Assembly: GCA_017938885.1 (NCBI GenBank)
Contig: JAGBAS010000022.1
Coordinates: 1 to 60,143 of the forward strand
Source: Clostridia bacterium
GTDB taxonomy: Bacteria > Bacillota > Clostridia > Oscillospirales > CAG-272
Direction: 5' to 3'
Length of the DNA stretch: 60,143 bases
The translations under genes were made by a program, and so were the position numbers. Of this stretch, positions 1 to 60,143 are shown in pieces; within the stretch, counting starts at the first letter, position 1; every line of letters begins with the position of its first letter. The notes under the pieces are model-generated. The model ran no database searches. It saw nothing but the letters and a program-made list of their open reading frames with translations, and was not told the origin of the DNA.

Positions 1-111
1 CCGGGAGGGAGCTCCCGCCCTCAGGCGGGTGAGGGAGAACGCGCACAGAAAAATATTCGTTTTCTTTCGGGGAACAAACTCACCGATAAACCCAAATTTG
101 AAATCAAGCCC

Positions 112-140
112 TTGACTTTTCCCCCTACATGTGCTATAAT
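112..140 (+). promoter_or_regulatory. sigma-A-type promoter upstream of asnA
   Basis: TTGACT (112-117), 17-nt spacer, TGcTATAAT extended -10 (132-140). It lies ~40 nt upstream of the AAGGAGG RBS and the ATG at 182. Confidence 0.5.
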
Positions 141-181
141 ATCCCCATCTATTGTCACCGTCCCCAAGGAGGGAGCCCCCC

Positions 182-1192
182 ATGAACAAATGCTACATCC
201 CCGCAGGCTATAAGCCCGTGCTGGACGCCTACGACACCCAGCGCGCCATTTCCTATATCAAGGTCCACTTCCAGACCGAGTTCCAGAACGCCCTGAACCT
301 CAAGCGCGTCTCGGCACCCCTGTTCGTCACCGATGCGTCGGGTCTGAACGATAACCTCAACGGCTACGAGCGCCCCGTCTCCTTCGACGTCCCCGCCATC
401 GGCGCCGAGGCCGAGGTGGTCCACTCTCTGGCTAAATGGAAACGCCTGGCCCTGAAGCGCTACGGCTTCACCGTGGGACACGGCCTCTACACCGATATGA
501 ACGCCATCCGCCGCGATGAGGAGCTGGACAACATCCACTCCATCTATGTGGATCAGTGGGACTGGGAGAAGATCATCACCCCCGAGACCCGCACCATCGA
601 CTACCTCCAGCTCATCGTCCGCGCCATCGTCCGTGCCATTTGTGATACCAACGATCAACTCCGCGTCCGCTTCCCCCAGCTCACCACCAAGCTGGAGCGG
701 GACGTCACCTTCATCACTTCACAGGAGCTGGAGGATCTGTATCCCGACCTCAAAACCGGCTCCGAACGGGAGAAGGCCTTCGTAAGGGAGCACCACACCG
801 CCTTCATCATGCAGATCGGCGGCAAGCTGAGATCGGGCAACCGCCACGACGGCCGCGCCCCCGACTACGATGACTGGCAGCTCAACGGCGACCTCTTCTT
901 CTGGGATGAGGTGCTGGGCCGCGCCCTGGAGATCTCCTCCATGGGTATCCGCGTAGATGCGGAATCTCTGGATCGCCAGCTCACGATTTCGGGCTGTGAC
1001 GACCGCAGAAGCCTGCCTTTCCACAAGATGCTTCTGAATAACGAACTGCCCTTGACCATCGGCGGCGGTATCGGTCAGTCCCGTCTCTGTATGCTCATGA
1101 TGGGCTGCTGCCACATCGGCGAGGTCCAGTCCTCCATCTGGGACACCGAAACCGTGGCCGCCTGCGAAGCCGCCGGCGTGCCGCTTCTCTGA
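182..1192 (+). CDS. asnA: aspartate--ammonia ligase (asparagine synthetase A)
   Basis: The ORF 152..1192 matches AsnA along its full length (VHSLAKWKR, YVDQWDWE, SSMGIRVD, GGGIGQSRL). I chose the internal ATG at 182 because AAGGAGG precedes it, giving 336 aa. Confidence 0.9.
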   Translation: MNKCYIPAGYKPVLDAYDTQRAISYIKVHFQTEFQNALNLKRVSAPLFVTDASGLNDNLNGYERPVSFDVPAIGAEAEVVHSLAKWKRLALKRYGFTVGHGLYTDMNAIRRDEELDNIHSIYVDQWDWEKIITPETRTIDYLQLIVRAIVRAICDTNDQLRVRFPQLTTKLERDVTFITSQELEDLYPDLKTGSEREKAFVREHHTAFIMQIGGKLRSGNRHDGRAPDYDDWQLNGDLFFWDEVLGRALEISSMGIRVDAESLDRQLTISGCDDRRSLPFHKMLLNNELPLTIGGGIGQSRLCMLMMGCCHIGEVQSSIWDTETVAACEAAGVPLL

Positions 1193-1255
1193 GTCGTATC
1201 GCAAAATATCTAAAAACTTTTTTTCCCGGAACCGCATATTTATTCAACAAAAATA

Positions 1256-1284
1256 TTGCAAAATCCCCCCGAAAGTGCTATAAT
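1256..1284 (+). promoter_or_regulatory. sigma-A-type promoter upstream of purC
   Basis: TTGCAA (1256-1261), 17-nt spacer, TGcTATAAT (1276-1284). Confidence 0.5.
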
Positions 1285-1373
1285 GATTGAGTAAGATTCA
1301 AAAGCCCTCAGGCGGCCAACGCCGTCGGTGTGTCCACGAATCATCATGAATTTTTTGCTAAAGGAGCAAGATT

Positions 1374-2075
1374 ATGAAGAAGATTTACGCAGGCAAGACC
1401 AAGGACGTGTACGAGCTGGAAAACGGAAACGTTCTCCTCAAGTTCAAGGACGACTGCACCGGTAAGGACGGCGTGTTCGATCCCGGTGAGAATTCTGTGG
1501 GACTCACCATCGAGGGTATCGGTAAGGCCAATCTCCAGACCTCGGTCTACTACTTCGAGATGCTCAAGGCCGCAGGCATCAAGACCCACTACATCTCCGC
1601 CGACGTGGAGAACGCTACCATGGAGGTCCTGCCCGCGCAGAACTTCGGTAAGGCACAGGGCGGTAACGGCCTGGAGGTCATCTGCCGTCTGGTTGCCACC
1701 GGCAGCTTCATCCGCCGCTACGGCGAGTACATCAAGAACGGTACCCGCATCGAGGGCGGCTACGTGGAGTGCACCTTCAAGAACGACGAGAAGGGCGATC
1801 CCCTGGTCACCGGCGAGGGCCTGGCCGTGCTGGGCGTCATGACTCCCGAGATGTTCGAGACCATGAAGAAGCAGACCATCGCTATCACCAAGATCGTCGC
1901 TGACGACCTCAAGACTATCGGCCTGGATCTCTGGGACATCAAGTTTGAGTTCGGCTACACCAAGGACGGCGAGGTGGTGCTGATCGACGAGATCGCCTCG
2001 GGCAATATGCGCGTCTACAAGGGTGACACCATCGTCGAGCCCGTAGAACTGACAAAGCTCATTCTGAACAGATAA
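1374..2075 (+). CDS. purC: phosphoribosylaminoimidazole-succinocarboxamide (SAICAR) synthase
   Basis: 233 aa. The N-terminus [14 protein letters not shown]...KDD.TGKDG and the C-terminal LIDEI.SGNMR are typical of PurC. An AAGGAG RBS precedes the start. Confidence 0.9.
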
Positions 2076-2121
2076 TTTTTACAAAAATGACTTCGGAGCC
2101 ATGCACCGAAGGACAGATTTC

Positions 2122-2171
2122 AAGAATACGGTATATCTCGAAAGAGGTGTGCCGTATTCTTGCTTTTGTTT
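2122..2171 (+). terminator. intrinsic terminator after purC
   Basis: Stem AAGAATACGG (2122-2131) pairs with CCGTATTCTT (2152-2161), followed by GCTTTTGTTTT. Confidence 0.55.
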
Positions 2172-2238
2172 TACGGGCTCATACGGAAGCACCAAAGAAT
2201 GAGGTCTTACCTCATGTCCAAGAAACGTATGCCGCATC

Positions 2239-2268
2239 AAAAATCCCCCACGGAATCCACCGTGGGGG
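2239..2268 (-). terminator. intrinsic terminator after the metallophosphoesterase gene
   Basis: Stem CCCCCACGG (2245-2253) pairs with CCGTGGGGG (2260-2268). The A-run at 2239-2243 gives a U-tract on the minus strand. Confidence 0.5.
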
Positions 2269-2282
2269 AGGGAAGAACGGAA

Positions 2283-4181
2283 TCAGTCCTTTCTGCGCTT
2301 GAGCAGAAGAACGCCTGCAAGAATCAGTACAAGCAGAGACGAGAAGGAGATGAGCGCGCCGCACCCGCTTCCGCCGGAAGGCTTTGTGTCGGTTGCATCT
2401 GAAACGGGAGAGGTCATCGAAGGGGTCTGCTCGGCGGAGGTTTCTGCGGTGTCGGGGATAGAGACCGTGTCCTCAGAGGTACCGTCAGGCTCAGAGGCGG
2501 CGGTCGTTTCTTCGGGGGTCGTTTCCTCTGCGGGCTCCTTGAGCATGATGCAGTATTGAGCTGAAGGGATCCATTCGCCGGCTGAAAAATCCCGTCCCAG
2601 AATGTAGAGGCGGTCGTCATACAGCTTTACCATATAGCCTTGGCTTCCGTTCAGATGCTCGCCCGAGACAATGTTATAGCCCGACCACAAATAGCCAACG
2701 GATGCGCAGTTGAATATGCGGCAGGGAAGCTTGCTGTCTCCTTCGAACATATTGCCTACGGAATCCATGGTCCAGTGGCTGTGGCCGTTGAAGAACATGA
2801 CCTCAGGGTATTTCTTCAGCACGTTTTTCAGCATTCCTTCGTTGTCAACGCCGCTCCATCCTTCGCCGGGGAGAGAACCCGATACGGTATTGGAGATGGA
2901 CTGATGAAGGAACAGGAAGACGGGACGCTCGGGATCGCGGTTCTCGCTGATCGCTTCGTCCAGCCAAGTCATGGTATCGCGGGTAAAGGAGGAATGAAGA
3001 CCTGTAGCGTGATCGGTCCCCAGGAATATAAAGTGGTAACCGTTCAACCAGAAATCATAGCTGGTATCGGTGGGGTGGGAGCCGTCGGGCAGGGTAGCGT
3101 ATTTCAGGAACATTTCGTTGGCCTGGTCGAAGGGAAGCCCCGATAGATCGTGGTTACCGATGGCCAGAAACAAAGGAGGCACCTTACCGGCATTTTCATA
3201 GAGCTGGAGCATATTCTTGTATTCCTGCTCATTGCCCGTATCGGCCATATCCCCCACCACGAAAATACCCAGCGCGTCAGCATTGAGGGAGGCTACATCC
3301 TCCAGCATATGGCTGAAATTCTTGTTGTGAACGTGAGCCTGATTGAGAGTAATATGGATATCGCTCATGATAAAAAGCTCTGCATTGGAGGCAACACCGG
3401 GGTTCTTGTGAGCCGCGCCCTCCGGGAGATCAATGGAAACGCAGGAAGCAGAAACCGCACCGCTTGTGTTGTTCATAGCGTACACCAGAAGGCGTGTCGC
3501 GCTGGCGGGAATCATGATATGCTTTCCAAAGGTGAAGCTGGTGGTTTCTCCCGTAACCTTAAATTTGGCCAGGGAGGTATAGCCGGGAAGCTTGCCGTTT
3601 GCATCCGCCCAGTACATGACGATACTGCGGTTCTTGGTCTCGCTCATGGGCATCTTGACGGTTACGGTACCCGTAGCAAAGCCGTCGGAGTCATGCTCCA
3701 ATTTGTACGAAGCCGACGTAGGAGCGGAGACACCGGTATCTGGCTCCGCGCCGTCGCCTACCGTGATGGTGGTCATAGCGATACAATTGGAAAAATCGGA
3801 GGAATCGTTGGCCATGAGACGGATGATGTAGGTGCCTGCGGGAATATCTACCGGCTCTCCGGCGTTGACGTCGGGAACCGTGCGCATATTGACCGCGACG
3901 CCCGAGCCGGGGCCGCCTCTTGCGGTATCGATGTAAGTCCAACGGATGGAATGGGGCGCACCTACACGGTAGATGCCCAACCAATCGGTACCCGAGCCAA
4001 CACCGGAAACCATGATCGCCTCTCCTTCGGCATAGGCAGACTTGTCTACGGTCAAGCGGGTAGCGTCGCCTTCAATGACAGGCTCTTCGGCCGAGGCGGA
4101 AAAGGGAAGCGCAAACAGGGCGGATAACAAAAGAAACAGACAAAGTGAAACAGCTGAAAGCTTGAGGATCAGTTTTTTCAC
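2283..4181 (-). CDS. secreted calcineurin-like metallophosphoesterase with C-terminal membrane-anchor/sorting tail
   Basis: Signal peptide (KKLILKLSAVSLCLFLLLSALFALPFSASA). Metallophosphoesterase motifs are present (SDIHIT, GDMADTG, GNHD, GHSH). A Thr/Ser/Pro-rich linker leads to a GGSGCGA-TM-KRRKD tail. A GTG start at 4181 is preferred because AAAGGAG lies 8 nt upstream. Confidence 0.8.
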   Translation of the reverse strand: MKKLILKLSAVSLCLFLLLSALFALPFSASAEEPVIEGDATRLTVDKSAYAEGEAIMVSGVGSGTDWLGIYRVGAPHSIRWTYIDTARGGPGSGVAVNMRTVPDVNAGEPVDIPAGTYIIRLMANDSSDFSNCIAMTTITVGDGAEPDTGVSAPTSASYKLEHDSDGFATGTVTVKMPMSETKNRSIVMYWADANGKLPGYTSLAKFKVTGETTSFTFGKHIMIPASATRLLVYAMNNTSGAVSASCVSIDLPEGAAHKNPGVASNAELFIMSDIHITLNQAHVHNKNFSHMLEDVASLNADALGIFVVGDMADTGNEQEYKNMLQLYENAGKVPPLFLAIGNHDLSGLPFDQANEMFLKYATLPDGSHPTDTSYDFWLNGYHFIFLGTDHATGLHSSFTRDTMTWLDEAISENRDPERPVFLFLHQSISNTVSGSLPGEGWSGVDNEGMLKNVLKKYPEVMFFNGHSHWTMDSVGNMFEGDSKLPCRIFNCASVGYLWSGYNIVSGEHLNGSQGYMVKLYDDRLYILGRDFSAGEWIPSAQYCIMLKEPAEETTPEETTAASEPDGTSEDTVSIPDTAETSAEQTPSMTSPVSDATDTKPSGGSGCGALISFSSLLVLILAGVLLLKRRKD

Positions 4182-4312
4182 GGTGGTTCTCCTTTCGGTG
4201 GTGATTGGTTTTATTATACTACGCCAATGCTGTTTTGTCAATGTAATTTATGAGATTTTCCCCACATTCGCAGGGATCCGCATTGGAAACCCCTAAAAAA
4301 TATGGCTCCCCG

Positions 4313-5098
4313 TCACCGGGAAGCCATGGGGGGATCGGATTTCGGATCATCGTCGTGGGGGATTGTGGGAATCTCCCGAGAAACCGCTCGCTTTTCAGCG
4401 TGCTTGCGGCTGAAAATCCGGTAAACGAGCAAGCCACATCCGCTGACGGCCGCCGTAGCAATAATAAAGATTACCGCCATGCGGTAGTCCCGTGTACCAA
4501 CGGCATCCCCGCTGAGCGTAGACAGGATCACGGAAGGGAAACGTGCCGCCGTCGTCAGGGCAATATAGAGAGGAATGCTCATATCGGTCAGTCCGATCGC
4601 ATAGGTGAAGAGATCCTTGGGCGTGCCCGGAATGACGAACAAAAGAAAGGTCAGAAGATTTCGCTTGGGCGGATCGCCAATGATGGGAAGGGCATCGATC
4701 TTTTCCTTGGGGTAGAAGGCGTAGACCAAACGTGAGCCGAACCGTCTTACCAAAAGAATGGTGGTACAGCTTCCCAACACGATTCCTGCCAGGCAAAGAA
4801 GAGAACCAGCCCAGCTTCCGAAAACGTACCCTGCGGCAATTTCCACGAATTCCCCCGGTATGAGCGCAACAATGACCTGCACGGCCGAAATCAGCACCAT
4901 GGAAACCGCCCCCAACAAGTAATGGTCGCCAATAGCTTCCCGTATACGCTCAGGCTCCTGAATATATTCCCGCATAAGCCAGATGCCCAGCACAGTCAAG
5001 GACAGGAAAATCGCCGAGACAATACCCAAAATGACCGAAGCGCGGCTCTTTTGAATGGGAATGCAGGGAGTTCCTTTCCGTTTCTTGTTCGGCTTCAT
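4313..5098 (-). CDS. DedA/TVP38-TMEM64 (VTT domain) family membrane protein
   Basis: Polytopic membrane protein with the motif block PGEFVEIAAGYVFG...LGSCTTILLVRRFG...VIPGTPKDL typical of the family. It lies last in the RR-HK operon. Confidence 0.75.
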   Translation of the reverse strand: MKPNKKRKGTPCIPIQKSRASVILGIVSAIFLSLTVLGIWLMREYIQEPERIREAIGDHYLLGAVSMVLISAVQVIVALIPGEFVEIAAGYVFGSWAGSLLCLAGIVLGSCTTILLVRRFGSRLVYAFYPKEKIDALPIIGDPPKRNLLTFLLFVIPGTPKDLFTYAIGLTDMSIPLYIALTTAARFPSVILSTLSGDAVGTRDYRMAVIFIIATAAVSGCGLLVYRIFSRKHAEKRAVSREIPTIPHDDDPKSDPPMASR

Positions 5099-5122
5099 GC
5101 CTGCTTGTCTCCTTTTCGTGGA

Positions 5123-6247
5123 TTATGATTCAAATTCCTTGACGTCAGCGTATGCAGGAACCGTAACGGGCAAGCTGACGGTGAAGGTGCTTCCGCGCCC
5201 TACCTCACTTTGTACCTGTATGGAGCCCTTGCAGAGGTAAAGAATGCGGCTGACGATATTCAGTCCGATGCCGTTGCCAGCTCCCGTATGGGAGGTGTCG
5301 CCCTGATAAAATTTATCGAAGATATGCTGTCGGGTCTCCTCGCTCATGCCGATTCCCGTGTCGGATACCGTAACCGTAACGGTATGCTCATCGGCCCGCA
5401 GGGTACAGGAAATGGTTCCGCCCTCGGGAGTGAATTTAATGGCGTTACTGAACAGATTCAGCCAGAGCTGAGAGAGCATATCTTCATTGAAGCGGTATCT
5501 GACCTCGTCAAGATCAATATTCAACTCGATTTCCTTGGAAGCCCATTGCTTTTCCAAAAGCACGAGGCAGGTACGAAGCTGTTCGTCTAGATAGAATTCT
5601 GTCTTATCTGTAACGATTGCCTGATTTTCCAACTTGGAAAGCAGAAGAATATTGGTAGCCATCTTGGCCAAACGGTCGGATTCAGCGGCGATGATGCGGA
5701 TGTATTCTCGTTCTTCTACGGGGGAAAGCCCCCCTGCCTGGAGCTGATGGGCAAAGCCCTGGATGGAGACGATGGGGGTTTTGAATTCGTGGGAAAAATT
5801 GTTGATGAAGTCCTTTCGGAACATCTCGATCCCGTCCAGCTCGGCGGCCATGTGATTGAAGGAACGTTGCAGGATACCGAAATCGGATTTTTCGTCAAAG
5901 GTTTCTTGGATATGCACCTTGAAATCCCCCTTGGAGATGCGTTCGGTGGCTTCGATCATCTCGCTGAGGGGGGACAGCACCCATTTGGTGAAGATGGCCG
6001 CAGCCGCCGTCCCGATGATGGTACAGGCAATGAGGGTGGATGCGCTGGAGGCGAGGCCGTTAAAGCTTTTGAACGCGGGAAAGAATATTTGCAGTAGAAT
6101 GTAGACCAAGACCGTGAAGACCGACGTAAGAAACATCAGGGAGAATACGATCACCGTAAGCTCAACCCGAAAGGACTTGATCCCCAAGCGTCCTCTGAGC
6201 TTACGGCGGGGATGCCCCCCCCTCCGGGAGTCGCGCGGAAGCCTCAT
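5123..6247 (-). CDS. sensor histidine kinase (two TM, HAMP, HisKA, HATPase_c)
   Basis: H-box FSHEFKTP, N-box NLFSNAIKFT, G-boxes DTGIGM and GNGIGL. Its start overlaps the response-regulator stop by 4 nt. Confidence 0.85.
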   Translation of the reverse strand: MRLPRDSRRGGHPRRKLRGRLGIKSFRVELTVIVFSLMFLTSVFTVLVYILLQIFFPAFKSFNGLASSASTLIACTIIGTAAAAIFTKWVLSPLSEMIEATERISKGDFKVHIQETFDEKSDFGILQRSFNHMAAELDGIEMFRKDFINNFSHEFKTPIVSIQGFAHQLQAGGLSPVEEREYIRIIAAESDRLAKMATNILLLSKLENQAIVTDKTEFYLDEQLRTCLVLLEKQWASKEIELNIDLDEVRYRFNEDMLSQLWLNLFSNAIKFTPEGGTISCTLRADEHTVTVTVSDTGIGMSEETRQHIFDKFYQGDTSHTGAGNGIGLNIVSRILYLCKGSIQVQSEVGRGSTFTVSLPVTVPAYADVKEFES

Positions 6248-6936
6248 CTGAGGTAAACGGCCTTATACCCCAGACCGCGCACCGTGATGATCTCAAAGTC
6301 CCGATTCCCTCTGAAGCGATCCCGCAAACGGCTGATGTGTACGTCAACGGTTCGCTCGTCGGAATCGGAATCCATATCCCAGATCTCGTCCATAAGCTGA
6401 CGGCGGGTGAAGATCTTGTTGGGATAGGACAAAAGCTTGAAGAGAAGGAGAAATTCCTTCTGAGGCAGCTCCAAGCCTCCCGCCGCTCCTAAAGCTTCTC
6501 CGTCGGTGCGGACGGTGAGGGAATCGTAGTACAGGACGGTGGAGCCCACGACAAGCTTCCGCTCGCTGACGATGCGGGAGCGGCGAAGCAGAGCGGCGAT
6601 CCGCAGGATCATTTCCTCCTCGTCCACGGGCTTGGTCATGTAGTCGTCGGTACCGATGATAAAGCCCCGATGCTTATCGGCGGGAGTTTCCTTAGCCGTA
6701 ACCATCAGAATGGGAAGGGTATTCCCACCCTCGCGCAGAATATGCGTGAACTCATACCCATCCATCTTGGGCATCATAATATCCAGAATAATGAGGTCCA
6801 CGTGCTTTTTGTCCAGCTGCTCCAGGGCATCCACACCGTCGGTGGCGGGAATGGGGTGATACCCGTATCGTTCCAGAACGGCGCACATGAGACGCCTCGT
6901 GTTGAAATCGTCCTCAACGACAAGAATGTTGAACAT
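6244..6936 (-). CDS. OmpR/PhoB-family response regulator
   Basis: Receiver domain (ILVVEDD, LIILDIMMPKMDG, TAK) followed by a winged-helix output domain (VDVHISRLR...RGLGY). Confidence 0.9.
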   Translation of the reverse strand: MFNILVVEDDFNTRRLMCAVLERYGYHPIPATDGVDALEQLDKKHVDLIILDIMMPKMDGYEFTHILREGGNTLPILMVTAKETPADKHRGFIIGTDDYMTKPVDEEEMILRIAALLRRSRIVSERKLVVGSTVLYYDSLTVRTDGEALGAAGGLELPQKEFLLLFKLLSYPNKIFTRRQLMDEIWDMDSDSDERTVDVHISRLRDRFRGNRDFEIITVRGLGYKAVYLR

Positions 6937-7045
6937 AGTCTATCCTTTCTTCCGCATAGCGGCGAAGTATGTTTTTTTTCTATCTGTATTATACGCCCCA
7001 TTTGCAAACTCAATATGAATACCGCGTAACATTGTTTCAAAAACC

Positions 7046-7074
7046 TTGACAGACACGATAATATGGTGTATAAT
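7046..7074 (+). promoter_or_regulatory. sigma-A-type promoter upstream of the DUF2079 gene
   Basis: TTGACA (7046-7051), 17-nt spacer, TATAAT (7069-7074). Confidence 0.45.
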
Positions 7075-7160
7075 TAAGTGATTGTAATTTTTTGAAATAT
7101 AGGTATCATATTCTGACGGATTTGTCGTCTTATACAGTAAAACAAGAAAGTGAGAACCCC

Positions 7161-9107
7161 ATGAAACCGAAACACAATGAAACGGGCTCCCGGCTGAAGG
7201 CCGTACTGACCATGGAGCGCAACATCTGCCGCCTCATTGCGGCCTGGAGCTTATATGCACTCATCATTCTGCTCCATACCGAAGGAGATTTCTACGATCT
7301 CTCCTTCGCCCAGGACGCAAGCCTCGGCGTAATGCTCATAGTCATCGCCGCGCTGTTCTGCTTCATGACCGCCTTCGCCGCAATTCTGCAAGGGTACGAG
7401 ACCGATTCCTGGTTCCTGCTTCTGGGCGCGACTGGGTGCGCGCTCCGTTGGGTGAGTACCTTTGAAACCGATATTAGTTACAAGATCGACGGTTGGAGCT
7501 ATGCGATGAATTCCGACAACACGTTATTTTTGCTGGCGGTCATTTTCGCTTATTTTCTCTTCATCTTGTATTTCCTCCAAAAGAACGACCTGCTCCTGGA
7601 CAGACTCAAGCTTCATTCGGGAGTTGCCATTGGGATCGTTTCGGCCTTGGGGCTTACCAGCGCGGTGGTCATATCCGTCACCACCTGTACGCGCTACCTG
7701 ACCTTCACCTCTCCCAACTTCGATTTCGGTCTCTTTGTCAATATGTACCATAACATGACCGAAACGGGTCTTCCTCTCATCTCCTCCGAACGAGACGTCT
7801 TGCTCTCCCACTTCGTGGTGCACCTCTCCCCCATCTACTACCTGCTGCTCCCCGTCTATGCCATCTTCCCCTCGGCCATGACCCTCCAGATCTGCCAGGC
7901 CGTCCTGGTGGCCTCGGGCATCATCCCCGCCGTTCTTCTTGCCCGTCACTATAAGCTGTCAAACCTTACCCAGGTGGTCATCGCCCTCATCTACGCCGCC
8001 TATCCTGCCATTTCTATGGGCTGCTTCTACGACTTTCACGAGAACTGCTTCCTCCTCCCCCTGCTCATGTGGGTATTCTACTTTTTCGAGAAGGAAAAGT
8101 ATCTCTGGATGTACGTTTTCGCATTCCTGACCCTCATGGTCAAGGAGGACGCCGCCATCTACGTGATCTTCTTCGCCATTTATTTGATCCTCTCCCGAAA
8201 GAAATATCTGCACGGCATCCTGCTCGCCCTGGCCTCCGCCGCCTACTTCCTGATTGCCTTGGCCATCCTGGAGGGCTCCGCTGCCTACTGGGCGGATTTC
8301 TACGCGACGGATACCCCTCGCCCCTCCATCGCAGGCCCCATGGTCAATCGATTTGACAATTTGATCTACGATAAGGATAAGGGATTGCTGGGGGCGATCC
8401 TCACGGCCCTCAAAAATCCCGGCTATCTTCTGACCCAGTTCTTCTCGACCGAAAAAGCAACGCTGGATTCCTTCTTCGTAGAACGCTCGCCTTGGGCCAA
8501 GGTCGTCTATATGATCCAGATGCTTCTCCCCGTCGGCATGATTCCTTTCGTAACCAAAAAACAGTCCCGTTGGTTGCTCATGGCACCCATCCTGCTCAAC
8601 GTGCTGACCACCTACAAATACCAGTACAGCATCAATTTCCAGTATCATTTCGGCATTACGGCATTCCTGATGTACGCCATGATCCTCAATCTCCCCGATA
8701 TTCAGCCCATCCCCCGCCGCAGACTGCTGGCTTTGGGCGCGGCGGCCTCCTGCTGTATGTATATCTTCATCGTCATTCCCAGGTATAACCAGTATACGGA
8801 CGCCTGGGAGAGGGGGAAAGACCGCTACCAAGCCATCGAAGCCATGCTGGATACTTTGCCCGAGGATGCCTCTGCCTGCGTGCCCGGAAGCTACGTGGCC
8901 CATTGCGCCGACCGTCGTGAGGTATACGAGCATTCCTATCATGTAATGAGCGGAAGCAACATCCATCTCAAGGAGCACGACGTGGACTACGCCGTCTGCC
9001 GCAACGGCACGGACGACAAGTACCGCAAGGTTTTTGAAGAATACGGCTATACCGTCTGGGCAGAGTTCGACGGTCACGTGATCCTGAAAAGCCCACACGT
9101 CAACTAA
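7161..9107 (+). CDS. DUF2079-family polytopic membrane protein
   Basis: Multi-TM protein with the DUF2079-like block NFDFGLF...HFVVHLSPIYYLLLP. The ATG at 7161 is preferred over the TTG at 7092. Confidence 0.65.
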   Translation: MKPKHNETGSRLKAVLTMERNICRLIAAWSLYALIILLHTEGDFYDLSFAQDASLGVMLIVIAALFCFMTAFAAILQGYETDSWFLLLGATGCALRWVSTFETDISYKIDGWSYAMNSDNTLFLLAVIFAYFLFILYFLQKNDLLLDRLKLHSGVAIGIVSALGLTSAVVISVTTCTRYLTFTSPNFDFGLFVNMYHNMTETGLPLISSERDVLLSHFVVHLSPIYYLLLPVYAIFPSAMTLQICQAVLVASGIIPAVLLARHYKLSNLTQVVIALIYAAYPAISMGCFYDFHENCFLLPLLMWVFYFFEKEKYLWMYVFAFLTLMVKEDAAIYVIFFAIYLILSRKKYLHGILLALASAAYFLIALAILEGSAAYWADFYATDTPRPSIAGPMVNRFDNLIYDKDKGLLGAILTALKNPGYLLTQFFSTEKATLDSFFVERSPWAKVVYMIQMLLPVGMIPFVTKKQSRWLLMAPILLNVLTTYKYQYSINFQYHFGITAFLMYAMILNLPDIQPIPRRRLLALGAAASCCMYIFIVIPRYNQYTDAWERGKDRYQAIEAMLDTLPEDASACVPGSYVAHCADRREVYEHSYHVMSGSNIHLKEHDVDYAVCRNGTDDKYRKVFEEYGYTVWAEFDGHVILKSPHVN

Positions 9108-9129
9108 TTAAACTCTGGAGATACTGAAT

Positions 9130-12100
9130 ATGAAGCATTCTATTTTGTTCCGTTTTCTTCTTTTGACCCTGGCCGCCCTGTTTTGCTTATCCGGGTGTAT
9201 GGCGGTTCATAAGGATCCCATTCGCGTGCCTCCCGAGAGCGAGGCCGACGGTTCCGATACCGATATCTCCGCAGACAGCGGGACCGAGCCGGGAGAGCCC
9301 GAAACGACCGATCCGACGGAAGAGGAGTCCACAGGCGAGCCCTCAGAGCCCGATCCCCCTGAAGGGATCGCCGTCTATCCGTCTCCCATGGACGTACACC
9401 TCGACGAATCGGTCATGATCGAGCTTTCGACTCTTACCCCCGCCGAGGGCTCTGAGGGATACGAAGGACCGCTTAATCAGCTTGGATTCGCAGTTGCTGA
9501 GGGAGGCCTGCCTCTGAAAGTCACCCTGCGTGAGATGAGCGAGCTTTCCTATGGTGCTGACGAGGGCTACATCCTCAACGTCAATGCCGACGGTGTAACC
9601 ATCGAAGCGCAGACCGAACGCGGCGTGTTCTACGCTCTTACGACCCTGCAACAGCTCATGAAGAACGGGAAATGCCCGACCGTTCTGGTCAAGGACGCGC
9701 CCCGCAACCCCATACGCGGTGTCATCGAGGGATTCTACGGCACCGCCTGGACCCACGAGTACCGTAAGGATCTGTTCGTCTTCATGGGCGAAAACAAGAT
9801 GAACGCCTACATCTACGCGCCCAAGGATGACCCCAAGCACCGCGCGCAGTGGCGTTCTCTCTATACGGGAGCCGAGCTGGAGCGTATGACCGATCTCATC
9901 ACGACCGCCAAGGAGAATTACGTTAAGTTCGTGTACGCCATCTCTCCGGGCGGCGACGTCAACCTGGGAAGCGGCTACGAAGCCGATTTCCAAAAGCTTA
10001 TGGCCAAATGCGAGCAGATCTACGAGCTGGGATGCCGTGATTTCGCCATTTTCTTAGACGATATTCCTACCCTGGATGCCGAAGGGCACGCGAAGCTTCT
10101 AACCGACTTCCAGACCCGTTTTGTGGAGACCCACGAGGGTGTCAGCGATCTCATCGCCATCACCACCGAGTACGGCGATCCCTTCCTGACCGACTATACA
10201 GACAGGATCGCCCCCCTGATCCACAAGGATGTGGTGCTCATGTGGACGGGCCCCGGCGTGATTCCCGAGTCCATCACTAACCGGTCGCTTCAGCACATCC
10301 TCAAGACCTATGGCCGCAAGGTGCTCATCTGGTGGAACTATCCCGTCAACGATACTCTGGCCAATCATCTGTTCATGGGCCCCTGCGTGAATCTGGAGAC
10401 CACCCTGTATGAGTCCATCACGGGTCTGACTGCCAATCCCATGAACCAGGGCTATGCCTCCATGGTGCCCCTGTTCACCACGGGGGACTACCTCTGGAAT
10501 CCCGAAGCCTACGACAGCGAGGCCTCCCTCAAGGCGGCTTGTGAGGCGCTCATGCCCGATGCCCCCGAGGCGCTTCTCGACTTTATCTCCATGACCTGCG
10601 CGTCGGGCATCAATAAGAATACCGACAGCGTGGAGCTACAGGCACTTCTGACCGCCTTCCGAAAGGACGATTCCGCCGATAACATCCGGGCTTTGCAGGA
10701 CTTCTTTACACGCATGGTAGCAAACGCCGACGCCATCCTCGCCTCCGGGAACAAGGATATGGTGGCGGAGATCCGCGAGTGGGTGGAGAAGTACCGCGCT
10801 TACGGCGAGATGGGTGTCATCTACATGAAGATGGAGGCCGACTACTGCGACGGCAAGAGCCTGGACACCATGGTGCGCTCGCTGGGACAGTACAAGGTGA
10901 TTGAGAGAAGCATACGGAATAACCCCCGTCTCGTATCGGCCGAAGTGCTGACCACGTATTTCAGCACTCTGAACAACCGCTTCAGCATCCTTCTGGGGCA
11001 GATCGATGGCATAAGCTCCGCACCCGCCAAGCCCTACACCAACTGCAACGTCTATCAGAATTATCTCCCTGACTTCATGACCGACGGCGACGATTCCACC
11101 TACTTCTGGACCCACGGCGACCTCAATACCGCCGCAGGGAACAAGACAGGCTACCTCGGAGTGGATCTCAGCAGCGTCATTGACGTCGAAAACATCTACG
11201 TAGCCACGGGCGTGGGCGGCAGCGACGTGCTGAAACAAGGCATAGTGGAGTATTCTGCCGATGGCGAGAAATGGACGGTGCTCCACAGCGGCAACTGCGG
11301 CGACGAGCTGTTTTTGAAAGGGCTTACCGTCAAGGCGCGCTATGTTCGAATCAGAACAGGCGATCCCGCCGACACGAGCTGGGTCAAATGCCGCGCCTTT
11401 GAGGTCAATACCAACCGCACCGCAGCAGACGAAGGTGCCGTCGGTGCCCCCACTTTAAGCACAAGCCTGCCCACCTACTCCACCTACGGCCCCGATTTCA
11501 TGAGCGACAGCGATCCCAACACCTACTTCTGGTCCTCCCGAGGCGGGCAGAAGGGGGATTACTTCGAGATCGACCTCGGTGCCATCGTCTCGGTCTCCCG
11601 TATCACCTTCAAGTCGGGCGTGCCGGACCATGCCACTGACTACGTGCAGAGCGGCGAGCTGTGTTACTCAGATGACGGACAGATCTGGACGGTCATCACG
11701 ACCCTTAAGGATCGGGATACCGTAGCGGACGTGCATATCAAGGCGAGATACATCCGCGTGAATATCACCGCCGATCAGACCAGCTGGATCACAGTATCCG
11801 AGTTCTCCGCCGTCAGCGAGGATAACGTCTCCCCGCTTCTGAGACTGGACAGTGACTTTATTCCCCGTACCGAACTTCTGTCCCTGACCGACGGCCACTA
11901 CGTTACCTATTTTGCTCCCGAATGTGACCGAACGGACGAGCACTTCCTCGAAGTGACCTTCACCGAGAGCGGCCGCATGACTCTCATCATCTTGAACCAT
12001 CCCGATACAGGAATGAAGATCTCGGTGCACGACGCTTCGGGTGAGCACCTTTACTCCGCGTCGGTGGAAAACATCATGCATCTGGAGGCGCCGGAGGGAA

Positions 12101-12156
12101 GCACCGCGACCATTTATCTCGGTGATGGACTGATGATTGGCGAAATCGAGTGGTAA
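9130..12156 (+). CDS. GH84 beta-N-acetylglucosaminidase (O-GlcNAcase/NagJ-like) lipoprotein with two F5/8-type-C (CBM32) modules
   Basis: Lipobox LSGC. GH84 core (RGVIEGFYGTAW, KMNAYIYAPKDDP, catalytic DD in AIFLDDIP). Two discoidin-like modules are present (DGDDSTYFW...ARYVRIRT and DSDPNTYFW...ARYIRVNIT). Confidence 0.85.
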   Translation: MKHSILFRFLLLTLAALFCLSGCMAVHKDPIRVPPESEADGSDTDISADSGTEPGEPETTDPTEEESTGEPSEPDPPEGIAVYPSPMDVHLDESVMIELSTLTPAEGSEGYEGPLNQLGFAVAEGGLPLKVTLREMSELSYGADEGYILNVNADGVTIEAQTERGVFYALTTLQQLMKNGKCPTVLVKDAPRNPIRGVIEGFYGTAWTHEYRKDLFVFMGENKMNAYIYAPKDDPKHRAQWRSLYTGAELERMTDLITTAKENYVKFVYAISPGGDVNLGSGYEADFQKLMAKCEQIYELGCRDFAIFLDDIPTLDAEGHAKLLTDFQTRFVETHEGVSDLIAITTEYGDPFLTDYTDRIAPLIHKDVVLMWTGPGVIPESITNRSLQHILKTYGRKVLIWWNYPVNDTLANHLFMGPCVNLETTLYESITGLTANPMNQGYASMVPLFTTGDYLWNPEAYDSEASLKAACEALMPDAPEALLDFISMTCASGINKNTDSVELQALLTAFRKDDSADNIRALQDFFTRMVANADAILASGNKDMVAEIREWVEKYRAYGEMGVIYMKMEADYCDGKSLDTMVRSLGQYKVIERSIRNNPRLVSAEVLTTYFSTLNNRFSILLGQIDGISSAPAKPYTNCNVYQNYLPDFMTDGDDSTYFWTHGDLNTAAGNKTGYLGVDLSSVIDVENIYVATGVGGSDVLKQGIVEYSADGEKWTVLHSGNCGDELFLKGLTVKARYVRIRTGDPADTSWVKCRAFEVNTNRTAADEGAVGAPTLSTSLPTYSTYGPDFMSDSDPNTYFWSSRGGQKGDYFEIDLGAIVSVSRITFKSGVPDHATDYVQSGELCYSDDGQIWTVITTLKDRDTVADVHIKARYIRVNITADQTSWITVSEFSAVSEDNVSPLLRLDSDFIPRTELLSLTDGHYVTYFAPECDRTDEHFLEVTFTESGRMTLIILNHPDTGMKISVHDASGEHLYSASVENIMHLEAPEGSTATIYLGDGLMIGEIEW

Positions 12157-12174
12157 ACTGAAAGGAAATACAGT

Positions 12175-13344
12175 ATGAACAAGAATATTTACTGCGGTCG
12201 TGGGAACCGTATCCCCTATGCCGATTACATGGCCCTCATTAATTTGAGCTTTGGCTTCACCACACCCGAAACAGAGTTTCTGGGCCTTCTGCCCAAGTGC
12301 TATCGCGAGGAGTACCGCCCTCAGGATCAGAATTACGTGGTCACCGAGGACGGGGTGCTGACCGCCGCCGTGGGTGCCTACGACCATGAGATCGTTGTCT
12401 GCGGCCGCCGTCTCCCCTGTCGGGGCATCGGAAACGTGGCAGTCCACCCCGACCACCGCTCCAAGGGCTACATGAAGCTGGCCATGAACAAGTCGCTGGA
12501 GGATATGATCGCCGACGGCATCGTCCTCTCCACCCTTGGCGGCCGCCGTCAGCGTTACCAGTATTTCGGCTTCGATAAAGCAGGCCCCGCCTACTCTTTC
12601 AGCATCTCCCGCGACAATATCCGCCATACCTTCGGAGATTTTTCAGCTCCCTTCACCGCAAGGATCGTGGAGGATCCCACCGATTCCGTCCTGGATGATA
12701 TTCTCCGCATCACCGAAGGCAAGCCCTTCGCTCCCGTCCGTCCCCGCGAGACCTACCTGGATATTGCTAACACCTGGAAGGCCAAGCTCGTGGTTTTTCA
12801 TGACCCTGCCGAAGGCGACCGCTTTGCGGGCTACTGCATCATAGCCGGGGGCAATACCATGACAGAGCTCCGTACCGAACGCGTCGAGGATCTTACCAAG
12901 CTGCTCCGTACCGTTTTTGCCTCGCTGAACGAGGGCTTCTCGGTTCTGATCCCCGCCTATGAAACCGAATACCTGCGTATTCTGTCCCCCATCGCCGAGG
13001 GCATGAGTATTCAGTGCTCCATGATGTACAACGTTCTCCGCTATGAAGCCGCCATCGATGCTTTTCTGGCATTGAAGCTTACCTATGCAGATCTACCCGA
13101 CGGAGAGCTGACCCTCTTGATCCATGGCTTTGCCCGTGACGAGCGGCTCCGCATCACTGTAAAAGAAGGGAAGCATACTATTGAAAAGCTTTCGGAGGAT
13201 GCACCCGTCGAGATAGAGCTGACACACCTGCAAGCCACAGAACTGCTGTTCTCCCCCGTTTCGGGTCTGCGGGAAACCCAAAGCTACCTCGTGCGGAGTT
13301 GGTTCCCCCTGCCCATCTTCATGTACCACGCCGACGAGGTGTGA
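12175..13344 (+). CDS. Eis-like GNAT N-acetyltransferase with SCP2-like C-terminal domain
   Basis: Acetyl-CoA motif IGNVAVHPDHRSKGYMKLAM. The length and layout fit the Eis/COG4552 family. Confidence 0.7.
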   Translation: MNKNIYCGRGNRIPYADYMALINLSFGFTTPETEFLGLLPKCYREEYRPQDQNYVVTEDGVLTAAVGAYDHEIVVCGRRLPCRGIGNVAVHPDHRSKGYMKLAMNKSLEDMIADGIVLSTLGGRRQRYQYFGFDKAGPAYSFSISRDNIRHTFGDFSAPFTARIVEDPTDSVLDDILRITEGKPFAPVRPRETYLDIANTWKAKLVVFHDPAEGDRFAGYCIIAGGNTMTELRTERVEDLTKLLRTVFASLNEGFSVLIPAYETEYLRILSPIAEGMSIQCSMMYNVLRYEAAIDAFLALKLTYADLPDGELTLLIHGFARDERLRITVKEGKHTIEKLSEDAPVEIELTHLQATELLFSPVSGLRETQSYLVRSWFPLPIFMYHADEV

Positions 13345-13388
13345 TACGCCGGACATATTCGTATTTTAAAAAGGAGCCTGTTGATAAT

Positions 13389-14234
13389 ATGACAGTTGGA
13401 ATTATTGGCCTCGGTCTCATCGGAGCTTCTCTGGCCGCCGCGATTCACGAGAATACCTACGACGCCGTTCTTGGCCTGGACATCAATGAAAACACTATGC
13501 GCGCCGCCCTCGGACAGCGCACGATCGACGGATCCCTATCACAAGTGAATCTTGCTCTGTGCGATATGATCCTGATTGCCCTGTATCCCCGCGAGGCGGT
13601 CAAGGTGCTGGAGGAGATCGCGCCGTATGTGAAAAAGGGAACCATTGTTTTGGACTGTTGCGGAATCAAACGGCCGATCTGTGCAACGGGAAAGCGTCTG
13701 GCCGCGCAGTACGGCTTTACCTTCATCGGCGGCCATCCCATGGCGGGCCGTGAATGCTGGGGCTATGAATCGGCCAAGGCTGATCTATATAGGGGCGCAT
13801 CCATGATCCTGACTCCCGAGCCCGAGGAACCCAAAACCATCCTGGCTACGGTCAGCGAGTATTTTCTGTCATTGGGCTTTGGCCGCATTACCAAGGTCAC
13901 GGCCGAAGAACACGATGCCATCATCGCTTGCACCTCGCAGTTGGCGCACGTTCTCTCCTCCTCCTACATTCGAAGCGATAACGCGGCGCGTCATGAAGGA
14001 CTGTCTGCCGGCTCCTTCCGGGATATGACCCGCGTGGCTGCCTTGAACGAGCGTATGTGGAGTGAGATCTTCTTGGATAATAAGGACAACCTCCTGGCCG
14101 AGATCGATGGTCTCATCCGCCATCTACAGGACTATCGGGATGCCATCGCTAAGGACGACCGCGAGGCTCTTGACGAGATGATGCGGGATTCTACTCACAA
14201 GAGAGCCCTTTACTTCCACAACCAGATGATTTGA
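13389..14234 (+). CDS. tyrA: prephenate dehydrogenase
   Basis: Rossmann motif GIIGLGLIGASLA and GGHPMAG. The ATG at 13389 is preceded by AAAGGAG. The longer ORF from 13299 overlaps the previous gene. Confidence 0.85.
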   Translation: MTVGIIGLGLIGASLAAAIHENTYDAVLGLDINENTMRAALGQRTIDGSLSQVNLALCDMILIALYPREAVKVLEEIAPYVKKGTIVLDCCGIKRPICATGKRLAAQYGFTFIGGHPMAGRECWGYESAKADLYRGASMILTPEPEEPKTILATVSEYFLSLGFGRITKVTAEEHDAIIACTSQLAHVLSSSYIRSDNAARHEGLSAGSFRDMTRVAALNERMWSEIFLDNKDNLLAEIDGLIRHLQDYRDAIAKDDREALDEMMRDSTHKRALYFHNQMI

Positions 14235-14248
14235 TACGCATTTCCATC

Positions 14249-14285
14249 AAAAAAGGTGTCTCACGAACCATGAGACACCTTTTTT
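14249..14285. terminator. bidirectional intrinsic terminator between convergent tyrA and the amidase gene
   Basis: A-run, stem GGTGTCTCA (14255-14263) paired with TGAGACACC (14271-14279), then T-run. Confidence 0.6.
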
Positions 14286-14302
14286 AATCGGGGAAAAAGA
14301 GA

Positions 14303-15655
14303 TCAGTCGTTCTTGCGGTGCAGCACCCAAGCGCCACATAAGAGGAGCATACCAATAATGGGGGCAACGAAAGCACCCTTACAGCCTCCGCCTGTCTGTG
14401 TGCTATTCTCGGAAGACGTTTCGGAAGACGACTCGGTGAGAGCCTCCGTAAGGGGCTCGGTAGGTGCTTCGGTCGGTGCCTCGGTGATCCGCTCGGTCAC
14501 GATGACCTTGTACTCGCGGATGACGGCGGTGATATCCTCATCCAGCTTGACGATAAACTGCACCGTGTTTTCGCCGAGAGTCAGCTTTTCTGCGGGCAGA
14601 ACACCCATAAAGCGGGAACCGTTGGGTGCCTTCAGCGCGGCGATCGCATCCAGAACAGGCTGCTCAGCCTCCACAGTAAAGCTTTCGTCGGTGAATTCCT
14701 CGCCGTTGATAACGTAGGCGTACTGACAGCCTTCGGATTTGAAAGCGGCCCAGCCCCAATCCACCAAGCTGTGTACAGAGCCTTCCTCAAACTCGATCAC
14801 TTTGTCCGTCCAGGCGTCGAACTGACCGGGGGTAAAGGCCTGACCGATCTGTTCGCCTGCTTCATTCAAGAGCCGAAGCTCGTCGTTGGAGGCATGGATG
14901 AACTCGGTGGTGGGTGCTTCCTCCAAGCCGTAGTACTGAGCCAGACCGTTAGCGATGGCATAGCCTTGATTTTTTAGGCCTTCCTCGGTAGAGAAGTATT
15001 TGATATATTCGTCTCTATTGGTCAGAAATCCGGTCTCCACGATCATGACAACGGGCGTACCGTTGACCTTGCCGCGGTTGATGACGGTGAAGAAATCCGC
15101 CACAGAGCCGTCCTCGTACTTGCTATTGGTGGAATCCTTGGAGTAAACACGTCTCTTTGTGACACCGGTATCATTGACCAATCGGTCGAGAATGATGGTA
15201 GCGCACTCGGTAGAGGCTTTACCAATCTCGGGACGCCAGTTGTTGTTGGGAACGATGACCTCAGCACCATGGGCGGTGGCGGAGGCGGCGTTGTTGTGAA
15301 TGGAGATGATGGCGTCGGAATTCCAGGCCTTGGCCATGTCGGCGCGCTCGGCGAGAGCAGGGCTTTCTTCGTTTGTGGTGCGGGTCAAGTGGACCTCCAC
15401 ACCCTTGAACTGCTCCAGCCGCTCTTTGCAGTATTCAGAGATGGAAAGCGTATAGTACAGCTCGTTGACACCACCGAATTCCACGGCACCGTTGGTACCC
15501 GTATTACCGGGACCGTGTCCGGGATCCAGGGTAATGATGACGGTTCTTTCTTCCTCGGCTGCCACCGAAACGGCGGTGATGAGGCTGAGTCCTGAGAGTA
15601 GCACGAGAGCAGTCAGGATGGCAGATGTGATCTTGAAGATGCATGTCTTGTTCAT
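14303..15655 (-). CDS. N-acetylmuramoyl-L-alanine amidase (Amidase_3) with C-terminal membrane-anchor/sorting tail
   Basis: Signal peptide, the Amidase_3 block ITLDPGHG...ISIHNNA, a TEAP-repeat linker, and a GGGCKGA-TM-HRKND tail. The ATG at 15655 has a GAAAGG RBS. Confidence 0.85.
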   Translation of the reverse strand: MNKTCIFKITSAILTALVLLSGLSLITAVSVAAEEERTVIITLDPGHGPGNTGTNGAVEFGGVNELYYTLSISEYCKERLEQFKGVEVHLTRTTNEESPALAERADMAKAWNSDAIISIHNNAASATAHGAEVIVPNNNWRPEIGKASTECATIILDRLVNDTGVTKRRVYSKDSTNSKYEDGSVADFFTVINRGKVNGTPVVMIVETGFLTNRDEYIKYFSTEEGLKNQGYAIANGLAQYYGLEEAPTTEFIHASNDELRLLNEAGEQIGQAFTPGQFDAWTDKVIEFEEGSVHSLVDWGWAAFKSEGCQYAYVINGEEFTDESFTVEAEQPVLDAIAALKAPNGSRFMGVLPAEKLTLGENTVQFIVKLDEDITAVIREYKVIVTERITEAPTEAPTEPLTEALTESSSETSSENSTQTGGGCKGAFVAPIIGMLLLCGAWVLHRKND

Positions 15656-15699
15656 AGCGGATGCCTTTCTAAAAGTAGTAAAATGAACTTCCACGCTAT

Positions 15700-15728
15700 A
15701 TTATACCATATTTTTGAAAAAATGTCAA
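15700..15728 (-). promoter_or_regulatory. sigma-A-type promoter for the amidase gene
   Basis: Read on the minus strand: TTGACA (15728-15723), 17-nt spacer, TGgTATAAT (-10 at 15705-15700). Confidence 0.5.
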
Positions 15729-15874
15729 ATAAAATTTTCATGTTCCGCGATAGTTCCTATGAAAACCGTGTGAAAACACGGAACACTTGTGCAATAGTCC
15801 GAAAATCTCATGGCTTGCGAGAGTAAAACAGCCATGAAATGTAAGACAAACTGCTTCATTCCGCTTTCTCTCGG

Positions 15875-15904
15875 TTGACAAAACCGCATCGGATGTTGTA
15901 TAAT
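15875..15904 (+). promoter_or_regulatory. sigma-A-type promoter for the degV-family gene
   Basis: TTGACA (15875-15880), 18-nt spacer, TATAAT (15899-15904). Confidence 0.45.
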
Positions 15905-15950
15905 CAACAAGACGGCTTCGCCGTCAATACAACAAACGAGGTATACGAAC

Positions 15951-16775
15951 GTGAATATAAAGATCGTCCTGGACTCTGCCGCCGATCTGACAGCTATGGA
16001 GGGCATCGACATGGCCTATGCCCCTATGAAGATCTGTACCGCCGAGAGGGAATTCACCGATGATGATGGTATCAACCCCCGCGAGATGGTGGATTTCCTT
16101 TATTCCTATAAGGGACGCTCCTCCTCCTCCTGTCCCAGCCCGGAGGATTGGCTGACCGCCTTTGGAGACGCCGAGCAGATCGTCTGTATTACCATAACGG
16201 GAGGACTTTCGGGTAGCTACAACTCCGCACTCTCGGCAAAGGTCATCTATGAAGACGCTCACCCCGATCGCCACGTCCTGGTGATGGATTCCTTGACCGC
16301 AGGCCCCGAAATGGCTCTTATGGCCGAGCGAGTCCGTGACCTTGCGCTGGAAGGCAAGACCCCGGACGAGATCGAGGCCCATCTGAAAACCTACAAGACC
16401 GAGCTTTTGTTCGTTCTGGAGTCTCTGAAAAATTTTGCCAACAACGGACGTGTCAGCAAGACTGCCGCTGCGGCAGCGGGATTCTTGGGCATCCGCGCCG
16501 TAGGCCGTGCATCGGACGAGGGGACTCTGGAGGTGCTGTCCAAGGCCAGAGGGGAAGCCAAATCTTTGGACGCGGTCATGTCCTACCTGAAACAGTACGG
16601 TTACAAGGGCGGTAAGCTCTTCATTGACCACTGCTTCGCCGAGTCTGCCGTGGCAAAGCTGGTGGAGCGGATCAAGGCTGCGTATCCCCGCGTCAATGCC
16701 GTCATTAAGCCCACCCGAGGACTCTGTAGCTTCTACGCGGAAAAGGGAGGCTTTCTGATCGGCTTTGAAGTCTGA
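15951..16775 (+). CDS. DegV-family fatty-acid-binding protein
   Basis: 274 aa, GTG start. DegV hallmarks are present (IVLDSAADL, ITITGGLSGSYNSA). Confidence 0.85.
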   Translation: MNIKIVLDSAADLTAMEGIDMAYAPMKICTAEREFTDDDGINPREMVDFLYSYKGRSSSSCPSPEDWLTAFGDAEQIVCITITGGLSGSYNSALSAKVIYEDAHPDRHVLVMDSLTAGPEMALMAERVRDLALEGKTPDEIEAHLKTYKTELLFVLESLKNFANNGRVSKTAAAAAGFLGIRAVGRASDEGTLEVLSKARGEAKSLDAVMSYLKQYGYKGGKLFIDHCFAESAVAKLVERIKAAYPRVNAVIKPTRGLCSFYAEKGGFLIGFEV

Positions 16776-16830
16776 TCTGCTATAAAGAAGCTCCCGAAGC
16801 GGAAGGCCTCGGGAGGGAGCATTGTCAGAT

Positions 16831-17709
16831 TCACTTGTCGGATGAAACCTGCACAGAGGATTTGGACACAGCGCGGTATTCACTGACGTCCGTAATGGTT
16901 TCGCCGTCGATCTGAACGGCGGCAGGAGCGTCGAAGGTGACCTTAACGTCGTAGCCTGCCAGCACCGTCACCATCTTTGTATGCTTGACGTGCTCACCCT
17001 TGAAGATGGAGGGGAACACCATGAGGGTGTGCAGTCTGCCCGACCCGTGGAACACCAGCAACGAGAGCTTGCCGTCGGGAGAGGTACGATCCTGCTCAGG
17101 AGTCGCCATCATGCCGCCGCCGTAGAAGCGGCCTTTCATGGTGGGTGCCAACCAGACCTTTTTGAAGCGGTACTCCTTGCCGTCCACGGTAATGACGGCG
17201 TTCTTTGGCTTGTAGTGGAACAGAAGCCCCTTAATGGCGATGGAGGTGTAGTTGATTGCCTTGACCGACTTGGCCTTCAGCTCGTCTCCCACCTCACAGC
17301 AGTAGCCGTCGATGCCGTAGCCCACGTTGTTGAGGAAGCGGTAGGTCTTGCCCTTGACCTCGGCTTCGGGAAGATTCTGGATATACTTGGTGATGCAAAC
17401 AGGGGTTTCGTCGGGGGTCTTGCCCAGGTCGCGGAGGAAATCGTTGCCCGAGCCAACGGCCAGATACAGCACCTCGCAAGGGATTTCCAGCGCGGCTGTG
17501 TCGTTTACGAATCGGTTGAGAGTTCCGTCACCGCCGCAAATAATCAGGGTATCCTCGGAGGTCAATACCGAAAGGAACGCGGCGTAATCGGAGATCTCGG
17601 TGACGGGGCGGAGGACGGCTTGGGAAGCGGAGGCATCGGCCAGCTTTTCGGCGGCTTCCTTCGCGTTGCCGTTACCCGCAAGAGGATTGTACAGGATATA
17701 CTGCTTCAT
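16831..17709 (-). CDS. YegS/DagK-family lipid kinase
   Basis: NPLAGNGNA and ICGGDGTLN motifs. The ATG at 17709 is preferred over the longer ORF. Confidence 0.8.
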   Translation of the reverse strand: MKQYILYNPLAGNGNAKEAAEKLADASASQAVLRPVTEISDYAAFLSVLTSEDTLIICGGDGTLNRFVNDTAALEIPCEVLYLAVGSGNDFLRDLGKTPDETPVCITKYIQNLPEAEVKGKTYRFLNNVGYGIDGYCCEVGDELKAKSVKAINYTSIAIKGLLFHYKPKNAVITVDGKEYRFKKVWLAPTMKGRFYGGGMMATPEQDRTSPDGKLSLLVFHGSGRLHTLMVFPSIFKGEHVKHTKMVTVLAGYDVKVTFDAPAAVQIDGETITDVSEYRAVSKSSVQVSSDK

Positions 17710-17897
17710 GATGTCATTCTCCTTTCGCCCATGATGGCTCACGATCAAGATGATTGTAAACAAAAAAGCGAAACTGAAACGAAACTTTCCGACAAAATCG
17801 GTCAAAAAATATGAAAAATCTTACGTTTCCTCTTGTAACCTCATCCAAATTTGCTATAATGAATCATATACAAACCCACAATGGGAAAGGAGTCGTT

Positions 17898-18995
17898 ATG
17901 CATATCCGGAAATACCCCGAGACCATGACATCCCGCGAGCGGGTCATCCGTACCTTCCGGTTTGAACCCACCGACCGCGTCACCATCGGCTACGAAGCCA
18001 ACGGCGGCATCCATGCACGATTCTGCGAGGCACTGGGACTTCCCCCCACCGACTACGAAGGCCTTTTTCGCGCCTTGGGCGTAGACTATCGCTCCATTGG
18101 TGCGCCCTATATTGGCAAGCCTCTCCACCCCGTCCCCGAGAACCGTATGGTGGATCAGATGGAGGGCTGTATCATGCGTTGGGTCGCCCACGGTACGGGC
18201 GGCTACTGGGATTTCTGCGATTTCCCCCTACAGGATGCCGAGGACGAGGATTTTGATACATTTCCTGTCCCCAACCCCGATGATTTCGACTACGACGCCG
18301 CCCTCGCCGCCGCGAAAAGTTATAACGGTGAATTTGCTCTCTACGTGGGCAATGCAGGCGTGCCCGATATCATCAACTCCAACGGCCGCATTATGGGCAT
18401 GGAGGATGTCCTCTGTCACCTCGTGCTGGAGAATGAAGCCGCCCTTCGTTTCATCCGCCGCCGCGCCGACTTCCAGCTCCGTATGATGGAGCGCACTTTG
18501 GAAAAGTGTAAAGGCTACATCGATTTCGTATGGCTGGGCGAGGATCTGGGCACCCAGATCGCTCCCATGATCTCCCTGGAGCTCTACCGCAAGACCATCA
18601 AGCCCATCCATAAGCAGTTCATTGACCTTGCCTCCTCCTACGGGCTCCCCGCCATCATGCACTCCTGCGGCAGCAGCAGCTGGGTCTACGAGGATCTCAT
18701 TGAGATGGGACTGCGTGGCGTGGACACCCTCCAGCCCGAGGCCGTGAATATGTCCCCCGCCTACCTCACCGAGCATTTCGGCGGCCGCCTCAACTTCCGA
18801 GGCTGTATCTCCACCGCAGGCCCTCTCGCCTACGGCACCGCCGCCGAGACCGAGCAGGTCTGCAAGGACACCCTGGAGATTATGATGCCCCACAGAGGCT
18901 ACCACTTCGCCCCTACCCACGCCATTCAGGACAACACCCCCGTGGAGAATGTGGTGGCTATGTATAACGCCGCCCATAAGTACGGAAGATACTGA
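17898..18995 (+). CDS. uroporphyrinogen decarboxylase (URO-D) family protein, MtaA/CmuA-like
   Basis: 365 aa from the ATG at 17898 (RBS GGAAAGGAG). The N-terminus MTSRERV...F...DRV and the overall pattern are typical of URO-D-fold methyltransferase-like proteins. Confidence 0.7.
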   Translation: MHIRKYPETMTSRERVIRTFRFEPTDRVTIGYEANGGIHARFCEALGLPPTDYEGLFRALGVDYRSIGAPYIGKPLHPVPENRMVDQMEGCIMRWVAHGTGGYWDFCDFPLQDAEDEDFDTFPVPNPDDFDYDAALAAAKSYNGEFALYVGNAGVPDIINSNGRIMGMEDVLCHLVLENEAALRFIRRRADFQLRMMERTLEKCKGYIDFVWLGEDLGTQIAPMISLELYRKTIKPIHKQFIDLASSYGLPAIMHSCGSSSWVYEDLIEMGLRGVDTLQPEAVNMSPAYLTEHFGGRLNFRGCISTAGPLAYGTAAETEQVCKDTLEIMMPHRGYHFAPTHAIQDNTPVENVVAMYNAAHKYGRY

Positions 18996-19006
18996 AAGGA
19001 TATGAA

Positions 19007-19501
19007 ATGGATCTGACTCCATACTACGAAAGCTACGCGAACACCTACAGATTGGGTGTTTTCACCGTAATATTTGCTTTTATCGTTATAGGATTCTTAA
19101 TTATGAGAACCCTGCGGGATAAAAGTGAGAAATGCAGACCGGTATGGAGACGGGTCGTGTACTGCCTTGGGTATCTCCTCATATTTGCAAGCGTCCTTGG
19201 CCATCTCTTTTTCGGCGGAATGCTTGGCATGAAGCAGGACGTGGATGAGGGTACCATTTACGGCTACGAGGGTGAATTCGAGATCGTGGAGCTGAAACCG
19301 GGACTCTATAAAAAATCCGTATTCAGCATCAACGGCGAAGATATTTGTCTGAAATACTTTGACGGAGAAGGTGAATACGAGTACGATCCCGAGTCGATCC
19401 AACCGGGCACATATACGGGAAAGCTGGTCTACGGAAAGCATACGGCGGAAGTGATCTATGTAGAAATAATCCCTCCCCACGGAGATAACCACGACCCGTA
19501 A
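19007..19501 (+). CDS. hypothetical membrane protein (two predicted TM segments)
   Basis: 164-aa ORF with a GAAAGGA RBS, coupled 12 nt after the preceding gene. I recognise no family. Confidence 0.5.
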   Translation: MDLTPYYESYANTYRLGVFTVIFAFIVIGFLIMRTLRDKSEKCRPVWRRVVYCLGYLLIFASVLGHLFFGGMLGMKQDVDEGTIYGYEGEFEIVELKPGLYKKSVFSINGEDICLKYFDGEGEYEYDPESIQPGTYTGKLVYGKHTAEVIYVEIIPPHGDNHDP

Positions 19502-19533
19502 CAAGCGGTCAAGTCTACCGCTCCATCTCCCAC

Positions 19534-19562
19534 TTGACAAAACAATTCTTTTATGTTATAAT
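19534..19562 (+). promoter_or_regulatory. consensus sigma-A promoter inside the 19007-gene/pnuC intergenic region
   Basis: TTGACA (19534-19539), 17-nt spacer, TGtTATAAT (19554-19562). Confidence 0.6.
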
Positions 19563-19600
19563 ACCCCCAATATAATAACTGCCACCGGGTAGGAATGGAA

Positions 19601-19655
19601 GCATTCGTCCGCGTATCGTTAGGTCTTTGAAGATACGCGCACGGATGCTTTTTTT
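19601..19655 (+). terminator. intrinsic terminator ~40 nt downstream of the 19534 promoter (attenuator or sRNA 3' end)
   Basis: 17-bp stem, 19601-19617 paired with 19632-19648, with one C.C mismatch and one G.U pair. The loop is 14 nt and is followed by T7 (19649-19655). Confidence 0.65.
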
Positions 19656-19669
19656 GAAATGTTCAAATT

Positions 19670-19930
19670 GGGGTTTAGCGGGCTGACGGCCGCTTCCATT
19701 AGCCTTCCCCAGCGGGGAAGGTGGCGCGCCCGTAGGGCGTGACGGATGAGGAGAGCGGGTTGAGATTTTCATACGGGTGAATGCAGAAACCATTGATATG
19801 CAAATAGAAATTACACCCGATACCAAACTGCGATTCGCTCTCCTCATCCACCGCTTCGCGGTCCCCCGCATCCGCTTGCGGATGGCACCGCATGGGGAAG
19901 GCAAAAGAACGCACCGACAAACCAAAATTT
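19670..19930 (+). promoter_or_regulatory. GC-rich, hairpin-dense non-coding leader upstream of pnuC (candidate structured RNA)
   Basis: No plus-strand ORF of 60 aa or more lies within 19670-19890. A perfect 14-bp inverted repeat joins 19744-19757 and 19836-19849. Local hairpins lie at 19703-19721, 19850-19862 and 19869-19884. Confidence 0.3.
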
Positions 19931-19961
19931 GAACCCCTCCCCGATCAAGAAAGGCTCCCCC

Positions 19962-20663
19962 ATGAAAAACCTCACCTCCCAATTCACAAAAACCGACCGC
20001 CTCATCTGGCTCACCTCGGTCTCCCTCGTCGTCCTCTTCTTCCTCCTCTTCGACCGCGTGGGCTACCTCACCCTCGCAGCCTCCCTCATCGGGGTCACCT
20101 CCCTCATCTTCAACGCCAAGGGCAACCCCGTAGGCCAGATCCTCATGATCCTCTTCAGCATCCTCTACGGCGCCACCTCCTATTCCTTCGCTTACTACGG
20201 CGAAATGATTACCTACCTGGGCATGACCGCCCCCATGGCCGCCGTGGCCCTCGTTGCGTGGGTACGAAATCCCTATAAAGGTAATCGCGCCGAGGTAGCC
20301 GTCGCCCACGTGAAAGGGAAAGACTGGATACTCATGCTGATCGCCACCGCCGCCGTGACGGTAGTCTTTTGCTTCATATTGAAATACTTTCATACCGCCA
20401 ACCTCATCCCCAGCACCGTATCGGTCACCACCAGCTTCGCCGCCGCCTGGCTGACCTACAAGCGAAGCCCATGGTTCGCCGTGGCATACGCCTTAAACGA
20501 TATCGTGCTGATCGTCCTGTGGGTGCTGGCCTCCCTGACCGACCGCTCCTATATCTCGGTGACGGTCTGCTTCGCAGTATTTCTTGTCAATGACCTGTAC
20601 GGCTTCCTCTGTTGGCGGAGGATGCGGAAAAGACAGGCAGAAAATATTCCGGGCGGCTCTTGA
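19962..20663 (+). CDS. pnuC: nicotinamide riboside transporter PnuC family
   Basis: 233 aa, about 7 TM. PnuC-like blocks are present (LIGVTSLIFNAKGN, ITYLGM, WLTYKRSPW, YALNDIVLIVLW). Confidence 0.8.
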   Translation: MKNLTSQFTKTDRLIWLTSVSLVVLFFLLFDRVGYLTLAASLIGVTSLIFNAKGNPVGQILMILFSILYGATSYSFAYYGEMITYLGMTAPMAAVALVAWVRNPYKGNRAEVAVAHVKGKDWILMLIATAAVTVVFCFILKYFHTANLIPSTVSVTTSFAAAWLTYKRSPWFAVAYALNDIVLIVLWVLASLTDRSYISVTVCFAVFLVNDLYGFLCWRRMRKRQAENIPGGS

Positions 20664-20745
20664 AATTTTCTATTGTTTCTGCTATAATAATAGTAACACA
20701 GCCCGTATAACTTCCCCAAAATCGTGATGGAATAAGGAGAGAACC

Positions 20746-21666
20746 ATGTCCTATACTTACGACAACCTCATCATTGGCGGGGGCCCCGCCGGATATACCG
20801 CCGCTCTGTACGCCGCCCGTGCGGGATTGGATACCGCCGTTCTGGAGAAAATGTCCGCAGGCGGCCAGATGGGACTGACCGATATCATCGACAACTACCC
20901 CGGTTTCCCGGAAGGAGTGGACGGCTTCACCCTGGGCATGAATATGCAGCTGCAAGCCGAACGCTTTGGCGCCAAGACCCTGTTCGAGGACGTTGTCGGG
21001 GTGGATTTCACCGACCCGGCCGTCAAAAAGGTCATGACCGCATACAACACCTACACCGCCCGCACCGTCATCATCGCCACAGGTGCCAATCCCCGTGAGC
21101 TGGGACTCCCCAACGAACGGGCACTGACGGGTAAGGGCGTCCATTACTGTGCCCATTGCGACGGACGATTCTATAAGGGAAAGACCGTGGCCGTAGTGGG
21201 CGGCGGCAATTCGGCGGTATCCGATGCCCTCTACCTTTCTCGTGTCACCGAGAAGGTCTACGTCATACACCGCCGCGACACCCTCCGCGCTACAAAAATC
21301 TACCACGAGCCCCTCATGAAGGCCGAAAACGTAGAGTTTATCTGGGACAGCGCCGTTACCGAGATCCTGTCCGACGGACGGGTGACAGGCGTTAAGGTCA
21401 AGAATCTGAAGGACGGCAGCGAGAGGGAAGTAGCCTTCAGCGGCCTGTTCGTCAGCATCGGCCGCAAGCCCGCCACGGAATTCCTGGGAAATGCCCTTGA
21501 GCTGGACAGCTACGGCTATATCGTAGCCGATGAGTCCACCCGTACCTCGGTCCCCGGTGTCTTTGCCGTGGGGGATGTCCGCACCAAAGCCCTCCGCCAG
21601 GTGGTTACCGCCGTGGCCGACGGCGCAACGGCGATCCATTACACCGAGGAGTTTCTGCATAAATAA
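20746..21666 (+). CDS. trxB: thioredoxin-disulfide reductase
   Basis: GGGPAGYTAALYAAR FAD motif, redox CAHCDG, second Rossmann motif VVGGGNSA, and GVFAVGD. Confidence 0.9.
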   Translation: MSYTYDNLIIGGGPAGYTAALYAARAGLDTAVLEKMSAGGQMGLTDIIDNYPGFPEGVDGFTLGMNMQLQAERFGAKTLFEDVVGVDFTDPAVKKVMTAYNTYTARTVIIATGANPRELGLPNERALTGKGVHYCAHCDGRFYKGKTVAVVGGGNSAVSDALYLSRVTEKVYVIHRRDTLRATKIYHEPLMKAENVEFIWDSAVTEILSDGRVTGVKVKNLKDGSEREVAFSGLFVSIGRKPATEFLGNALELDSYGYIVADESTRTSVPGVFAVGDVRTKALRQVVTAVADGATAIHYTEEFLHK

Positions 21667-21783
21667 TCGAAATCCTTATGTTTCAGAAAATACGGCCGAA
21701 ACAAATCCTTCGAATTGAGCGATGGTTTACTTTCGGTTTAAAATCGGGGTGTACAATATCAGCATAAAAAACAGGAGAAGCAT

Positions 21784-22422
21784 ATGCAGTACGTCCTCAG
21801 CGCAATTATGGGATACCTTACGGGTACCGTCAATCCCGCCTATATCCTATCCAGAATACACGGATTCGATATCCGGGAAAGAGGATCCGGCAATGCAGGA
21901 GCATCCAACGCCCTGCTCCTCTTCGGAAAGGCCCGCGGGGCATTCTGCGCCACGTTCGATATCGCTAAAGCGGCTTGCATCATCTGGCTGACAAGTAAGC
22001 TCTTTTATCCCGTGAATACCTTTGCGGTGACCGCCACAGCCTGCATTATGGGGCATATTTTCCCCTTTTATATGCGTTTTCGCGGCGGAAAGGGACTTGC
22101 CTGCATTACAGGCACCATACTGGCCTACGATCTCCGCGTGTTTGGCATCATGCTGGCCGCTGAATTGGTGGTCGCCTTGGCTACCAACTATATATGTTTC
22201 GTCCCTATGACCGCCGCCGTAGCGTTCACACCCGTCTATGGAATCATGAGCCGGGATCTGTTGGGCGCGCTCCTCTTCTTAGCCGTTGCCATTGTGGTCG
22301 TGTGCAAGCACACCGTTAATATCCGGCGCATTACCGAGGGGAGGGAGGCGAGGCTGTCCTACCTGTGGAGCCGAGACAAAGAAACAGCCAGACTCCGGAA
22401 AAATTATGACGGAGACGAATAA
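21784..22422 (+). CDS. plsY: acyl-phosphate:glycerol-3-phosphate acyltransferase
   Basis: 212 aa, with GSGNAGASN and the FPFYMRFRGGKG motifs characteristic of PlsY. Confidence 0.9.
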   Translation: MQYVLSAIMGYLTGTVNPAYILSRIHGFDIRERGSGNAGASNALLLFGKARGAFCATFDIAKAACIIWLTSKLFYPVNTFAVTATACIMGHIFPFYMRFRGGKGLACITGTILAYDLRVFGIMLAAELVVALATNYICFVPMTAAVAFTPVYGIMSRDLLGALLFLAVAIVVVCKHTVNIRRITEGREARLSYLWSRDKETARLRKNYDGDE

Positions 22423-22474
22423 AGAGGGCAGGAGCACTGTCCTCTTTCATTTTTGTTAAATCTGAAAATACCTA

Positions 22475-22503
22475 TTTACAAATTTTAAATAATATGTTAT
22501 AAT
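22475..22503 (+). promoter_or_regulatory. sigma-A-type promoter for the flavodiiron gene
   Basis: TTTACA (22475-22480), 17-nt spacer, TGtTATAAT (22495-22503). Confidence 0.5.
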
Positions 22504-22576
22504 ACGAATGGTTTTCGGACATCATATCCGAAGAAATATCACCGAGGAACCAAACAAATAATTTGGAGGAAACCAA

Positions 22577-24367
22577 ATGAACATCACAAACGACATTCGC
22601 TACGTCGGCGTGAACGACAAGGAGATCGATCTATTCGAGGGGCAGTATGTTGTTCCGAACGGTATGAGCTATAATTCCTACGTCATCCTGGACGACATGA
22701 TCGCTGTCATGGACACCGTAGACGCCCGCTTTACCCACCAATGGCTGGACAATCTCAGGGATACCCTGGACGGTCGTCAGCCCAATTTCTTGATTATCCA
22801 GCATATGGAACCTGACCATTCTGCGAACATCGTCAATTTTCTAAAGGTATATCCCGATACGATCGTGGTAGCCTCGGCCAAGGCGTTTACCATGATGAAA
22901 AACTTCTTTGGAAAGGATTTTGCCGAGAACGGTATGACCATCAAGGAGGGCGATACCCTCTGCCTGGGTAAGCATACCCTTCATTTCGTAGCCGCTCCCA
23001 TGGTGCATTGGCCCGAGGTCATGGTGACCTACGACTCCACCGATAAGGTGCTCTTTTCTGCTGACGGCTTCGGTAAATTCGGCGCGCTGGATGCCGACGA
23101 GGACTGGGCCTGTGAGGCTCGCCGCTACTACATCGGCATCGTCGGGAAGTACGGTGCCCAGGTCCAAGCACTCCTCAAGAAAGCCTCTTCCCTGGACATC
23201 CAAACCATTTGCCCCCTCCACGGCCCCATCCTCACCGAGAATCTGGGCTACTACATCGGCCTCTATAACACCTGGTCCTCCTATCAGCCCGAGGAGGAGG
23301 GCATCGTCATTGCTTACACCTCGGTCTACGGCAACACCAAGAAAGCCGTCATGAAGCTGGCCGACAAGCTCCGCGCCAACGGTTGCCCCAAGGTGGTGGT
23401 CAACGATCTCGCCCGCAGCGATATGGCCGAGTGCGTAGAGGATGCCTTCCGCTATTCTAAGCTGGTGCTGGCCACCACGACCTACAACGCAGATATTTTC
23501 CCCTTCATGAAGGAATTTATCCATCATCTGACCGAGCGCAATTTCAGCAACCGTACCGTGGCCTTCATGGAGAACGGCTCCTGGGCTCCTCTGGCCGCCA
23601 AGGTCATGAAGGGTATGCTGGAGGGCTGTAAGAACCTCACCTACACCGAAAACAACGTCAAGATCCTCTCCGCATTGAATGAGGAAAGCACCGAACAGCT
23701 CAACGCCATGGCCGACGAGCTCTGCCGTGAATACGTTGCTCAGCAGAGCGAGACCGCAAACAAGAACGATATGACCGCCCTCTTCAAGATCGGCTACGGT
23801 CTCTATGTGGTCACCTGCAACGACGGCAAGAAGGATAACGGCCTCATCGTCAACACGGTCGCCCAGGTCACGGATTCCCCCAACCGCATTGCCGTCACCA
23901 TAAACAAGGCCAACTATTCCCACCACATCATCAAGCAGACCGGCAAGATGAACGTCAACTGCCTGACCGTGGAAGCTCCCTTCAAGGTATTCGAGACATT
24001 CGGCTTCCGGAGCGGCCGCAACGTGGACAAGTTCGCTGACTGTACTCCTTTGCGTTCGGATAACGGCCTGGTGTTCTTGCCTCGCTATATCAACGCCTTC
24101 ATGTCTTTGAAGGTAGAGCAGTATATCGATCTGGACAGCCATGGTATGTTCATCTGTTCTGTCACCGAAGCCCGCACCCTCTCGGATCGAGAAACCATGA
24201 CCTACGCGTATTACCACGCCAACGTCAAGCCCAAGCCCGAGACCGACGGAAAGAAGGGCTACGTCTGCAAGATCTGCGGCTATGTATACGAGGGCGAGGA
24301 GCTCCCCGAGGATTTCGTCTGTCCCCTCTGCAAGCACGGCGCGCAGGATTTTGAACCGATCCAGTAA
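22577..24367 (+). CDS. multidomain flavodiiron protein (metallo-beta-lactamase-like diiron + flavodoxin + flavin-reductase-like + rubredoxin)
   Basis: The FprA-type N-terminus carries the HMEPDH diiron ligands. A flavodoxin-like segment and a flavin-reductase-like segment follow. The C-terminal rubredoxin has CKICGY...CPLCKHG. Confidence 0.85.
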   Translation: MNITNDIRYVGVNDKEIDLFEGQYVVPNGMSYNSYVILDDMIAVMDTVDARFTHQWLDNLRDTLDGRQPNFLIIQHMEPDHSANIVNFLKVYPDTIVVASAKAFTMMKNFFGKDFAENGMTIKEGDTLCLGKHTLHFVAAPMVHWPEVMVTYDSTDKVLFSADGFGKFGALDADEDWACEARRYYIGIVGKYGAQVQALLKKASSLDIQTICPLHGPILTENLGYYIGLYNTWSSYQPEEEGIVIAYTSVYGNTKKAVMKLADKLRANGCPKVVVNDLARSDMAECVEDAFRYSKLVLATTTYNADIFPFMKEFIHHLTERNFSNRTVAFMENGSWAPLAAKVMKGMLEGCKNLTYTENNVKILSALNEESTEQLNAMADELCREYVAQQSETANKNDMTALFKIGYGLYVVTCNDGKKDNGLIVNTVAQVTDSPNRIAVTINKANYSHHIIKQTGKMNVNCLTVEAPFKVFETFGFRSGRNVDKFADCTPLRSDNGLVFLPRYINAFMSLKVEQYIDLDSHGMFICSVTEARTLSDRETMTYAYYHANVKPKPETDGKKGYVCKICGYVYEGEELPEDFVCPLCKHGAQDFEPIQ

Positions 24368-24396
24368 GATGTTTGATAAAAAATGGTGTCAAATAA

Positions 24397-24430
24397 GAAG
24401 AAACCGAGCCCTTCAAGGCTCGGTTTCTTC
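24397..24430. terminator. bidirectional terminator between the convergent flavodiiron gene and hppA
   Basis: 14-bp perfect stem GAAGAAACCGAGCC paired with GGCTCGGTTTCTTC, with a 6-nt loop. Confidence 0.6.
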
Positions 24431-24446
24431 TATCTGGAATTCATAA

Positions 24447-26534
24447 TCAGAAGAGAGAGAAATGAACGACCACCGCGGCGAAAACGATGGATACCATGGA
24501 AAGAAGCTTAATGAGAATGTTGATGGCAGGGCCGGCCGTATCCTTGAAGGGGTCTCCAACGGTGTCACCGACTACAGCCGCCTTGTGCTGATCCGAGCCC
24601 TTGCCGCCGTGATTGCCGCCTTCAATATACTTCTTGGCGTTATCCCAAGCACCCCCGCTGTTCGACATGAAAACCGCCAGAAGAAAGCCGGATACCGTTG
24701 CGCCGGCCAGCATACCGACGACTCCCGTCCACCCGAGCAGCAGACCCACGATCACGGGCGCGACGACCGCTACCCCCGTGGGAAGCACCATTTCCCGCAG
24801 GGAGGAGCGGGTACAAAGATCCACGCAGGTGGCATAATCAGGCTCGGCACGACCGTCCAGAAGCCCCGTAAGCTCACGGAACTGACGGCGAACCTCCTTG
24901 ACCACACTCTGCGCGGCACGGCCGACCGCGTTCATGGTCATGGCGGCAAACAGGAAGGGAAGGCAGGCGCCTACAAAGAGTCCGACCAAAACCGTGGGGG
25001 ACGTAATGCTGAGCGCGGAAAGCTGAAGAGCGGCATTCTCCATCAAGCTGTCGATCTTGTCAACGTAGGAGGCCATCAGAGCCAGAGCGGTCAAGGCGGC
25101 CGAGCCGATGGCAAAGCCTTTTCCGGTAGCGGCGGTGGTGTTACCCAGCGAATCCAAAGCGTCGGTGCGTTCCCGAACCTCAGCGGGAAGCTCAGCCATC
25201 TGCGCAATACCGCCGGCGTTATCTGCAACGGGACCGTATGCATCGGTTGCCAGGGTGATACCCAGGGTGGAGAGCATACCAACGGCAGCCAATGCGATAC
25301 CGTACAGGCCCATGGTGGGCTGTGATGCGCCGCCGGATACGAAGTAAGCGATCAGAACGCACGCGCAGATGACCACAACAGGAACCAGCGTTGACATCAT
25401 GCCCGTGGAAAGTCCCCCGATGATGATGGTAGCAGTGCCCGTTTCGGAGGCAGCAGCCAGCTTTTTGGTCGGCTTATAGCTGTCCGACGTAAAATACTCG
25501 GTGGCCTGGCCGATGATGACGCCACCGATAAGACCTGCAAGAATAGCGAAATAGGAAAGCCAATGCTCACGTCCCAGTACAAACCAAACGAGCGGGAAGG
25601 AACCGAGAGCTATGATGACAGCGGCAAAATTGGTGCCACGCGATAAGGCTCTGAGAAGCTGCTTTTGCTCTGCTCCCTCCTTGGTGCGGACGAAAAAGGT
25701 GCCCAATACCGAGCAGATGACACCCAAGACGGCAATGAGTAAGGGGAGTGCCATGGCTTTGCTGTCGTGAAAGGCCGCCACACCCAAAGAGCAGGCAGAA
25801 AGAATGGAGCCGATGTAGGATTCATAAAGATCCGCTCCCATTCCCGCCACGTCGCCCACGTTATCTCCCACGTTGTCTGCAATGACCGCAGGGTTGCGGG
25901 GATCGTCCTCGGGAATGCCGGCTTCCACCTTGCCCACCAGATCCGCGCCTACGTCTGCGGCCTTGGTGAAAATACCGCCGCCCACACGGGCAAACAGAGC
26001 CATGCAGGAGGCACCCATACCAAAGGTCAGCATAGCCGAGGCAATGGCGTCGGGGGAGAGCTTGAAGACGTATTTCAGAAGAGTCAACCAAATGGAAACG
26101 TCCAAAAGACCCAGACCGACTACCGTAAAGCCCATGACCGAGCCCGCAGAAAACGCGATGCGAAGCCCCTTGTTGAGCCCCTCGCGGCAAGCGTTGGCGG
26201 TGCGGGCGTTGGAGGCGGTAGCGATCTTCATACCGATAAAGCCCGAAAGGCCGGAGAAGATACCGCCGGTCAGAAAAGCGAAGGGCATGAAGGGGGAAAC
26301 CAGGCCGAGCAGTGCCAAAGCTCCCAGTATCAGGAACACCGCAATAAAGAAAATGAATACGATGCGGTATTGACGCTTCAAAAAAGCATTGGCGCCTGCA
26401 CGGATCGAAGCCGCGATCTTTTGCATCCGATCAGTTCCTTCGGAGAAGCGCATGACTCGTTTGGCGGTCAAAAGCGCGAAGATCAAGGCGATGGCAGAGC
26501 CCGAAAAAGTGAATAGCACGAGTAATTTGTCCAT
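24447..26534 (-). CDS. hppA: membrane-bound ion-translocating pyrophosphatase
   Basis: 695 aa, polytopic. Pyrophosphatase signatures are present (GGGIFTKAADVGADLVGKVE, DNVGDNVGD, GGAWDNAKKYIE, VGDTVGDPFKDT). Confidence 0.92.
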   Translation of the reverse strand: MDKLLVLFTFSGSAIALIFALLTAKRVMRFSEGTDRMQKIAASIRAGANAFLKRQYRIVFIFFIAVFLILGALALLGLVSPFMPFAFLTGGIFSGLSGFIGMKIATASNARTANACREGLNKGLRIAFSAGSVMGFTVVGLGLLDVSIWLTLLKYVFKLSPDAIASAMLTFGMGASCMALFARVGGGIFTKAADVGADLVGKVEAGIPEDDPRNPAVIADNVGDNVGDVAGMGADLYESYIGSILSACSLGVAAFHDSKAMALPLLIAVLGVICSVLGTFFVRTKEGAEQKQLLRALSRGTNFAAVIIALGSFPLVWFVLGREHWLSYFAILAGLIGGVIIGQATEYFTSDSYKPTKKLAAASETGTATIIIGGLSTGMMSTLVPVVVICACVLIAYFVSGGASQPTMGLYGIALAAVGMLSTLGITLATDAYGPVADNAGGIAQMAELPAEVRERTDALDSLGNTTAATGKGFAIGSAALTALALMASYVDKIDSLMENAALQLSALSITSPTVLVGLFVGACLPFLFAAMTMNAVGRAAQSVVKEVRRQFRELTGLLDGRAEPDYATCVDLCTRSSLREMVLPTGVAVVAPVIVGLLLGWTGVVGMLAGATVSGFLLAVFMSNSGGAWDNAKKYIEGGNHGGKGSDQHKAAVVGDTVGDPFKDTAGPAINILIKLLSMVSIVFAAVVVHFSLF

Positions 26535-26578
26535 AACTGTAAAAGATGACCTCCCTTGCGTCGGGGTGATGATGTGCT

Positions 26579-26607
26579 ATTATAGCATATTCTTCCTCCC
26601 TTGTCAA
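26579..26607 (-). promoter_or_regulatory. consensus sigma-A promoter for hppA
   Basis: Read on the minus strand: TTGACA (26607-26602), 17-nt spacer, TGcTATAAT (-10 at 26584-26579). Confidence 0.55.
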
Positions 26608-26675
26608 GATGCAGATGAGAATTTTGCAAGAAAACGAAATCAAAATTGCAAAAACGTAGAATTGAAAAAATCCTC

Positions 26676-26704
26676 TTGCAAAGTGGACCCTTATGTGGTA
26701 TAAT
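26676..26704 (+). promoter_or_regulatory. sigma-A-type promoter for the K+ uptake operon
   Basis: TTGCAA (26676-26681), 17-nt spacer, TGgTATAAT (26696-26704). Confidence 0.55.
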
Positions 26705-26734
26705 GGTGATGTCGAAAGAAAGGAGGGAGATCAT

Positions 26735-28105
26735 ATGAGACGAAAACCGACAAGCTTGCGGCTGTCCACGACGCACATCATCATGCTGAGCTTTATTTGC
26801 GTCATCATACTTGGCAGTATCCTCCTTTCTTTGCCCTTCAGCGCGAAGAGCGGCGAAGCCGTTCCCTTCGTGGATGCCCTATTTACTGCAACCACGGCCA
26901 CCTGCGTAACAGGCCTTGTCACCCTTCCGACGGCCACGACCTGGAGCCTGTTCGGGCAGATCGTCATTCTGATTCTGATCCAGGTCGGAGGACTCGGTAT
27001 CATTACGGTCATGGCGGGTGTCATGCTGGCACTCCACCGCCGCATGGGGCTGTCCGACCGTATGCTCCTACAGGACGCCTTCAATCTGAACACCCTGTCG
27101 GGTCTCGCGGATTTTCTGAAAAAGGTGCTTTTCGGAACCTTGACCGTCGAGCTGGCAGGCGCACTTCTGTACATGACCGTTTTTGTTCCCGAATTCGGCG
27201 CACGCGGCATCTGGATATCGGTATTCAATGCTGTTTCCGCCTTCTGCAATGCAGGCATGGACATCATTGGCGAGCGCAGTCTCTGCGACTATGCAACCAA
27301 CCCCACGATCAACGCCGTCACCTCTGCTCTGATTATTCTGGGCGGTCTCGGTTATATCGTCTGGTGGGATATTCTGCGGGTCGCACGGCTGGCCATCCGT
27401 AAAAGAAGTCTGTCTGTCTGCAAGAATCTGACCCTGCAATCCAAGATGACCCTCCTGGCCACAGCCCTTCTCATCATGGGCGGCGGGCTTCTGATCCTGC
27501 TCTGCGAGCGCAGTAATCCCGAAACCATCCGGGACATGAGCCTGTTCGATCAGATACAAGTATCCTTCTTCCAGTCGGTTACCACCCGTACAGCGGGCTT
27601 TGCTACGGTGGACCAATCCAGCCTCACCACCGCTTCCACGGCACTCTGCCTCCTGCTCATGTTCATCGGCGGCTCCCCCGTAGGAACGGCGGGCGGCGTC
27701 AAGACCGTGACCGTGCTGGTTCTGGCCGTCTACGCCGTGAGCACTGTGCGCGGAAAGAACGAGATCACCATCTTCAACCGCCGCATTCCCGACGACGCAT
27801 TGCGAAAATCGGTTGCCGTTGTGGGCACTTCCCTCTGTATCGCGGCATTGTCAACACTCCTGCTGGCGCTGGTTACCCCGGATGCAAGCATGGCGGATAT
27901 TGCCTTTGAAACCGTGTCGGCCACCGCAACGGTCGGTCTTTCCCGTAATATTACCCCACTTCTGAGCACGGTTGGCAAGCTCATCATCACCGTTACCATG
28001 TACCTCGGGCGTATCGGCCCCATTTCGCTGGCTATCGCCTTCAGCACCAAACGAGACAAACCCAATATCATTAAGAATCCCACCGAAAGCATCAGCGTCG
28101 GCTGA
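26735..28105 (+). CDS. TrkH/KtrB-family potassium uptake membrane subunit
   Basis: 456 aa from the ATG at 26735 (RBS AAAGGAGGG). Repeated selectivity-filter-like segments are present (TATCVTGL, CNAGMD, RTAGF, ATVGLS). Confidence 0.88.
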   Translation: MRRKPTSLRLSTTHIIMLSFICVIILGSILLSLPFSAKSGEAVPFVDALFTATTATCVTGLVTLPTATTWSLFGQIVILILIQVGGLGIITVMAGVMLALHRRMGLSDRMLLQDAFNLNTLSGLADFLKKVLFGTLTVELAGALLYMTVFVPEFGARGIWISVFNAVSAFCNAGMDIIGERSLCDYATNPTINAVTSALIILGGLGYIVWWDILRVARLAIRKRSLSVCKNLTLQSKMTLLATALLIMGGGLLILLCERSNPETIRDMSLFDQIQVSFFQSVTTRTAGFATVDQSSLTTASTALCLLLMFIGGSPVGTAGGVKTVTVLVLAVYAVSTVRGKNEITIFNRRIPDDALRKSVAVVGTSLCIAALSTLLLALVTPDASMADIAFETVSATATVGLSRNITPLLSTVGKLIITVTMYLGRIGPISLAIAFSTKRDKPNIIKNPTESISVG

Positions 28106-28123
28106 GGGGAGAAAGGAAGCAAC

Positions 28124-28774
28124 ATGAGTATTCGCAAGTCCTACGCCGTATTTGGCCTGGGGCGGTATGGCCTGGCCGTTGCCCGCGAGCTGGTTTCGGG
28201 AGGGGCCGACGTTTTGGCTGTCGATCGGGACGAGACCCTCGTGAATTCCCTCGCAGGAGAGTTTCCTCTATGCAAATGCGCCGACGTAACCGATCCCGAC
28301 GTCCTGCGACAGCTCGATATCGGCAGTATGGATACCGTCGTCATCGCCATGGCCGAATCCCTGGAGGCAACCGTACTCTCAACCATGCTCTGTAAGGAAA
28401 TGGGTGTCAAGACCGTCATTGCAAAATGCGCCAACGAGATGCATCAGAAGATCCTCTCCCGGGTAGGGGCAGACCAGGTGGTCTTCCCCGAATCCGAATC
28501 GGGTATCCGGCTGGCCAAGAATCTGTTGTCCGCAGGCTTTGTGGATCTTTTGGAGCTGGCGCGTGACGTCTCCATGGTGGAGGTGAACGTGCAGAGCGAA
28601 TGGGTCGGAAAGAATCTTCTGGAGCTCAATCTCCGCCGCAAATACGGGATCAACATCGTCGCCATCCGCAGAGGCGAGGAGATCATAACCAATATCGACC
28701 CCGAAAAGCCCCTGACCAGGGAAGCCAGACTCCTGGTGATCGGAAATCCCGCCCGCTTGGGGAAGCTTAAATAA
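28124..28774 (+). CDS. TrkA/KtrA-family potassium uptake regulatory subunit (RCK N+C)
   Basis: VFGLGRYG Rossmann motif and a TrkA-C segment. The gene follows trkH after 18 nt. Confidence 0.88.
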   Translation: MSIRKSYAVFGLGRYGLAVARELVSGGADVLAVDRDETLVNSLAGEFPLCKCADVTDPDVLRQLDIGSMDTVVIAMAESLEATVLSTMLCKEMGVKTVIAKCANEMHQKILSRVGADQVVFPESESGIRLAKNLLSAGFVDLLELARDVSMVEVNVQSEWVGKNLLELNLRRKYGINIVAIRRGEEIITNIDPEKPLTREARLLVIGNPARLGKLK

Positions 28775-28789
28775 AGAGGAGATACGACT

Positions 28790-29935
28790 ATGCAATACAG
28801 AAAGCTTGGAAATACGGGACTGAACGTAAGCGAGATCGCCCTGGGCGGCGAGTGGCTGGAGCGGAAAAGTGAGGCAGAGGTCTTCGCCGTGGTGGATGCC
28901 GCGCGCCGGTGCGGTATCAATACGTTGGATTGTTTCATGTCCGAGCCGAACGTGCGTGCCAACCTGGGAAACGCCATCAAGGGAGAGCGTGAAAAATGGA
29001 TTCTCCAAGGACATCTGGGCTCTGCCTGGAGGAATGGCCGCTACCTCCGCGTTCGCGACGTTCCCTCGGTAGAGGAAGCCTTTGAGGATCTTCTGACCCG
29101 CTTCCATACCGACTACGTGGATCTGGGCATGATCCATTTCGTGGATCGCCTGGACGACTGGCAGACGGTTCTGGACAGCGGCTTTATAGATTACATGATC
29201 GAGCAGAAAAAGCTCGGCCGCGTCAAGCATATCGGTCTTTCCACCCACAGCGCGGAGATCGCCCGCCTGGCGGTGGAGCATGGTGTCGTGGAGGCTCTTC
29301 TCTACAGCGTAAACCCCGGATACGATCTTCTGACCGAACTTCCGCCCCCCGATGGCGGCATCTCGGATCCCTATGCTCCCGCTTTGCGCGGAATGGATCC
29401 CCTGCGAGACTCGGTATACCGACTGTGCGCCGAAAGAGGCGTGGGTATCAACGTCATGAAATGCTTCGGTGGCGGCAGACTGCTGGATGTCGAGCGTTCC
29501 CCCTTCGGAGTGGCCTTGACTCCGTCTCAATGCATCCACTATTGCTTGACCCGTCCTGCCGTCGCCTCCGTCATGCTGGGCTTTGAGACCCCCGAGCAGG
29601 TCTACGATGCCGTTCGCTACGAGGATGCCAACGACGATGAGAAGGATTACGCTCGCGTTCTCTTCGATGCGCCGCGCTCCACCTATTTTGGGCATTGTAC
29701 GTATTGCGGCCATTGCCAGCCCTGCCATAAGGGGGTGGACATAGCCATGGTGAATAAGCTCTACGATCTTGGTATCCAGCACAGCGAGACCCCTGCCACC
29801 GTCCGAGAGCACTACGAGGCTCTGGCGGTGCACGCTTCGGATTGCATCCATTGCGGTCTGTGCGAGACCCGATGCCCCTTCCACGTTCGGGTTGCAGAAC
29901 ATATGAAAACAGTGGCTCGGTATTTCGGTAAGTAA
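28790..29935 (+). CDS. aldo/keto reductase with C-terminal Fe-S cluster-binding extension
   Basis: The AKR N-terminus reads MQYRKLGNTGLNVSEIALG. The C-terminal Cys motifs are CTYCGHCQPC and CIHCGLCETRCP. Confidence 0.8.
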   Translation: MQYRKLGNTGLNVSEIALGGEWLERKSEAEVFAVVDAARRCGINTLDCFMSEPNVRANLGNAIKGEREKWILQGHLGSAWRNGRYLRVRDVPSVEEAFEDLLTRFHTDYVDLGMIHFVDRLDDWQTVLDSGFIDYMIEQKKLGRVKHIGLSTHSAEIARLAVEHGVVEALLYSVNPGYDLLTELPPPDGGISDPYAPALRGMDPLRDSVYRLCAERGVGINVMKCFGGGRLLDVERSPFGVALTPSQCIHYCLTRPAVASVMLGFETPEQVYDAVRYEDANDDEKDYARVLFDAPRSTYFGHCTYCGHCQPCHKGVDIAMVNKLYDLGIQHSETPATVREHYEALAVHASDCIHCGLCETRCPFHVRVAEHMKTVARYFGK

Positions 29936-29951
29936 CGAAAAAAGGATTCCT

Positions 29952-30551
29952 ATGCAAAATCAGAATCAAAAACATGTCGCCCTTTCCAAAAGCAGGGAAG
30001 CACTTCGCAGGCTGGTTCTCTCAGCCATGTTTTTAGCCATCGGACTGATTCTCCCCTTCTTTACGGGGCAGATCCAGCAGATCGGCAATATGCTCCTTCC
30101 CATGCATATTCCCGTCCTCCTCTGCGGCCTCATTTGCGGATGGCAGTACGGCGCGGTCGTAGGAGCCGTTCTCCCTGTGATCCGCTCCCTGATCTTCGGT
30201 ATGCCGCCCCTCTTTCCGACGGCTGTGTCCATGGCGGTGGAGCTCTGCGTGTACGGCCTGGCCGTCGGTTTTCTGTACGGGCTGTTCCACAAGCAGAATC
30301 TCTTTTCCGTCTACATAGCCTTGATCCCGTCCATGCTGCTGGGCCGGATCGCCTGGGGCGGAGCGCAGTACGTTCTCCTCTCCATGGATGGAAATACCTT
30401 TACCCTGCAAGCCTTTTGGGCAGGGGCGTTTCTCAACGCCGTCCCCGGTATCATCCTGCAACTTCTGCTCATTCCGGCCATTATGTCCACCCTCCACCTG
30501 ACGGGACTCAATCGCTTTCAGAGAAGACCGGAAAAGGAGGCAAAATCATGA
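29952..30551 (+). CDS. ECF-transporter S-component-like membrane protein (substrate unknown)
   Basis: 199 aa with about 6 TM segments. The pattern resembles the ECF_trnsprt family, and I cannot assign a substrate. Confidence 0.6.
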   Translation: MQNQNQKHVALSKSREALRRLVLSAMFLAIGLILPFFTGQIQQIGNMLLPMHIPVLLCGLICGWQYGAVVGAVLPVIRSLIFGMPPLFPTAVSMAVELCVYGLAVGFLYGLFHKQNLFSVYIALIPSMLLGRIAWGGAQYVLLSMDGNTFTLQAFWAGAFLNAVPGIILQLLLIPAIMSTLHLTGLNRFQRRPEKEAKS

Positions 30552-31108
30552 CCACTGCCGCAGTCTGTGCCCTTGAGAATATCCGGGCAGAGCTGAAGCA
30601 AAAGGATCGCGTTCTGGTCGCCATTGACGGCCCCTGCGCCTCGGGAAAGACAACCCTGGCAAAAGAATTGTCCGAATTATTGCAATGCCCTGTCGTCCAC
30701 GCAGATCACTTCTTTTTGCGCCCCGAGCAAAGAACGGCTGCCCGATTGGCTGAGCCGGGAGGGAACATGGATCGTGAACGGCTGTCGGAGGTGCTCCTGC
30801 CCCTGCGTGAAGGGAAAGAGGCAAGGTACCGTCCTTTCCTGTGCAGTCACCAATATCTCGGCGAGCCTATCCTCATTCTGCCTGCACCCGTCATCCTGGT
30901 GGAGGGCTCCTACTCCTGCCATCCCGATCTGGAGGGACTCTATGATCTCCGCATATTTTTGTGCATAGAATCCCGAGAGCAAATGAAAAGGCTTGCACAG
31001 CGCGAGGCTCCCGAAAGCCTCGAACGCTTCCGTGAACGATGGATCCCATTGGAAAATCGGTATTTTTCCGAGTACGGCATCAAGAATAGAGCACATTTAA
31101 TACTCTGA
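30548..31108 (+). CDS. uridine-kinase-like P-loop nucleoside/nucleotide kinase family protein
   Basis: Walker A IDGPCASGKTT followed by HADHFFLRPEQRT. The ATG at 30548 overlaps the previous stop (ATGA). The longer ORF from 30134 overlaps the S-component gene out of frame. Confidence 0.65.
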   Translation: MTTAAVCALENIRAELKQKDRVLVAIDGPCASGKTTLAKELSELLQCPVVHADHFFLRPEQRTAARLAEPGGNMDRERLSEVLLPLREGKEARYRPFLCSHQYLGEPILILPAPVILVEGSYSCHPDLEGLYDLRIFLCIESREQMKRLAQREAPESLERFRERWIPLENRYFSEYGIKNRAHLIL

Positions 31109-31175
31109 TCGGAAAAATTTAATAGTCAAAATATACAAAAAATGAAAAAATGCGCAAAAAAGACGATACCAACCC

Positions 31176-31204
31176 TTGACAAAATCAAGCGGGGGTGGTA
31201 CAAT
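31176..31204 (+). promoter_or_regulatory. sigma-A-type promoter of the SPFH/Zn-ribbon operon
   Basis: TTGACA (31176-31181), 17-nt spacer, TGgTACAAT (31196-31204). The surrounding DNA is AT-rich. Confidence 0.6.
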
Positions 31205-31307
31205 ATGGCTAACCATACAATAAATATCCTTAGCAAATATCCGTTTTCTATTTCATTTTCCCCGAAGATCGCTTTTGACAAGGGGATATTTCAGAAAGGA
31301 AATCAGT

Positions 31308-32021
31308 ATGCTTTTCAAAAAGAAAAAGATCGGCCCCGTGGTTCCTGCCTTGAATGCGGACCAGTTCTGTTGCGTCGTGGAGGAAAGAGCTGAGAATGTC
31401 AGCCCGAAGTATTCCATCATCGCCAACGCCGATCACTATACCTTGCTGTACCGTAACGGACGATTTGAGGGTATGCCTGCACCCTATGGCGGAAGCATCT
31501 ACCCCTTCTCGGTTGATCCTACCAGAAAGGGCGGTAAGGCGGAAATCAAGGAATACCAGAGTATCAAGGTCGTCGTCATCGCCAAGGATTTCGAGCTTAA
31601 GGTACATTGGGGAACGGTTACGCCCTTCGTGGTCCACGACAATACCACCCATCGCCCCTATCACGTCGGCGCACACGGCGTTTTCTTCGTGAATATCAAT
31701 GCCGCCGATGCCGCTCGCTCGGCTGACCGTTTTTACAGCAAGTGCCTCTCTCAGCGAAACGCAGAACTCTTTGATTCGGAAGCCCTGCGCGATTTCCTGC
31801 GCGACGCTTTCATCATGGAGATCGGCGCGGCTATTGAACGCTACGTCACAGACCAGAACAGACCCATTACTGATTTCAAGGGCTTGACCCCTACGGAGAT
31901 CCTCTCTGTCAGTAAAGAGCTTTACCCCATCATGAAGGATATTTTCAAGCAGTATGGATTGACCGTAGCCCCCTCCAGTGAGCGCTCCATCCTGGAAGGC
32001 TTGAAGGTAGACGATATTTGA
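31308..32021 (+). CDS. SPFH (band-7) superfamily protein, YdjI-like
   Basis: 237 aa from the ATG at 31308 (RBS GAAAGGA). The pattern resembles YdjI/COG4260 proteins (...LLYRNGRF..., ...LKVHWGT..PF.V.D......VGAHGVFFVNI.D....). The call is from memory only. Confidence 0.6.
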   Translation: MLFKKKKIGPVVPALNADQFCCVVEERAENVSPKYSIIANADHYTLLYRNGRFEGMPAPYGGSIYPFSVDPTRKGGKAEIKEYQSIKVVVIAKDFELKVHWGTVTPFVVHDNTTHRPYHVGAHGVFFVNINAADAARSADRFYSKCLSQRNAELFDSEALRDFLRDAFIMEIGAAIERYVTDQNRPITDFKGLTPTEILSVSKELYPIMKDIFKQYGLTVAPSSERSILEGLKVDDI

Positions 32022-32149
32022 GCGGAGACATCTCAATTTCACCTGCTTCGTCTGCCTCCTTTGCGATCCAATGCCCAAAAGAGCTAATGGAAATAAATCT
32101 TCTTTCGTTGGCGCAAAGGGGTTTTAAAATTTAACATAAGGAGATTCAT

Positions 32150-32473
32150 ATGAGCTTCTTTAAGAGAAAAAACGAGAGAAACGTCACCCGTGACAATCAG
32201 TTTCTGAAGAATTACGCGACCCGCAGTACAGCTCTCTTGATGTACGTTGAGGAAAACGAAAATATCACCAAAGAGATCAATCGCATGATCGAGGACTTCC
32301 AGTACACGGTTCCTTCCATGGATACAAAGGCCAAGGAGCTGGAGAAAAAGATCAAAAAAGAATTCGACCGCCTCGCCAATATGCTGGAGCAGACCGACTG
32401 CGATGAGGCTGAGGTCGTAAACTCCATCCGTCTCATTCGCCGTACCATCACCGATATTTCCTCCCTCCACTGA
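32150..32473 (+). CDS. hypothetical small helical protein
   Basis: 107-aa ORF with an AAGGAG RBS. It is Lys/Glu-rich and predicted helical, with no recognised family. Confidence 0.5.
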   Translation: MSFFKRKNERNVTRDNQFLKNYATRSTALLMYVEENENITKEINRMIEDFQYTVPSMDTKAKELEKKIKKEFDRLANMLEQTDCDEAEVVNSIRLIRRTITDISSLH

Positions 32474-32498
32474 TTCGTGAAGAGAAGGGCGGAGAGAC

Positions 32499-33053
32499 AT
32501 GGACGAAACGACAGTAAAATGTACCCAGTGCGGCTCTCTTATGTTTCAAGCGGGCGCGGAAGGGAAGCGTGTCCGTTACCACTGCAAATGCTGTGGTAAG
32601 GATACATTCGTTGATCTTCCTGCCCACGGAAACGACACCTACCGGCAACTCAGAACCGAGCTTCTGACGCGTGTTGCCAACGGCCTTTTCGATTGGAAGA
32701 CCACGAATTGGACCGGTCTCCGTAAGGACATACAGAGCTTCATCGGCAGATATTCCGAAGCAAGAGAGGATATTTACCTGAAAATATCCATTGTTGCCTG
32801 CATAACCGACGGCTTTCACGATATGAACAAAGAGGAGTATCGGGAAGCCAAGGCTATTTTCCGCGTCACCGAAAAGGTATACAAGAACGCTATGAAGCGT
32901 CAGAAGCAGGATCCCTCGGTCCCCCTCGACGAGAATTATACAAACTACGAGGAGTATCGCCTTCTGTATAAACAATGCCAGAACGAGTACAGGAACCGTA
33001 AGATCTACTGGAAGATCCTGTTCTTCCTTTTCAAAAATCTCATACGGGTCTGA
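32499..33053 (+). CDS. hypothetical protein with N-terminal Cys4 zinc ribbon and hydrophobic C-terminal tail
   Basis: CTQCGS...CKCCGK at the N-terminus. The C-terminus reads IYWKILFFLFKNLI. The start lies 25 nt after the previous gene. Confidence 0.55.
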   Translation: MDETTVKCTQCGSLMFQAGAEGKRVRYHCKCCGKDTFVDLPAHGNDTYRQLRTELLTRVANGLFDWKTTNWTGLRKDIQSFIGRYSEAREDIYLKISIVACITDGFHDMNKEEYREAKAIFRVTEKVYKNAMKRQKQDPSVPLDENYTNYEEYRLLYKQCQNEYRNRKIYWKILFFLFKNLIRV

Positions 33054-33075
33054 TCCGCAATGAAATGAACGTATC

Positions 33076-33107
33076 AGCTGCATCCCTAAAACAGATGCAG
33101 CTTTTTT
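33076..33107 (+). terminator. intrinsic terminator ending the SPFH operon
   Basis: Stem AGCTGCATC (33076-33084) pairs with GATGCAGCT (33094-33102), followed by a T-run to 33107. Confidence 0.65.
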
Positions 33108-33268
33108 GCGTGAAAGTCCTTTCTGTAAGCTGCACAAGGAAAATGGATGGTTGTATTTCACAGAAACATCTTCACTCGATGAACATAAAAAATACACATA
33201 AAATTACACCGGAATTCATGCTATATTTACAAAAAGCGTCGAATTGTAAAAAAACGCGTAACTATCTA

Positions 33269-33297
33269 TTGACTTTTTTGCCGTTTGGATTTATAAT
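33269..33297 (+). promoter_or_regulatory. sigma-A-type promoter of the SNF2/giant-protein transcription unit
   Basis: TTGACT (33269-33274), 17-nt spacer, TATAAT (33292-33297), in an AT-rich intergenic region. Confidence 0.6.
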
Positions 33298-33331
33298 ATA
33301 AACTATATATTTGTATAATGTTGGTGAGAAC

Positions 33332-34507
33332 ATGATCAAAACCTTTTATCGAAAACAGTCTCAGGAGAGGACGTTTTTTCGGGCTGAAATGAAGATCCGC
33401 TCCATGGCCTACGGGAAAGGGATTCACGATGAGCTGTCGAAATGGCTGGAGCAGACAACGACCGCCTGGAATGATCCGAAAGAACCCTTTCTCCTGTCGG
33501 AAGAAGGACATTTCAGCGGAAATCCCGTGTGCCGTTGCCGTACCGAGTTCATGAAACCTGGGCAGTCTGAAAACGCCGTCCTGCTCAAGAGACGCAGTAA
33601 AGCCAGACAACGCCTGTGGTTTAACCGTTACCTGTACGAAATCGGGAAGGAAGGGGAGCTCATCCTGAACCAGACGAATACGGGCGTATTCCTTGGCTCC
33701 GAGCTTAAGGCCTGGGGGGCAACCGTGCTTTGGGAAGAAAAGAAACCGGCTTTTTACCTTTTGGTGATCGGAAAGCCCGTCGGCGAGTCGGATTCACGCC
33801 TCTCTGTCTATGCACTGCAAGAAAACGGCATCCCGAAAAGAGACCCCGTGGCCGGAGTCCCCATGAGCAATACCCTGGAGGCCAAAAGCCATCTCTGTTG
33901 CTTTGGCAGGCACGTCTTTACCGTCCATGATAACCATCTGGATTATTTCTATTTCTGTCCCGAGCAATCCGGTCTTGAAAATGTAGCCATAGAATCCGAT
34001 ACCCCCAACCATGAAAAGGAATGCTGTCAGAACGTGACCTCTGCCGTCGTTGCAGACCGGAACGGAAGGGTCTACTGGCAGTCCGGAAACCGCGTGTATT
34101 CCTTCCCGGTGGGATTCCCCCGCAGAATTGCTTACGTGGACGGCGGCCAGCAGTATACCCATTTGCGCATCCATACGTATCAGGATTCACTTTTTCTCTA
34201 CCGCGTAAACCGACTGAATCGCGACTATGAATGCATGGAATGCACCTTTACGGAGAGCGCACGGGGAGAAGAGGGTATTGAATGCCGCCTTTTCAACCGA
34301 GGAAGCGTGAGAAACGTGTTCTACTACGAGCAAAATCAAGAGACCTTTTACATCAAGCTACAGCCCAACGCCTATAAGGCAAGCCTGATTTGCCGAAGAG
34401 ACGGTGCCGAGCAGCTCCGCTCCTCCTTCGTAACCGAGGGGATTGAGGAGATCTTCTGCGATGACGGCTTTCTGTACGTTGGTACCTGCTTCGCTCGCGG
34501 AAGTTGA
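33332..34507 (+). CDS. hypothetical protein (orphan, likely beta-rich, Cys-containing)
   Basis: 391 aa from the ATG at 33332 (RBS GGTGAG). It has no TM segment or signal peptide, and I recognise no family. Confidence 0.55.
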   Translation: MIKTFYRKQSQERTFFRAEMKIRSMAYGKGIHDELSKWLEQTTTAWNDPKEPFLLSEEGHFSGNPVCRCRTEFMKPGQSENAVLLKRRSKARQRLWFNRYLYEIGKEGELILNQTNTGVFLGSELKAWGATVLWEEKKPAFYLLVIGKPVGESDSRLSVYALQENGIPKRDPVAGVPMSNTLEAKSHLCCFGRHVFTVHDNHLDYFYFCPEQSGLENVAIESDTPNHEKECCQNVTSAVVADRNGRVYWQSGNRVYSFPVGFPRRIAYVDGGQQYTHLRIHTYQDSLFLYRVNRLNRDYECMECTFTESARGEEGIECRLFNRGSVRNVFYYEQNQETFYIKLQPNAYKASLICRRDGAEQLRSSFVTEGIEEIFCDDGFLYVGTCFARGS

Positions 34508-34567
34508 AGCAAACGAAACAGATCGTTTAAAAATGAAAGATAAGTTCATGAACATGAGGAGTTCCGT

Positions 34568-37500
34568 ATGATTGATAAGAATGACGTCAAAATGCCGGTC
34601 CAGAAAAAGGACGAGCACATCAACCAAAGCAAGGATCAGATCGATCGCATTGAGGAGCTGCTCCGCCTGGTCAACGAGGCGGATAACCGCCAGGAGCTTC
34701 GACTGAAGCAGGATTATTACGCCAAGTTCCATTGGTTCGGTAAGCGCCTGGACAGCGAGGATCGTAAGAGTTATTTCTCTTACCAGGAGGAAGCAGTCTA
34801 CGATTTCGTGTTCAACCTGAACAAGAGCGGTATTCTGTCCGACCAGGTTGGTATGGGTAAGACCATTGAGGCAGGTATGATTATCAGTGAGCTGGCCAGC
34901 CGAAATGAGTTGCGTTCCCTGCTCATCATCGTTCCCAACGAGATCATGGCAAGAAAATGGGAATATGAGCTGAGCAGTAAGTTCGGTATCCAGAAACTGG
35001 TGACCGAGAACAGTCGAAAAGAAAAGATTGTCTATCCCGAGGCGCGTTCGGTAAAGAATTTCGACGAATTTGCCCGTCTGGTCTTTGACTGTATGATGAG
35101 CGAGAAATTCCGCTCCTACTATGAAAGCATTACCGAGGATTACACGGATTCCGACCGCATCCGTCCCGCCTACAGCTATATCCACCAGTATAAGAACAAC
35201 CCCGCCCATCCAGAAACCATGGCCGAGGTTCTTTCCCGTTTCCTGGCACAGGATATTGAGGAAACCGTGAAAATGATCAACGAGGGACTCATGGATCAGT
35301 ACGACGACGGCAGCGTTCAGGTCGTATTCGACGGCAAGAGCTTCTCGATCACCGGGACTGACTTCTCGGTTCCCTATACCTATGATGCAGATGGCGATAT
35401 CGCCCGCTTTATTCGCGGCCGCGTCATCCGTGATCTGGAAAGGGAGATCAATGTTTCCCGTTTCTTCAATATCTATCGCAATTTCTTGATGCATGAGCTC
35501 TGCGGTCTTCTCTCTCTGATCGGATACTACTTCATGACCATTCCCGAGGAAATGGAGTCCATCAGTAAGCGTATCACAAAGGAATACCCCATCCTCATCA
35601 TTCCCATCGCCTATTCGGATTATTCGGGTGACGAAGTCAAGCTGTCCCCCTTCCTCAACCGCGTGCTTCAGAATGAAGTTCGTAGCTATAAGCATGAATA
35701 TAATATCCAGACGGCAAACGGCATGACCGAGAGCGTCTACGAGCCCTACCGCGTCATCGACTTCTTCATCGATGTGGGCTACCAGACTCTCATCGTAGAC
35801 GAGGTGCACGATTACATCGATGCCGACAAGAAGATGAGCCGCAAGGAGTTCCACGCCAATAATGGCTACAGCGAGTATCCTTCTGAGACCTATAACCGCT
35901 ACGAGCTCTTCGATGACTACTATTTCGTTCCGAAGAACAGCCTCTACAAGAAACTTAAGGCGTTGGCCGATCAGGCAAACCGTAAGATCTTCCTGACCGC
36001 AACCCCCATTAAGTCGGATATGGTGGACTTTTACCTTCTGACCCTCTTGGCCAGTAATAAGGACTCCGAGGATTACCGCCGAATATCCGAGGTTCTTCAG
36101 GGCGGCTCGGGAATGCTGGCAGGCGATATGGTTGAGCAGACCATACACCGTATCTACGACTCCTTCAAGTCATGCGTGGAAACCGAAACAGGTCCCTACT
36201 TCTGTAGTTACTGCAACGAGTTCCTTCGCTTGGAGGAGCGTGACAGTGCCACCCGCGGCGATAAGCACGTCGAGCGGTACGTCTACCCCTACTTCAACAA
36301 CGATTATCTGAAGGCGAACGTAAACCATCCCGATAAGATCACCGAATACCTCAACAGCCATATCAGTTATATGTCGGTTGAGGAGATCGTCATGGAGCTG
36401 ATCCTCGCCTACATGGCTGAAACCCAGGAGAACGTGGATATTGTCTCGGCAATGAATCGCTTGATCCACCTTCTCGGCAGCGGCGCGGATTTCCTCCAGA
36501 CCCGTGTCATCTTCCGAGCCCTGCTCAACAACACCGTCAAGCTCCGCTTTGAGGAAGACTTCACCAAGGAGGACGGTCAGCCCATCAAGCGCATTCGTGA
36601 GTTGCTGGCCATCAACGAAGGCCCCCGTAAATGGCATAAGACCTACCGCAAGTACGGTATCCGCCATACCCGTCACCAGACCTATAACCTTGCCCAGTGC
36701 GACAAGCTGGAATGCCTCAATCAGAATAAGATCGATCGATTCCGTAATCTGCCTCTGTGGCCCCGTCGGAACGGCCGCGTCATCTATCTTTACCGTGACG
36801 ACGTATTCTTTGACAGCTTCCTGGACGTGCGTCGTCCCAGGCCGACCTTCGGAAATACCGATATCGTCATGAGTGATCTTCCTAATATTGATAAAATTGC
36901 CGGCGAAGATCATGAAAAGCAGGAGCGCTTCGATCATGCCGTTGATATTTTCCAGTACATCAACGATGCCATGAGCGGCGGCGACCCCATCAATCACGAG
37001 CCTCTCAGCCGTTTCTACGATGCCGTAGAGCTGGATGACGCCGGTATGGTCGATTTCAAGCTGACGATGATCAGCCGACTGATGGGAAGTCAGGGCTCCG
37101 ATCTTGGCTCCATCAAGGGAAAGGTCTTGCTCTTTGCCGAGCATGACCGCGAGAAGATCCTCGAATGGTTCCGTTATCAGAAGTGTGCTCCCCTGTTCGA
37201 CCCCAAGCAGGGCGATACGTTGGATCCCAAGAAGGAAGCGGAGTACGCTGAAAAATGGAGCAACTACCGAGCCCCGAGTGACATCAACCGAGATTGGGCC
37301 GTCACCGAGAGTGCCGAGGATATGGATCGCTTCAGCGGCAACCTCCTGGTCGTTATTGACCCCAAGCGTTATGAAAAGGGCGTTGACCTTCAGAAGGCCA
37401 ATACCATGATCAACTTCGATATCAATTACTGCCCTCTGAAGATGGAGCAGCGCATCGGCCGTATCGACCGTATCCGTCCTTCGGATCAGAACCAGCAGAT

Positions 37501-38479
37501 CGATATCATCTCCTTCGTACCCCTGAACAATATGAGCGGATACGTCATCAATTTCTTCGCCAATGAGCTCAAGATGTTCACCCAGTGGATGGGTGAGACC
37601 ACGGGTATCGTTTCGGTTCCCGATGAGGACACCCAGAATCGCAAGGGCGGCGAATCCGTTGCCTTTGAGGAAAAGGTGGAGGCTCTGGATAAATTCTACA
37701 CCGGCATTTACGATCTCTGCCGTATCGACGTTGATGAGAAAACCCGTAAGGCTCTGGCAAAGCAATTCGTGGAGACCTTCCGTACCAACGATTTCAGAAC
37801 CGATTCGGATTTCCGCTTCCTCCAGCAGTTCAAGAACAGCTTTGACAAGGCCTTCCGCAATTCGCTGTCCACCAAGCGTCAGGGCTACCGCGCAGGGAAG
37901 AGCAACGAGCGCGTTATGCGCTTCAATTGCACCAACGGTATCTTCGCAGATTGCGCCTCCGATAAGTGTGAGGGCTGCTCCAATCGGGAAAACTGCAACG
38001 ACAAACAGGGCATTATGCGCAATAAAGCCAAAGATTTCGTTGCGGCCGTGCAGAGCTTCTATAAGGACGGCGCAGAGTTCTATAAGAAGGAACTGACAGA
38101 TTTCAAGAACACCTATAAGAAGACGACCATTAACGATCCCGAGCTCCGTAAGGAGGTCGAAATGCAAGAGGAATGGCTGACGAGACGGCAGAGAAGCTTC
38201 GCCTCCGCCCAGGAGCAGTCCAAGAAGCTCATGGACAAGATGAAGCTTGAGCGTAAGGAGCCCGGCTCCTTCACCGTCCCCCTGGAATCCTTCGACGAGC
38301 TGTTTACCCCTATGAAGAAGCTCTACTGGGACGATACCGTCATGACCTACCTCCAGCACGTTCTCAAACGCTTCCACGATCAGTGCGACAGCGTGCTCAA
38401 GAGCGCGGCACTGTTTGAGAAATTCGTCAAGACCCTGGCCGTGGCAGATTTTATGAATAACATGGAAGGAAACGTATAA
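34568..38479 (+). CDS. SNF2-family (SF2) ATPase/helicase-like protein with two large insertions, a Cys4 knuckle and a charged helical tail
   Basis: Motif I DQVGMGKT (GMGKT at 34850-34864). Motif Ia LIIVPNE. Motif II DEVH (35798-35809). Motif III IFLTATP (~35987). Motif IV-like KVLLFAEH (~37121). Motifs V/VI NFDINYCP...QRIGRIDR (37448-37471). RBS GAGGAG. Confidence 0.85.
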   Translation: MIDKNDVKMPVQKKDEHINQSKDQIDRIEELLRLVNEADNRQELRLKQDYYAKFHWFGKRLDSEDRKSYFSYQEEAVYDFVFNLNKSGILSDQVGMGKTIEAGMIISELASRNELRSLLIIVPNEIMARKWEYELSSKFGIQKLVTENSRKEKIVYPEARSVKNFDEFARLVFDCMMSEKFRSYYESITEDYTDSDRIRPAYSYIHQYKNNPAHPETMAEVLSRFLAQDIEETVKMINEGLMDQYDDGSVQVVFDGKSFSITGTDFSVPYTYDADGDIARFIRGRVIRDLEREINVSRFFNIYRNFLMHELCGLLSLIGYYFMTIPEEMESISKRITKEYPILIIPIAYSDYSGDEVKLSPFLNRVLQNEVRSYKHEYNIQTANGMTESVYEPYRVIDFFIDVGYQTLIVDEVHDYIDADKKMSRKEFHANNGYSEYPSETYNRYELFDDYYFVPKNSLYKKLKALADQANRKIFLTATPIKSDMVDFYLLTLLASNKDSEDYRRISEVLQGGSGMLAGDMVEQTIHRIYDSFKSCVETETGPYFCSYCNEFLRLEERDSATRGDKHVERYVYPYFNNDYLKANVNHPDKITEYLNSHISYMSVEEIVMELILAYMAETQENVDIVSAMNRLIHLLGSGADFLQTRVIFRALLNNTVKLRFEEDFTKEDGQPIKRIRELLAINEGPRKWHKTYRKYGIRHTRHQTYNLAQCDKLECLNQNKIDRFRNLPLWPRRNGRVIYLYRDDVFFDSFLDVRRPRPTFGNTDIVMSDLPNIDKIAGEDHEKQERFDHAVDIFQYINDAMSGGDPINHEPLSRFYDAVELDDAGMVDFKLTMISRLMGSQGSDLGSIKGKVLLFAEHDREKILEWFRYQKCAPLFDPKQGDTLDPKKEAEYAEKWSNYRAPSDINRDWAVTESAEDMDRFSGNLLVVIDPKRYEKGVDLQKANTMINFDINYCPLKMEQRIGRIDRIRPSDQNQQIDIISFVPLNNMSGYVINFFANELKMFTQWMGETTGIVSVPDEDTQNRKGGESVAFEEKVEALDKFYTGIYDLCRIDVDEKTRKALAKQFVETFRTNDFRTDSDFRFLQQFKNSFDKAFRNSLSTKRQGYRAGKSNERVMRFNCTNGIFADCASDKCEGCSNRENCNDKQGIMRNKAKDFVAAVQSFYKDGAEFYKKELTDFKNTYKKTTINDPELRKEVEMQEEWLTRRQRSFASAQEQSKKLMDKMKLERKEPGSFTVPLESFDELFTPMKKLYWDDTVMTYLQHVLKRFHDQCDSVLKSAALFEKFVKTLAVADFMNNMEGNV

Positions 38480-41238
38480 TGCGACCCAAGAAACACAAGA
38501 AAAGGAATAACGAGGTGCCGGTGCTGAGCTACGCCGATCAGCTTGCGCAACGATTCGACAAGCACGAAGGCCGTCTCCTCGTGGCTGACCTTTGTAAATA
38601 CCGTGTCCTGGGCGCTATGCAGGAGATTATGGCCAAGCGGGGCGAGAAGACCTACTTGTTTGTAACGAGTGATCGACGCGCCGCTCTGGAGATGCGGCAC
38701 ATCCCTCCTTGCACCGAAGACACTCCCGTGATCGCCTCGATTCAGGATTTCATGAGCTTGATTTGTGCCTGTGCCGGCGAAAACGTCCCTTGTGAGGATA
38801 CCCGACTGCGGCGTCTCACCAAGGAATTCATCCTCAGCTATCCTCGACTCATTGTATGCTTTGAAGAGAACGGTGCTCCCATCCTCCACGGCTCCCTTTG
38901 CATGACCAGAGAAAACGACGGCGTATATAGCACGGTCGAGAAATCCCACTACTGTGTGTCGGATTTCTTGGCCGCCTGCCAATACGACATGACCGTGTTG
39001 GATGACGTATACGGTATGATCCGTATGGCCATGGTCACAAACGAGGAGAAGGGAAGCCTGTCCCCACTGGAGCATGAACTCCTGAGCTTCGGCGGACAGG
39101 ATTTCGTTACACCGCTGTCCCATTCCTATAAGCGGCTCCTGAAGCTGGCAGACAGCTCGGAGTATTGCTTGATTCTCTCGGATATCCTGATGGATCGCAG
39201 TACCGTCAGCCTCTATGCCGTCATGAATCTTCTCCGCCCCTCCTTCTCCTACCGGAAAGCAAAGAAGCATGTTTCGGAAAGAAGCGGCGGCTACGCCTAT
39301 GAGTGCGATTTGGTCTACACCAACTTGGATTATTCCTTAGAGAATGACACCATTCTCAGCATCTGCCTCCAGGAGCTTGGCGGCAGAGTCGGTCTTTTCC
39401 CCGAACGCATCTATGACCTCGAAGATACCGTCCGCGAGCGCTTTTCCTACCTGTCCCGTGAAGAGGTATATCTCATGGCTGTGTATACCCAGGCACTCCG
39501 AGAGGGAACCGACGTCATGAACAGCGCGGTTATTCGCTATATCGAGGAGGACGAAGGCTGTGCCATGGCCTTCTGTGATATCTTCTTCGGAGATGTCTTG
39601 AAGGGAAAAATGGAGAAGCATTATCCCTTGTATCTTACCGACATGACCGAAGACGGAATTCAGGAGCTCAGGACGCTTGCTGAGGAACAGGGCTGTTATG
39701 CTGAATCGCTTCCTCCGCTTCCTCCCCAACGGGCAACCTACGTCTACCACGATGAGTCTGCCTTTGAGGATCTGCTTCGATGCGAGGATCCTCAGCTCTT
39801 GCAGCGTCTCCGTTGCGGAAGCACGGATAAGCCCTTCGACACTTCTGAGCAGGCTTATTCGGTTTTGAAAAACGGAAACGACGATGATTACACCTGTATC
39901 TGCATTCGTAAGCTCATAGAAGACGAGGGCCTGGAAACGCCCGTTCTCGTGGTTTCGGAGCATTCGGAAGAGGATCTGTGCACACGCTTCTCCGAATTGC
40001 TTCCGGGGACTTTCTGCTCCCATGATCCGGCAGAGCTCCTTCTTCCCGAGGAACAGCGTCCCTCGGTTCTGATCCTGGATCATGAGCATTTCCGTTCTCT
40101 CGCATTGCCGATCAAGGTGAAAACCGTGGTTTTCCCGAGCGGGCTCTACGATATCGAGCGTTTCAGCCTTTTCCTGAGAAAGGCTGTGCTGATGAGCGAT
40201 GGAAAAGCGGCGATCCGCGTACCCGTCAGTTATCGCAACCTCAGCGGCCATATGGCTGATCTTTGGTCTGCTTCGGTTCTTGAGAATACAGGAGCCTTGC
40301 TTCCTATGGATAATTCCGAAATATTCAGCTTCGAAGGGAAACGTATCTCCTACGGCGAAATCGTCCGTGAACTGGACGACGTGTACTGCGGTATGATCCG
40401 TCTGACCGAAGGGGGAAATGTGGACGTTGATGAGCTGTCTGATAAGCTTCGCGCCATTACCGTTCGGTATCCCGTTGCCCAAAAGGCTCCGGCAAAGCTG
40501 GAGGTCATTCGGGAGGATCTTTCTTTCCTGGCCGAGCTTTCGACTGCCTATCGTCTCATTTATGCCAACAGCACAACCGTGGGCTCTGAGGGCTATCGGT
40601 CGTCCGTGACGGTTTGCAAGAAGAAGATTCGGGAGGGCAAGCCTAAGGCTGTGTCTACCGACAAGAGGCTTGCGGCGAGAGAAAAGAAGATCTTTGATAT
40701 AAACGAAGAGAACCGTACCATGAGCTTCAACGTCTGCGTCGAGCAGGTTGCGGGCAGATGCTCGCCCTTAAAGGACGATTGCGGAGATTGTCCTCGGTAT
40801 CAGGAGCTGATGCTCAATCGATTCGATATCTTTGCAGCGGCCGTTGATACGTTCTTCAGAAAAGCCGCCGAGATGCTCACAAGAATTGCAGAGGTTGAAC
40901 GGGTGAGGGAACGAGACATCATTATAAACGACGTCAATTCCCGCGCCAAGTATTTCCAGGGTCTGTATGCAGACGTGACCTTCTTAGGAGAGCGTGCGGC
41001 TACGCATCTGGAAGCCCTCCGCGTGACCGCCGATCAGAGACCGACGCTTTTCTATGTGGACTACGACGCTGTTGACAATATCCGACGGCAGGTACGGAAG
41101 GCATATCTCTTGCTTTTCGGTGAGTATTATGCCACCATCACGGAAGCCTTGAAACAGGTCAGCGAACCAATGAAGACAGCTTATGAAACTGCCGGGCAGG
41201 CGGGTGCATCCCGAGATGCCAAGCCTGCAACCAAATAA
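38479..41238 (+). CDS. catalytically degenerate paralogue of the adjacent SNF2-type ATPase
   Basis: The start ATG overlaps the SNF2 stop (TAATG). Block-by-block similarity to the SNF2 protein is retained while the catalytic residues are lost: ADLCKYRV replaces DQVGMGKT, DDVY replaces DEVH, LILSDIL replaces IFLTATP, VLVVSEH matches VLLFAEH, and ERFSLFLR replaces QRIGRIDR. The FN.C-x7-C-x6-C-x2-C motif is shared. Confidence 0.65.
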   Translation: MRPKKHKKRNNEVPVLSYADQLAQRFDKHEGRLLVADLCKYRVLGAMQEIMAKRGEKTYLFVTSDRRAALEMRHIPPCTEDTPVIASIQDFMSLICACAGENVPCEDTRLRRLTKEFILSYPRLIVCFEENGAPILHGSLCMTRENDGVYSTVEKSHYCVSDFLAACQYDMTVLDDVYGMIRMAMVTNEEKGSLSPLEHELLSFGGQDFVTPLSHSYKRLLKLADSSEYCLILSDILMDRSTVSLYAVMNLLRPSFSYRKAKKHVSERSGGYAYECDLVYTNLDYSLENDTILSICLQELGGRVGLFPERIYDLEDTVRERFSYLSREEVYLMAVYTQALREGTDVMNSAVIRYIEEDEGCAMAFCDIFFGDVLKGKMEKHYPLYLTDMTEDGIQELRTLAEEQGCYAESLPPLPPQRATYVYHDESAFEDLLRCEDPQLLQRLRCGSTDKPFDTSEQAYSVLKNGNDDDYTCICIRKLIEDEGLETPVLVVSEHSEEDLCTRFSELLPGTFCSHDPAELLLPEEQRPSVLILDHEHFRSLALPIKVKTVVFPSGLYDIERFSLFLRKAVLMSDGKAAIRVPVSYRNLSGHMADLWSASVLENTGALLPMDNSEIFSFEGKRISYGEIVRELDDVYCGMIRLTEGGNVDVDELSDKLRAITVRYPVAQKAPAKLEVIREDLSFLAELSTAYRLIYANSTTVGSEGYRSSVTVCKKKIREGKPKAVSTDKRLAAREKKIFDINEENRTMSFNVCVEQVAGRCSPLKDDCGDCPRYQELMLNRFDIFAAAVDTFFRKAAEMLTRIAEVERVRERDIIINDVNSRAKYFQGLYADVTFLGERAATHLEALRVTADQRPTLFYVDYDAVDNIRRQVRKAYLLLFGEYYATITEALKQVSEPMKTAYETAGQAGASRDAKPATK

Positions 41239-41250
41239 CAGGGGGACCCA

Positions 41251-43230
41251 ATGGCAAACAACCAGAATGTAACACAGCAGGGGCAGGCCAAGCTTACCGA
41301 GATCGCGGCAAAGCTGAAGGCGACCTTCCCCGGCTTTACGGCTCCGGGCTATGAGGCGGAGCTGAAACGGTTCCGCACCCGTTACGGAGAGGCGGAGAGC
41401 ATCCGTATCGGCGGGATGGATTACATCGTCATTAACGGCGTGTACCGGATCGACGACGGAGCGGACGGACGAGGGGACAGCGGCACCGGTCACATAGGCT
41501 CCAATGCCAGTCCGTTGTTTTACAACAGTATCAACAATCCCTTCGCCATCATCGATTCCCAGACCTCCTCGACCTTGATCGACGAGGTATACTCCCGTGT
41601 CACGTATATGCAGAGAGACTGCATCAATAATACGCGGACACCTACCGAAGCCGACGTACAGAACCTATTCCGGCCTCTGGTGGGAGACGGTGATACCATC
41701 TCGGCTGTGCAGATTCCCAAGGATGACGACGAGGACAGTATCTCTAAGCGCGCCAACATTTTCCAGTGCCAGCTCATCAAGGATACCGGTGTCTCCGCAA
41801 CCCCCGACGTGTACAGCTTCATGCTGAAAAACGGCGAGATCAAGGAGGTCTCGGATAACGCCATCAAAAAGATCCAGGGTGCCGGTCATGTCAGTATGCT
41901 GGACAACTCCAACATGGAGGAGCTCCACAGCCACGAAAGCGCAATTCAGGAAGCCGTTTTCGAAAAGTATCTGAATTCCGACGTGGATATCCAGAGCATT
42001 ACGGTCAAGTCCATCTTCGAGATCAAGATGCGCTTCTGTAACATCTACCTTCTCTTGCAGAGTAATTTCGGCAAGACCAGGCTGGACAGTATCTTCAATT
42101 CTACTTATCTTCTCAGCGAGGCCAACGAATTCGACGCGCTGAACGCCAACATACACGTCTGTAATTGCTGCGGACACGATCTGGTCGATTCCCGAGATGA
42201 GCGTCTCATCCATAAGCTCCATACCAACATGGATGCATATGACGAGCGCGCAACCCTGGAGGCCTTTGAGCTTTCGGGAAAGAAAAATGCTAAGGCCGAT
42301 CCTTTGGATCATCCTGTATACGCCGTCGGCTGTGAAGACTGCTTGGAGGAATGCCCCTGCTGTCATACTTGGCACTTCGATTATAAGAAGCTTGTGGGCT
42401 CCAAGGCATATGATCGGGTCAAGCTCATGCCCGGACGGCAATTCATCAAGGGTATCCGTTCTTTTGATTTCAACTATTGCGCTTGCCGCGAAGGAATTGA
42501 ATGGGTATATGATGAGCGTTCCGGCGGTGACCGCGAGCACGACGTTATTCCCATCGACGAAATGGTCTTCATCAACAGCGCCAACGAGAAAATGGCCGAC
42601 TACGAAGAGTATCGGGCTTACTACGAGCGCGAAAAGGAAAAGGCAGGTCCCAAGGATGCCATCGCAGAGCGTGCTCTCGCTCGCCAGACCTTGAATAAAT
42701 TCAAGAATTATCTTGCATCAAAGTATGAGATGAGCATCAGCGGTATCGCCATCACGGCAGAGGAAAAGTGCCACGAGTGCAGCATGTGCGGCGGTGAGTA
42801 TTACGGTATGCTGGCCGATGACCGCTGTGCCGTTTGCTCTGAGATCTTTGACGAGAACCGCCGCATGGTTACCCGTGTGGATGGCGTGGTGTTTATGTTG
42901 CACGGTCGAAAGAAGCACCGTGTCATCAGTAAGTACATCGTGACCCGCTTCGGCAATCTGAAGCGTATCTCCGCTAAGCTTGTGGAGGAGACCATCGCTC
43001 CTGAGGAGGAGGCTACGCCCCCGCCTGCGGAAGAGCTCGTATCGGCTGCGTCCATAAGAAACGATGCACCCAAAGCTACAGAGGAAGCCCTCTCTGCCAA
43101 GGGAGCGTTCGGTAAGGACGGTTCCGACAGACTTCAGCATGAGGATGCTTCGGATATGAACGTCTCCAAAGAATCGGAATTCTATAACGAAGCCGAGGAA
43201 AAGAATGAGACCGATGAGCTCACCGAGTAA
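41251..43230 (+). CDS. hypothetical Cys-cluster (multi zinc-knuckle) protein with acidic C-terminal tail
   Basis: 659 aa, starting 12 nt after the previous gene. Cys clusters are CNCCGH (42157-42180), CEDCLEECPCCH (42328-42372) and CHECSMCG...CAVCSE (42769-42840). Confidence 0.6.
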   Translation: MANNQNVTQQGQAKLTEIAAKLKATFPGFTAPGYEAELKRFRTRYGEAESIRIGGMDYIVINGVYRIDDGADGRGDSGTGHIGSNASPLFYNSINNPFAIIDSQTSSTLIDEVYSRVTYMQRDCINNTRTPTEADVQNLFRPLVGDGDTISAVQIPKDDDEDSISKRANIFQCQLIKDTGVSATPDVYSFMLKNGEIKEVSDNAIKKIQGAGHVSMLDNSNMEELHSHESAIQEAVFEKYLNSDVDIQSITVKSIFEIKMRFCNIYLLLQSNFGKTRLDSIFNSTYLLSEANEFDALNANIHVCNCCGHDLVDSRDERLIHKLHTNMDAYDERATLEAFELSGKKNAKADPLDHPVYAVGCEDCLEECPCCHTWHFDYKKLVGSKAYDRVKLMPGRQFIKGIRSFDFNYCACREGIEWVYDERSGGDREHDVIPIDEMVFINSANEKMADYEEYRAYYEREKEKAGPKDAIAERALARQTLNKFKNYLASKYEMSISGIAITAEEKCHECSMCGGEYYGMLADDRCAVCSEIFDENRRMVTRVDGVVFMLHGRKKHRVISKYIVTRFGNLKRISAKLVEETIAPEEEATPPPAEELVSAASIRNDAPKATEEALSAKGAFGKDGSDRLQHEDASDMNVSKESEFYNEAEEKNETDELTE

Positions 43231-43244
43231 GAAGAGAGCGCAGA

Positions 43245-43296
43245 ATCCGAAAATGGAGCTGAAGACCTGTAAAAAGTCTTACAGAGATTTTCGGAT
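43245..43296 (+). other. intercistronic extended hairpin without U-tract
   Basis: ATCCGAAAAT (43245-43254) pairs with ATTTTCGGAT (43287-43296). The pair encloses an inner CTGTAA/TTACAG stem. Confidence 0.4.
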
Positions 43297-43359
43297 AGCC
43301 CTTCCAACAACATACGGAATCAAACCGATCAATGTGACCAATAGGAGTTAAGAGATATT

Positions 43360-46300
43360 ATGGCTACTGTACATCGTGATGCAACGATTCTGCACGAGCA
43401 TCGAAAGATTATTACCGCAAGGTATCTGCTCGCTCTCGTGAATTTCGTTGCGATCCTCCTGGGGACGTTGGTGACACGTTATTTTGTCATGATCCGAGGC
43501 AGCTCAGAGGGCTTGCTTTTGCACATCAATATTCTGTGTATCATCAACGCGATCCAGATCGTTTTGTGCCTGGGCGACTATATTCTGCGGTTCTTCTGCG
43601 GAATTTACAGCAAGGCACTGGTGACGTTTTCCTATATAGCGGGTGCTCTCTGGGTGGCCGCAACAGGCGGCGAGCTGTTCGTAGGCTCTATGGATCTGGG
43701 AGAACTGCGCTTTGATCTGCTTATCATCGCAGGCCTCCAGCTTCTGTCCGCAATTCTGGCCTACTTCGTATGGCCTTCGCTGGATCACGCATCCATTCGC
43801 TCTTTGACTCGTCCCCGTATTCGGGATGATTTCAAGAAGAGAGGGATCCGCTCCCGCATTTATGTGGTAGAATACGCCGTATTCTGCGCAATCATGGTGC
43901 TGATCCAGGCCGGAATGCTCTTTGCATACCGCCTTCCTCCCCGTGTGTACGATCTGTTTTCGGATACCCGTGCTCTGGAGTATCGTCTGAACAGTGACCG
44001 CACGGGCTACTACGTCGCAGGTCTGTATCGAGGCACCTCCTCCTACGTCTGCGTCCCTGAAACCTATAATAATAAGCCCGTCGTGGGTATTTCCTCAGGG
44101 GCTCTGTCGGATCGTGAATTCCTGAGCAGCCACAAGGTCAGCAAAATTGATCTTGGTGATCCCATTACGGAATCCGACGGCACGACCACTTACAAAAGCA
44201 GCCTCATGTTCATTGAGAGCGGTGCGATCCGAAATGACCGCATCGACCGTCTGCATATCCCCGTATCGGTTGTCAGTATCTCGGAAGGGGCTATCGAAAG
44301 CTCCTCTTTGACCAACGTCGTTTACGAGGCACGCGCAGATTTCTCCATAGGATATTTTCATTGCGATGCCCTGGAGACCGTGACCCTGCTCGGCGATGAC
44401 GTCGGCAATATCATCTCCTTGGAGGGTTTGGCTTCCTCGGTGACCATTGAGGTCAGCAAGGAGAACTATAACCGCTACCGCATGAATAATATTCAGTACG
44501 GACACAGCCTCCGTCCCATCCTGTCGGAGACCGAGTTCTACGTGGATATCTACAGTGATTGTGACTACTACATCGAGAGTATCTTCGGCGTTCTGGGTGA
44601 ACCCATCAATCTCAGTGTCAATGATCTCGTCAACAGCCAGATGGGGAATCTTGTCAGCCCCGTTGTTGATACCAAAGCCTATATGGCGAATAAGCACGAG
44701 CTGGGAACGGCCGGTGCTAAGGATGCCAGCGCCTTCCGTGGCTGGTATTACGATGCAGCCTTTGGTAACGAGTGTGAGTTTCGCGAGGGCGAGACGGTTA
44801 GCTTCAGCAAGACGACCGCCATCTACGCCAAGTGGATCGATGAGTATAAGGCCGAGCTGAACTGGGGAACCTTTGCAGCCTTGGATCTGGATGCTATGTA
44901 CTGGACGCAGGAGGATCGCATCGAATTCCCCGTTATCGAGGATCGTTTGGGCTATTCCGGCGGTGTGCAGTGGTACGTCGGAGACAGCGATATGCAGGTT
45001 ACGGATTCCGTCGGTATTACCGAGAACGTCACCCTCAACGCGGTCTGGCTCCTGGATAAGCCCTCTCTGGATATCGATCCCGTGGCCGCAGGCGATTGGC
45101 TGTCCATGTCTCCCGATAAAAACGCCGTGGAATTCATCTACGACGAGAATAACGTGCTCACCTTGAATGCGCTGTACAGCCATGTTCTGGACGAGCACTA
45201 CGTAGGCGACAAGACCGTGTCCTACAGCCTTGCCTGGAAAAAGACCGAGGATGAAAGCTTCGAGGACAGCAACACCTCCCTCCGCGTGCAGAACGTTCCT
45301 GAGGCAGGCAGCTATGTGTTGACCCTGGTAGCCCATTCCCCCTACGGTGAGGAATCCTCCGAGACGACCAATATCAAGATCTCCATCGCCAAGAAGGAGC
45401 TGGACATCGGCGATTTTGCCCTGGTCAAGGGCGAGCATTTTTACGATTCGCTCAGTCAGACCATCGGAAACAGCGGTTCCTTTGCCCACAACCATATCAA
45501 GGTTACGTATACCTACTTTGATGAGAACAACAAGGAAGTCGGCGGAAACAGCGGTGTCATCAATGCGGGCAAATATACCGTGCGAGCCTTCTTTGAAAAG
45601 GATAACGCCGATGAAGCAGCCAACTATACCACGCGCGAGCTTCAATCCGATTTCACCATCAAGCCTCGTGAGCTTACCTTTGACAACTGGACCAGAGGTG
45701 ACCTCACGTACAACGCCACCTCCCAATCCGTGCGTCTGAACGTCGGCGGAATCCTGGCAGGTGACGACGTTGAGATCCATTATAACAATAACACCTTTAC
45801 CAACGCCGGCAACTATACCGCCGAGGCGATCGGTGTTTCGGATCCCAACTACACCCTGGCGGCCATGCTGGAGCATTGCCGCTATGAATGGAGCATTGCC
45901 CCCAAGGAGATCACCATTCGGGAATGGAAGCTGGACGGTAGCTCTACCGCCACTCATACAGTAACCTATAACGGTAATGCGCATACCATCACTGCCATTC
46001 CCAACGGTGTCATTACCGGTGATACGGTTGGCTTTACCTATGCTGCGGGCTCGGATACCGTGTCGGCAACCAACGCCGATACCTATACCGCGCGTATCAT
46101 TGGTGTGGATAATCCCAACTATACCTTCAATATCCAGAGCGCTGCCGCAGAGCAGATCTGGACCATCAGCAAGAAGATGATCACGGCAACCTTTACGTCA
46201 CCCGATTCTCTGGTCTACAATGGCAATCAGCAGGGCGTGACCGCCATTCTGTCGGGTATCGTCTCTGCCGACGTAACTGCATTCACCAACGAAACCTTCC

Positions 46301-49300
46301 TCTACGAGGGTAAGTCGGATATTCTGAAGGTTACCGCAACCCCCGGAACGGTTGGCTCGGGACAGCTGGAGCTGCTCTTTTCCGCGCGTGATGCCAGCAC
46401 CTATAACGCGTCCGTTTCGGCAATCAGCTCTTCTGCGGGTCTGCTCTATCAGAATTACGAGCTGACCGGAGATAACAGCGAGTTCAGCATCCATCCCAAG
46501 ACCATCAGCTTTGTGAACAATGGCGACTATACCTATACCGGCCTGGAGCAGAATCTCCAGTTTGCCGTCAGCGGTATCGTTGCCGGTGATCTGGCCGCCG
46601 TGCGTGCCGATCAGTTCACAGCGGCTCAGGATGCGACTCCGATCGTGGACGGTGCCGTTTCGGGTGCCCAGTACCTTCTGACGGTGCGCGGGACCAACGC
46701 AAAGGCCTATAGCATTGGTGTGGAATCCTTTGCCAACAGCAACTATACCATGGAGCCCTATGCATCCACCATTCGTATTGCCCAGAAGCCTCTGACTGTT
46801 ACCTGGAGCATCCGAAATGAAGCAACCGGACAGGTATCCTCCCTGTTGCCCGGAAGCTACCATACCTATAATTACAACGGATATGAGGTCATTCCCACGG
46901 TCAATGGCGTTGTCAACGGCGAGACCGTCAAGCTGAATGTGAATGACCATAGCGCGACGGATGCTAATAGCTACACCACCAAGGCGACTCTGCCCGCTTC
47001 CTATTCCAACTATATTATGGCAGAACAGAACGTATCCTGGACCATCAGCCCCTACGTTCTGAATATCCGCTGGCTCTTCAACGGAAATACGGCCGCAGGA
47101 GCCATTCCGACTTTTACCTATTCGGCAGATACCATAAACGTCACCCCCTCCTACAACCTGCTGGGTGATGACAGTGTTAATCTGACCTATGGGAAATCTC
47201 AGAACCGCCAGGTCAACGCGGGCACCTATGAGGTGTCGGTCACAGACCTCGGGAACCCCAACTATACCCTGGGCAGCGGTGCTGAGCTGACCTGGAAGAT
47301 CGAGCCTAAGACCGTCACCGTGACCTGGTCGCCCTCGTCTTCCGCCTCCCTCGTTTATAACGGTCTCTACCAGGGACCCCAATTCTCGGTGGACGGACTT
47401 CTGGAGAGCGATAACCGTTTTGTCGTTTCGACCATTAACGGCGAAAACGCTCCCTTCGCCGTAACTTCTACCGAGAGCGCGGCTGTCTATTCGGTTGCTT
47501 CGGCAGGGATGTCTGTCAATGCCGGCCAGTACGAGATCATCGTGCGCTCGATTTCCACCTATGACAGCAGATCCGAAGCTTACGTTGTTGACGGGAACTA
47601 CAAGATCGCAGGGCCTTCCTTTACGCTGGCGATCACCAAGCGTCCCCTGACCCTCAGCGGTGTCTGGAGCTACAGCGGAAACGGCGCGAGCGGTGTCTAC
47701 AATGCATCGACCCACCTGATATACAACAGCAAGTCCTTTACGCTGACTACCGGAATCAGCGACGGACTCGTCAAGCATCTGGGTAATGACGCAGACGTGG
47801 AGCTGGTCTATACCGGAAACGTGGAGAAGAATCACTCCATCACGGGCTATACCGCTCAGGTCTCTTCTCTCAGCGGCGATCACGCGAATAACTACAGCAT
47901 TCCCACCGCAGGTGCGATTCACAGCTGGAACATCGACCCCAAGAGCGTGAATTTCACCTGGATCCAAAATTCCTTCGTATTTAATGGCTCTGACCGTACC
48001 CAGAACGCCGAATATCAGACCAATGCCGCAAATGATACAGACGGTAAGGTCTACAGCGGAGATACGGTTACCATGATCTACGCCGATAACCAGAAGTCCC
48101 ATGCAGGCTCCTATACGGCCCGCATCACGGCTCTCTCCAACGGCAACTACGTGATCGGAGAAAACAGCAGCTACGAGTGGAGCATCGCTCCCAAGCCCAT
48201 TTCTCTGACCTGGAACACAGGTAGCTTTGTGTACAACGGAACCGTTCAACGGCCTATCGCCAGCTATTCGGGCGCGACGGGTGTTACGGTCACCGAGTAT
48301 ACGACCGTCAATAGCCGCAATGTAGGCGAGTATACCATTACGGCTCAAGCTCTGAGTAATCCCGACTACGTCATTGACGGGAACGCCACCAAGTCCTACA
48401 CCATTACTCCTCTGACCATTCAGCTGAACTGGCGCTACAGCGGCACGAATACCAACGTAGGAAACTTTACCTACGATAAGGTCAAGAAGACAGTGGAGGC
48501 CTATGCCATTAACCTGTGCACGGGTGATACAGTTGAATTCACCTATAACCCCGGATCCCGTGATATTCTGAATGCGGGTAGCTACACCTTTACGGTTACG
48601 GCTCTGTCCAATTCTAATTATCAGTTGGTCACAGGCAGCAGCAACGCCGAAAAGACCGTGGTCATAAGCCCCCGCACAGTTACCATCTCCTGGGGTACCA
48701 TCAGCTTCACGTACGACGGACGCGAGCATTCCCTGATCCCCACCGTTACAGGTGTCAGCTCCTCGGATGAAATATCCTTTAAGCTGAAGCCCGGTTCGAC
48801 CTCGCTGACCAACGTTGGCTCGGTCAAGGTAGAGATCGATTCTCTGGACGATCCCAACTACAAGCTTCCCACCTCCAATCTCTCCAAGACCCTGACTATC
48901 AATCCTCAGCCTGTTACCATTACCTGGACAGGCTCGCCCACCGTTACCTTCGATGGACAGTCCCATACCCTGATGCCTACCGTCGTAGGAACCAACGATA
49001 AGAAGACTGTTTCCTTCGTGTACGAGGGCTACTATTCCAGAACCAACGCAGGCTCGCAGGTCATTACCGTGACCGGCCTTGAGGATGACAACTACACCCT
49101 CACGGGTGCCACGGGCAGTAAGTCCCAGACCCTGAAAATCAACCCCAGACCCGTAAACGTTTCCTGGGCCGGAGATACCTCCGTCACCTTTGACGGCAAT
49201 CCCCATTCGGTCATTGCTACGGTCACGGGCGTGAACGGAAACGCAGTTGGCTTCTCTTACGGCTCTACCAACAATACCCAGATCAACGCAGGTAACTATA

Positions 49301-51558
49301 CCGTTAAGATCAACGAGCTGTCCGATGGCAACTATACGTTGACCGGCGCAACCGCCACCTCCATTGATCTGGTCATTGCTCCCCAAAAGGTCAAGATCAC
49401 CTGGCCCGCAACCACGACCTTCGTTTATGACGGCCAGGTGCGTACCCTGATTCCCACGGTGGTTGGTGCTGACGACGGAAAGCCCGTTGCCGTTGCCAAT
49501 TATCAGAACGGGAATTCCTTGACCAATGCTTCGACTCTGACCGTAGCCATCCGCTCTTTGTCAGATGACAACTATACCTTGACAGGCGCGACGGGCGATA
49601 CGGGTAAGCTTCTGACTATCCAGCAGCAGAAGGTCAAGATCACCTGGAGCGGCGAGACCTCTCTGGTATACGACGGACAGGCGCACGAGCTCAAGGCAGC
49701 TGTCCAGGGACAAAACGACGGCAAGACGGTTTCCATCTCCTATGAGACGGCCTATTCCTATACGAATGCAGGCCGCTATACCGTAAGCTTCCGTCTCAGC
49801 GACAACAATTATACTCTCACCGGAGCAACCGGAAGTACCTCCAACAGCATGGTCATTGAGGCGCAGACAGCCTCCATTACCTGGTCTGGCGATACCGCTG
49901 TCGTTTACGACGGTAACAGCCACACCCTTGTCCCCTCCGCCAAGGGAACCAAGGACGGCAAGACTGTGGCTCTGCGCTACACCACAGCTCAGTCCTTTAC
50001 CGCCGCCGGCGAGCATACGATCACGGTTGCCCTCAATAACAACAACTATGTTCTGGAAACCGGGGCAAAGACCAGCGCACGCCTTACCATCGCTCCCCAG
50101 GCCGTCATCATCACCTGGTCGGGCACGGGTAGCTTCGAGTATAATGCGGCCCCCCGCACGCTGACCGCAACCGTCAAGGGTAAGACCGACGGACGCGTGG
50201 TGGATATCACCTACGTGTCGGATCACAGCTTCACCGATGCAGGCGAGCATCATGCGGAGATTCGTCTCAACGACCCCAACTACACGCTGGAAGGCGCAGG
50301 CGGCTCGGTAGGTGCTAATCTGACCATTACCAAGCAGCCTGTCAAGATCACCTGGAGCGGAAACGGTACCATTACCTACGACGGAAATCCCCACACCCTG
50401 ATCGCAACGGTCGTGGGTAAGACCGACGGTAAGACCGTATCCTTCACCTACAACGGCGCGAACAGCTTCACCAACGTAGGCTCCAACACCGTCAGCGTGC
50501 AGAAGCTCAACAACAACAACTATACGCTGACAGGCGTAGCCTCCATCACGTCTCCCACGCTGAATATTCAGCCCCAGAGCGTGACCATTTCCTGGACAGG
50601 CGGAAAGACCCAGGTGTACAACGGCGCAACCCATTCTCTGACGGCTACCGTCAAGGGCGCGCTGGACGGAAAGACCCTGAACTTCACCTATTCTCAGGAG
50701 CTTCGCTCCTTCAGCCACGTAGGTGAATATCAGATCAGCGTCCGCACGCTGGCTGATTCCAACTACACCCTGGCAGGGGCCGAGAATCTCACGTCCCCCA
50801 TGCTGACCATCGTGCCTCAGCTCGTTGTCATCACCTGGAACGGCGGCGCAACCTTGACCTACGACGGACAGCCTCACGTTCTGGACGCAACCGTCAAGGG
50901 TGCCCAGGATGGACAGCCCGTATCCTTCAAGTACAACACCGACAGCCGAAGCTTCACCGATGTAGGCACGTATACTGTCAGTATCACCGAGCTGAACGAC
51001 GAGAACTACACCCTGGCTGACGTTGCCAATCGCACGTCTCCCACGCTGGTGATCCGTCCGCAGTCGGTCGTGATCGCCTGGAATTACAACGAGGATATTG
51101 TCTATGACGGGACTCCCCGCGAGCTGACCGCCACCGTAACCGGTGCCCTGGACGGCGTTGAACTGCCCTTCACCTACGTTGATGGTGACCGGAGCTTTAC
51201 CAACGTCGGTGTATACAGCTCCGGCATCCGTGAGATCAGCAATAAAAACTATACCCTGGATAACGCCATCGGACTCAAGCAGACCACAGTTTCGGTTACG
51301 CTCCGTACCGTAACGGTAGCCTGGAGCGGCGAAACTGACGTCATGTACGACGGTGCCGAGCATAAGCTCACCGCCGTGATCGACGGTCTGACCCCGGAGA
51401 CCGATTATACCGTTACCAACGCAACCTATATCGAAGCAGGAGAATATGAGTATACCGTTGAACTGCTGAACACCAACTGCCAATTCGCAGATGGAACCCG
51501 CACCGCAACCATGACTCTGAAAATCCAGGCTCTTCCCGCAGAGGAGCCCGGTGCCTGA
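43360..51558 (+). CDS. giant (2732 aa) membrane-anchored surface protein: N-terminal ~5-TM domain, BspA-type LRR segment, InlB B-repeat, ~24 MBG-type repeats
   Basis: RBS AGGAG. About 5 hydrophobic helices lie in aa 20-195. IS.GA/ISEGAI LRR_5-like units follow. FRGWYYD...IYAKW is a Listeria-Bacteroides repeat. Then ~80-aa units of the form P..V.ITW.G....YDG..H.L...V.G..DGK.V.F.Y.....TNAG.Y.V.....D.NYTL.G repeat to the C-terminus. There is no LPXTG or C-terminal anchor. Confidence 0.85.
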   Translation: MATVHRDATILHEHRKIITARYLLALVNFVAILLGTLVTRYFVMIRGSSEGLLLHINILCIINAIQIVLCLGDYILRFFCGIYSKALVTFSYIAGALWVAATGGELFVGSMDLGELRFDLLIIAGLQLLSAILAYFVWPSLDHASIRSLTRPRIRDDFKKRGIRSRIYVVEYAVFCAIMVLIQAGMLFAYRLPPRVYDLFSDTRALEYRLNSDRTGYYVAGLYRGTSSYVCVPETYNNKPVVGISSGALSDREFLSSHKVSKIDLGDPITESDGTTTYKSSLMFIESGAIRNDRIDRLHIPVSVVSISEGAIESSSLTNVVYEARADFSIGYFHCDALETVTLLGDDVGNIISLEGLASSVTIEVSKENYNRYRMNNIQYGHSLRPILSETEFYVDIYSDCDYYIESIFGVLGEPINLSVNDLVNSQMGNLVSPVVDTKAYMANKHELGTAGAKDASAFRGWYYDAAFGNECEFREGETVSFSKTTAIYAKWIDEYKAELNWGTFAALDLDAMYWTQEDRIEFPVIEDRLGYSGGVQWYVGDSDMQVTDSVGITENVTLNAVWLLDKPSLDIDPVAAGDWLSMSPDKNAVEFIYDENNVLTLNALYSHVLDEHYVGDKTVSYSLAWKKTEDESFEDSNTSLRVQNVPEAGSYVLTLVAHSPYGEESSETTNIKISIAKKELDIGDFALVKGEHFYDSLSQTIGNSGSFAHNHIKVTYTYFDENNKEVGGNSGVINAGKYTVRAFFEKDNADEAANYTTRELQSDFTIKPRELTFDNWTRGDLTYNATSQSVRLNVGGILAGDDVEIHYNNNTFTNAGNYTAEAIGVSDPNYTLAAMLEHCRYEWSIAPKEITIREWKLDGSSTATHTVTYNGNAHTITAIPNGVITGDTVGFTYAAGSDTVSATNADTYTARIIGVDNPNYTFNIQSAAAEQIWTISKKMITATFTSPDSLVYNGNQQGVTAILSGIVSADVTAFTNETFLYEGKSDILKVTATPGTVGSGQLELLFSARDASTYNASVSAISSSAGLLYQNYELTGDNSEFSIHPKTISFVNNGDYTYTGLEQNLQFAVSGIVAGDLAAVRADQFTAAQDATPIVDGAVSGAQYLLTVRGTNAKAYSIGVESFANSNYTMEPYASTIRIAQKPLTVTWSIRNEATGQVSSLLPGSYHTYNYNGYEVIPTVNGVVNGETVKLNVNDHSATDANSYTTKATLPASYSNYIMAEQNVSWTISPYVLNIRWLFNGNTAAGAIPTFTYSADTINVTPSYNLLGDDSVNLTYGKSQNRQVNAGTYEVSVTDLGNPNYTLGSGAELTWKIEPKTVTVTWSPSSSASLVYNGLYQGPQFSVDGLLESDNRFVVSTINGENAPFAVTSTESAAVYSVASAGMSVNAGQYEIIVRSISTYDSRSEAYVVDGNYKIAGPSFTLAITKRPLTLSGVWSYSGNGASGVYNASTHLIYNSKSFTLTTGISDGLVKHLGNDADVELVYTGNVEKNHSITGYTAQVSSLSGDHANNYSIPTAGAIHSWNIDPKSVNFTWIQNSFVFNGSDRTQNAEYQTNAANDTDGKVYSGDTVTMIYADNQKSHAGSYTARITALSNGNYVIGENSSYEWSIAPKPISLTWNTGSFVYNGTVQRPIASYSGATGVTVTEYTTVNSRNVGEYTITAQALSNPDYVIDGNATKSYTITPLTIQLNWRYSGTNTNVGNFTYDKVKKTVEAYAINLCTGDTVEFTYNPGSRDILNAGSYTFTVTALSNSNYQLVTGSSNAEKTVVISPRTVTISWGTISFTYDGREHSLIPTVTGVSSSDEISFKLKPGSTSLTNVGSVKVEIDSLDDPNYKLPTSNLSKTLTINPQPVTITWTGSPTVTFDGQSHTLMPTVVGTNDKKTVSFVYEGYYSRTNAGSQVITVTGLEDDNYTLTGATGSKSQTLKINPRPVNVSWAGDTSVTFDGNPHSVIATVTGVNGNAVGFSYGSTNNTQINAGNYTVKINELSDGNYTLTGATATSIDLVIAPQKVKITWPATTTFVYDGQVRTLIPTVVGADDGKPVAVANYQNGNSLTNASTLTVAIRSLSDDNYTLTGATGDTGKLLTIQQQKVKITWSGETSLVYDGQAHELKAAVQGQNDGKTVSISYETAYSYTNAGRYTVSFRLSDNNYTLTGATGSTSNSMVIEAQTASITWSGDTAVVYDGNSHTLVPSAKGTKDGKTVALRYTTAQSFTAAGEHTITVALNNNNYVLETGAKTSARLTIAPQAVIITWSGTGSFEYNAAPRTLTATVKGKTDGRVVDITYVSDHSFTDAGEHHAEIRLNDPNYTLEGAGGSVGANLTITKQPVKITWSGNGTITYDGNPHTLIATVVGKTDGKTVSFTYNGANSFTNVGSNTVSVQKLNNNNYTLTGVASITSPTLNIQPQSVTISWTGGKTQVYNGATHSLTATVKGALDGKTLNFTYSQELRSFSHVGEYQISVRTLADSNYTLAGAENLTSPMLTIVPQLVVITWNGGATLTYDGQPHVLDATVKGAQDGQPVSFKYNTDSRSFTDVGTYTVSITELNDENYTLADVANRTSPTLVIRPQSVVIAWNYNEDIVYDGTPRELTATVTGALDGVELPFTYVDGDRSFTNVGVYSSGIREISNKNYTLDNAIGLKQTTVSVTLRTVTVAWSGETDVMYDGAEHKLTAVIDGLTPETDYTVTNATYIEAGEYEYTVELLNTNCQFADGTRTATMTLKIQALPAEEPGA
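45378..51527 (+). repeat. in-frame tandem array of ~24 MBG-like coding repeats (~230-270 bp each)
   Basis: Recurrent ...I.P+.(V/I)T(I/V)(T/S)W... boundaries and NYT(L/F) motifs. The 3' half (48890-51527) is very regular at ~240 bp. The DNA copies have diverged at synonymous sites. Confidence 0.8.
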
Positions 51559-51580
51559 GCGGCTTTTCAAAAGCTGCTCA

Positions 51581-51610
51581 GTGGGGTCGGCCGAAAAAGG
51601 CCGACCCCAC
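51581..51610 (+). other. GC-rich intercistronic hairpin (possible weak terminator or mRNA stabiliser)
   Basis: Perfect 12-bp stem GTGGGGTCGGCC paired with GGCCGACCCCAC, with loop GAAAAA. No T-run follows (CCTACAAG). Confidence 0.45.
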
Positions 51611-51636
51611 CCTACAAGAAAACGAGGTACGTAAGC

Positions 51637-52395
51637 ATGAGCGAAAATTCAAAAAGCCTGACCGTGAACAGTATCGGTATTTGCGTAGCGGCAACCACCG
51701 ATAAGAAAACGCCTCCCTGCATCATAGTCGCCTATTCCGTCGGTCAGACAGCAGAGGATATTCGCTTACTGGCCATGAATCTCCCCCGTAAGGGCCTATA
51801 CGGAAGGGGAGATTTTCTGAACGCGATCGCCAAGGCCGAAAAAGCACGCCAAGTGATTTACAAGGACTATAACTGTGAGGATAAGGATCTGTATATCTGC
51901 CGTCCCGCAGTCGGAGATACATATGAGATTATTCCGAGAGACGAAAGAGCCCAACGTTTCGGACAGGGCTTTGCCGAGATCGAAACGGCCGCTTTGAAAT
52001 TCGAGGTAGAGGAGCTCTCGGTTCATATCGGGAAAAAGCTTTCCTGTCGTTTCCTCTATCGGGTACAAGCCGAATATCCTGTTGACAGCTACGAGTACGC
52101 TACCGTCAACGCCTATAACGCCTGCCTTCTGGGACGAGTGTTTTCCCGCGAAGAGTTCCGCCTGGAAACGGGAGACGGAAAAAAAGCGAAATACGAGGTA
52201 CGTACTTCGGAGTCCAAATACGTGGATATGTCCACGCTCTACGTCCGTTCCGTCAAAAATTCCGAGCAGGGTGTGGTGGAGTACTACGTTACAGAGCCGC
52301 TTTTGGAGATCAACGGAGAGGATATGACCCGAAAAACCTACCAGATCATATACAAGAATATTTTGAAGGATTACAGTATTAACAGATTCGATTAA
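51637..52395 (+). CDS. hypothetical cytoplasmic protein (orphan)
   Basis: 252-aa ORF with a GAGG RBS, wedged between the two giant genes. It has no TM segment and I recognise no family. Confidence 0.55.
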   Translation: MSENSKSLTVNSIGICVAATTDKKTPPCIIVAYSVGQTAEDIRLLAMNLPRKGLYGRGDFLNAIAKAEKARQVIYKDYNCEDKDLYICRPAVGDTYEIIPRDERAQRFGQGFAEIETAALKFEVEELSVHIGKKLSCRFLYRVQAEYPVDSYEYATVNAYNACLLGRVFSREEFRLETGDGKKAKYEVRTSESKYVDMSTLYVRSVKNSEQGVVEYYVTEPLLEINGEDMTRKTYQIIYKNILKDYSINRFD

Positions 52396-52414
52396 AAGGG
52401 ATGGACAAAGCATC

Positions 52415-55400
52415 ATGAGTAGAAAAAAGAAAAACCCGAAAAATACCCCCGCAGAGCCCGCGCTTGAAACCGACGCGGATTATTCTGCACAGGAAACCGA
52501 AGCCACGGCAGGGGAGCAGGAAGAGGTCGTCTCCGAAGAGAGTACGTCATCCGATTTTGATTCGGTTGCCGAGACCCCAACGGCTGTTCCCGAGCCCGAT
52601 ATGAATTCCGGAGCGGAAGAAGCGGATAAGCCGGAAGAGACTGCCGAAGGCGTGGGACATGCGGAACAAGCTGAGGCTTCTGCGACGGAAAACACGATGG
52701 AGGCTACTGGAATACCCGATGTCACGCCCGCTTCTCAGGACGAGATTACTTCCGAAGAAGAGGTGTCCTCCGAGGAGCAAGGCTCTGTCGAGTCGCTTAC
52801 TGAGGGCGATATGGCTGCGTCAGAGCCGGAAGAAGCACAGGAAGAGCCTACGGAGGATTTACCCGAGCCGGAGCCCGAGGTGTACGTCGGCCCGAACGAT
52901 GATATGGTCTTTAGAGAGGATATTCATCTTGAGGAGATCCCCCCCGAAGAGCCCCTGCCTATCTCTGAGGCCGCCCGCTATTTGAACCGCCGCGTTCCCG
53001 GTGAGCTGAATAATTCCGCCATCATGTTGAATCGCGTGGGCTGTAATCTGGGTGACTGCAAAAAGAAGGATCGATACCTGGTTACGGACCGCTACGTTGT
53101 CCTTGAATACGGCTATCTTTCCCGTATCCCTCTCAGCATCCTGTGGCGGATCGCCCACGGGGAGGATGCTAAAGCCATCGAAGCCGAGCGAGCCAAGAAC
53201 GCAAAGAAAAAGAAGCGACACTACGGCTTGATGGATCCCGAGCATTCCCTGGAGATCACCTATACAGAGGCACAGTGGAGAGGGGATCTGGCGCGTCTGA
53301 CCGCGTATATTCACAAGAAGAAGGGCGAAGAAGAGAATCTTCCCGTTTGCCTGGATGATGTGTGGCTCCTCAGCGAATTCGATTTCCGTGCGGCTTTCCT
53401 GCACCGAGCTACCCAGGCGATCCGTCTGATCCAGTTGGCCATCCTGGCCGAGGCGCGGCAGAATCGTATTCTGGAGGAGACCTGGGAGAATATCCGTCAA
53501 TATAAGTACCGCGTCCAGCTGGAAAAATCCAGGGGTGGTATCTTCACCGAGGAGGATGCATACAGACTTCGTTGCCATGGTATCCGTTACCTGAACGATC
53601 TTCGCAAGCATACCGTCTACGAGATCAAAAATACGCTCATCGAGCACGATATGTGCCACGTGGTGGAGGAGATCAACGACGCATTCCGCGAGGATCTGGC
53701 CAGACGGCGGGATCGTCGCCTTCAGGTTGGGCCCTTCCTGTCGGGCTTCATAAATCTGATCGCAACGGGTGTCGTTGCTTACATGTATCAGTATACCCTC
53801 ATTAAGAACCAGCTCATGACCGTGGTTATCATAGCCCTGCTGGCTCTGTGGGCCATCACCATTCCGACCATCCTGTTTGCCGCGATCCGCGCCGTATACC
53901 GACGGCACACGCGCCGCAAGGATTACTACTATTTCAACCGTCCCGTCCGCATAACGACAGCACTGTATTCCCTTGCCTCCATATTCATTCTGCTGTCCTG
54001 CGTTGTGTTCTACGAGCGTTATGACGGATACGACAGCCAGTATTTTTACCGTGATCTTGAAGGCGGCAGCATCGCCATTGCCGGTCGATTCAACAAACAG
54101 ATGACCAGCTGCGAGATCCCTTCGTCCATTGACGGTAAGCCCGTCACCGAGGTGGATCTGTTCGCCTTCTACAACAGCCCCATCCACACCGTGACACTCC
54201 CCGAAAGCATTCAACGCGTGGACACCGGTGCATTCATGAACTGCTCTCAGCTCAAGAATGTAACTCTGAACCAGGGGCTGAGCGAGATTGGGAATCACGC
54301 TTTCCGCGAATGTTTACAACTGAATCGGATCGAGCTCCCGAGCTCTGTTACCTCCCTCGGAACCAATGCATTCCGAAATGCCGCACTCACCTCCATCGAT
54401 CTCAGCGTGACGCCTCTGACTGAGCTTCCCGAGGGTAGCTTCCGGGATTGCATCTATCTTACGGAGCTGATTGGTTTGGAGCAGATCACGGTGATCGGTG
54501 ATTACGCCTTCAACGGATGCCAAAGTCTTCCTGCGCTCTCCTTCTCCTCGGAGTTGGAGACCATAGGAGAGGGTGCTTTCGCATACTGCAACGGCATTAT
54601 GGAGCTGACCGTTCCCAACGGCGTTACCTCCATCGGTAAAAATGCCTTTGACTACTGTCAGAATCTCAGACGGATCACCCTGCCCTTCGGAGCCGTTTCC
54701 CCTACCGACGTGGATCACGGCTCTCTGAACGACATAGTCCATTTCGACAGCAAGGGCTTCCTCGTAACTTTGGTCTTTACGGGCAATACTGCGCCCGGCT
54801 CCAATGCGCTGAGGGGTATTGATTGGGTCGAAGCCATCATCCTGGAAGAGGGAATTACCGAGATCCATTCGAACGCGTTCAGCGGAAAGAAAAAACTCAA
54901 GAGCATATATCTGCCCTCGTCCCTGGAAAAGCTGGGTGATAACGCTCTGCGGGATTGCACCGCGCTGACTGAAATTTCGGGAGGGGAAAGCCTCCGAATC
55001 CTCGGCAAGAATGCCCTGCGCGGATGCGAAAAGCTGACCGAGGTTGGGCTTCCCGCGCTGGAGGAGATTGGCGAGAACGCTTTCCGCGATTGCACGGCAC
55101 TTTATAACCTGGAAGGATTGGCGAATGCGACAACCATCGGTGACAGTGCCTTCCGGGATTGCGTCAAGCTGAATCGGGTCAGCTTCTCTGAAAATCTGAC
55201 CGATATCGGTGCCGCCGCCTTCCGCGGATGCCACGCTCTGGTTGAGATTCGTGTTCCCTCCGGCGTTACCTCCATCGGGCTCGGGGCCTTTACGGATCTT
55301 CCCGCACTCAAGTCTGCTTCGGTTCCGTTTACCGGTACCAACCCCGAAAACAGTCTGGATATGCCCCTGTTCCTCATCCTGGATTGCAACGATAAGGATC

Positions 55401-57565
55401 GCGCAATCTCGCTTGAAATCACCGCTATGCAAACCCTGGAGCGCACCTGCTTCCGCGGATGCTCCTCTGTCTCGATCCTGACCGTCGGTGATACCTGTCA
55501 AACTTTAGAGGAAGCCGTATTCAAGAATACCTCCATCCGAGAGATCACGCTTCCCGAATCTCTCACGGCTATTCCGAAGGATGCATTCAAGAACTGCGAC
55601 AGCCTCACGACCGTAAAGGGCGGATTGGTTTCCGAAATCGGCGAATCTGCTTTTGAGAATTGTAAAAAGCTCGTAAGCGTTGCAGGTATCGCCACGGCTC
55701 AGGTTATTCAGGACAAAGCTTTCAAAGGCTGTTCTGTCCTGGAGAACGTAACCTTCAGCGAGGCACTTGAAAGTATCGGAAAGGAAGCATTCCGAGGATG
55801 CAGTAAGTTCACAGCGATCACCGTCCCGAAGGGCACGGCATATCTGGGTGAATCGGCCTTTGCCGAAACAACAGCGGTGAAGAGCATCACCGTTCCCTTT
55901 GCCGGTATGAATGCTGCGGGAGATCCTACCGGATCTCTTGGCGATGTGTTTGCCTGTGGCGACGGTGCTTCGGATGTCAGCGTCACGATTACCGTCATGA
56001 CCGATACGAAAGAGACCTCCTTCGCAGGCTGTACGGCCATTACGCGCATGACCATTGCCTCTCCCATGACGAGACTGGGAAGCGGAAGCTTTGCAGGACT
56101 TTCGGTTCAGGACGTAACCCTTCCCGATACCCTTACCGCCATCGGCTCCCGCGCCTTTGCGGATTGCGCTCATCTCAAGAGTATTTCCGGAACCGACAAC
56201 GTCGTGTCCTTGGAGGAATCTGCATTTTTCGGATGCCGCTCTCTGACTGCCTTTGACCTCACCAATGTCCAAAGCATCGGGAATACCTGCTTCGAAGGCT
56301 GTCCTTCTCTCGCCAATATCGGAGAACTCAAATCGGTCAATCTCATTGGCGCGAACGCTTTCAAGGACTGCTCCTCTCTGAAATCCATTATCCTGTCCGC
56401 TCCGCTGGAGCAGATTCCGGAATCCGCCTTTGCCGGTAGCGGCATAACCGAGATGGTACTGCCCGAAACGGTAACGGCCCTTGGCAAGTCCTCCTTCCGG
56501 AATTGTATTGCCTTGGTAAAGATCACTCTTCCCGCCGGCCTCAACAGCATTGGCGAGGAAGCTCTGCGCGGCTGTACTGCCCTCACGGAGATCAATACCG
56601 ACACCACGGCTCTGAACCGGATCGATGCATACGCATTTGCGGATTGCACGAGTCTGAGTACGTTGACACTACCCGTCACCGTAACCCGAATTCCCGAAGG
56701 TATGGCACAGAATTGCCGGAACCTGAGTCTTGCGGGCTTGGATCAGCTCCCGCTGACCGAAATCGGTGGCCATGCTTTCGAGAATTGCTCCTTCCTCAAT
56801 ATGGCACTCCTCCTGGGTGATGGACTGATGACCATTGGGGAAAAGGCCTTCTACGGATGCTCCGCCGTTTCTCTCTACGTTCCCGATTCTGTGAATTCCA
56901 TCGGTAGCTCGGCTTTCGATGCCTGCCCCAAGCTTGCAGAGGTGGTTCTGCCCTACGTGGGAAGCTCGGTAGATACTGTCGGGGCCGGTTACAGCCATGT
57001 ATTCGGTACCACAAAGGTGCAAAACCTAACACTGACCAACATGACGGTCATCGAAGACGATACCTTCAAGGGAGCAGAGAACAGCTTGAGAAGTCTTACC
57101 CTGAACGAAGGCGTGACCGAGATCCAAAAGAAGGCTTTCCGAAATTTCTCGGTGCTTTCCGAAATCACCCTTCCCGAGACGCTGACTCTCATCGGAGCCT
57201 CCGCCTTTGAGAATTGTACCTCTCTGTCTTCTGTCCGCATTCCTGCGGCCGTTGCCGAGATCCCCGCCAAGAGCTTCAAGAACTGCACAGGCCTCAAGAA
57301 GTTGGAGCTCGTTGAAGGAAATCTGACCGTTTTGGGATCGGAAGCCTTCAGGGGCTGTACCTCTCTGAAAGAAGTAACCTTCCCGACAGGGGTCGTTACC
57401 CTGGAGAGAAACACCTTCCGTGACTGTATCTCCCTGGTGGCCGTGACCTTCTCGGATACCATGACGGACGTTCACAAGAAAGCCTTCATGGGCTGTAATC
57501 CCGCAACCGTAAATATTCCCGAAAATCTGACATCTCAATACGCCGGGCTCTTCGAAAGCAAGTGA
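52415..57565 (+). CDS. giant (1716 aa) receptor-like membrane protein: acidic disordered N-terminus, ~280-aa helical cytoplasmic domain, ~3 TM, ~1150-aa BspA-type LRR ectodomain
   Basis: An E/S/T/A-rich tract covers aa 1-165. The TM block lies at about 53726-54020. It is followed by dozens of LRR_5-type units (IG..AF..C..L..I.LP..(L/V)..I). Confidence 0.85.
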   Translation: MSRKKKNPKNTPAEPALETDADYSAQETEATAGEQEEVVSEESTSSDFDSVAETPTAVPEPDMNSGAEEADKPEETAEGVGHAEQAEASATENTMEATGIPDVTPASQDEITSEEEVSSEEQGSVESLTEGDMAASEPEEAQEEPTEDLPEPEPEVYVGPNDDMVFREDIHLEEIPPEEPLPISEAARYLNRRVPGELNNSAIMLNRVGCNLGDCKKKDRYLVTDRYVVLEYGYLSRIPLSILWRIAHGEDAKAIEAERAKNAKKKKRHYGLMDPEHSLEITYTEAQWRGDLARLTAYIHKKKGEEENLPVCLDDVWLLSEFDFRAAFLHRATQAIRLIQLAILAEARQNRILEETWENIRQYKYRVQLEKSRGGIFTEEDAYRLRCHGIRYLNDLRKHTVYEIKNTLIEHDMCHVVEEINDAFREDLARRRDRRLQVGPFLSGFINLIATGVVAYMYQYTLIKNQLMTVVIIALLALWAITIPTILFAAIRAVYRRHTRRKDYYYFNRPVRITTALYSLASIFILLSCVVFYERYDGYDSQYFYRDLEGGSIAIAGRFNKQMTSCEIPSSIDGKPVTEVDLFAFYNSPIHTVTLPESIQRVDTGAFMNCSQLKNVTLNQGLSEIGNHAFRECLQLNRIELPSSVTSLGTNAFRNAALTSIDLSVTPLTELPEGSFRDCIYLTELIGLEQITVIGDYAFNGCQSLPALSFSSELETIGEGAFAYCNGIMELTVPNGVTSIGKNAFDYCQNLRRITLPFGAVSPTDVDHGSLNDIVHFDSKGFLVTLVFTGNTAPGSNALRGIDWVEAIILEEGITEIHSNAFSGKKKLKSIYLPSSLEKLGDNALRDCTALTEISGGESLRILGKNALRGCEKLTEVGLPALEEIGENAFRDCTALYNLEGLANATTIGDSAFRDCVKLNRVSFSENLTDIGAAAFRGCHALVEIRVPSGVTSIGLGAFTDLPALKSASVPFTGTNPENSLDMPLFLILDCNDKDRAISLEITAMQTLERTCFRGCSSVSILTVGDTCQTLEEAVFKNTSIREITLPESLTAIPKDAFKNCDSLTTVKGGLVSEIGESAFENCKKLVSVAGIATAQVIQDKAFKGCSVLENVTFSEALESIGKEAFRGCSKFTAITVPKGTAYLGESAFAETTAVKSITVPFAGMNAAGDPTGSLGDVFACGDGASDVSVTITVMTDTKETSFAGCTAITRMTIASPMTRLGSGSFAGLSVQDVTLPDTLTAIGSRAFADCAHLKSISGTDNVVSLEESAFFGCRSLTAFDLTNVQSIGNTCFEGCPSLANIGELKSVNLIGANAFKDCSSLKSIILSAPLEQIPESAFAGSGITEMVLPETVTALGKSSFRNCIALVKITLPAGLNSIGEEALRGCTALTEINTDTTALNRIDAYAFADCTSLSTLTLPVTVTRIPEGMAQNCRNLSLAGLDQLPLTEIGGHAFENCSFLNMALLLGDGLMTIGEKAFYGCSAVSLYVPDSVNSIGSSAFDACPKLAEVVLPYVGSSVDTVGAGYSHVFGTTKVQNLTLTNMTVIEDDTFKGAENSLRSLTLNEGVTEIQKKAFRNFSVLSEITLPETLTLIGASAFENCTSLSSVRIPAAVAEIPAKSFKNCTGLKKLELVEGNLTVLGSEAFRGCTSLKEVTFPTGVVTLERNTFRDCISLVAVTFSDTMTDVHKKAFMGCNPATVNIPENLTSQYAGLFESK
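54071..57520 (+). repeat. in-frame BspA-type leucine-rich-repeat array
   Basis: Recurrent ~23-25-aa units containing AF..C..L, seen throughout the translated ORF. Confidence 0.75.
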
Positions 57566-57587
57566 TGCATGGCCCTGCGGCGTTCGC

Positions 57588-57610
57588 CGGGGAGGGAACT
57601 ACCCTCCCCG
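57588..57610 (+). other. intercistronic hairpin without U-tract
   Basis: CGGGGAGGG (57588-57596) pairs with CCCTCCCCG (57602-57610), with a 5-nt loop. Confidence 0.4.
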
Positions 57611-57652
57611 AGAACCCTGAGCACCCAATCGATTACCGACAAGGAGACCGAA

Positions 57653-59539
57653 ATGATCTATACCTGCCCCAACTGCGGTGGCTACTTTGATGCAAAGCAA
57701 TTCAGGGCTACCGATGGTAAGCAAAATGCCGAAGCCAAATGTAAATACTGCGGCTCGACCTTCAATTTTAAATCCATCCATACGTCGCACGTCGTAAACG
57801 GATACAATTACCTGGCCGCCGGTGAGTACAGCGGTGCGTACCGCTCCTTCAGCTATGCGTTGGAGCTCACCAAGGACGAGAAAGGTGAGAGCATTCTGGA
57901 GCTTGCTTACGTGGACGCCTATCTCGGCCGTGCGCTGGCTCAGTTTGACGTACAGGTCGTATATGAGGAGGAGGTTGGCGGCGAGGAAGCACCGCCCGTC
58001 ATCATCTGTCATACAGCCCACAAGGAACGCTTCGAGGACTGCCCGGATTTTCAGAACGCCGTCTATCTGATTGGGAAGATCGCCAACAGCGGCCACAGAG
58101 CCCGTCAGGAAAAGCGTTTGCTGTATTATGCAGACTACATCGATGGTATCAAGGATATGTACGATAAGCTGGAGCGGGAGGGGAAGGAGTATCAGCTCTT
58201 CGTCGCCTATGAGGATCTGTCCAAGGATCGCGCCGAGGCTTATGTCGTCGCACAGAAGATCTGTAAGAGTATTCCGTCCAAGCATATCGACAGGATCTTT
58301 TGCCCCGATCCCGACGAGGCTGAGGTCAACATGATCCACTATGAAGCGAAGATCCTCTACGCTCTGAATCATTCCCAATGTATGCTGGCTCTCGTGGATC
58401 GGGACGTAGACAACCGTCTCATCGAAATGTACACGCAGTTCGACGAGATCCGTCGCCGTCCCGTCAATCGGCAAAAGGGCATGGGACTTGGCTTCGTGCG
58501 CTACAGCGGCCAATTCCAGCTCCATATCGGAGATCGAACCGTAACCGAGAATATTTTTTCGGATACCGATTCCAAGCGTATCAACAGCTTTGTACTGCGC
58601 GCTAACGGTATGACCGTTGACTTTGACTCTGACGAAGCTGAAGAAATCGACGGAGGAGGTCCCCCAAGTTTCATTATTGAGGATCTGATTGATGATTTAC
58701 CGGTGGGTACTGCTCCTCAATTTACCGATGAAAACCGCGTGATTTTCGGGAAATACCCCCAGAGCCGCGAGAACAGTCAGCTCGTCAAAAAGCATTTCTT
58801 CGATCGCTTCGGCCGCCCTTCCCCCGACGCTCCCGGCGAATGGTTGCCTTTATTCAAAGGGAAGAAGGATTCGATCCCCTATACCTGGTATGTGGAGGAC
58901 ACCGTAAACGATTCCCGTTACAGAGCCGTTTACTTCACCCGATACCGTGAGGTGTATGCCGTCAGCGAGAATTCTCCCAAGCCCGAGGTACAGCGCAAGA
59001 ACGATTACGTGCTCCGAGATATCCATGTCTTTAAGTACGAGCCTGTGATCTGGAACGTCATGAAGCGTTCTGAGGGTTATCCCGGAACCGCTAATCTGAT
59101 CGCCTCCATGGGCTTGGATGCCGTCTGCTTTAATCAAGCACCCTACGGCAATGAATTTGATTACGCGTCTCTCTCTCAATGGATGAACCGGGAAATGCTT
59201 GCCAATATGCTCAGCAGTGACGAGCTCAGCTGGCTCTATTCCCGCAACGGCCTGCATCTTCGCCTGTTGGATGCGGATATTGAGTTGGATTCTCCCGCCA
59301 TCCGAGAAAAAGTAAAGAACTACAATATCGGTGGCAGTGATTATTTCCGCTGTGTCGGCGGAAGCGTTCTTGAAAGGAACGTAAACGCTTACTGGGTCGA
59401 AAGTGACCGAGAAGTCCCGGCAGATCGAGCAGCCGTGATCTTTCCTTCGGTCGATGCGGAGGTTCGGGATATGCCCCTGGATTGTACCACCGTAGCCGTC
59501 GTTCCGACTCTGAAAATCCGTCTCCCCATCGAAGAATGA
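57653..59539 (+). CDS. cytoplasmic Zn-ribbon / TIR-like / DUF6273-like protein
   Basis: The ATG at 57653 is preceded by AAGGAG. The Zn ribbon reads CPNCGG...CKYCGS. The segment YQLFVAYEDLSKD...RIFCPD...HYEAKILYALNHSQCMLALV (~58185-58450) follows the TIR strand/helix pattern. The C-terminal FGKYPQ...VIWNV...SLSQWMN...YWVES...VVPTLKI (58738-59530) resembles DUF6273. Confidence 0.65.
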   Translation: MIYTCPNCGGYFDAKQFRATDGKQNAEAKCKYCGSTFNFKSIHTSHVVNGYNYLAAGEYSGAYRSFSYALELTKDEKGESILELAYVDAYLGRALAQFDVQVVYEEEVGGEEAPPVIICHTAHKERFEDCPDFQNAVYLIGKIANSGHRARQEKRLLYYADYIDGIKDMYDKLEREGKEYQLFVAYEDLSKDRAEAYVVAQKICKSIPSKHIDRIFCPDPDEAEVNMIHYEAKILYALNHSQCMLALVDRDVDNRLIEMYTQFDEIRRRPVNRQKGMGLGFVRYSGQFQLHIGDRTVTENIFSDTDSKRINSFVLRANGMTVDFDSDEAEEIDGGGPPSFIIEDLIDDLPVGTAPQFTDENRVIFGKYPQSRENSQLVKKHFFDRFGRPSPDAPGEWLPLFKGKKDSIPYTWYVEDTVNDSRYRAVYFTRYREVYAVSENSPKPEVQRKNDYVLRDIHVFKYEPVIWNVMKRSEGYPGTANLIASMGLDAVCFNQAPYGNEFDYASLSQWMNREMLANMLSSDELSWLYSRNGLHLRLLDADIELDSPAIREKVKNYNIGGSDYFRCVGGSVLERNVNAYWVESDREVPADRAAVIFPSVDAEVRDMPLDCTTVAVVPTLKIRLPIEE

Positions 59540-59546
59540 TTACCCC

Positions 59547-59583
59547 AAGACGCGCCTGCTGAGAAAGCCGGCGCGTCTTTTTT
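59547..59583 (+). terminator. intrinsic terminator ending the island
   Basis: Stem AAGACGCGCC (59547-59556) pairs with GGCGCGTCTT (59570-59579), followed by a T-run to 59583. Confidence 0.7.
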
Positions 59584-59645
59584 AATATGCTCCAAAGTGC
59601 ATAAAACTATTTACAAACCGTTTACTATATTTGCAGGTTTGCCCG

Positions 59646-59674
59646 TTGACAAATTGAGACAAATTGTATATAAT
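59646..59674 (+). promoter_or_regulatory. consensus sigma-A promoter for the last (partial) gene
   Basis: TTGACA (59646-59651), 17-nt spacer, TATAAT (59669-59674). Confidence 0.55.
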
Positions 59675-59743
59675 ATATTTATTATGTGATAATATGGGCA
59701 CTTATGTGCTATGACACATTGGATACGAGAAAAGAGGCATTTT

Positions 59744-60143
59744 ATGGGTAAAGGATTCAAAAAATTCAAGCGAAAGCTTCGAATCGGCGCGCTGATTCGC
59801 GCGGTGATCTTTGGCCTTTCGTTAGGGGGCATAACGACAGCAGTACAATTGCTCGCAGCAAAATTGACTGCTTCAGAAACCGACTTTGCAGCATATATCC
59901 TGTACGCTGCCATTGTGGCGTCAGCAGGGACACTCCTCATGCTGCTTATCCTCCTTCCGACCAATAAACGAATCGCAAAACGCGTAGATAATCAGCTGGC
60001 ACTTGGTGAAAAGACCCAGACCATGCTGCAATTTCGCAAGGATACCGACGATATGGCTGTGCTCCAAAGGGAGAACACTGACCGAATCCTTTCTGAAACT
60101 CCTAAGAAGAGAGTCAAGGGCGTATGCACATGGCTTTTCGCTC
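59744..60143 (+). CDS. hypothetical membrane protein, 3'-truncated by the window edge
   Basis: I translated this by hand from the ATG at 59744 (RBS AAAGAGG): MGKGFKKFKRKLRIGALIRAVIFGLSLGG.... The frame stays open to the window end and has two hydrophobic segments. It is absent from the ORF track because it has no stop. Confidence 0.5.
   Translation, partial: MGKGFKKFKRKLRIGALIRAVIFGLSLGGITTAVQLLAAKLTASETDFAAYILYAAIVASAGTLLMLLILLPTNKRIAKRVDNQLALGEKTQTMLQFRKDTDDMAVLQRENTDRILSETPKKRVKGVCTWLFA

Follow-up and report, generated by a model that had tools for sequence, protein, structure and literature searches.

A rare gene cluster of uncultured gut Clostridia couples a predicted SNF2-family ATPase to two giant membrane proteins

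The locus described here, 26 kb within a window of 60,143 nucleotides (the whole stretch of DNA analysed, contig JAGBAS010000022.1), is one copy, of type I and in reduced form, of an undescribed, vertically old and rare multi-gene system of uncultured gut Clostridia. Its invariant core consists of an SNF2 dsDNA-translocase-type ATPase predicted to be active, a predicted Zn-binding protein (p4) and two giant membrane proteins. We tentatively read the system as an envelope-anchored anti-phage or anti-MGE immune machine of Zorya-like or Toll-like logic, an assignment that we would place a little short of probable.

Results

Organization of the cluster

The ORF listing shows eight co-directional ORFs, p1 to p8, which span 26 kb as one operon-like unit with the following features:

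33076..33107, + strand: terminator of the upstream unit, left boundary; 9-bp stem then UUUUUU; dG -18.0 kcal/mol, z -4.3
33269..33297, + strand: promoter candidate, sigma-70-like; TTGACT-17-TATAAT, 11/12 match
33332..34507, + strand: p1, 391-aa orphan cytoplasmic protein; ORF opens at TTG 33311
34568..38479, + strand: p2, SNF2-family ATPase of 1303 aa; large insertions, 4-Cys cluster at the C-terminus
38479..41238, + strand: p3, 919-aa degenerate p2 paralogue lacking the ATPase motifs
41251..43230, + strand: p4, 659-aa Cys-rich (multi-Zn-ribbon) orphan without a family match
43360..51558, + strand: p5, 2732-aa giant; N-terminal 5-TM module and extracellular Ig/MBG repeat ectodomain
51556..51610, + strand: two adjacent GC-rich hairpins without U-tract in the p5–p6 gap; dG -45.5 kcal/mol, z -6.9
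51637..52395, + strand: p6, orphan cytoplasmic protein of 252 aa, encoded between the giant genes
52415..57565, + strand: p7, giant of 1716 aa; N-terminus acidic and disordered, then a conserved cytoplasmic domain, 3 TM and an extracellular BspA-type LRR array
57653..59539, + strand: p8, 628-aa protein; Zn ribbon, helical TPR-like region, TIR-like domain, DUF6273 (C-type-lectin-like); ORF opens at 57569
59547..59583, + strand: terminator, right boundary; 10-bp GC-rich stem then UUUUUU; dG -23.4, z -4.5

The gaps of 60, -1, 12, 129, 78, 19 and 87 nt given in the initial annotation are exact with p1 starting at ATG 33332 and p8 at ATG 57653. Both starts are backed by homologue alignments: the p1 homologues begin with MIKTFY, corresponding to ATG 33332, and AAGGAG lies 7 nt upstream of the p8 ATG. 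The two stem-plus-U-tract terminators that had been proposed as boundaries held up against shuffled sequences, none of 200 shuffles folding as well as the left one, and the right one is followed by a promoter of the next gene that matches the consensus at 12/12 positions. The near-consensus promoter is the top-scoring site within 32400-44000 (11.6 kb), but the number of promoter-like sites in this region is not above chance (15 versus 9.7+-3.4 in shuffles), and the site therefore counts by its position only. Hairpins without U-tracts had been noted in all three larger gaps; those at 51.6 kb are strong and the one at 57.6 kb is weaker (z -2.4), while the 43.3-kb gap folds no better than shuffles (z -1.2). 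The p5–p6 hairpins may act in attenuation or mRNA stability; in other loci, with the first in-frame start codon taken as the gene start, the length of this gap varies between -137 and 113 nt. Intergenic gaps in homologous loci are mostly below 30 nt, and we infer that p1 to p8 are co-transcribed.

Related loci and their distribution

About 20 divergent genomes, comprising 11 GTDB species loci together with Logan and ENA contigs, preserve the gene set, its order (p1-p2-p3-p4-p5-p6-p7(-p8)) and its strand wherever the contigs are long enough to show it. The host genomes range from 38 to 61% GC, the SNF2 proteins are 49-64% identical and form a deep star-like tree, and the flanks differ: H+-PPase, Trk and ECF transporter genes in this window, cysS/cysE in L008, lipid genes and leuS in L035. 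Every p3 or p4 homologue found, including those from an HMMER scan of 1.84 billion representative proteins, stands in a cluster with the giants wherever the sequence extends that far, which bears out the genetically coupled unit proposed at first. Neighbourhood and profile searches revealed neither p2–p4 trios that usually occur apart from the giants nor a described system to which the trio belongs.

The system is rare. The HMMER scan returned only 40 relatives of p4, and p4 is present in at least 13 of 185,579 species genomes, whose submitters labelled the carriers Christensenellaceae, Oscillospiraceae, Lachnospiraceae or Ruminococcus; no p4 turned up in 72,556 plasmids, 50,697 phage records or IMG/VR. 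None of the loci was seen in a defence island or beside integrases or known defence genes, the flanks being housekeeping genes, and this speaks against an immune role.

Two more distant versions, types II and III, keep a four-gene core of SNF2 ATPase, p4, 5-TM MBG giant and 3-TM LRR giant. Type II (L026, L030 and L031; GC 33-50%) has the order RuvB-like AAA+ protein, 200-aa protein (absent from L031), AAA(+AAA_lid_6) ATPase, Zn-ribbon trypsin-like protease, Zn-ribbon-TPR-TIR_2 protein, SNF2 ATPase, p4-like protein, MBG giant and LRR giant; L025 is a partial variant. The closest match of the trypsin-like protease is that of the defence-associated RT-Protease_XI (E 1e-19), and the AAA(+AAA_lid_6) ATPase, which has a weak TPR at its N-terminus, presumably resembles the chaperone ATPases of the CbbX, SpoVK or EccA type. 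In type III (L027-29) the order is SNF2 ATPase, p4-like protein, 3191-aa giant and LRR giant. Upstream of it lie two further surface proteins, one of 1690 aa with Ig repeats and one of 619 aa with a lipoprotein-type signal, and no TIR or RuvB-like gene is found within 10 kb upstream, a second point against an immune role. Accessory gene sets have been swapped between types around a fixed core, in a pattern of modular gain and loss.

The earlier statement that no recognisable nuclease is present holds for this window but not for its relatives, eight of which carry in front of p1 a gene (p0) for a RuvB-like AAA+ ATPase fused to a TnsA-like PD-ExK nuclease. Its Walker A and Walker B motifs and the PD-ExK residues E574, D590, E604 and K606 are invariant. 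p0 is missing in two separate branches of the tree, and the nuclease gene was lost in the lineage of this window.

The SNF2 pair and the orphan proteins

The assignment of p2 as an SNF2-type ATPase is borne out by Pfam, whose gathering scores it clears for SNF2-rel_dom (37.1 versus 24.9 bits) and Helicase_C (31.3 versus 23.5). Motifs I (GMGKT), II (DEVH), III (TATP) and VI (QRIGRIDR) are invariant and are found in types II and III too. The top profile matches are the defence SNF2 proteins DrmD (E 5.5e-28), DpdE (E 6.6e-22) and BrxH (E 6.3e-23), plus RapA, all covering the Walker A and motif V-VI blocks only, and the scores stay far under the equivalog cut-offs (DrmD 109 versus 610, DpdE 97.5 versus 500, RapA 64 versus 576 bits). 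ZorD matches weakly in the Walker A region only (E 4e-6). RapA is the nearest solved relative, the match being limited to some 55 residues around Walker A. PADLOC yields generic ATPase-motif matches only, which counts against an immune role.

p3 was correctly recognised as a dead paralogue of p2: the two families align with hhalign over 776 columns (Prob 99.9, E 7.7e-34; p2 261-1252 versus p3 38-870), and p3 has lost motifs I, II, III and VI, with DDVY in place of DEVH. Its start overlaps the p2 stop (TAATG), likewise in most loci.

Together with the SNF2 ATPase, p4 is the most conserved component (44-77% identity among type I loci). Eleven of its Cys residues are invariant in all three types, including those of CxxC, GCxxCxxxCxxC, CxCxE..WxYDE and CxxCG, and profile searches gave no family or PDB match. 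p1, p3, p4 and p6 are orphan families. p1 precedes the SNF2 gene in 11 related loci with 24-53% identity and matches nothing in Pfam, PADLOC, NCBIfam, PHROG or the PDB profiles. p6 has 36 homologue clusters of 226-286 aa, located between p5 and p7 wherever the contig is long enough; its AF2 model (pLDDT 90.9, pTM 0.91) has no fold match in the PDB (best E 0.05).

The giant proteins p5 and p7

p5 had been described as a 5-TM/LRR/MBG protein. The membrane segments and the MBG repeats stand (MBG_3 96.8 bits in 5 stretches, Pfam), whereas the LRR remains a weak hint (LRR_5 E 0.18). Its five hydrophobic segments, predicted from hydropathy and the positive-inside rule to run N-in/C-out, are conserved in homologues, and the orthologues are collinear with 31-70% identity. 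Within the TM module, the polar residues N63, Q66, R117, D119 and Q127 do not vary among types I-III; since polar intramembrane residues are kept in all types, we consider the module to be more than an anchor.

For p7, the description as an N-in/C-out LRR giant agrees with the Pfam result (LRR_5 729.8 bits, 11 stretches) and with a predicted 3-TM topology (436-454, 470-488 and 513-531) that fits hydropathy and is conserved in homologues. The RRRDRR before TM1 and the RRHTRRK between TM2 and TM3 predict that the N-terminus is inside and the LRRs outside. A YERYDGYD motif after TM3 is kept in 7/7 homologues examined (types I and II). The partial similarity of p7 to HupY/LrrG and Gli349 models stems from the LRRs.

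The ectodomains of both giants are collinear and moderately conserved, not hypervariable, and the classical role of giant MBG and BspA-LRR proteins is adhesion; both points weigh against an immune role. The DNA of the two genes (43360-57565) contains no tandem repeats and no recent repeat copies.

p8 and the TIR domains

The proposed Zn-ribbon/TIR-like/DUF6273-like composition of p8 (21 full-length homologue clusters, 5 of them carrying PF19789; AF2 pLDDT 84.7) was recovered from profiles and folds. The p8 family aligns with the type II Zn-TPR-TIR_2 protein in hhalign (Prob 95.9, E 5.5e-9), and the top-ranking local fold matches include the TIR of MyD88 (prob 0.96, TMt 0.53); the TIR-like domain has no direct Pfam TIR match, and its fold search gave no PDB match with E<1e-3. 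In Foldseek, phage DUF6273 proteins are matched by the domain at the C-terminus (E 5e-5, TMt 0.70). Because the conserved W..E motif is lost, the p8-type TIR-like domain is probably no NADase. The TIR proteins of type II clear the Pfam TIR_2 gathering score (32.8 and 28.4 versus 28 bits) and retain W and E, spaced as in the plant 'WCLDE' motif, which is catalytic.

Discussion

Comparison with known systems

As stated in the initial annotation, the cluster corresponds to no named system: PADLOC, NCBIfam and the searched literature gave no match as such for the eight proteins. The Zorya anti-phage system combines a ZorAB membrane complex, soluble ZorC and the SNF2-type nuclease ZorD (PMC11946911). 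The present system likewise encodes a putative envelope-reaching membrane complex with a cytoplasmic SNF2-family ATPase, plus a nuclease in most relatives, but it lacks a MotAB/ZorAB-like stator and ZorC, and its membrane parts are giant Ig/MBG (5-TM) and LRR (3-TM) proteins. In addition, the TIR(-like) protein, pseudo-SNF2, p4, p1 and p6 have no Zorya counterparts, and the hosts are Gram-positive-type Clostridia. p2 shares motifs I-VI of SNF2/SF2 ATPases with DISARM DrmD, Dpd DpdE, BREX BrxHI/II and RapA, while the locus has neither DrmA/B/C, a methylase, DpdA-K nor BrxA-L/PglX/Z. As with Thoeris ThsB, the operon includes a TIR(-like) protein, with TIR_2 and W..E in type II; there is, however, no ThsA-like effector, and the catalytic-type Glu is missing from the TIR-like domain of p8.

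The overall layout of an extracellular LRR array, a membrane passage and a cytoplasmic TIR recalls Toll-like receptors. Here two different polypeptides carry the LRRs and the TIR, and the LRRs are BspA-type (LRR_5), not TLR-type; the resemblance extends to architecture only and would have arisen by convergence. In their repeats (LRR_5 in 11 stretches in p7, MBG in 5 in p5), the giants are like the BspA-like LRR/MBG adhesins of Firmicutes and Bacteroidota. In contrast to these, they lack a signal peptide with an LPXTG, lipoprotein or T9SS anchor, possess conserved polytopic N-terminal modules, to which p7 adds a large cytoplasmic domain, and are obligately linked to the SNF2/p4 module. DUF6273 (C-type-lectin-like) domains occur in phage receptor-binding and DGR-target proteins (PMC10743442); the matching domain of p8 instead belongs to a Zn-ribbon/TIR-like cytoplasmic protein encoded in a cellular operon, and neither a reverse transcriptase nor a template repeat was noticed close by.

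Possible functions

The choice between defence and surface expression had been left undecided. The p0 nuclease and the TIR_2 protein, protease and AAA ATPase of type II tilt it towards a defence or conflict system. The immune reading draws on the linkage of the genes, the retention of the core in divergent types, the conflict-type partners and the SNF2 affinities, as well as on modular gain and loss, rarity, recognition-type modules (the extracellular LRR arrays and the C-type-lectin-like DUF6273 domain on the TIR-like protein) and the conserved polar TM residues. Against it stand, besides the points raised above, the absence of the nuclease gene from this window together with a TIR-like domain lacking the catalytic-type W..E, and the expected cost of a defence system that spans 26 kb and exports two giant proteins, for which we know of no precedent.

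The giants could instead be the functional product of a dedicated surface apparatus for adhesion, aggregation or a fibrillar layer, which we regard as unlikely, if worth serious thought. The SNF2 ATPase, pseudo-SNF2, p4, p1, p6 and p8 would then serve their expression, membrane insertion, assembly or regulation, be it as RapA-like help in transcribing 5-9-kb genes or, by analogy with SecA2/Asp, as an accessory-Sec-like ATPase module. In favour of this, MBG and BspA-type LRR arrays typically serve in surface binding, p2 has RapA as its nearest solved relative, type III brings extra surface proteins, the type II AAA(+AAA_lid_6) ATPase presumably is chaperone-like, the flanks are housekeeping genes and the ectodomains are under ordinary purifying selection. 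Such an apparatus leaves unexplained the partners with intact motifs, namely TIR_2, the PD-ExK-RuvB-like fusion and the trypsin-like protease; moreover, the short match to RapA falls far below its equivalog cut-off, and SNF2 ATPases are, to our knowledge, not movers of proteins.

We find it improbable that the locus encodes a machine that transfers DNA, whether by uptake, export or contact-dependent transfer, where the giants would make contact, perhaps as mating or aggregation adhesins, the polytopic modules would provide membrane passage, and the SNF2 and RuvB-like translocases with the nuclease would process and move dsDNA. Two dsDNA-translocase-type ATPases and a nuclease are indeed coupled to polytopic proteins with polar intramembrane residues. 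Yet Pfam, NCBIfam and PADLOC found no relaxase, coupling protein, VirB4-like ATPase or ComEC/ComEA-like protein among the eight proteins, the genes listed for related loci include none for a relaxase, coupling protein or VirB4-like ATPase, neither an integrase nor repeat boundaries were seen, p4 is missing from the plasmid, phage and IMG/VR collections, and the TIR and protease partners would be left unexplained.

Highly improbable, in our view, is a programmed recombination or diversification module in which the SNF2 ATPase (Rad54-like), RuvB-like ATPase and nuclease remodel the adjoining repeat-rich giant genes and vary the surface: these are recombination-type activities, but the giant genes lack tandem repeats and recent repeat copies, orthologues are collinear over their whole length, and the nuclease is dispensable in two lineages. 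Fortuitous adjacency of independent genes in this genome can be dismissed, for although the three 78-129 nt gaps with hairpins could in principle part transcription units, the comparative data contradict it, with order and strand kept in about 20 divergent genomes, the core in three deeply divergent types, matching gaps of 2-63 nt or otherwise small in other loci, and each p3 or p4 homologue found in such a cluster.

Under the immune reading, the surface arrays would sense or capture phage adsorption or contact, and the polytopic modules with the ~430-aa cytoplasmic part of p7 would relay the event across the membrane. The Zn-ribbon-TPR-TIR(-like) protein and p6 may serve as adaptors at the cytoplasmic face. 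We further infer that p2, p3 and p4 form a complex; this SNF2/pseudo-SNF2/p4 complex would work on incoming DNA near its entry site, joined in most relatives by the RuvB-like AAA+ ATPase-PD-ExK nuclease fusion. If the system is active in the bacterium of this window, the effector would be the SNF2 module itself.

Conservation of the p1-p8 gene set

The eight plus-strand genes p1 to p8 (window 33332-59539) almost certainly constitute a real, conserved system. Homologues of p3, the degenerate paralogue of the SNF2 ATPase p2, fell into only five clusters in a word-indexed search of 5.8 billion clusters, and 5/5 lie between an SNF2 gene and a gene like p4, the Cys-rich orphan. A giant MBG gene follows on 4/4 of their contigs that reach past p4, the 4.9-kb locus L004 ending within p4. 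The 252-aa orphan p6 has 36 homologue clusters, whose long contigs carry, in this order, p3-like, p4-like, giant, p6, LRR giant and p8-like genes, with the genes beyond them differing. Filter-free HMMER searching found only 40 relatives of p4 among 1.84 billion representative proteins (about 11 full-length 50%-identity clusters), and a pattern-based scan with the p4 alignment, covering one genome per GTDB species, yielded 13 loci, a lower bound, all from uncultured gut Clostridia (host names are those given by the submitters). The p4 family is thus rare, and was tied to the gene set in every case examined.

All GTDB loci of enough length show the order p1-p2-p3-p4-p5-p6-p7 on one strand. Among the type I relatives, that is, operons like that of the window, locus GC spans 38-61%; SNF2 identity across loci is 49-64%, and the SNF2 tree is deep and star-like. 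The initial annotation had proposed that the trio p2-p4 is genetically coupled to the giant genes, and this was borne out by a gene order kept in all sufficiently long relatives; fortuitous adjacency is excluded by such conservation across divergent loci.

Operon layout and signals

All eight ORFs claimed are present where they had been placed, and the reported gaps of 60, -1, 12, 129, 78, 19 and 87 nt are exact with the p1 and p8 starts listed below, both of which were set by homologue alignment. Gaps in related loci are mostly <30 nt, and the three larger gaps of the window (129 nt for p4-p5 at 43.3 kb, 78 nt for p5-p6 at 51.6 kb, 87 nt for p7-p8 at 57.6 kb) are not kept.

Features in and around the operon
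31275-33053, + strand: three ORFs of 248, 107 and 184 aa
33076-33107: terminator, hairpin plus U-tract, z -4.3
33269-33297: promoter-like site, TTGACT-17-TATAAT, 11/12
33332, + strand: p1 start, ATG (MIKTFY...)
36170-38377, - strand: antisense ORF, 735 aa
46198-49386, - strand: antisense ORF, 1062 aa
51556-51610: two adjacent GC-rich hairpins, dG -45.5 kcal/mol, z -6.9, no + strand U-tract
57653, + strand: p8 start, ATG (MIYTCPNCGG...), AAGGAG 7 nt upstream
59547-59583: terminator, hairpin plus U-tract, z -4.5
59646-59674: promoter, TTGACA-17-TATAAT, perfect 12/12
59744-60143: membrane-protein ORF, which leaves the window

Both terminators are real. The promoter-like site before p1 is the top one in 11.6 kb, but the number of promoter-like sites in the region is at chance level (15 observed, 9.7+-3.4 by chance), so this site has weight by position only. 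Hairpins lacking a U-tract had been described in all three larger gaps; they are found at 51.6 kb and, with moderate stability (z -2.4), at 57.6 kb, but the fold of the 43.3-kb gap is not better than that of shuffled sequences. The p5-p6 hairpins, which may serve transcription attenuation or mRNA stabilisation, lie in a gap that other loci do not conserve, and no Rfam family was found in 32000-60143. The two antisense ORFs listed and the many further long ones on the minus strand within the cluster (34358-57538) are unsupported as genes, overlapping conserved plus-strand genes throughout.

The three ORFs upstream of p1 were rejected as operon members: L012, the closest relative, is the only one to share them (68-82% identity, same order), and between them and p1 stand a terminator and a promoter. 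The 248- and 184-aa products are without Pfam family; the latter, the last of the three, carries a CxxC...CxxC Zn ribbon at its N-terminus and is hydrophobic at its C-terminus. Downstream, the membrane protein behind the perfect promoter is 67% identical to the product of the gene after p8 in the related locus L006, and this neighbour is conserved in the closest relatives only.

The SNF2 pair

Assignment of p2 to the SNF2 family (SF2) was based on an SNF2-related N-lobe and a Helicase_C domain above the Pfam gathering scores, together with motifs I, II (DExH), III and VI. Its description as an SNF2-type ATPase is upheld by SNF2-rel_dom at 37.1 (gathering score 24.9) and Helicase_C at 31.3 (23.5), and GMGKT, DEVH, TATP and QRIGRIDR are invariant among 12 homologues and also in the distant operon types II and III. 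The protein stands out by its large insertions and by a four-Cys cluster at the C-terminus. Its top profile matches are the defence SNF2s DrmD, DpdE and BrxH, and also RapA, all of them far under the equivalog cut-offs and limited to the blocks of Walker A and motifs V-VI. Direct BLASTP of p2 against p3 was marginal (E 3e-7), so profile-profile comparison was needed, and it confirmed p3 as a dead paralogue of p2 (Prob 99.9, E 7.7e-34, 776 columns): the N-terminal Walker A part is missing, DEVH has become DDVY and motif VI is lost.

The giant surface proteins

In p5 (2732 aa), five N-terminal hydrophobic segments, the number that had been proposed, have a predicted N-in/C-out topology and precede an ectodomain of about 2,500 aa of Ig/MBG type. 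Its MBG repeats were likewise recovered (MBG_3 at 96.8 bits, above the gathering score, in 5 stretches), but the LRRs also attributed to it gave no more than a weak match (E 0.18). Within the 5-TM module (residues 1-200, window 43360-43950) the following polar residues are invariant in all three operon types.

Invariant polar residues of the p5 membrane module
N63 and Q66: in TM2
R117-x-D119: at the start of TM4
Q127: inside TM4

Because of this invariance the module appears to be more than an anchor, which suggests a signalling or conducting role.

The predicted layout of the LRR giant p7 (1716 aa) begins with an acidic, disordered N-terminus and a conserved cytoplasmic region; three TM segments then lead to an extracellular LRR_5 array. 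Its repeats are of the BspA type, as annotated (LRR_5 at 729.8 bits, 11 stretches), and the charges RRRDRR and RRHTRRK flanking its TM segments place the N-terminus inside. The genes of p5 and p7 contain no DNA tandem repeats, and the ectodomains are collinear among orthologues and not hypervariable.

The orphan proteins

Eleven Cys residues of p4, in CxxC-type motifs, are invariant across all operon types, and the protein carries the signature C.C.E..W.YDE. No family or PDB relative of p4 was found, and p4, p1 and p8 gave at most Zn-finger noise against PDB profiles. The predicted model of p6 is confident (pLDDT 90.9), with no Foldseek match in the PDB. RNase H/PIWI-like matches of p6 were disregarded as weak and non-significant, and p6 lacks an invariant acidic triad.

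The TIR-like protein p8

The model of p8 (628 aa; pLDDT 84.7) comprises a Zn ribbon, a helical TPR-like region, a flavodoxin-like domain and a C-terminal beta-rich domain. In the whole-chain Foldseek search of the PDB nothing was found at E<1e-3, the multi-domain model diluting the scores. The best local matches of the flavodoxin-like domain include MyD88 TIR (prob 0.96, TMt 0.53, E 0.08), TIR-STING, ThsB (BcThsB, weak, prob 0.66) and nucleoside deoxyribosyltransferases, none of them significant in this whole-chain search. A TIR assignment was judged by a direct TIR_2 profile match, a flavodoxin-like TIR fold and a conserved W..E (catalytic Glu). There is no direct match of p8 to Pfam TIR_2, but its family aligns over Zn ribbon, TPR and TIR (Prob 95.9, E 5.5e-9) to a protein of the type II locus L026 that passes TIR_2 (32.8 against 28), so that p8 is tied to TIR_2 by transitive homology. 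Members of the p8 family lack the W..E motif. The TIR-like label is therefore best taken as one of descent, and p8 is probably non-catalytic.

The C-terminus was rightly called DUF6273-like: Foldseek aligns it with DUF6273 proteins of phages (E 5e-5, prob 1.00, TMt 0.70), and PF19789 is found in the precomputed annotation of five p8 homologue clusters (P0051-P0055), though the window's p8 has no direct match to this Pfam family. DUF6273 is reported to be C-type-lectin-like and to occur in phage receptor-binding and DGR-target proteins (PMC10743442).

The additional component p0 and two further operon types

Eight type I loci, L013 (118-2295), L014, L015, L017, L018, L022, L023 and L024, contain an extra first gene, p0, which in L013 encodes 725 aa and ends 4 nt before p1. 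Its product is a RuvB-like AAA+ ATPase (RuvB_N, AAA_lid_4, RuvB_C) fused to a TnsA-like endonuclease domain, with invariant Walker A, Walker B and PD-ExK residues. Neither the window nor L012, L019 or L020 has the gene, and on the SNF2 tree it is missing from two separate branches; it is probably ancestral and was lost in the lineage of the window. The earlier statement that no recognisable nuclease is present thus holds for the window, but not for the eight type I relatives with the PD-ExK fusion.

Distant p4 relatives (22-31% identity) reveal two more operon types: type II in L026 (1-21953), L030 and L031, with GC of 33-50% and L025 as a variant whose TIR gene is divergently oriented, and type III in L027 (1-22307), L028 and L029.

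Gene order of operon types II and III
Type II, first part: RuvB-like AAA+, 200-aa protein, AAA(+AAA_lid_6), Zn-ribbon trypsin-like protease
Type II, second part: Zn-ribbon-TPR-TIR_2, SNF2, p4-like, MBG giant, LRR giant
Type III: 1690-aa Ig-repeat protein, 619-aa lipoprotein-type-signal protein, 1472-aa SNF2, 768-aa p4-like, 3191-aa giant, 1852-aa LRR giant

Type II has no p1, p3 or p6, and its 200-aa protein, missing from L031, is not homologous to p6. The AAA(+AAA_lid_6) ATPase we take to be CbbX/SpoVK-like. The Zn-ribbon-TPR-TIR_2 proteins, of about 930 aa and ending in a TM segment, score above the Pfam gathering threshold for TIR_2, and their W and E are spaced as in the catalytic motif of plant and bacterial TIR NADases. 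Neither TIR nor nuclease was found in type III within the sequence in reach. Comparison of the three types leaves SNF2, p4, the 5-TM giant and the LRR giant as the invariant core.

Comparison with known systems

In PADLOC, NCBIfam, Pfam and PHROGs, the eight proteins, p0 and the proteins of types II and III gave only generic ATPase, protease or repeat matches and no named system, consistent with the first impression that the operon matches none; p5 and p7 had no PADLOC match at all. No description of the gene set was found in the open-access literature searched. As far as these databases and this literature show, the system is undescribed.

Assignment to DISARM, Dpd, RapA, Thoeris or Zorya was rejected each time. 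DISARM consists of a DrmD equivalog with DrmA helicase, DrmB (DUF1998) and either DrmC (PLD) or a methylase; the DrmD model NF038317 scored 109 bits against a cut-off of 610, and the other seven proteins gave no DrmA, DrmB, DrmC or DrmM match. The Dpd system of 7-deazaguanine DNA modification and restriction (DpdE equivalog with DpdA, DpdB, DpdC and further Dpd genes) is rejected likewise, with DpdE NF041062 at 97.5 bits against 500 and no other Dpd match. RapA, the RNA-polymerase recycling factor, is recognised by its NCBIfam equivalog and N-terminal Tudor-like and KOW-like domains; NF003426 scored 64 bits against 576, and the PDB RapA match covers profile positions 89-143 only. For Thoeris, which pairs a ThsB TIR protein with a ThsA effector (SIR2, or TM with SLOG/Macro), PADLOC matched neither ThsA nor ThsB.

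Zorya combines the MotAB-like stator pair ZorA/ZorB with ZorC/ZorD or ZorE. No protein matched ZorA, ZorB or ZorC, and ZorD matched p2 residues 47-139 only (E 4e-6). In Zorya a membrane complex recruits a soluble SNF2-type nuclease for local degradation of phage DNA (PMC11946911), and it is the nearest mechanistic analogue of the p1-p8 system, though not one to which p1-p8 belong. Toll-like receptors join an LRR ectodomain, a single TM and a cytoplasmic TIR in one polypeptide, whereas here p7, with 3 TM, bears the LRRs and another protein, p8, the TIR-like domain, so the likeness is one of layout only.

Genomic setting

Upstream of the operon, 33 kb of the window are given to ordinary chromosomal genes, encoding a histidine kinase, GH84 hydrolase, amidase, flavodiiron protein, H+-PPase, TrkHA and ECF-S component. 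The flavodiiron-type protein (22577-24367) has four modules (ODP/metallo-beta-lactamase, flavodoxin, flavin reductase and rubredoxin-like domains) and belongs to the usual equipment of anaerobes for detoxifying oxygen or NO; it is unrelated to the operon. The neighbours of other loci include cysS/cysE, lipid-metabolism genes, leuS and an aminotransferase. Cargo of a mobile element, plasmid or phage was looked for as integrase, relaxase or phage genes nearby and as presence in plasmid, phage or viral collections. No integrase, relaxase, phage or known defence gene was seen near the cluster in the window or the flanks of related loci, and p4 is absent from plasmid collections, phage collections and IMG/VR. 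With housekeeping flanks and a cluster GC like that of the genome (0.532 against 0.543 in the rest of the window), this origin was rejected.

Possible function and significance

We tentatively favour an envelope-anchored immune system, a reading that sequence features suggest. It draws on recurrent conflict-system hallmarks with intact active sites (TIR_2, the nuclease-fused AAA+ translocase and the Zn-ribbon trypsin-like protease), on an SNF2 ATPase nearest to defence-type SNF2s, on accessory genes swapped or lost around a fixed core, on a rare distribution in hosts of very different GC, and on LRR and lectin-like modules as recognition devices. Against it stand the housekeeping flanks, the reduced copy in the window and type III operons having no TIR or nuclease in reach, as well as the collinear ectodomains without hypervariability and giant genes without DNA repeats.

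A specific form of the immune reading, possible but somewhat doubtful, would be a bacterial surface-receptor pathway. Giant extracellular LRR and Ig/MBG arrays would sense phage adsorption or foreign-cell contact, and the conserved polytopic membrane modules would relay the signal to the cytoplasmic Zn-ribbon-TPR-TIR adaptor, which would license the destruction of DNA, where it enters, by the SNF2 and RuvB-like-nuclease motors. If true, this would combine convergent prokaryotic Toll-like-receptor logic with a Zorya-like arm of local DNA degradation.

Instead of immunity, the operon could encode an apparatus of giant adhesins served by a cytoplasmic module of its own, which we regard as unlikely. 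A DNA-transfer machine seems distinctly improbable, and a recombination or diversification module deserves hardly any credence.

If immune, the system would be the first bacterial case of huge extracellular LRR/Ig-type arrays sensing for a cytoplasmic TIR and DNA-motor response, and the known ties of bacterial to eukaryotic innate immunity (TIR, LRR) would reach beyond the cytoplasm, out to the cell surface. Should it be a surface apparatus, giant envelope proteins would depend on an SNF2 ATPase, its pseudo-enzyme paralogue and a Zn-rich partner, for which there is no precedent. Under either reading, four protein families (p1, p3, p4 and p6) are newly defined, as is a 5-TM module whose polar intramembrane residues are invariant, and comparison of the three operon types yields clear testable hypotheses.

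Follow-up and report, generated by a model that had tools for sequence, protein, structure and literature searches.

INTRODUCTION

Pseudo-enzymes that partner active paralogues are known among the kinases, some AAA+ and ABC ATPases and the SF1 helicases. In the last of these groups, crystal structures reveal that RecC of RecBCD and AddB of AddAB are helicase-fold subunits devoid of ATPase motifs that partner an active helicase. In eukaryotes, Arabidopsis MOM1, whose SNF2 domain is incomplete, and Brr2, in a C-terminal cassette that is inactive, retain a helicase or SNF2 fold for non-catalytic, regulatory or scaffolding roles. Among bacterial SNF2 proteins, RapA, the RNA-polymerase-associated SNF2 ATPase of E. 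coli, works alone and is not known to have a dead paralogue, and the DISARM, Dpd, BREX (BrxHII) and Zorya systems are not known to contain a pseudo-SNF2 protein.

Here, we analysed a stretch of 60,143 nt (hereafter the window) from an uncultured Clostridia bacterium, in which a gene for an active SNF2 ATPase is directly followed by a gene for a catalytically degraded paralogue of 919 aa. The initial annotation of this DNA remarked that such an arrangement is not a described feature of bacterial SNF2 proteins. In agreement with this remark, the libraries and literature searched yielded no account of a bacterial SNF2 paired with a dead paralogue, nor of the operon that encodes the pair.

RESULTS

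Organization of the locus

The window is chromosomal and not of phage origin, and a tblastn search of phage genomes found no relatives; the sole match there, from the SNF2 protein, was confined to 47 residues at Walker A. The pair lies within a conserved module that encodes, in order, a ~390-aa protein, the SNF2 ATPase, the pseudo-SNF2 protein, a cysteine-rich ~600-aa protein and a giant polytopic LRR/MBG membrane protein (Table 1). This module is a conserved operon of uncultured Clostridia and is wholly unannotated. A promoter-like site upstream of the first gene likely marks the start of the operon, and no convincing terminator-like site was found between it and position 43360. The first gene, whose true start is probably the ATG at 33332, encodes a protein homologous (23–33% identity) to the product of the gene immediately 5′ of SNF2 in loci L002, L004, L089, L090 and L091; it has no match in Pfam, PHROG, PADLOC or NCBIfam, nor among PDB sequences.

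Table 1. Features of the SNF2/pseudo-SNF2 locus, in positions of the window.
Feature	Position	Strand	Evidence or remark
Promoter-like site, TTGACT-17-TATAAT	33269..33297	+	11/12, consensus match only
Soluble protein, ~391–398 aa (module gene 1)	33311..34507	+	Homologues in related loci
Active SNF2-family ATPase, 1303 aa	34568..38479	+	Pfam domains, invariant motifs
SNF2 motif GMGKT	34850–34864	+	
SNF2 motif DEVH	35798–35809	+	
SNF2 motif TATP	35996–36007	+	
SNF2 motif QRIGRIDR	37448–37471	+	
SNF2 Cys4 cluster	37952–37996	+	
TAATG stop/start overlap, SNF2/pseudo-SNF2	38477..38481	+	Sequence
Pseudo-SNF2, 919 aa	38479..41238	+	hhalign, AF2, Foldseek, family-wide motif loss
Pseudo-SNF2 degenerate motif I, RLLVADLCKY	38572–38601	+	
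Pseudo-SNF2 DDVY (motif II position)	39001–39012	+	
Pseudo-SNF2 LSD (motif III position)	39175–39183	+	
Pseudo-SNF2 motif VI remnant	40141–40185	+	
Pseudo-SNF2 Cys4 cluster	40735–40791	+	
Cysteine-rich soluble protein, 659 aa	41251..43230	+	Homologue alignment, AF2
Giant membrane protein, 2732 aa	43360..51558	+	Pfam MBG_3 + MBG_2, hydropathy scan
Three more co-directional, tightly spaced genes (252, 1716 and 656 aa)	51637..59539	+	Gaps of 78, 19 and 3 nt

The upstream gene encodes an intact SNF2 ATPase

The 1303-aa protein belongs to the SNF2 family by both of its Pfam domains, SNF2-rel_dom (37.1 bits; gathering cut-off 24.9) and Helicase_C (31.3 bits; cut-off 23.5). Its helicase motifs I (GxGKT), II (DExH), III (TAT) and VI (QxxGRxxR) are all intact, and GMGKT, DExH, TATP and QRIGRIDR are invariant in 97/97 SNF2 relatives. 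We refer to the SNF2 clade closest to the window as tier 1 and to its sister clades, whose SNF2 proteins are 29–33% identical and retain all motifs, as tiers 2 and 3. The C-terminal four-cysteine (Cys4) cluster, formed in the window by C1129/C1134/C1137/C1143, is present in all 75 tier 1 SNF2 proteins and in none of the 22 tier 2/3 sequences.

RapA is the best solved-structure match for both the SNF2 and the pseudo-SNF2 protein, and phmmer aligns the active SNF2 with RapA over the motif I region (E = 1.1e-8). The protein cannot be named RapA, as NCBIfam NF003426 scores 64.2 bits against a cut-off of 576, and it is distinct from RapA in its length, its insertions and its C-terminal Zn/helical domain. 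The best PADLOC matches are DrmD (5.5e-28) and DpdE (6.6e-22); these matches, and those to BrxHII and ZorD, span only the generic motif I and motif V–VI regions. We rejected assignment to DISARM, in which DrmD accompanies DrmA, DrmB, DrmC and a methylase (109 bits versus a cut-off of 610; no other PADLOC or NCBIfam system matches among the module proteins scanned), to Dpd, where DpdE stands in a dpdA–K context (97.5 bits versus 500; no Dpd partner among the scanned neighbours), and to Zorya (ZorD E = 4e-6 in the motif I region only; no ZorABC genes). The partner genes that define DISARM, Dpd, BREX and Zorya are absent here.

The 919-aa protein is a paralogue of SNF2

By pairwise BLASTP, the two window proteins show limited similarity, with E = 3e-7 for the C-terminal block and E = 0.14 for the DEVH/DDVY block, and the window SNF2 matches pseudo-copies of other loci across the motif II–III block (E = 1.8e-7 and 1.9e-5). 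Profile–profile alignment by hhalign, a comparison already proposed in the initial annotation, proved significant: seven sequences gave Prob 99.8 and E = 2.7e-28, and 52 representatives of the pseudo-family gave Prob 100 and E = 5.5e-42 over 751 columns, pairing residues ~88–876 of the 919-aa protein with residues 298–1258 of SNF2, whereas negative controls in the same set-up gave E values of ~0.005–0.015. This establishes the 919-aa product as a genuine paralogue of the SNF2 protein encoded before it. The conserved blocks that the annotation had placed in the same order in both proteins (DEVH/DDVY, LTATP/LSD, KVLLFAEH/PVLVVSEH, QRIGRIDR/ERFSLFLRK and the Cys motif) all recur as written in the hhalign alignment.

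Sequence profiles of Pfam and NCBIfam and the PDB sequences do not place the 919-aa protein in the SNF2 family; PHROGs and PADLOC likewise returned no match, and an hhalign comparison with generic SNF2 proteins stays at noise level (E = 0.0048). At the sequence level, the relationship to the SNF2 family is visible only through its own parent lineage, and the regions best conserved between the SNF2 and 919-aa families are lineage-specific non-catalytic blocks.

Three details of the original alignment needed qualification. The proposed Walker A pairing (with motif Ia, residues 32–72 of the 919-aa protein versus 87–131 of SNF2) is collinear and fits a predicted β1–α1–β2 topology, but its hhalign E values of 0.004–0.02 are noise, and the motif I correspondence in this N-terminal part rests on predicted topology and not on significant sequence similarity. 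The copy, described as full-length, is so in its domains, although it is 384 aa shorter than SNF2, lacking ~55 residues at the N-terminus as well as an insertion of ~150 residues that SNF2 carries in lobe 1 (SNF2 ~150–300). Finally, the late Cys motif does align between the two proteins, but the conserved SNF2 cluster begins at C1129 and not at C1121, a position that is Ser in 63/75 relatives.

Catalytic motifs are lost and the fold is retained

The G-x-G-K-T signature is absent at the motif I position in 52/52 pseudo-family representatives. At the DExH position, sequence logos reveal Glu in only 6/52 and His in 2/52, and motif VI, which reads ERFSLFLRK in the window, contains no conserved Arg across the 52 representatives. 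The destruction of catalytic signatures noted in the single 919-aa sequence therefore runs through the family, with motifs I, II, III and VI equally lost in 52/52 representatives, while the SNF2 family retains them in 97/97; catalytic residues are lost in one partner of the pair only. Judged by its motifs, the 919-aa protein is a pseudo-enzyme and not an active SNF2 member, and it may bind nucleotide without hydrolysing it.

The structural model, also suggested in the initial annotation, predicts both RecA-like lobes together with family-specific helical regions and a C-terminal Zn/helical domain (AF2 pLDDT 89, pTM 0.86). A Foldseek search of the PDB with this model retrieved RapA (E = 7.6e-9), followed by INO80, ISWI, Rad54, DDM1, CSB and ZorD, with ~60 SNF2/SF2 chains at E ≤ 1e-3; the top matches, from 7.6e-9 to 1e-4, assign the model to the SNF2-type two-RecA-lobe fold.

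The pseudo-family comprises ~50 full-length (850–930 aa) clusters at 50% identity, with four invariant Cys (C753, C761, C768 and C771 in the window) and other invariant positions. Identity to the window proteins across loci is 42–55% for SNF2, 38–52% for the 659-aa protein and 22–26% for the pseudo-copy, which is the fastest-evolving member of the module at ~2x the SNF2 rate. Despite this fast divergence its length is retained, and intact ORFs of 820–930 aa are present in all 8 loci, that is, in every locus examined.

The restriction of the Cys4 cluster to the tier 1 SNF2 clade indicates a tandem duplication within that clade. The hhalign score of the pseudo-family against SNF2 declines from tier 1 (375) through tier 2 (157) to tier 3 (75), a trend that is only suggestive of an origin in tier 1, as it is confounded by the unequal depth of the alignments (74, 18 and 4 sequences). 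The 919-aa gene arose as a tandem duplicate of the upstream SNF2 gene inside one clade of the Clostridia SNF2 lineage, after this clade had gained the Cys4 cluster, which probably binds zinc. Both RecA-like lobes persist in the downstream copy, along with helical regions specific to the lineage and the C-terminal Zn/helical domain. It no longer has the glycine-rich P-loop, the Glu and His of DExH, TAT or the arginines of motif VI.

Coupling and distribution of the pair

The SNF2 ORF (34568–38479) ends with TAA at 38477–38479 and the 919-aa ORF begins with ATG at 38479–38481, verifying the report that the second ORF takes the final A of the SNF2 stop codon as its first base. A GGAAGG sequence lies 10–15 nt 5′ of the pseudo-SNF2 start, within the conserved ...NMEG codons of SNF2. 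The pair co-occurs in tier 1, where pseudo-SNF2 is directly 3′ of SNF2 in 8/8 loci, with a stop/start overlap in 7/8. Elsewhere than in the window, the junction is TAATG in L001, L002 and L004, an 11-nt overlap in L086 and L089, a GTGA overlap in L090 and a 4-nt gap in L091. No fused SNF2–pseudo-SNF2 protein was found among ~400 SNF2 matches or 83 pseudo-family matches.

By comparison, no pseudo-paralogue was detectable beside SNF2 in tiers 2 and 3, although the SNF2/giant-protein setting is present in both and tier 2 also has the Cys-rich protein. The occurrence of tier 2/3 SNF2 in a like setting without the copy indicates that the motor has no intrinsic need of a dead partner. The obligate character claimed for the heterodimer finds no support as a general trait of the SNF2 lineage, as the tier 2/3 proteins have intact motifs and no detectable paralogue of this kind. 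A ~930-aa protein upstream of tier 2 SNF2, considered as a displaced pseudo-SNF2, was rejected by both hmmsearch and hhalign; it shows a Zn ribbon, together with a match to TIR_2 that stays below threshold. None of the neighbours in tier 3 (625, 720 and 1703 aa) proved to be SNF2-like.

Partner and accessory genes

The 659-aa gene starts 12 nt beyond pseudo-SNF2, and wherever the downstream flank of a tier 1 or tier 2 locus was read, a gene of this type comes after SNF2 or pseudo-SNF2. The 659-aa protein has 14 invariant Cys overall, with several CxxC pairs, and its tail is acidic and disordered. The AF2 model (pLDDT 80.6) has no Foldseek match at E < 0.02 in PDB or BFVD, and Pfam, PHROGs, PADLOC, NCBIfam and PDB sequences gave no match. 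Among its 115 homologues, two bear functional names, which are unrelated automated JGI labels, and the others are unnamed or 'hypothetical'. The giant protein has 4–5 N-terminal transmembrane helices followed by LRR-like and MBG repeats, which are predicted to lie outside the cell. Tier 1 and tier 2 loci have homologues of the giant gene at the equivalent place; in tier 3 a giant ORF also follows, a comparison of position only.

Around this core the gene content varies. Tier 1 loci encode a RuvB–TnsA-like nuclease, two ESCRT-III/Snf7-like proteins, AAA+ proteins and an SPFH protein, and tier 2 a Zn-ribbon/TIR-like protein. The SPFH/Snf7/AAA/RuvB module is found in six related loci and is absent from the whole window.

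DISCUSSION

Like RecC and AddB, the pseudo-SNF2 protein combines RecA-like lobes with a loss of the ATPase signatures, and its gene adjoins that of an active bacterial motor; these subunits provide the closest functional analogy for a putative 'anchor/scanner' role. This is distinct from RecBCD and AddAB themselves, which are SF1 helicase–nucleases engaged in double-strand break processing and Chi recognition, whereas the motor here is SNF2 (SF2), has no fused nuclease and would form only a putative complex with its partner. MOM1 and Brr2 differ further, being eukaryotic, unrelated in sequence and not translationally coupled to an active parent.

Taken as a whole, our observations are best explained, with somewhat better than even confidence, by a tandem-duplicate pseudo-ATPase that works in one machine with SNF2, as a subunit without catalytic activity. 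Translational coupling would ensure that the pseudo-ATPase is made in fixed proportion with the motor. The most likely arrangement has it pairing with SNF2 through the shared lineage-specific domains, and an SNF2/pseudo-SNF2 heterodimer is a plausible proposal. The pseudo-SNF2 protein would provide a second nucleic-acid- or partner-binding body unable to translocate, acting as an anchor, clamp or adaptor, by analogy with RecC to RecB and AddB to AddA. The machine would include the Cys-rich ~600-aa protein and would be functionally tied to the giant membrane-anchored LRR/MBG protein.

A smaller share of our confidence goes to the possibility that the dead paralogue does not pair with SNF2 and is instead an adaptor or scaffold for some other component (the 659-aa protein, for example, or the giant protein at its cytoplasmic face), or a stand-alone DNA-binding regulator, its adjacency to SNF2 reflecting duplication origin and a shared operon. 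Its gene does come after that of SNF2 and just 12 nt ahead of the 659-aa gene, no fusions with SNF2 were found and tiers 2 and 3 do without the copy; its divergence, much faster than that of SNF2, argues against a tightly co-evolving interface. On the other hand, the overlap with the SNF2 stop codon kept in 7/8 loci and the fact that the two families are most alike in lineage-specific non-catalytic blocks, through which paralogues usually pair, speak for a partnership with SNF2, though neither is decisive. It is very unlikely that the 919-aa protein is still an enzyme that hydrolyses NTP with non-canonical residues (conserved D37, K40, D162 and D175) or has another new activity: K40 (44/52), D175 (48/52) and D162 (52/52) are conserved near the former active site, but the P-loop is absent from every representative, the catalytic Glu is present in so few, motif VI has no conserved arginine finger and family libraries and PDB sequences give no match. 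We dismiss a functionless decaying duplicate, or a chance or compositional similarity, as scarcely credible, since the fast evolution and the lack of library matches are outweighed by intact ORFs in 8 loci and ~50 clusters, by the invariant Cys4 and other positions, by a highly confident AF2 fold and by an hhalign E value far below those of the controls.

This pair is a clean case: parent and dead copy are adjacent, their duplication is datable by the shared derived Cys4 cluster, the sister clades without the copy are natural controls and the dead copy has a confident AF2 model. The pair is a tractable system for what a non-hydrolysing SNF2 body adds to a DNA translocase.

For the system as a whole, a role in conflict or defence is the leading guess because variable nuclease, TIR-like and membrane-remodelling genes surround the conserved core. 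A more specific and quite tentative proposal, which we consider improbable as it stands, is that SNF2/pseudo-SNF2 is the cytoplasmic motor of a new large envelope-linked defence system of gut and rumen Clostridia. Its core would be SNF2 and the Cys-rich novel-fold protein (tiers 1 and 2), coupled to the giant polytopic LRR/MBG displayer and surrounded by effector or membrane modules that are exchanged for one another. In an asymmetric SNF2 dimer, the dead paralogue would make up the half that does not translocate, holding target DNA or relaying a membrane-sensor signal in a Zorya-like logic with different parts. To Zorya the resemblance is no more than conceptual: genes for membrane proteins accompany that of SNF2, joined in related loci by nuclease or TIR-like genes. 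In the operon, a motor of chromatin-remodeller type is linked to giant surface proteins, and most relatives add ESCRT-III-like, SPFH and RuvB–nuclease genes; the function of the operon may be new biology.

The three genes downstream of the giant gene are uncertain members of this system, and the comparison with other loci, whose flanks as read ended inside the giant gene, stops before them. The 1716-aa product is a BspA-type LRR protein with an acidic N-terminus and two TM helices, and the 656-aa product is a Zn-ribbon protein.

The 919-residue protein is a paralogue of its SNF2 neighbour

The window encodes, side by side, a complete SNF2 motor and a shortened copy of it that has lost its catalytic motifs. 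The active protein passes every test for the SNF2 family, and belongs to none of RapA (64 bits, cut-off 576), DrmD (109, cut-off 610), DpdE (97, cut-off 500) or ZorD, whose matches cover motif regions only and whose partner genes are absent. The 919-residue protein has no match in Pfam, PHROGs, PADLOC, NCBIfam or PDB sequences. Its fold and ancestry are those of SNF2, yet it falls short on catalytic motifs and on profile membership, and is therefore termed a pseudo-SNF2.

Features of the SNF2 operon, its surroundings and related loci
Feature	Locus	Coordinates	Strand	Basis or remark
GH84 enzyme, 1008 aa	window	9130-12156
184-aa protein	window	32499-33053
Promoter-like site, strong	window	33269-33297		5' of ~390-aa gene
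~390-aa protein	window	33311-34507
SNF2, 1303 aa	window	34568-38479	+	ORF call; Pfam SNF2-rel_dom and Helicase_C above thresholds
SNF2 C-terminal codons	window	38455-38481		residues ...FMNNMEG
Stop/start junction	window	38470-38481		aaacgtaTAATGc; TAATG at 38477-38481
Pseudo-SNF2, 919 aa	window	38479-41238	+	ORF call
Cys-rich protein, 659 aa	window	41251-43230	+
Giant protein, 2732 aa	window	43360-51558	+
1716-aa LRR protein	window	52415-57565
656-aa protein	window	57569-59539
Antisense ORFs (examples)	window	34358-36148, 36170-38377, 46198-49386	-
Seven-gene block (example)	L002	2415-9989		upstream of SNF2
~930-aa tier 2 protein	L005	1027-3816
~930-aa tier 2 protein	L087	7175-9973
Pseudo-SNF2 start region	L086	14049-14121
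Split SNF2 homologue	L006	1493-5836		goat-rumen Clostridia MAG

Pairwise BLASTP, with a C-terminal alignment of 242 columns at E = 3e-7 and the DEVH/DDVY block at E = 0.14, is only suggestive of kinship. We gathered 97 full-length SNF2 relatives; relatives of the 919-residue protein numbered 5 by word-indexed search, and scanning all of 1.84 billion representatives with a profile yielded 83 hits, of which ~50 are full length (850-930 aa). In profile-profile comparison, a 7-sequence profile of the latter matched the SNF2 profile with Prob 99.8 and E = 2.7e-28, and a 52-sequence profile with Prob 100 and E = 5.5e-42 over 751 columns (919-residue protein ~88-876, SNF2 298-1258), a significant similarity that bears out the paralogy proposed in the initial annotation from an alignment by eye. 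Controls with the same profile lay at the noise floor of E ~0.005-0.02 (unrelated 659-residue family, 0.015; 20 generic SNF2 proteins, 0.0048), and the kinship is therefore specific to the window's own SNF2 lineage. As judged from these alignments, regions peculiar to this lineage carry the similarity, rather than the general helicase motifs. The hhalign output returned the block pairs read by eye, namely TLIVDEVHDYI/MTVLDDVYGMI, KVLLFAEH/PVLVVSEH, the motif III and VI segments (IFLTATP.../LILSDIL... and MEQRIGRIDR/IERFSLFLRK) and the Cys region.

The AlphaFold2 model of the pseudo-SNF2, built from the 52-sequence alignment, has a mean pLDDT of 89 and a pTM of 0.86. Its best PDB match is E. 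coli RapA (E = 7.6e-9), followed by INO80, ISWI, Rad54, DDM1, ALC1, CSB, CHD and ZorD, with ~60 chains matching at E <= 1e-3; this confident model and its SNF2-type matches place RecA-like lobes in the protein. The proposed Walker A correspondence is collinear with the main alignment and agrees with the predicted topology, in which strand 32-36, helix 40-54 and strand 59-63 fit beta1, the P-loop position, alpha1 and motif Ia, but the local profile match (919-residue protein 40-89, SNF2 106-173) has E = 0.004-0.02, at noise level. The correspondence is thus plausible from the model, and unproven by sequence.

Catalytic motifs in the pseudo-SNF2 family

Across the 97 SNF2 sequences, distant clades included, D-Q-V-G-M-G-K-T, D-E-x-H, T-A-T-P and Q-R-I-G-R-I-D-R are invariant or nearly so. 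At the equivalent positions of the 52 pseudo-family representatives, motif I reads (R/K)-L-F-L-V-D-x-S-K and has no glycine-rich loop, motif II reads D-(D/N/E/G)-V-Y (Glu in 6 of 52, His in 2 of 52), motif III reads L-S-D, and the motif VI segment holds no conserved arginine. GK[ST] or DEAH strings occur in three pseudo-family sequences, all away from the motif positions. These readings indicate that the loss of ATPase motifs is family-wide and old, so that the destruction of catalytic signatures noticed in the window's copy extends to its whole family.

Origin and linkage of the pair

Members of this SNF2 lineage were sorted by how closely they resemble the window protein: tier 1 holds 75 clusters at >= 42% identity, tier 2 sequences are 28-33% identical, and tier 3 proteins are 1440-1470 aa long. 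The cysteine cluster C1129/C1134/C1137/C1143 marks tier 1, where 74-75 of 75 sequences have it, against 0 of 22 in tiers 2/3. The pseudo-family has a homologous cluster, with MAFFT superposing C761, C768, C771 and N780 on SNF2 C1129, C1134, C1137 and N1152. The shared Cys motif of the initial annotation stands, except that its first cysteine, C1121, lies outside the conserved cluster, the position being Ser in 63 of 75 SNF2 relatives. The pseudo-family profile scores 375 against tier 1, 157 against tier 2 and 75 against tier 3, a comparison confounded by alignment depth. The sequences are most simply explained by a tandem duplication on the tier 1 stem that postdates the Cys cluster. The copy would then have lost the ATPase motifs, ~55 N-terminal residues and the ~150 residues that SNF2 has inserted after motif Ia, ahead of the following core strand (SNF2 ~150-300).

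A pseudo-family member lies directly 3' of SNF2 (hmmsearch E <= 1e-143) in all eight tier 1 loci (window, L001, L002 (= L003), L004, L086, L089, L090 and L091), confirming adjacency. The junction is TAATG in four, an 11-nt overlap in two, GTGA in one and a 4-nt gap in one; in the window, the pseudo-SNF2 ATG shares the final A of the SNF2 TAA, as initially annotated. One of the overlaps, in L086, was called with a 61-nt gap and a TTG start within the conserved GGRLFLAD motif; an in-frame ATG at 14049 restores the N-terminus and overlaps the SNF2 stop by 11 nt. The two genes are probably translationally coupled. The conserved ...NMEG codons at the SNF2 C-terminus contain GGAAGG, and this ...ATGGAAGG... 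stretch doubles as the Shine-Dalgarno-like sequence of the overlapping pseudo-SNF2 start, where protein and translational constraints may coincide.

Among SNF2 neighbours in tier 2 (L005/L007, L087) and tier 3 (L088), no pseudo-SNF2 was detectable. There the SNF2 stop overlaps the start of the next gene, which in tier 2 encodes a homologue of the Cys-rich protein. In L006, two ORFs of 515 and 880 aa apparently make up a split SNF2 homologue, and the next gene encodes 720 aa, as in tier 3; the split may be a frameshift, pseudogene or assembly error.

Proposed role of the pseudo-SNF2

Both proteins retain the helical regions typical of the lineage as well as the Cys4/helical C-terminal domain, and the copy's losses are limited to catalytic residues and two peripheral segments. 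On balance, we favour the copy being a non-catalytic subunit of SNF2's assembly, most likely pairing through these shared domains. It would provide a second DNA- or partner-binding body incapable of translocation, by analogy with RecC beside RecB and AddB beside AddA. The pairing had been proposed as obligate, which is contradicted as a general property because sister clades have no detectable copy.

A less probable reading is that the copy has been recruited as an adaptor for the Cys-rich protein or the giant membrane protein, both encoded downstream. Residual enzymatic activity is unlikely in a family with the motif readings described here. Functionless decay is more improbable still: length is conserved, C753, C761, C768 and C771 are invariant, and ~20 more positions are nearly so. 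Pseudo-SNF2 evolves fastest of the three longer module proteins compared across loci, with 22-26% identity to the window copy, as compared with 42-55% for SNF2 and 38-52% for the 659-residue protein at the same loci; the ~390-aa protein is about as divergent (23-33%). In sequence terms, the conservation pattern is that expected of a pseudo-enzyme kept for a structural or regulatory role.

A helicase with a dead helicase-like partner is a known kind of arrangement, here proposed for SNF2 in an uncharacterised, potentially new system; our literature search found no description of a bacterial SNF2/pseudo-SNF2 pair or of the operon.

Operon core and accessory modules

Tiers 1 and 2 share a core of SNF2, a Cys-rich protein of ~550-660 aa and a giant protein of 2000-3100 aa; in tier 3 the likeness is one of gene order. 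The Cys-rich protein has 115 homologues (38-83% identity), is better conserved than the pseudo-SNF2 and contains 14 invariant cysteines, several as CxxC pairs; only two homologues have functional names, and these are automated JGI labels unrelated to each other. The model of the Cys-rich protein, of reasonable confidence (pLDDT 80.6), has no structural neighbour in PDB or BFVD, so the protein may adopt a new zinc-binding fold. The window's giant protein has 4-5 N-terminal transmembrane helices, then LRR-like and MBG repeats. No convincing terminator was found between the promoter-like site and the giant gene.

Tier 1 adds the pseudo-SNF2 and the upstream ~390-aa protein. In six of the eight tier 1 loci (L002, L004, L086, L089, L090, L091), a conserved seven-gene block lies 5' of SNF2. 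It encodes an SPFH/Band_7 protein with a Zn ribbon, a 300-aa unknown, a 217-aa Snf7 (ESCRT-III)-like protein (29.6 bits, above the Pfam cut-off), an AAA+ protein with AAA_lid_6, a second, weak Snf7-like protein (191 aa), a genuine RuvB-like AAA+ protein that carries a fused TnsA-like endonuclease domain, and a ~386-aa unknown. Such joining of a bacterial ESCRT-III-like/AAA+ set to SNF2 is unusual. The SPFH/Snf7/AAA+/RuvB block is absent from the window, where only the last of the seven genes (~390-aa) is present. Tier 2 loci have a different gene 5' of SNF2. Its ~930-aa product has an N-terminal Zn ribbon and, in both orthologues (30% identical), matches TIR_2 at one and the same position, though below threshold (~25 bits, cut-off 28); this is a hint of an effector of NADase type and of a role in defence. 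Conflict systems typically retain a core while nuclease, TIR-like and membrane-remodelling modules are exchanged around it, and the SNF2 operon may be one of them.

Other genes in and beside the string were also observed. The 656-aa protein has an N-terminal Zn ribbon and a weak PADLOC PDC-M14A match (E = 5.6e-4). Its similarity to the tier 2 Zn-ribbon/TIR-like protein runs in the same order and extends into the TIR-like region, at a non-significant E = 0.1-0.2; it may be a divergent counterpart of that protein at the far operon end. The 1716-aa BspA-type LRR protein (LRR_5, E = 1.7e-223), a second membrane-anchored giant, has no signal peptide; it has an acidic, low-complexity N-terminus of ~170 residues, a predicted cytoplasmic region of ~470 residues and two transmembrane helices (470-488 and 513-531). 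The 184-aa protein, encoded just 5' of the operon promoter, begins with a CxxC...CxxC zinc ribbon and ends in a hydrophobic tail; its gene lies in the window's lowest-GC stretch (32000-34000; 0.468, the upstream flank having 0.52-0.57).

Genomic setting

The window is bacterial chromosome, carrying genes for AsnA, PurC, a two-component system, a GH84 enzyme, PlsY, an H+-pyrophosphatase, TrkH/TrkA and an ECF transporter component. Relatives come from uncultured Clostridia, Oscillospiraceae-type MAGs and metagenomes, and no phage relatives were found. Many long antisense ORFs overlie real genes on both strands (1-60143); none is backed by a family match, and they resemble artefacts of base composition in this ~53% GC genome. 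The GH84 enzyme is a NagJ-like beta-N-acetylglucosaminidase with F5/8 type C domains, its gene adjoining that of a DUF2079 membrane protein, and fits a host-glycan-foraging gut organism.
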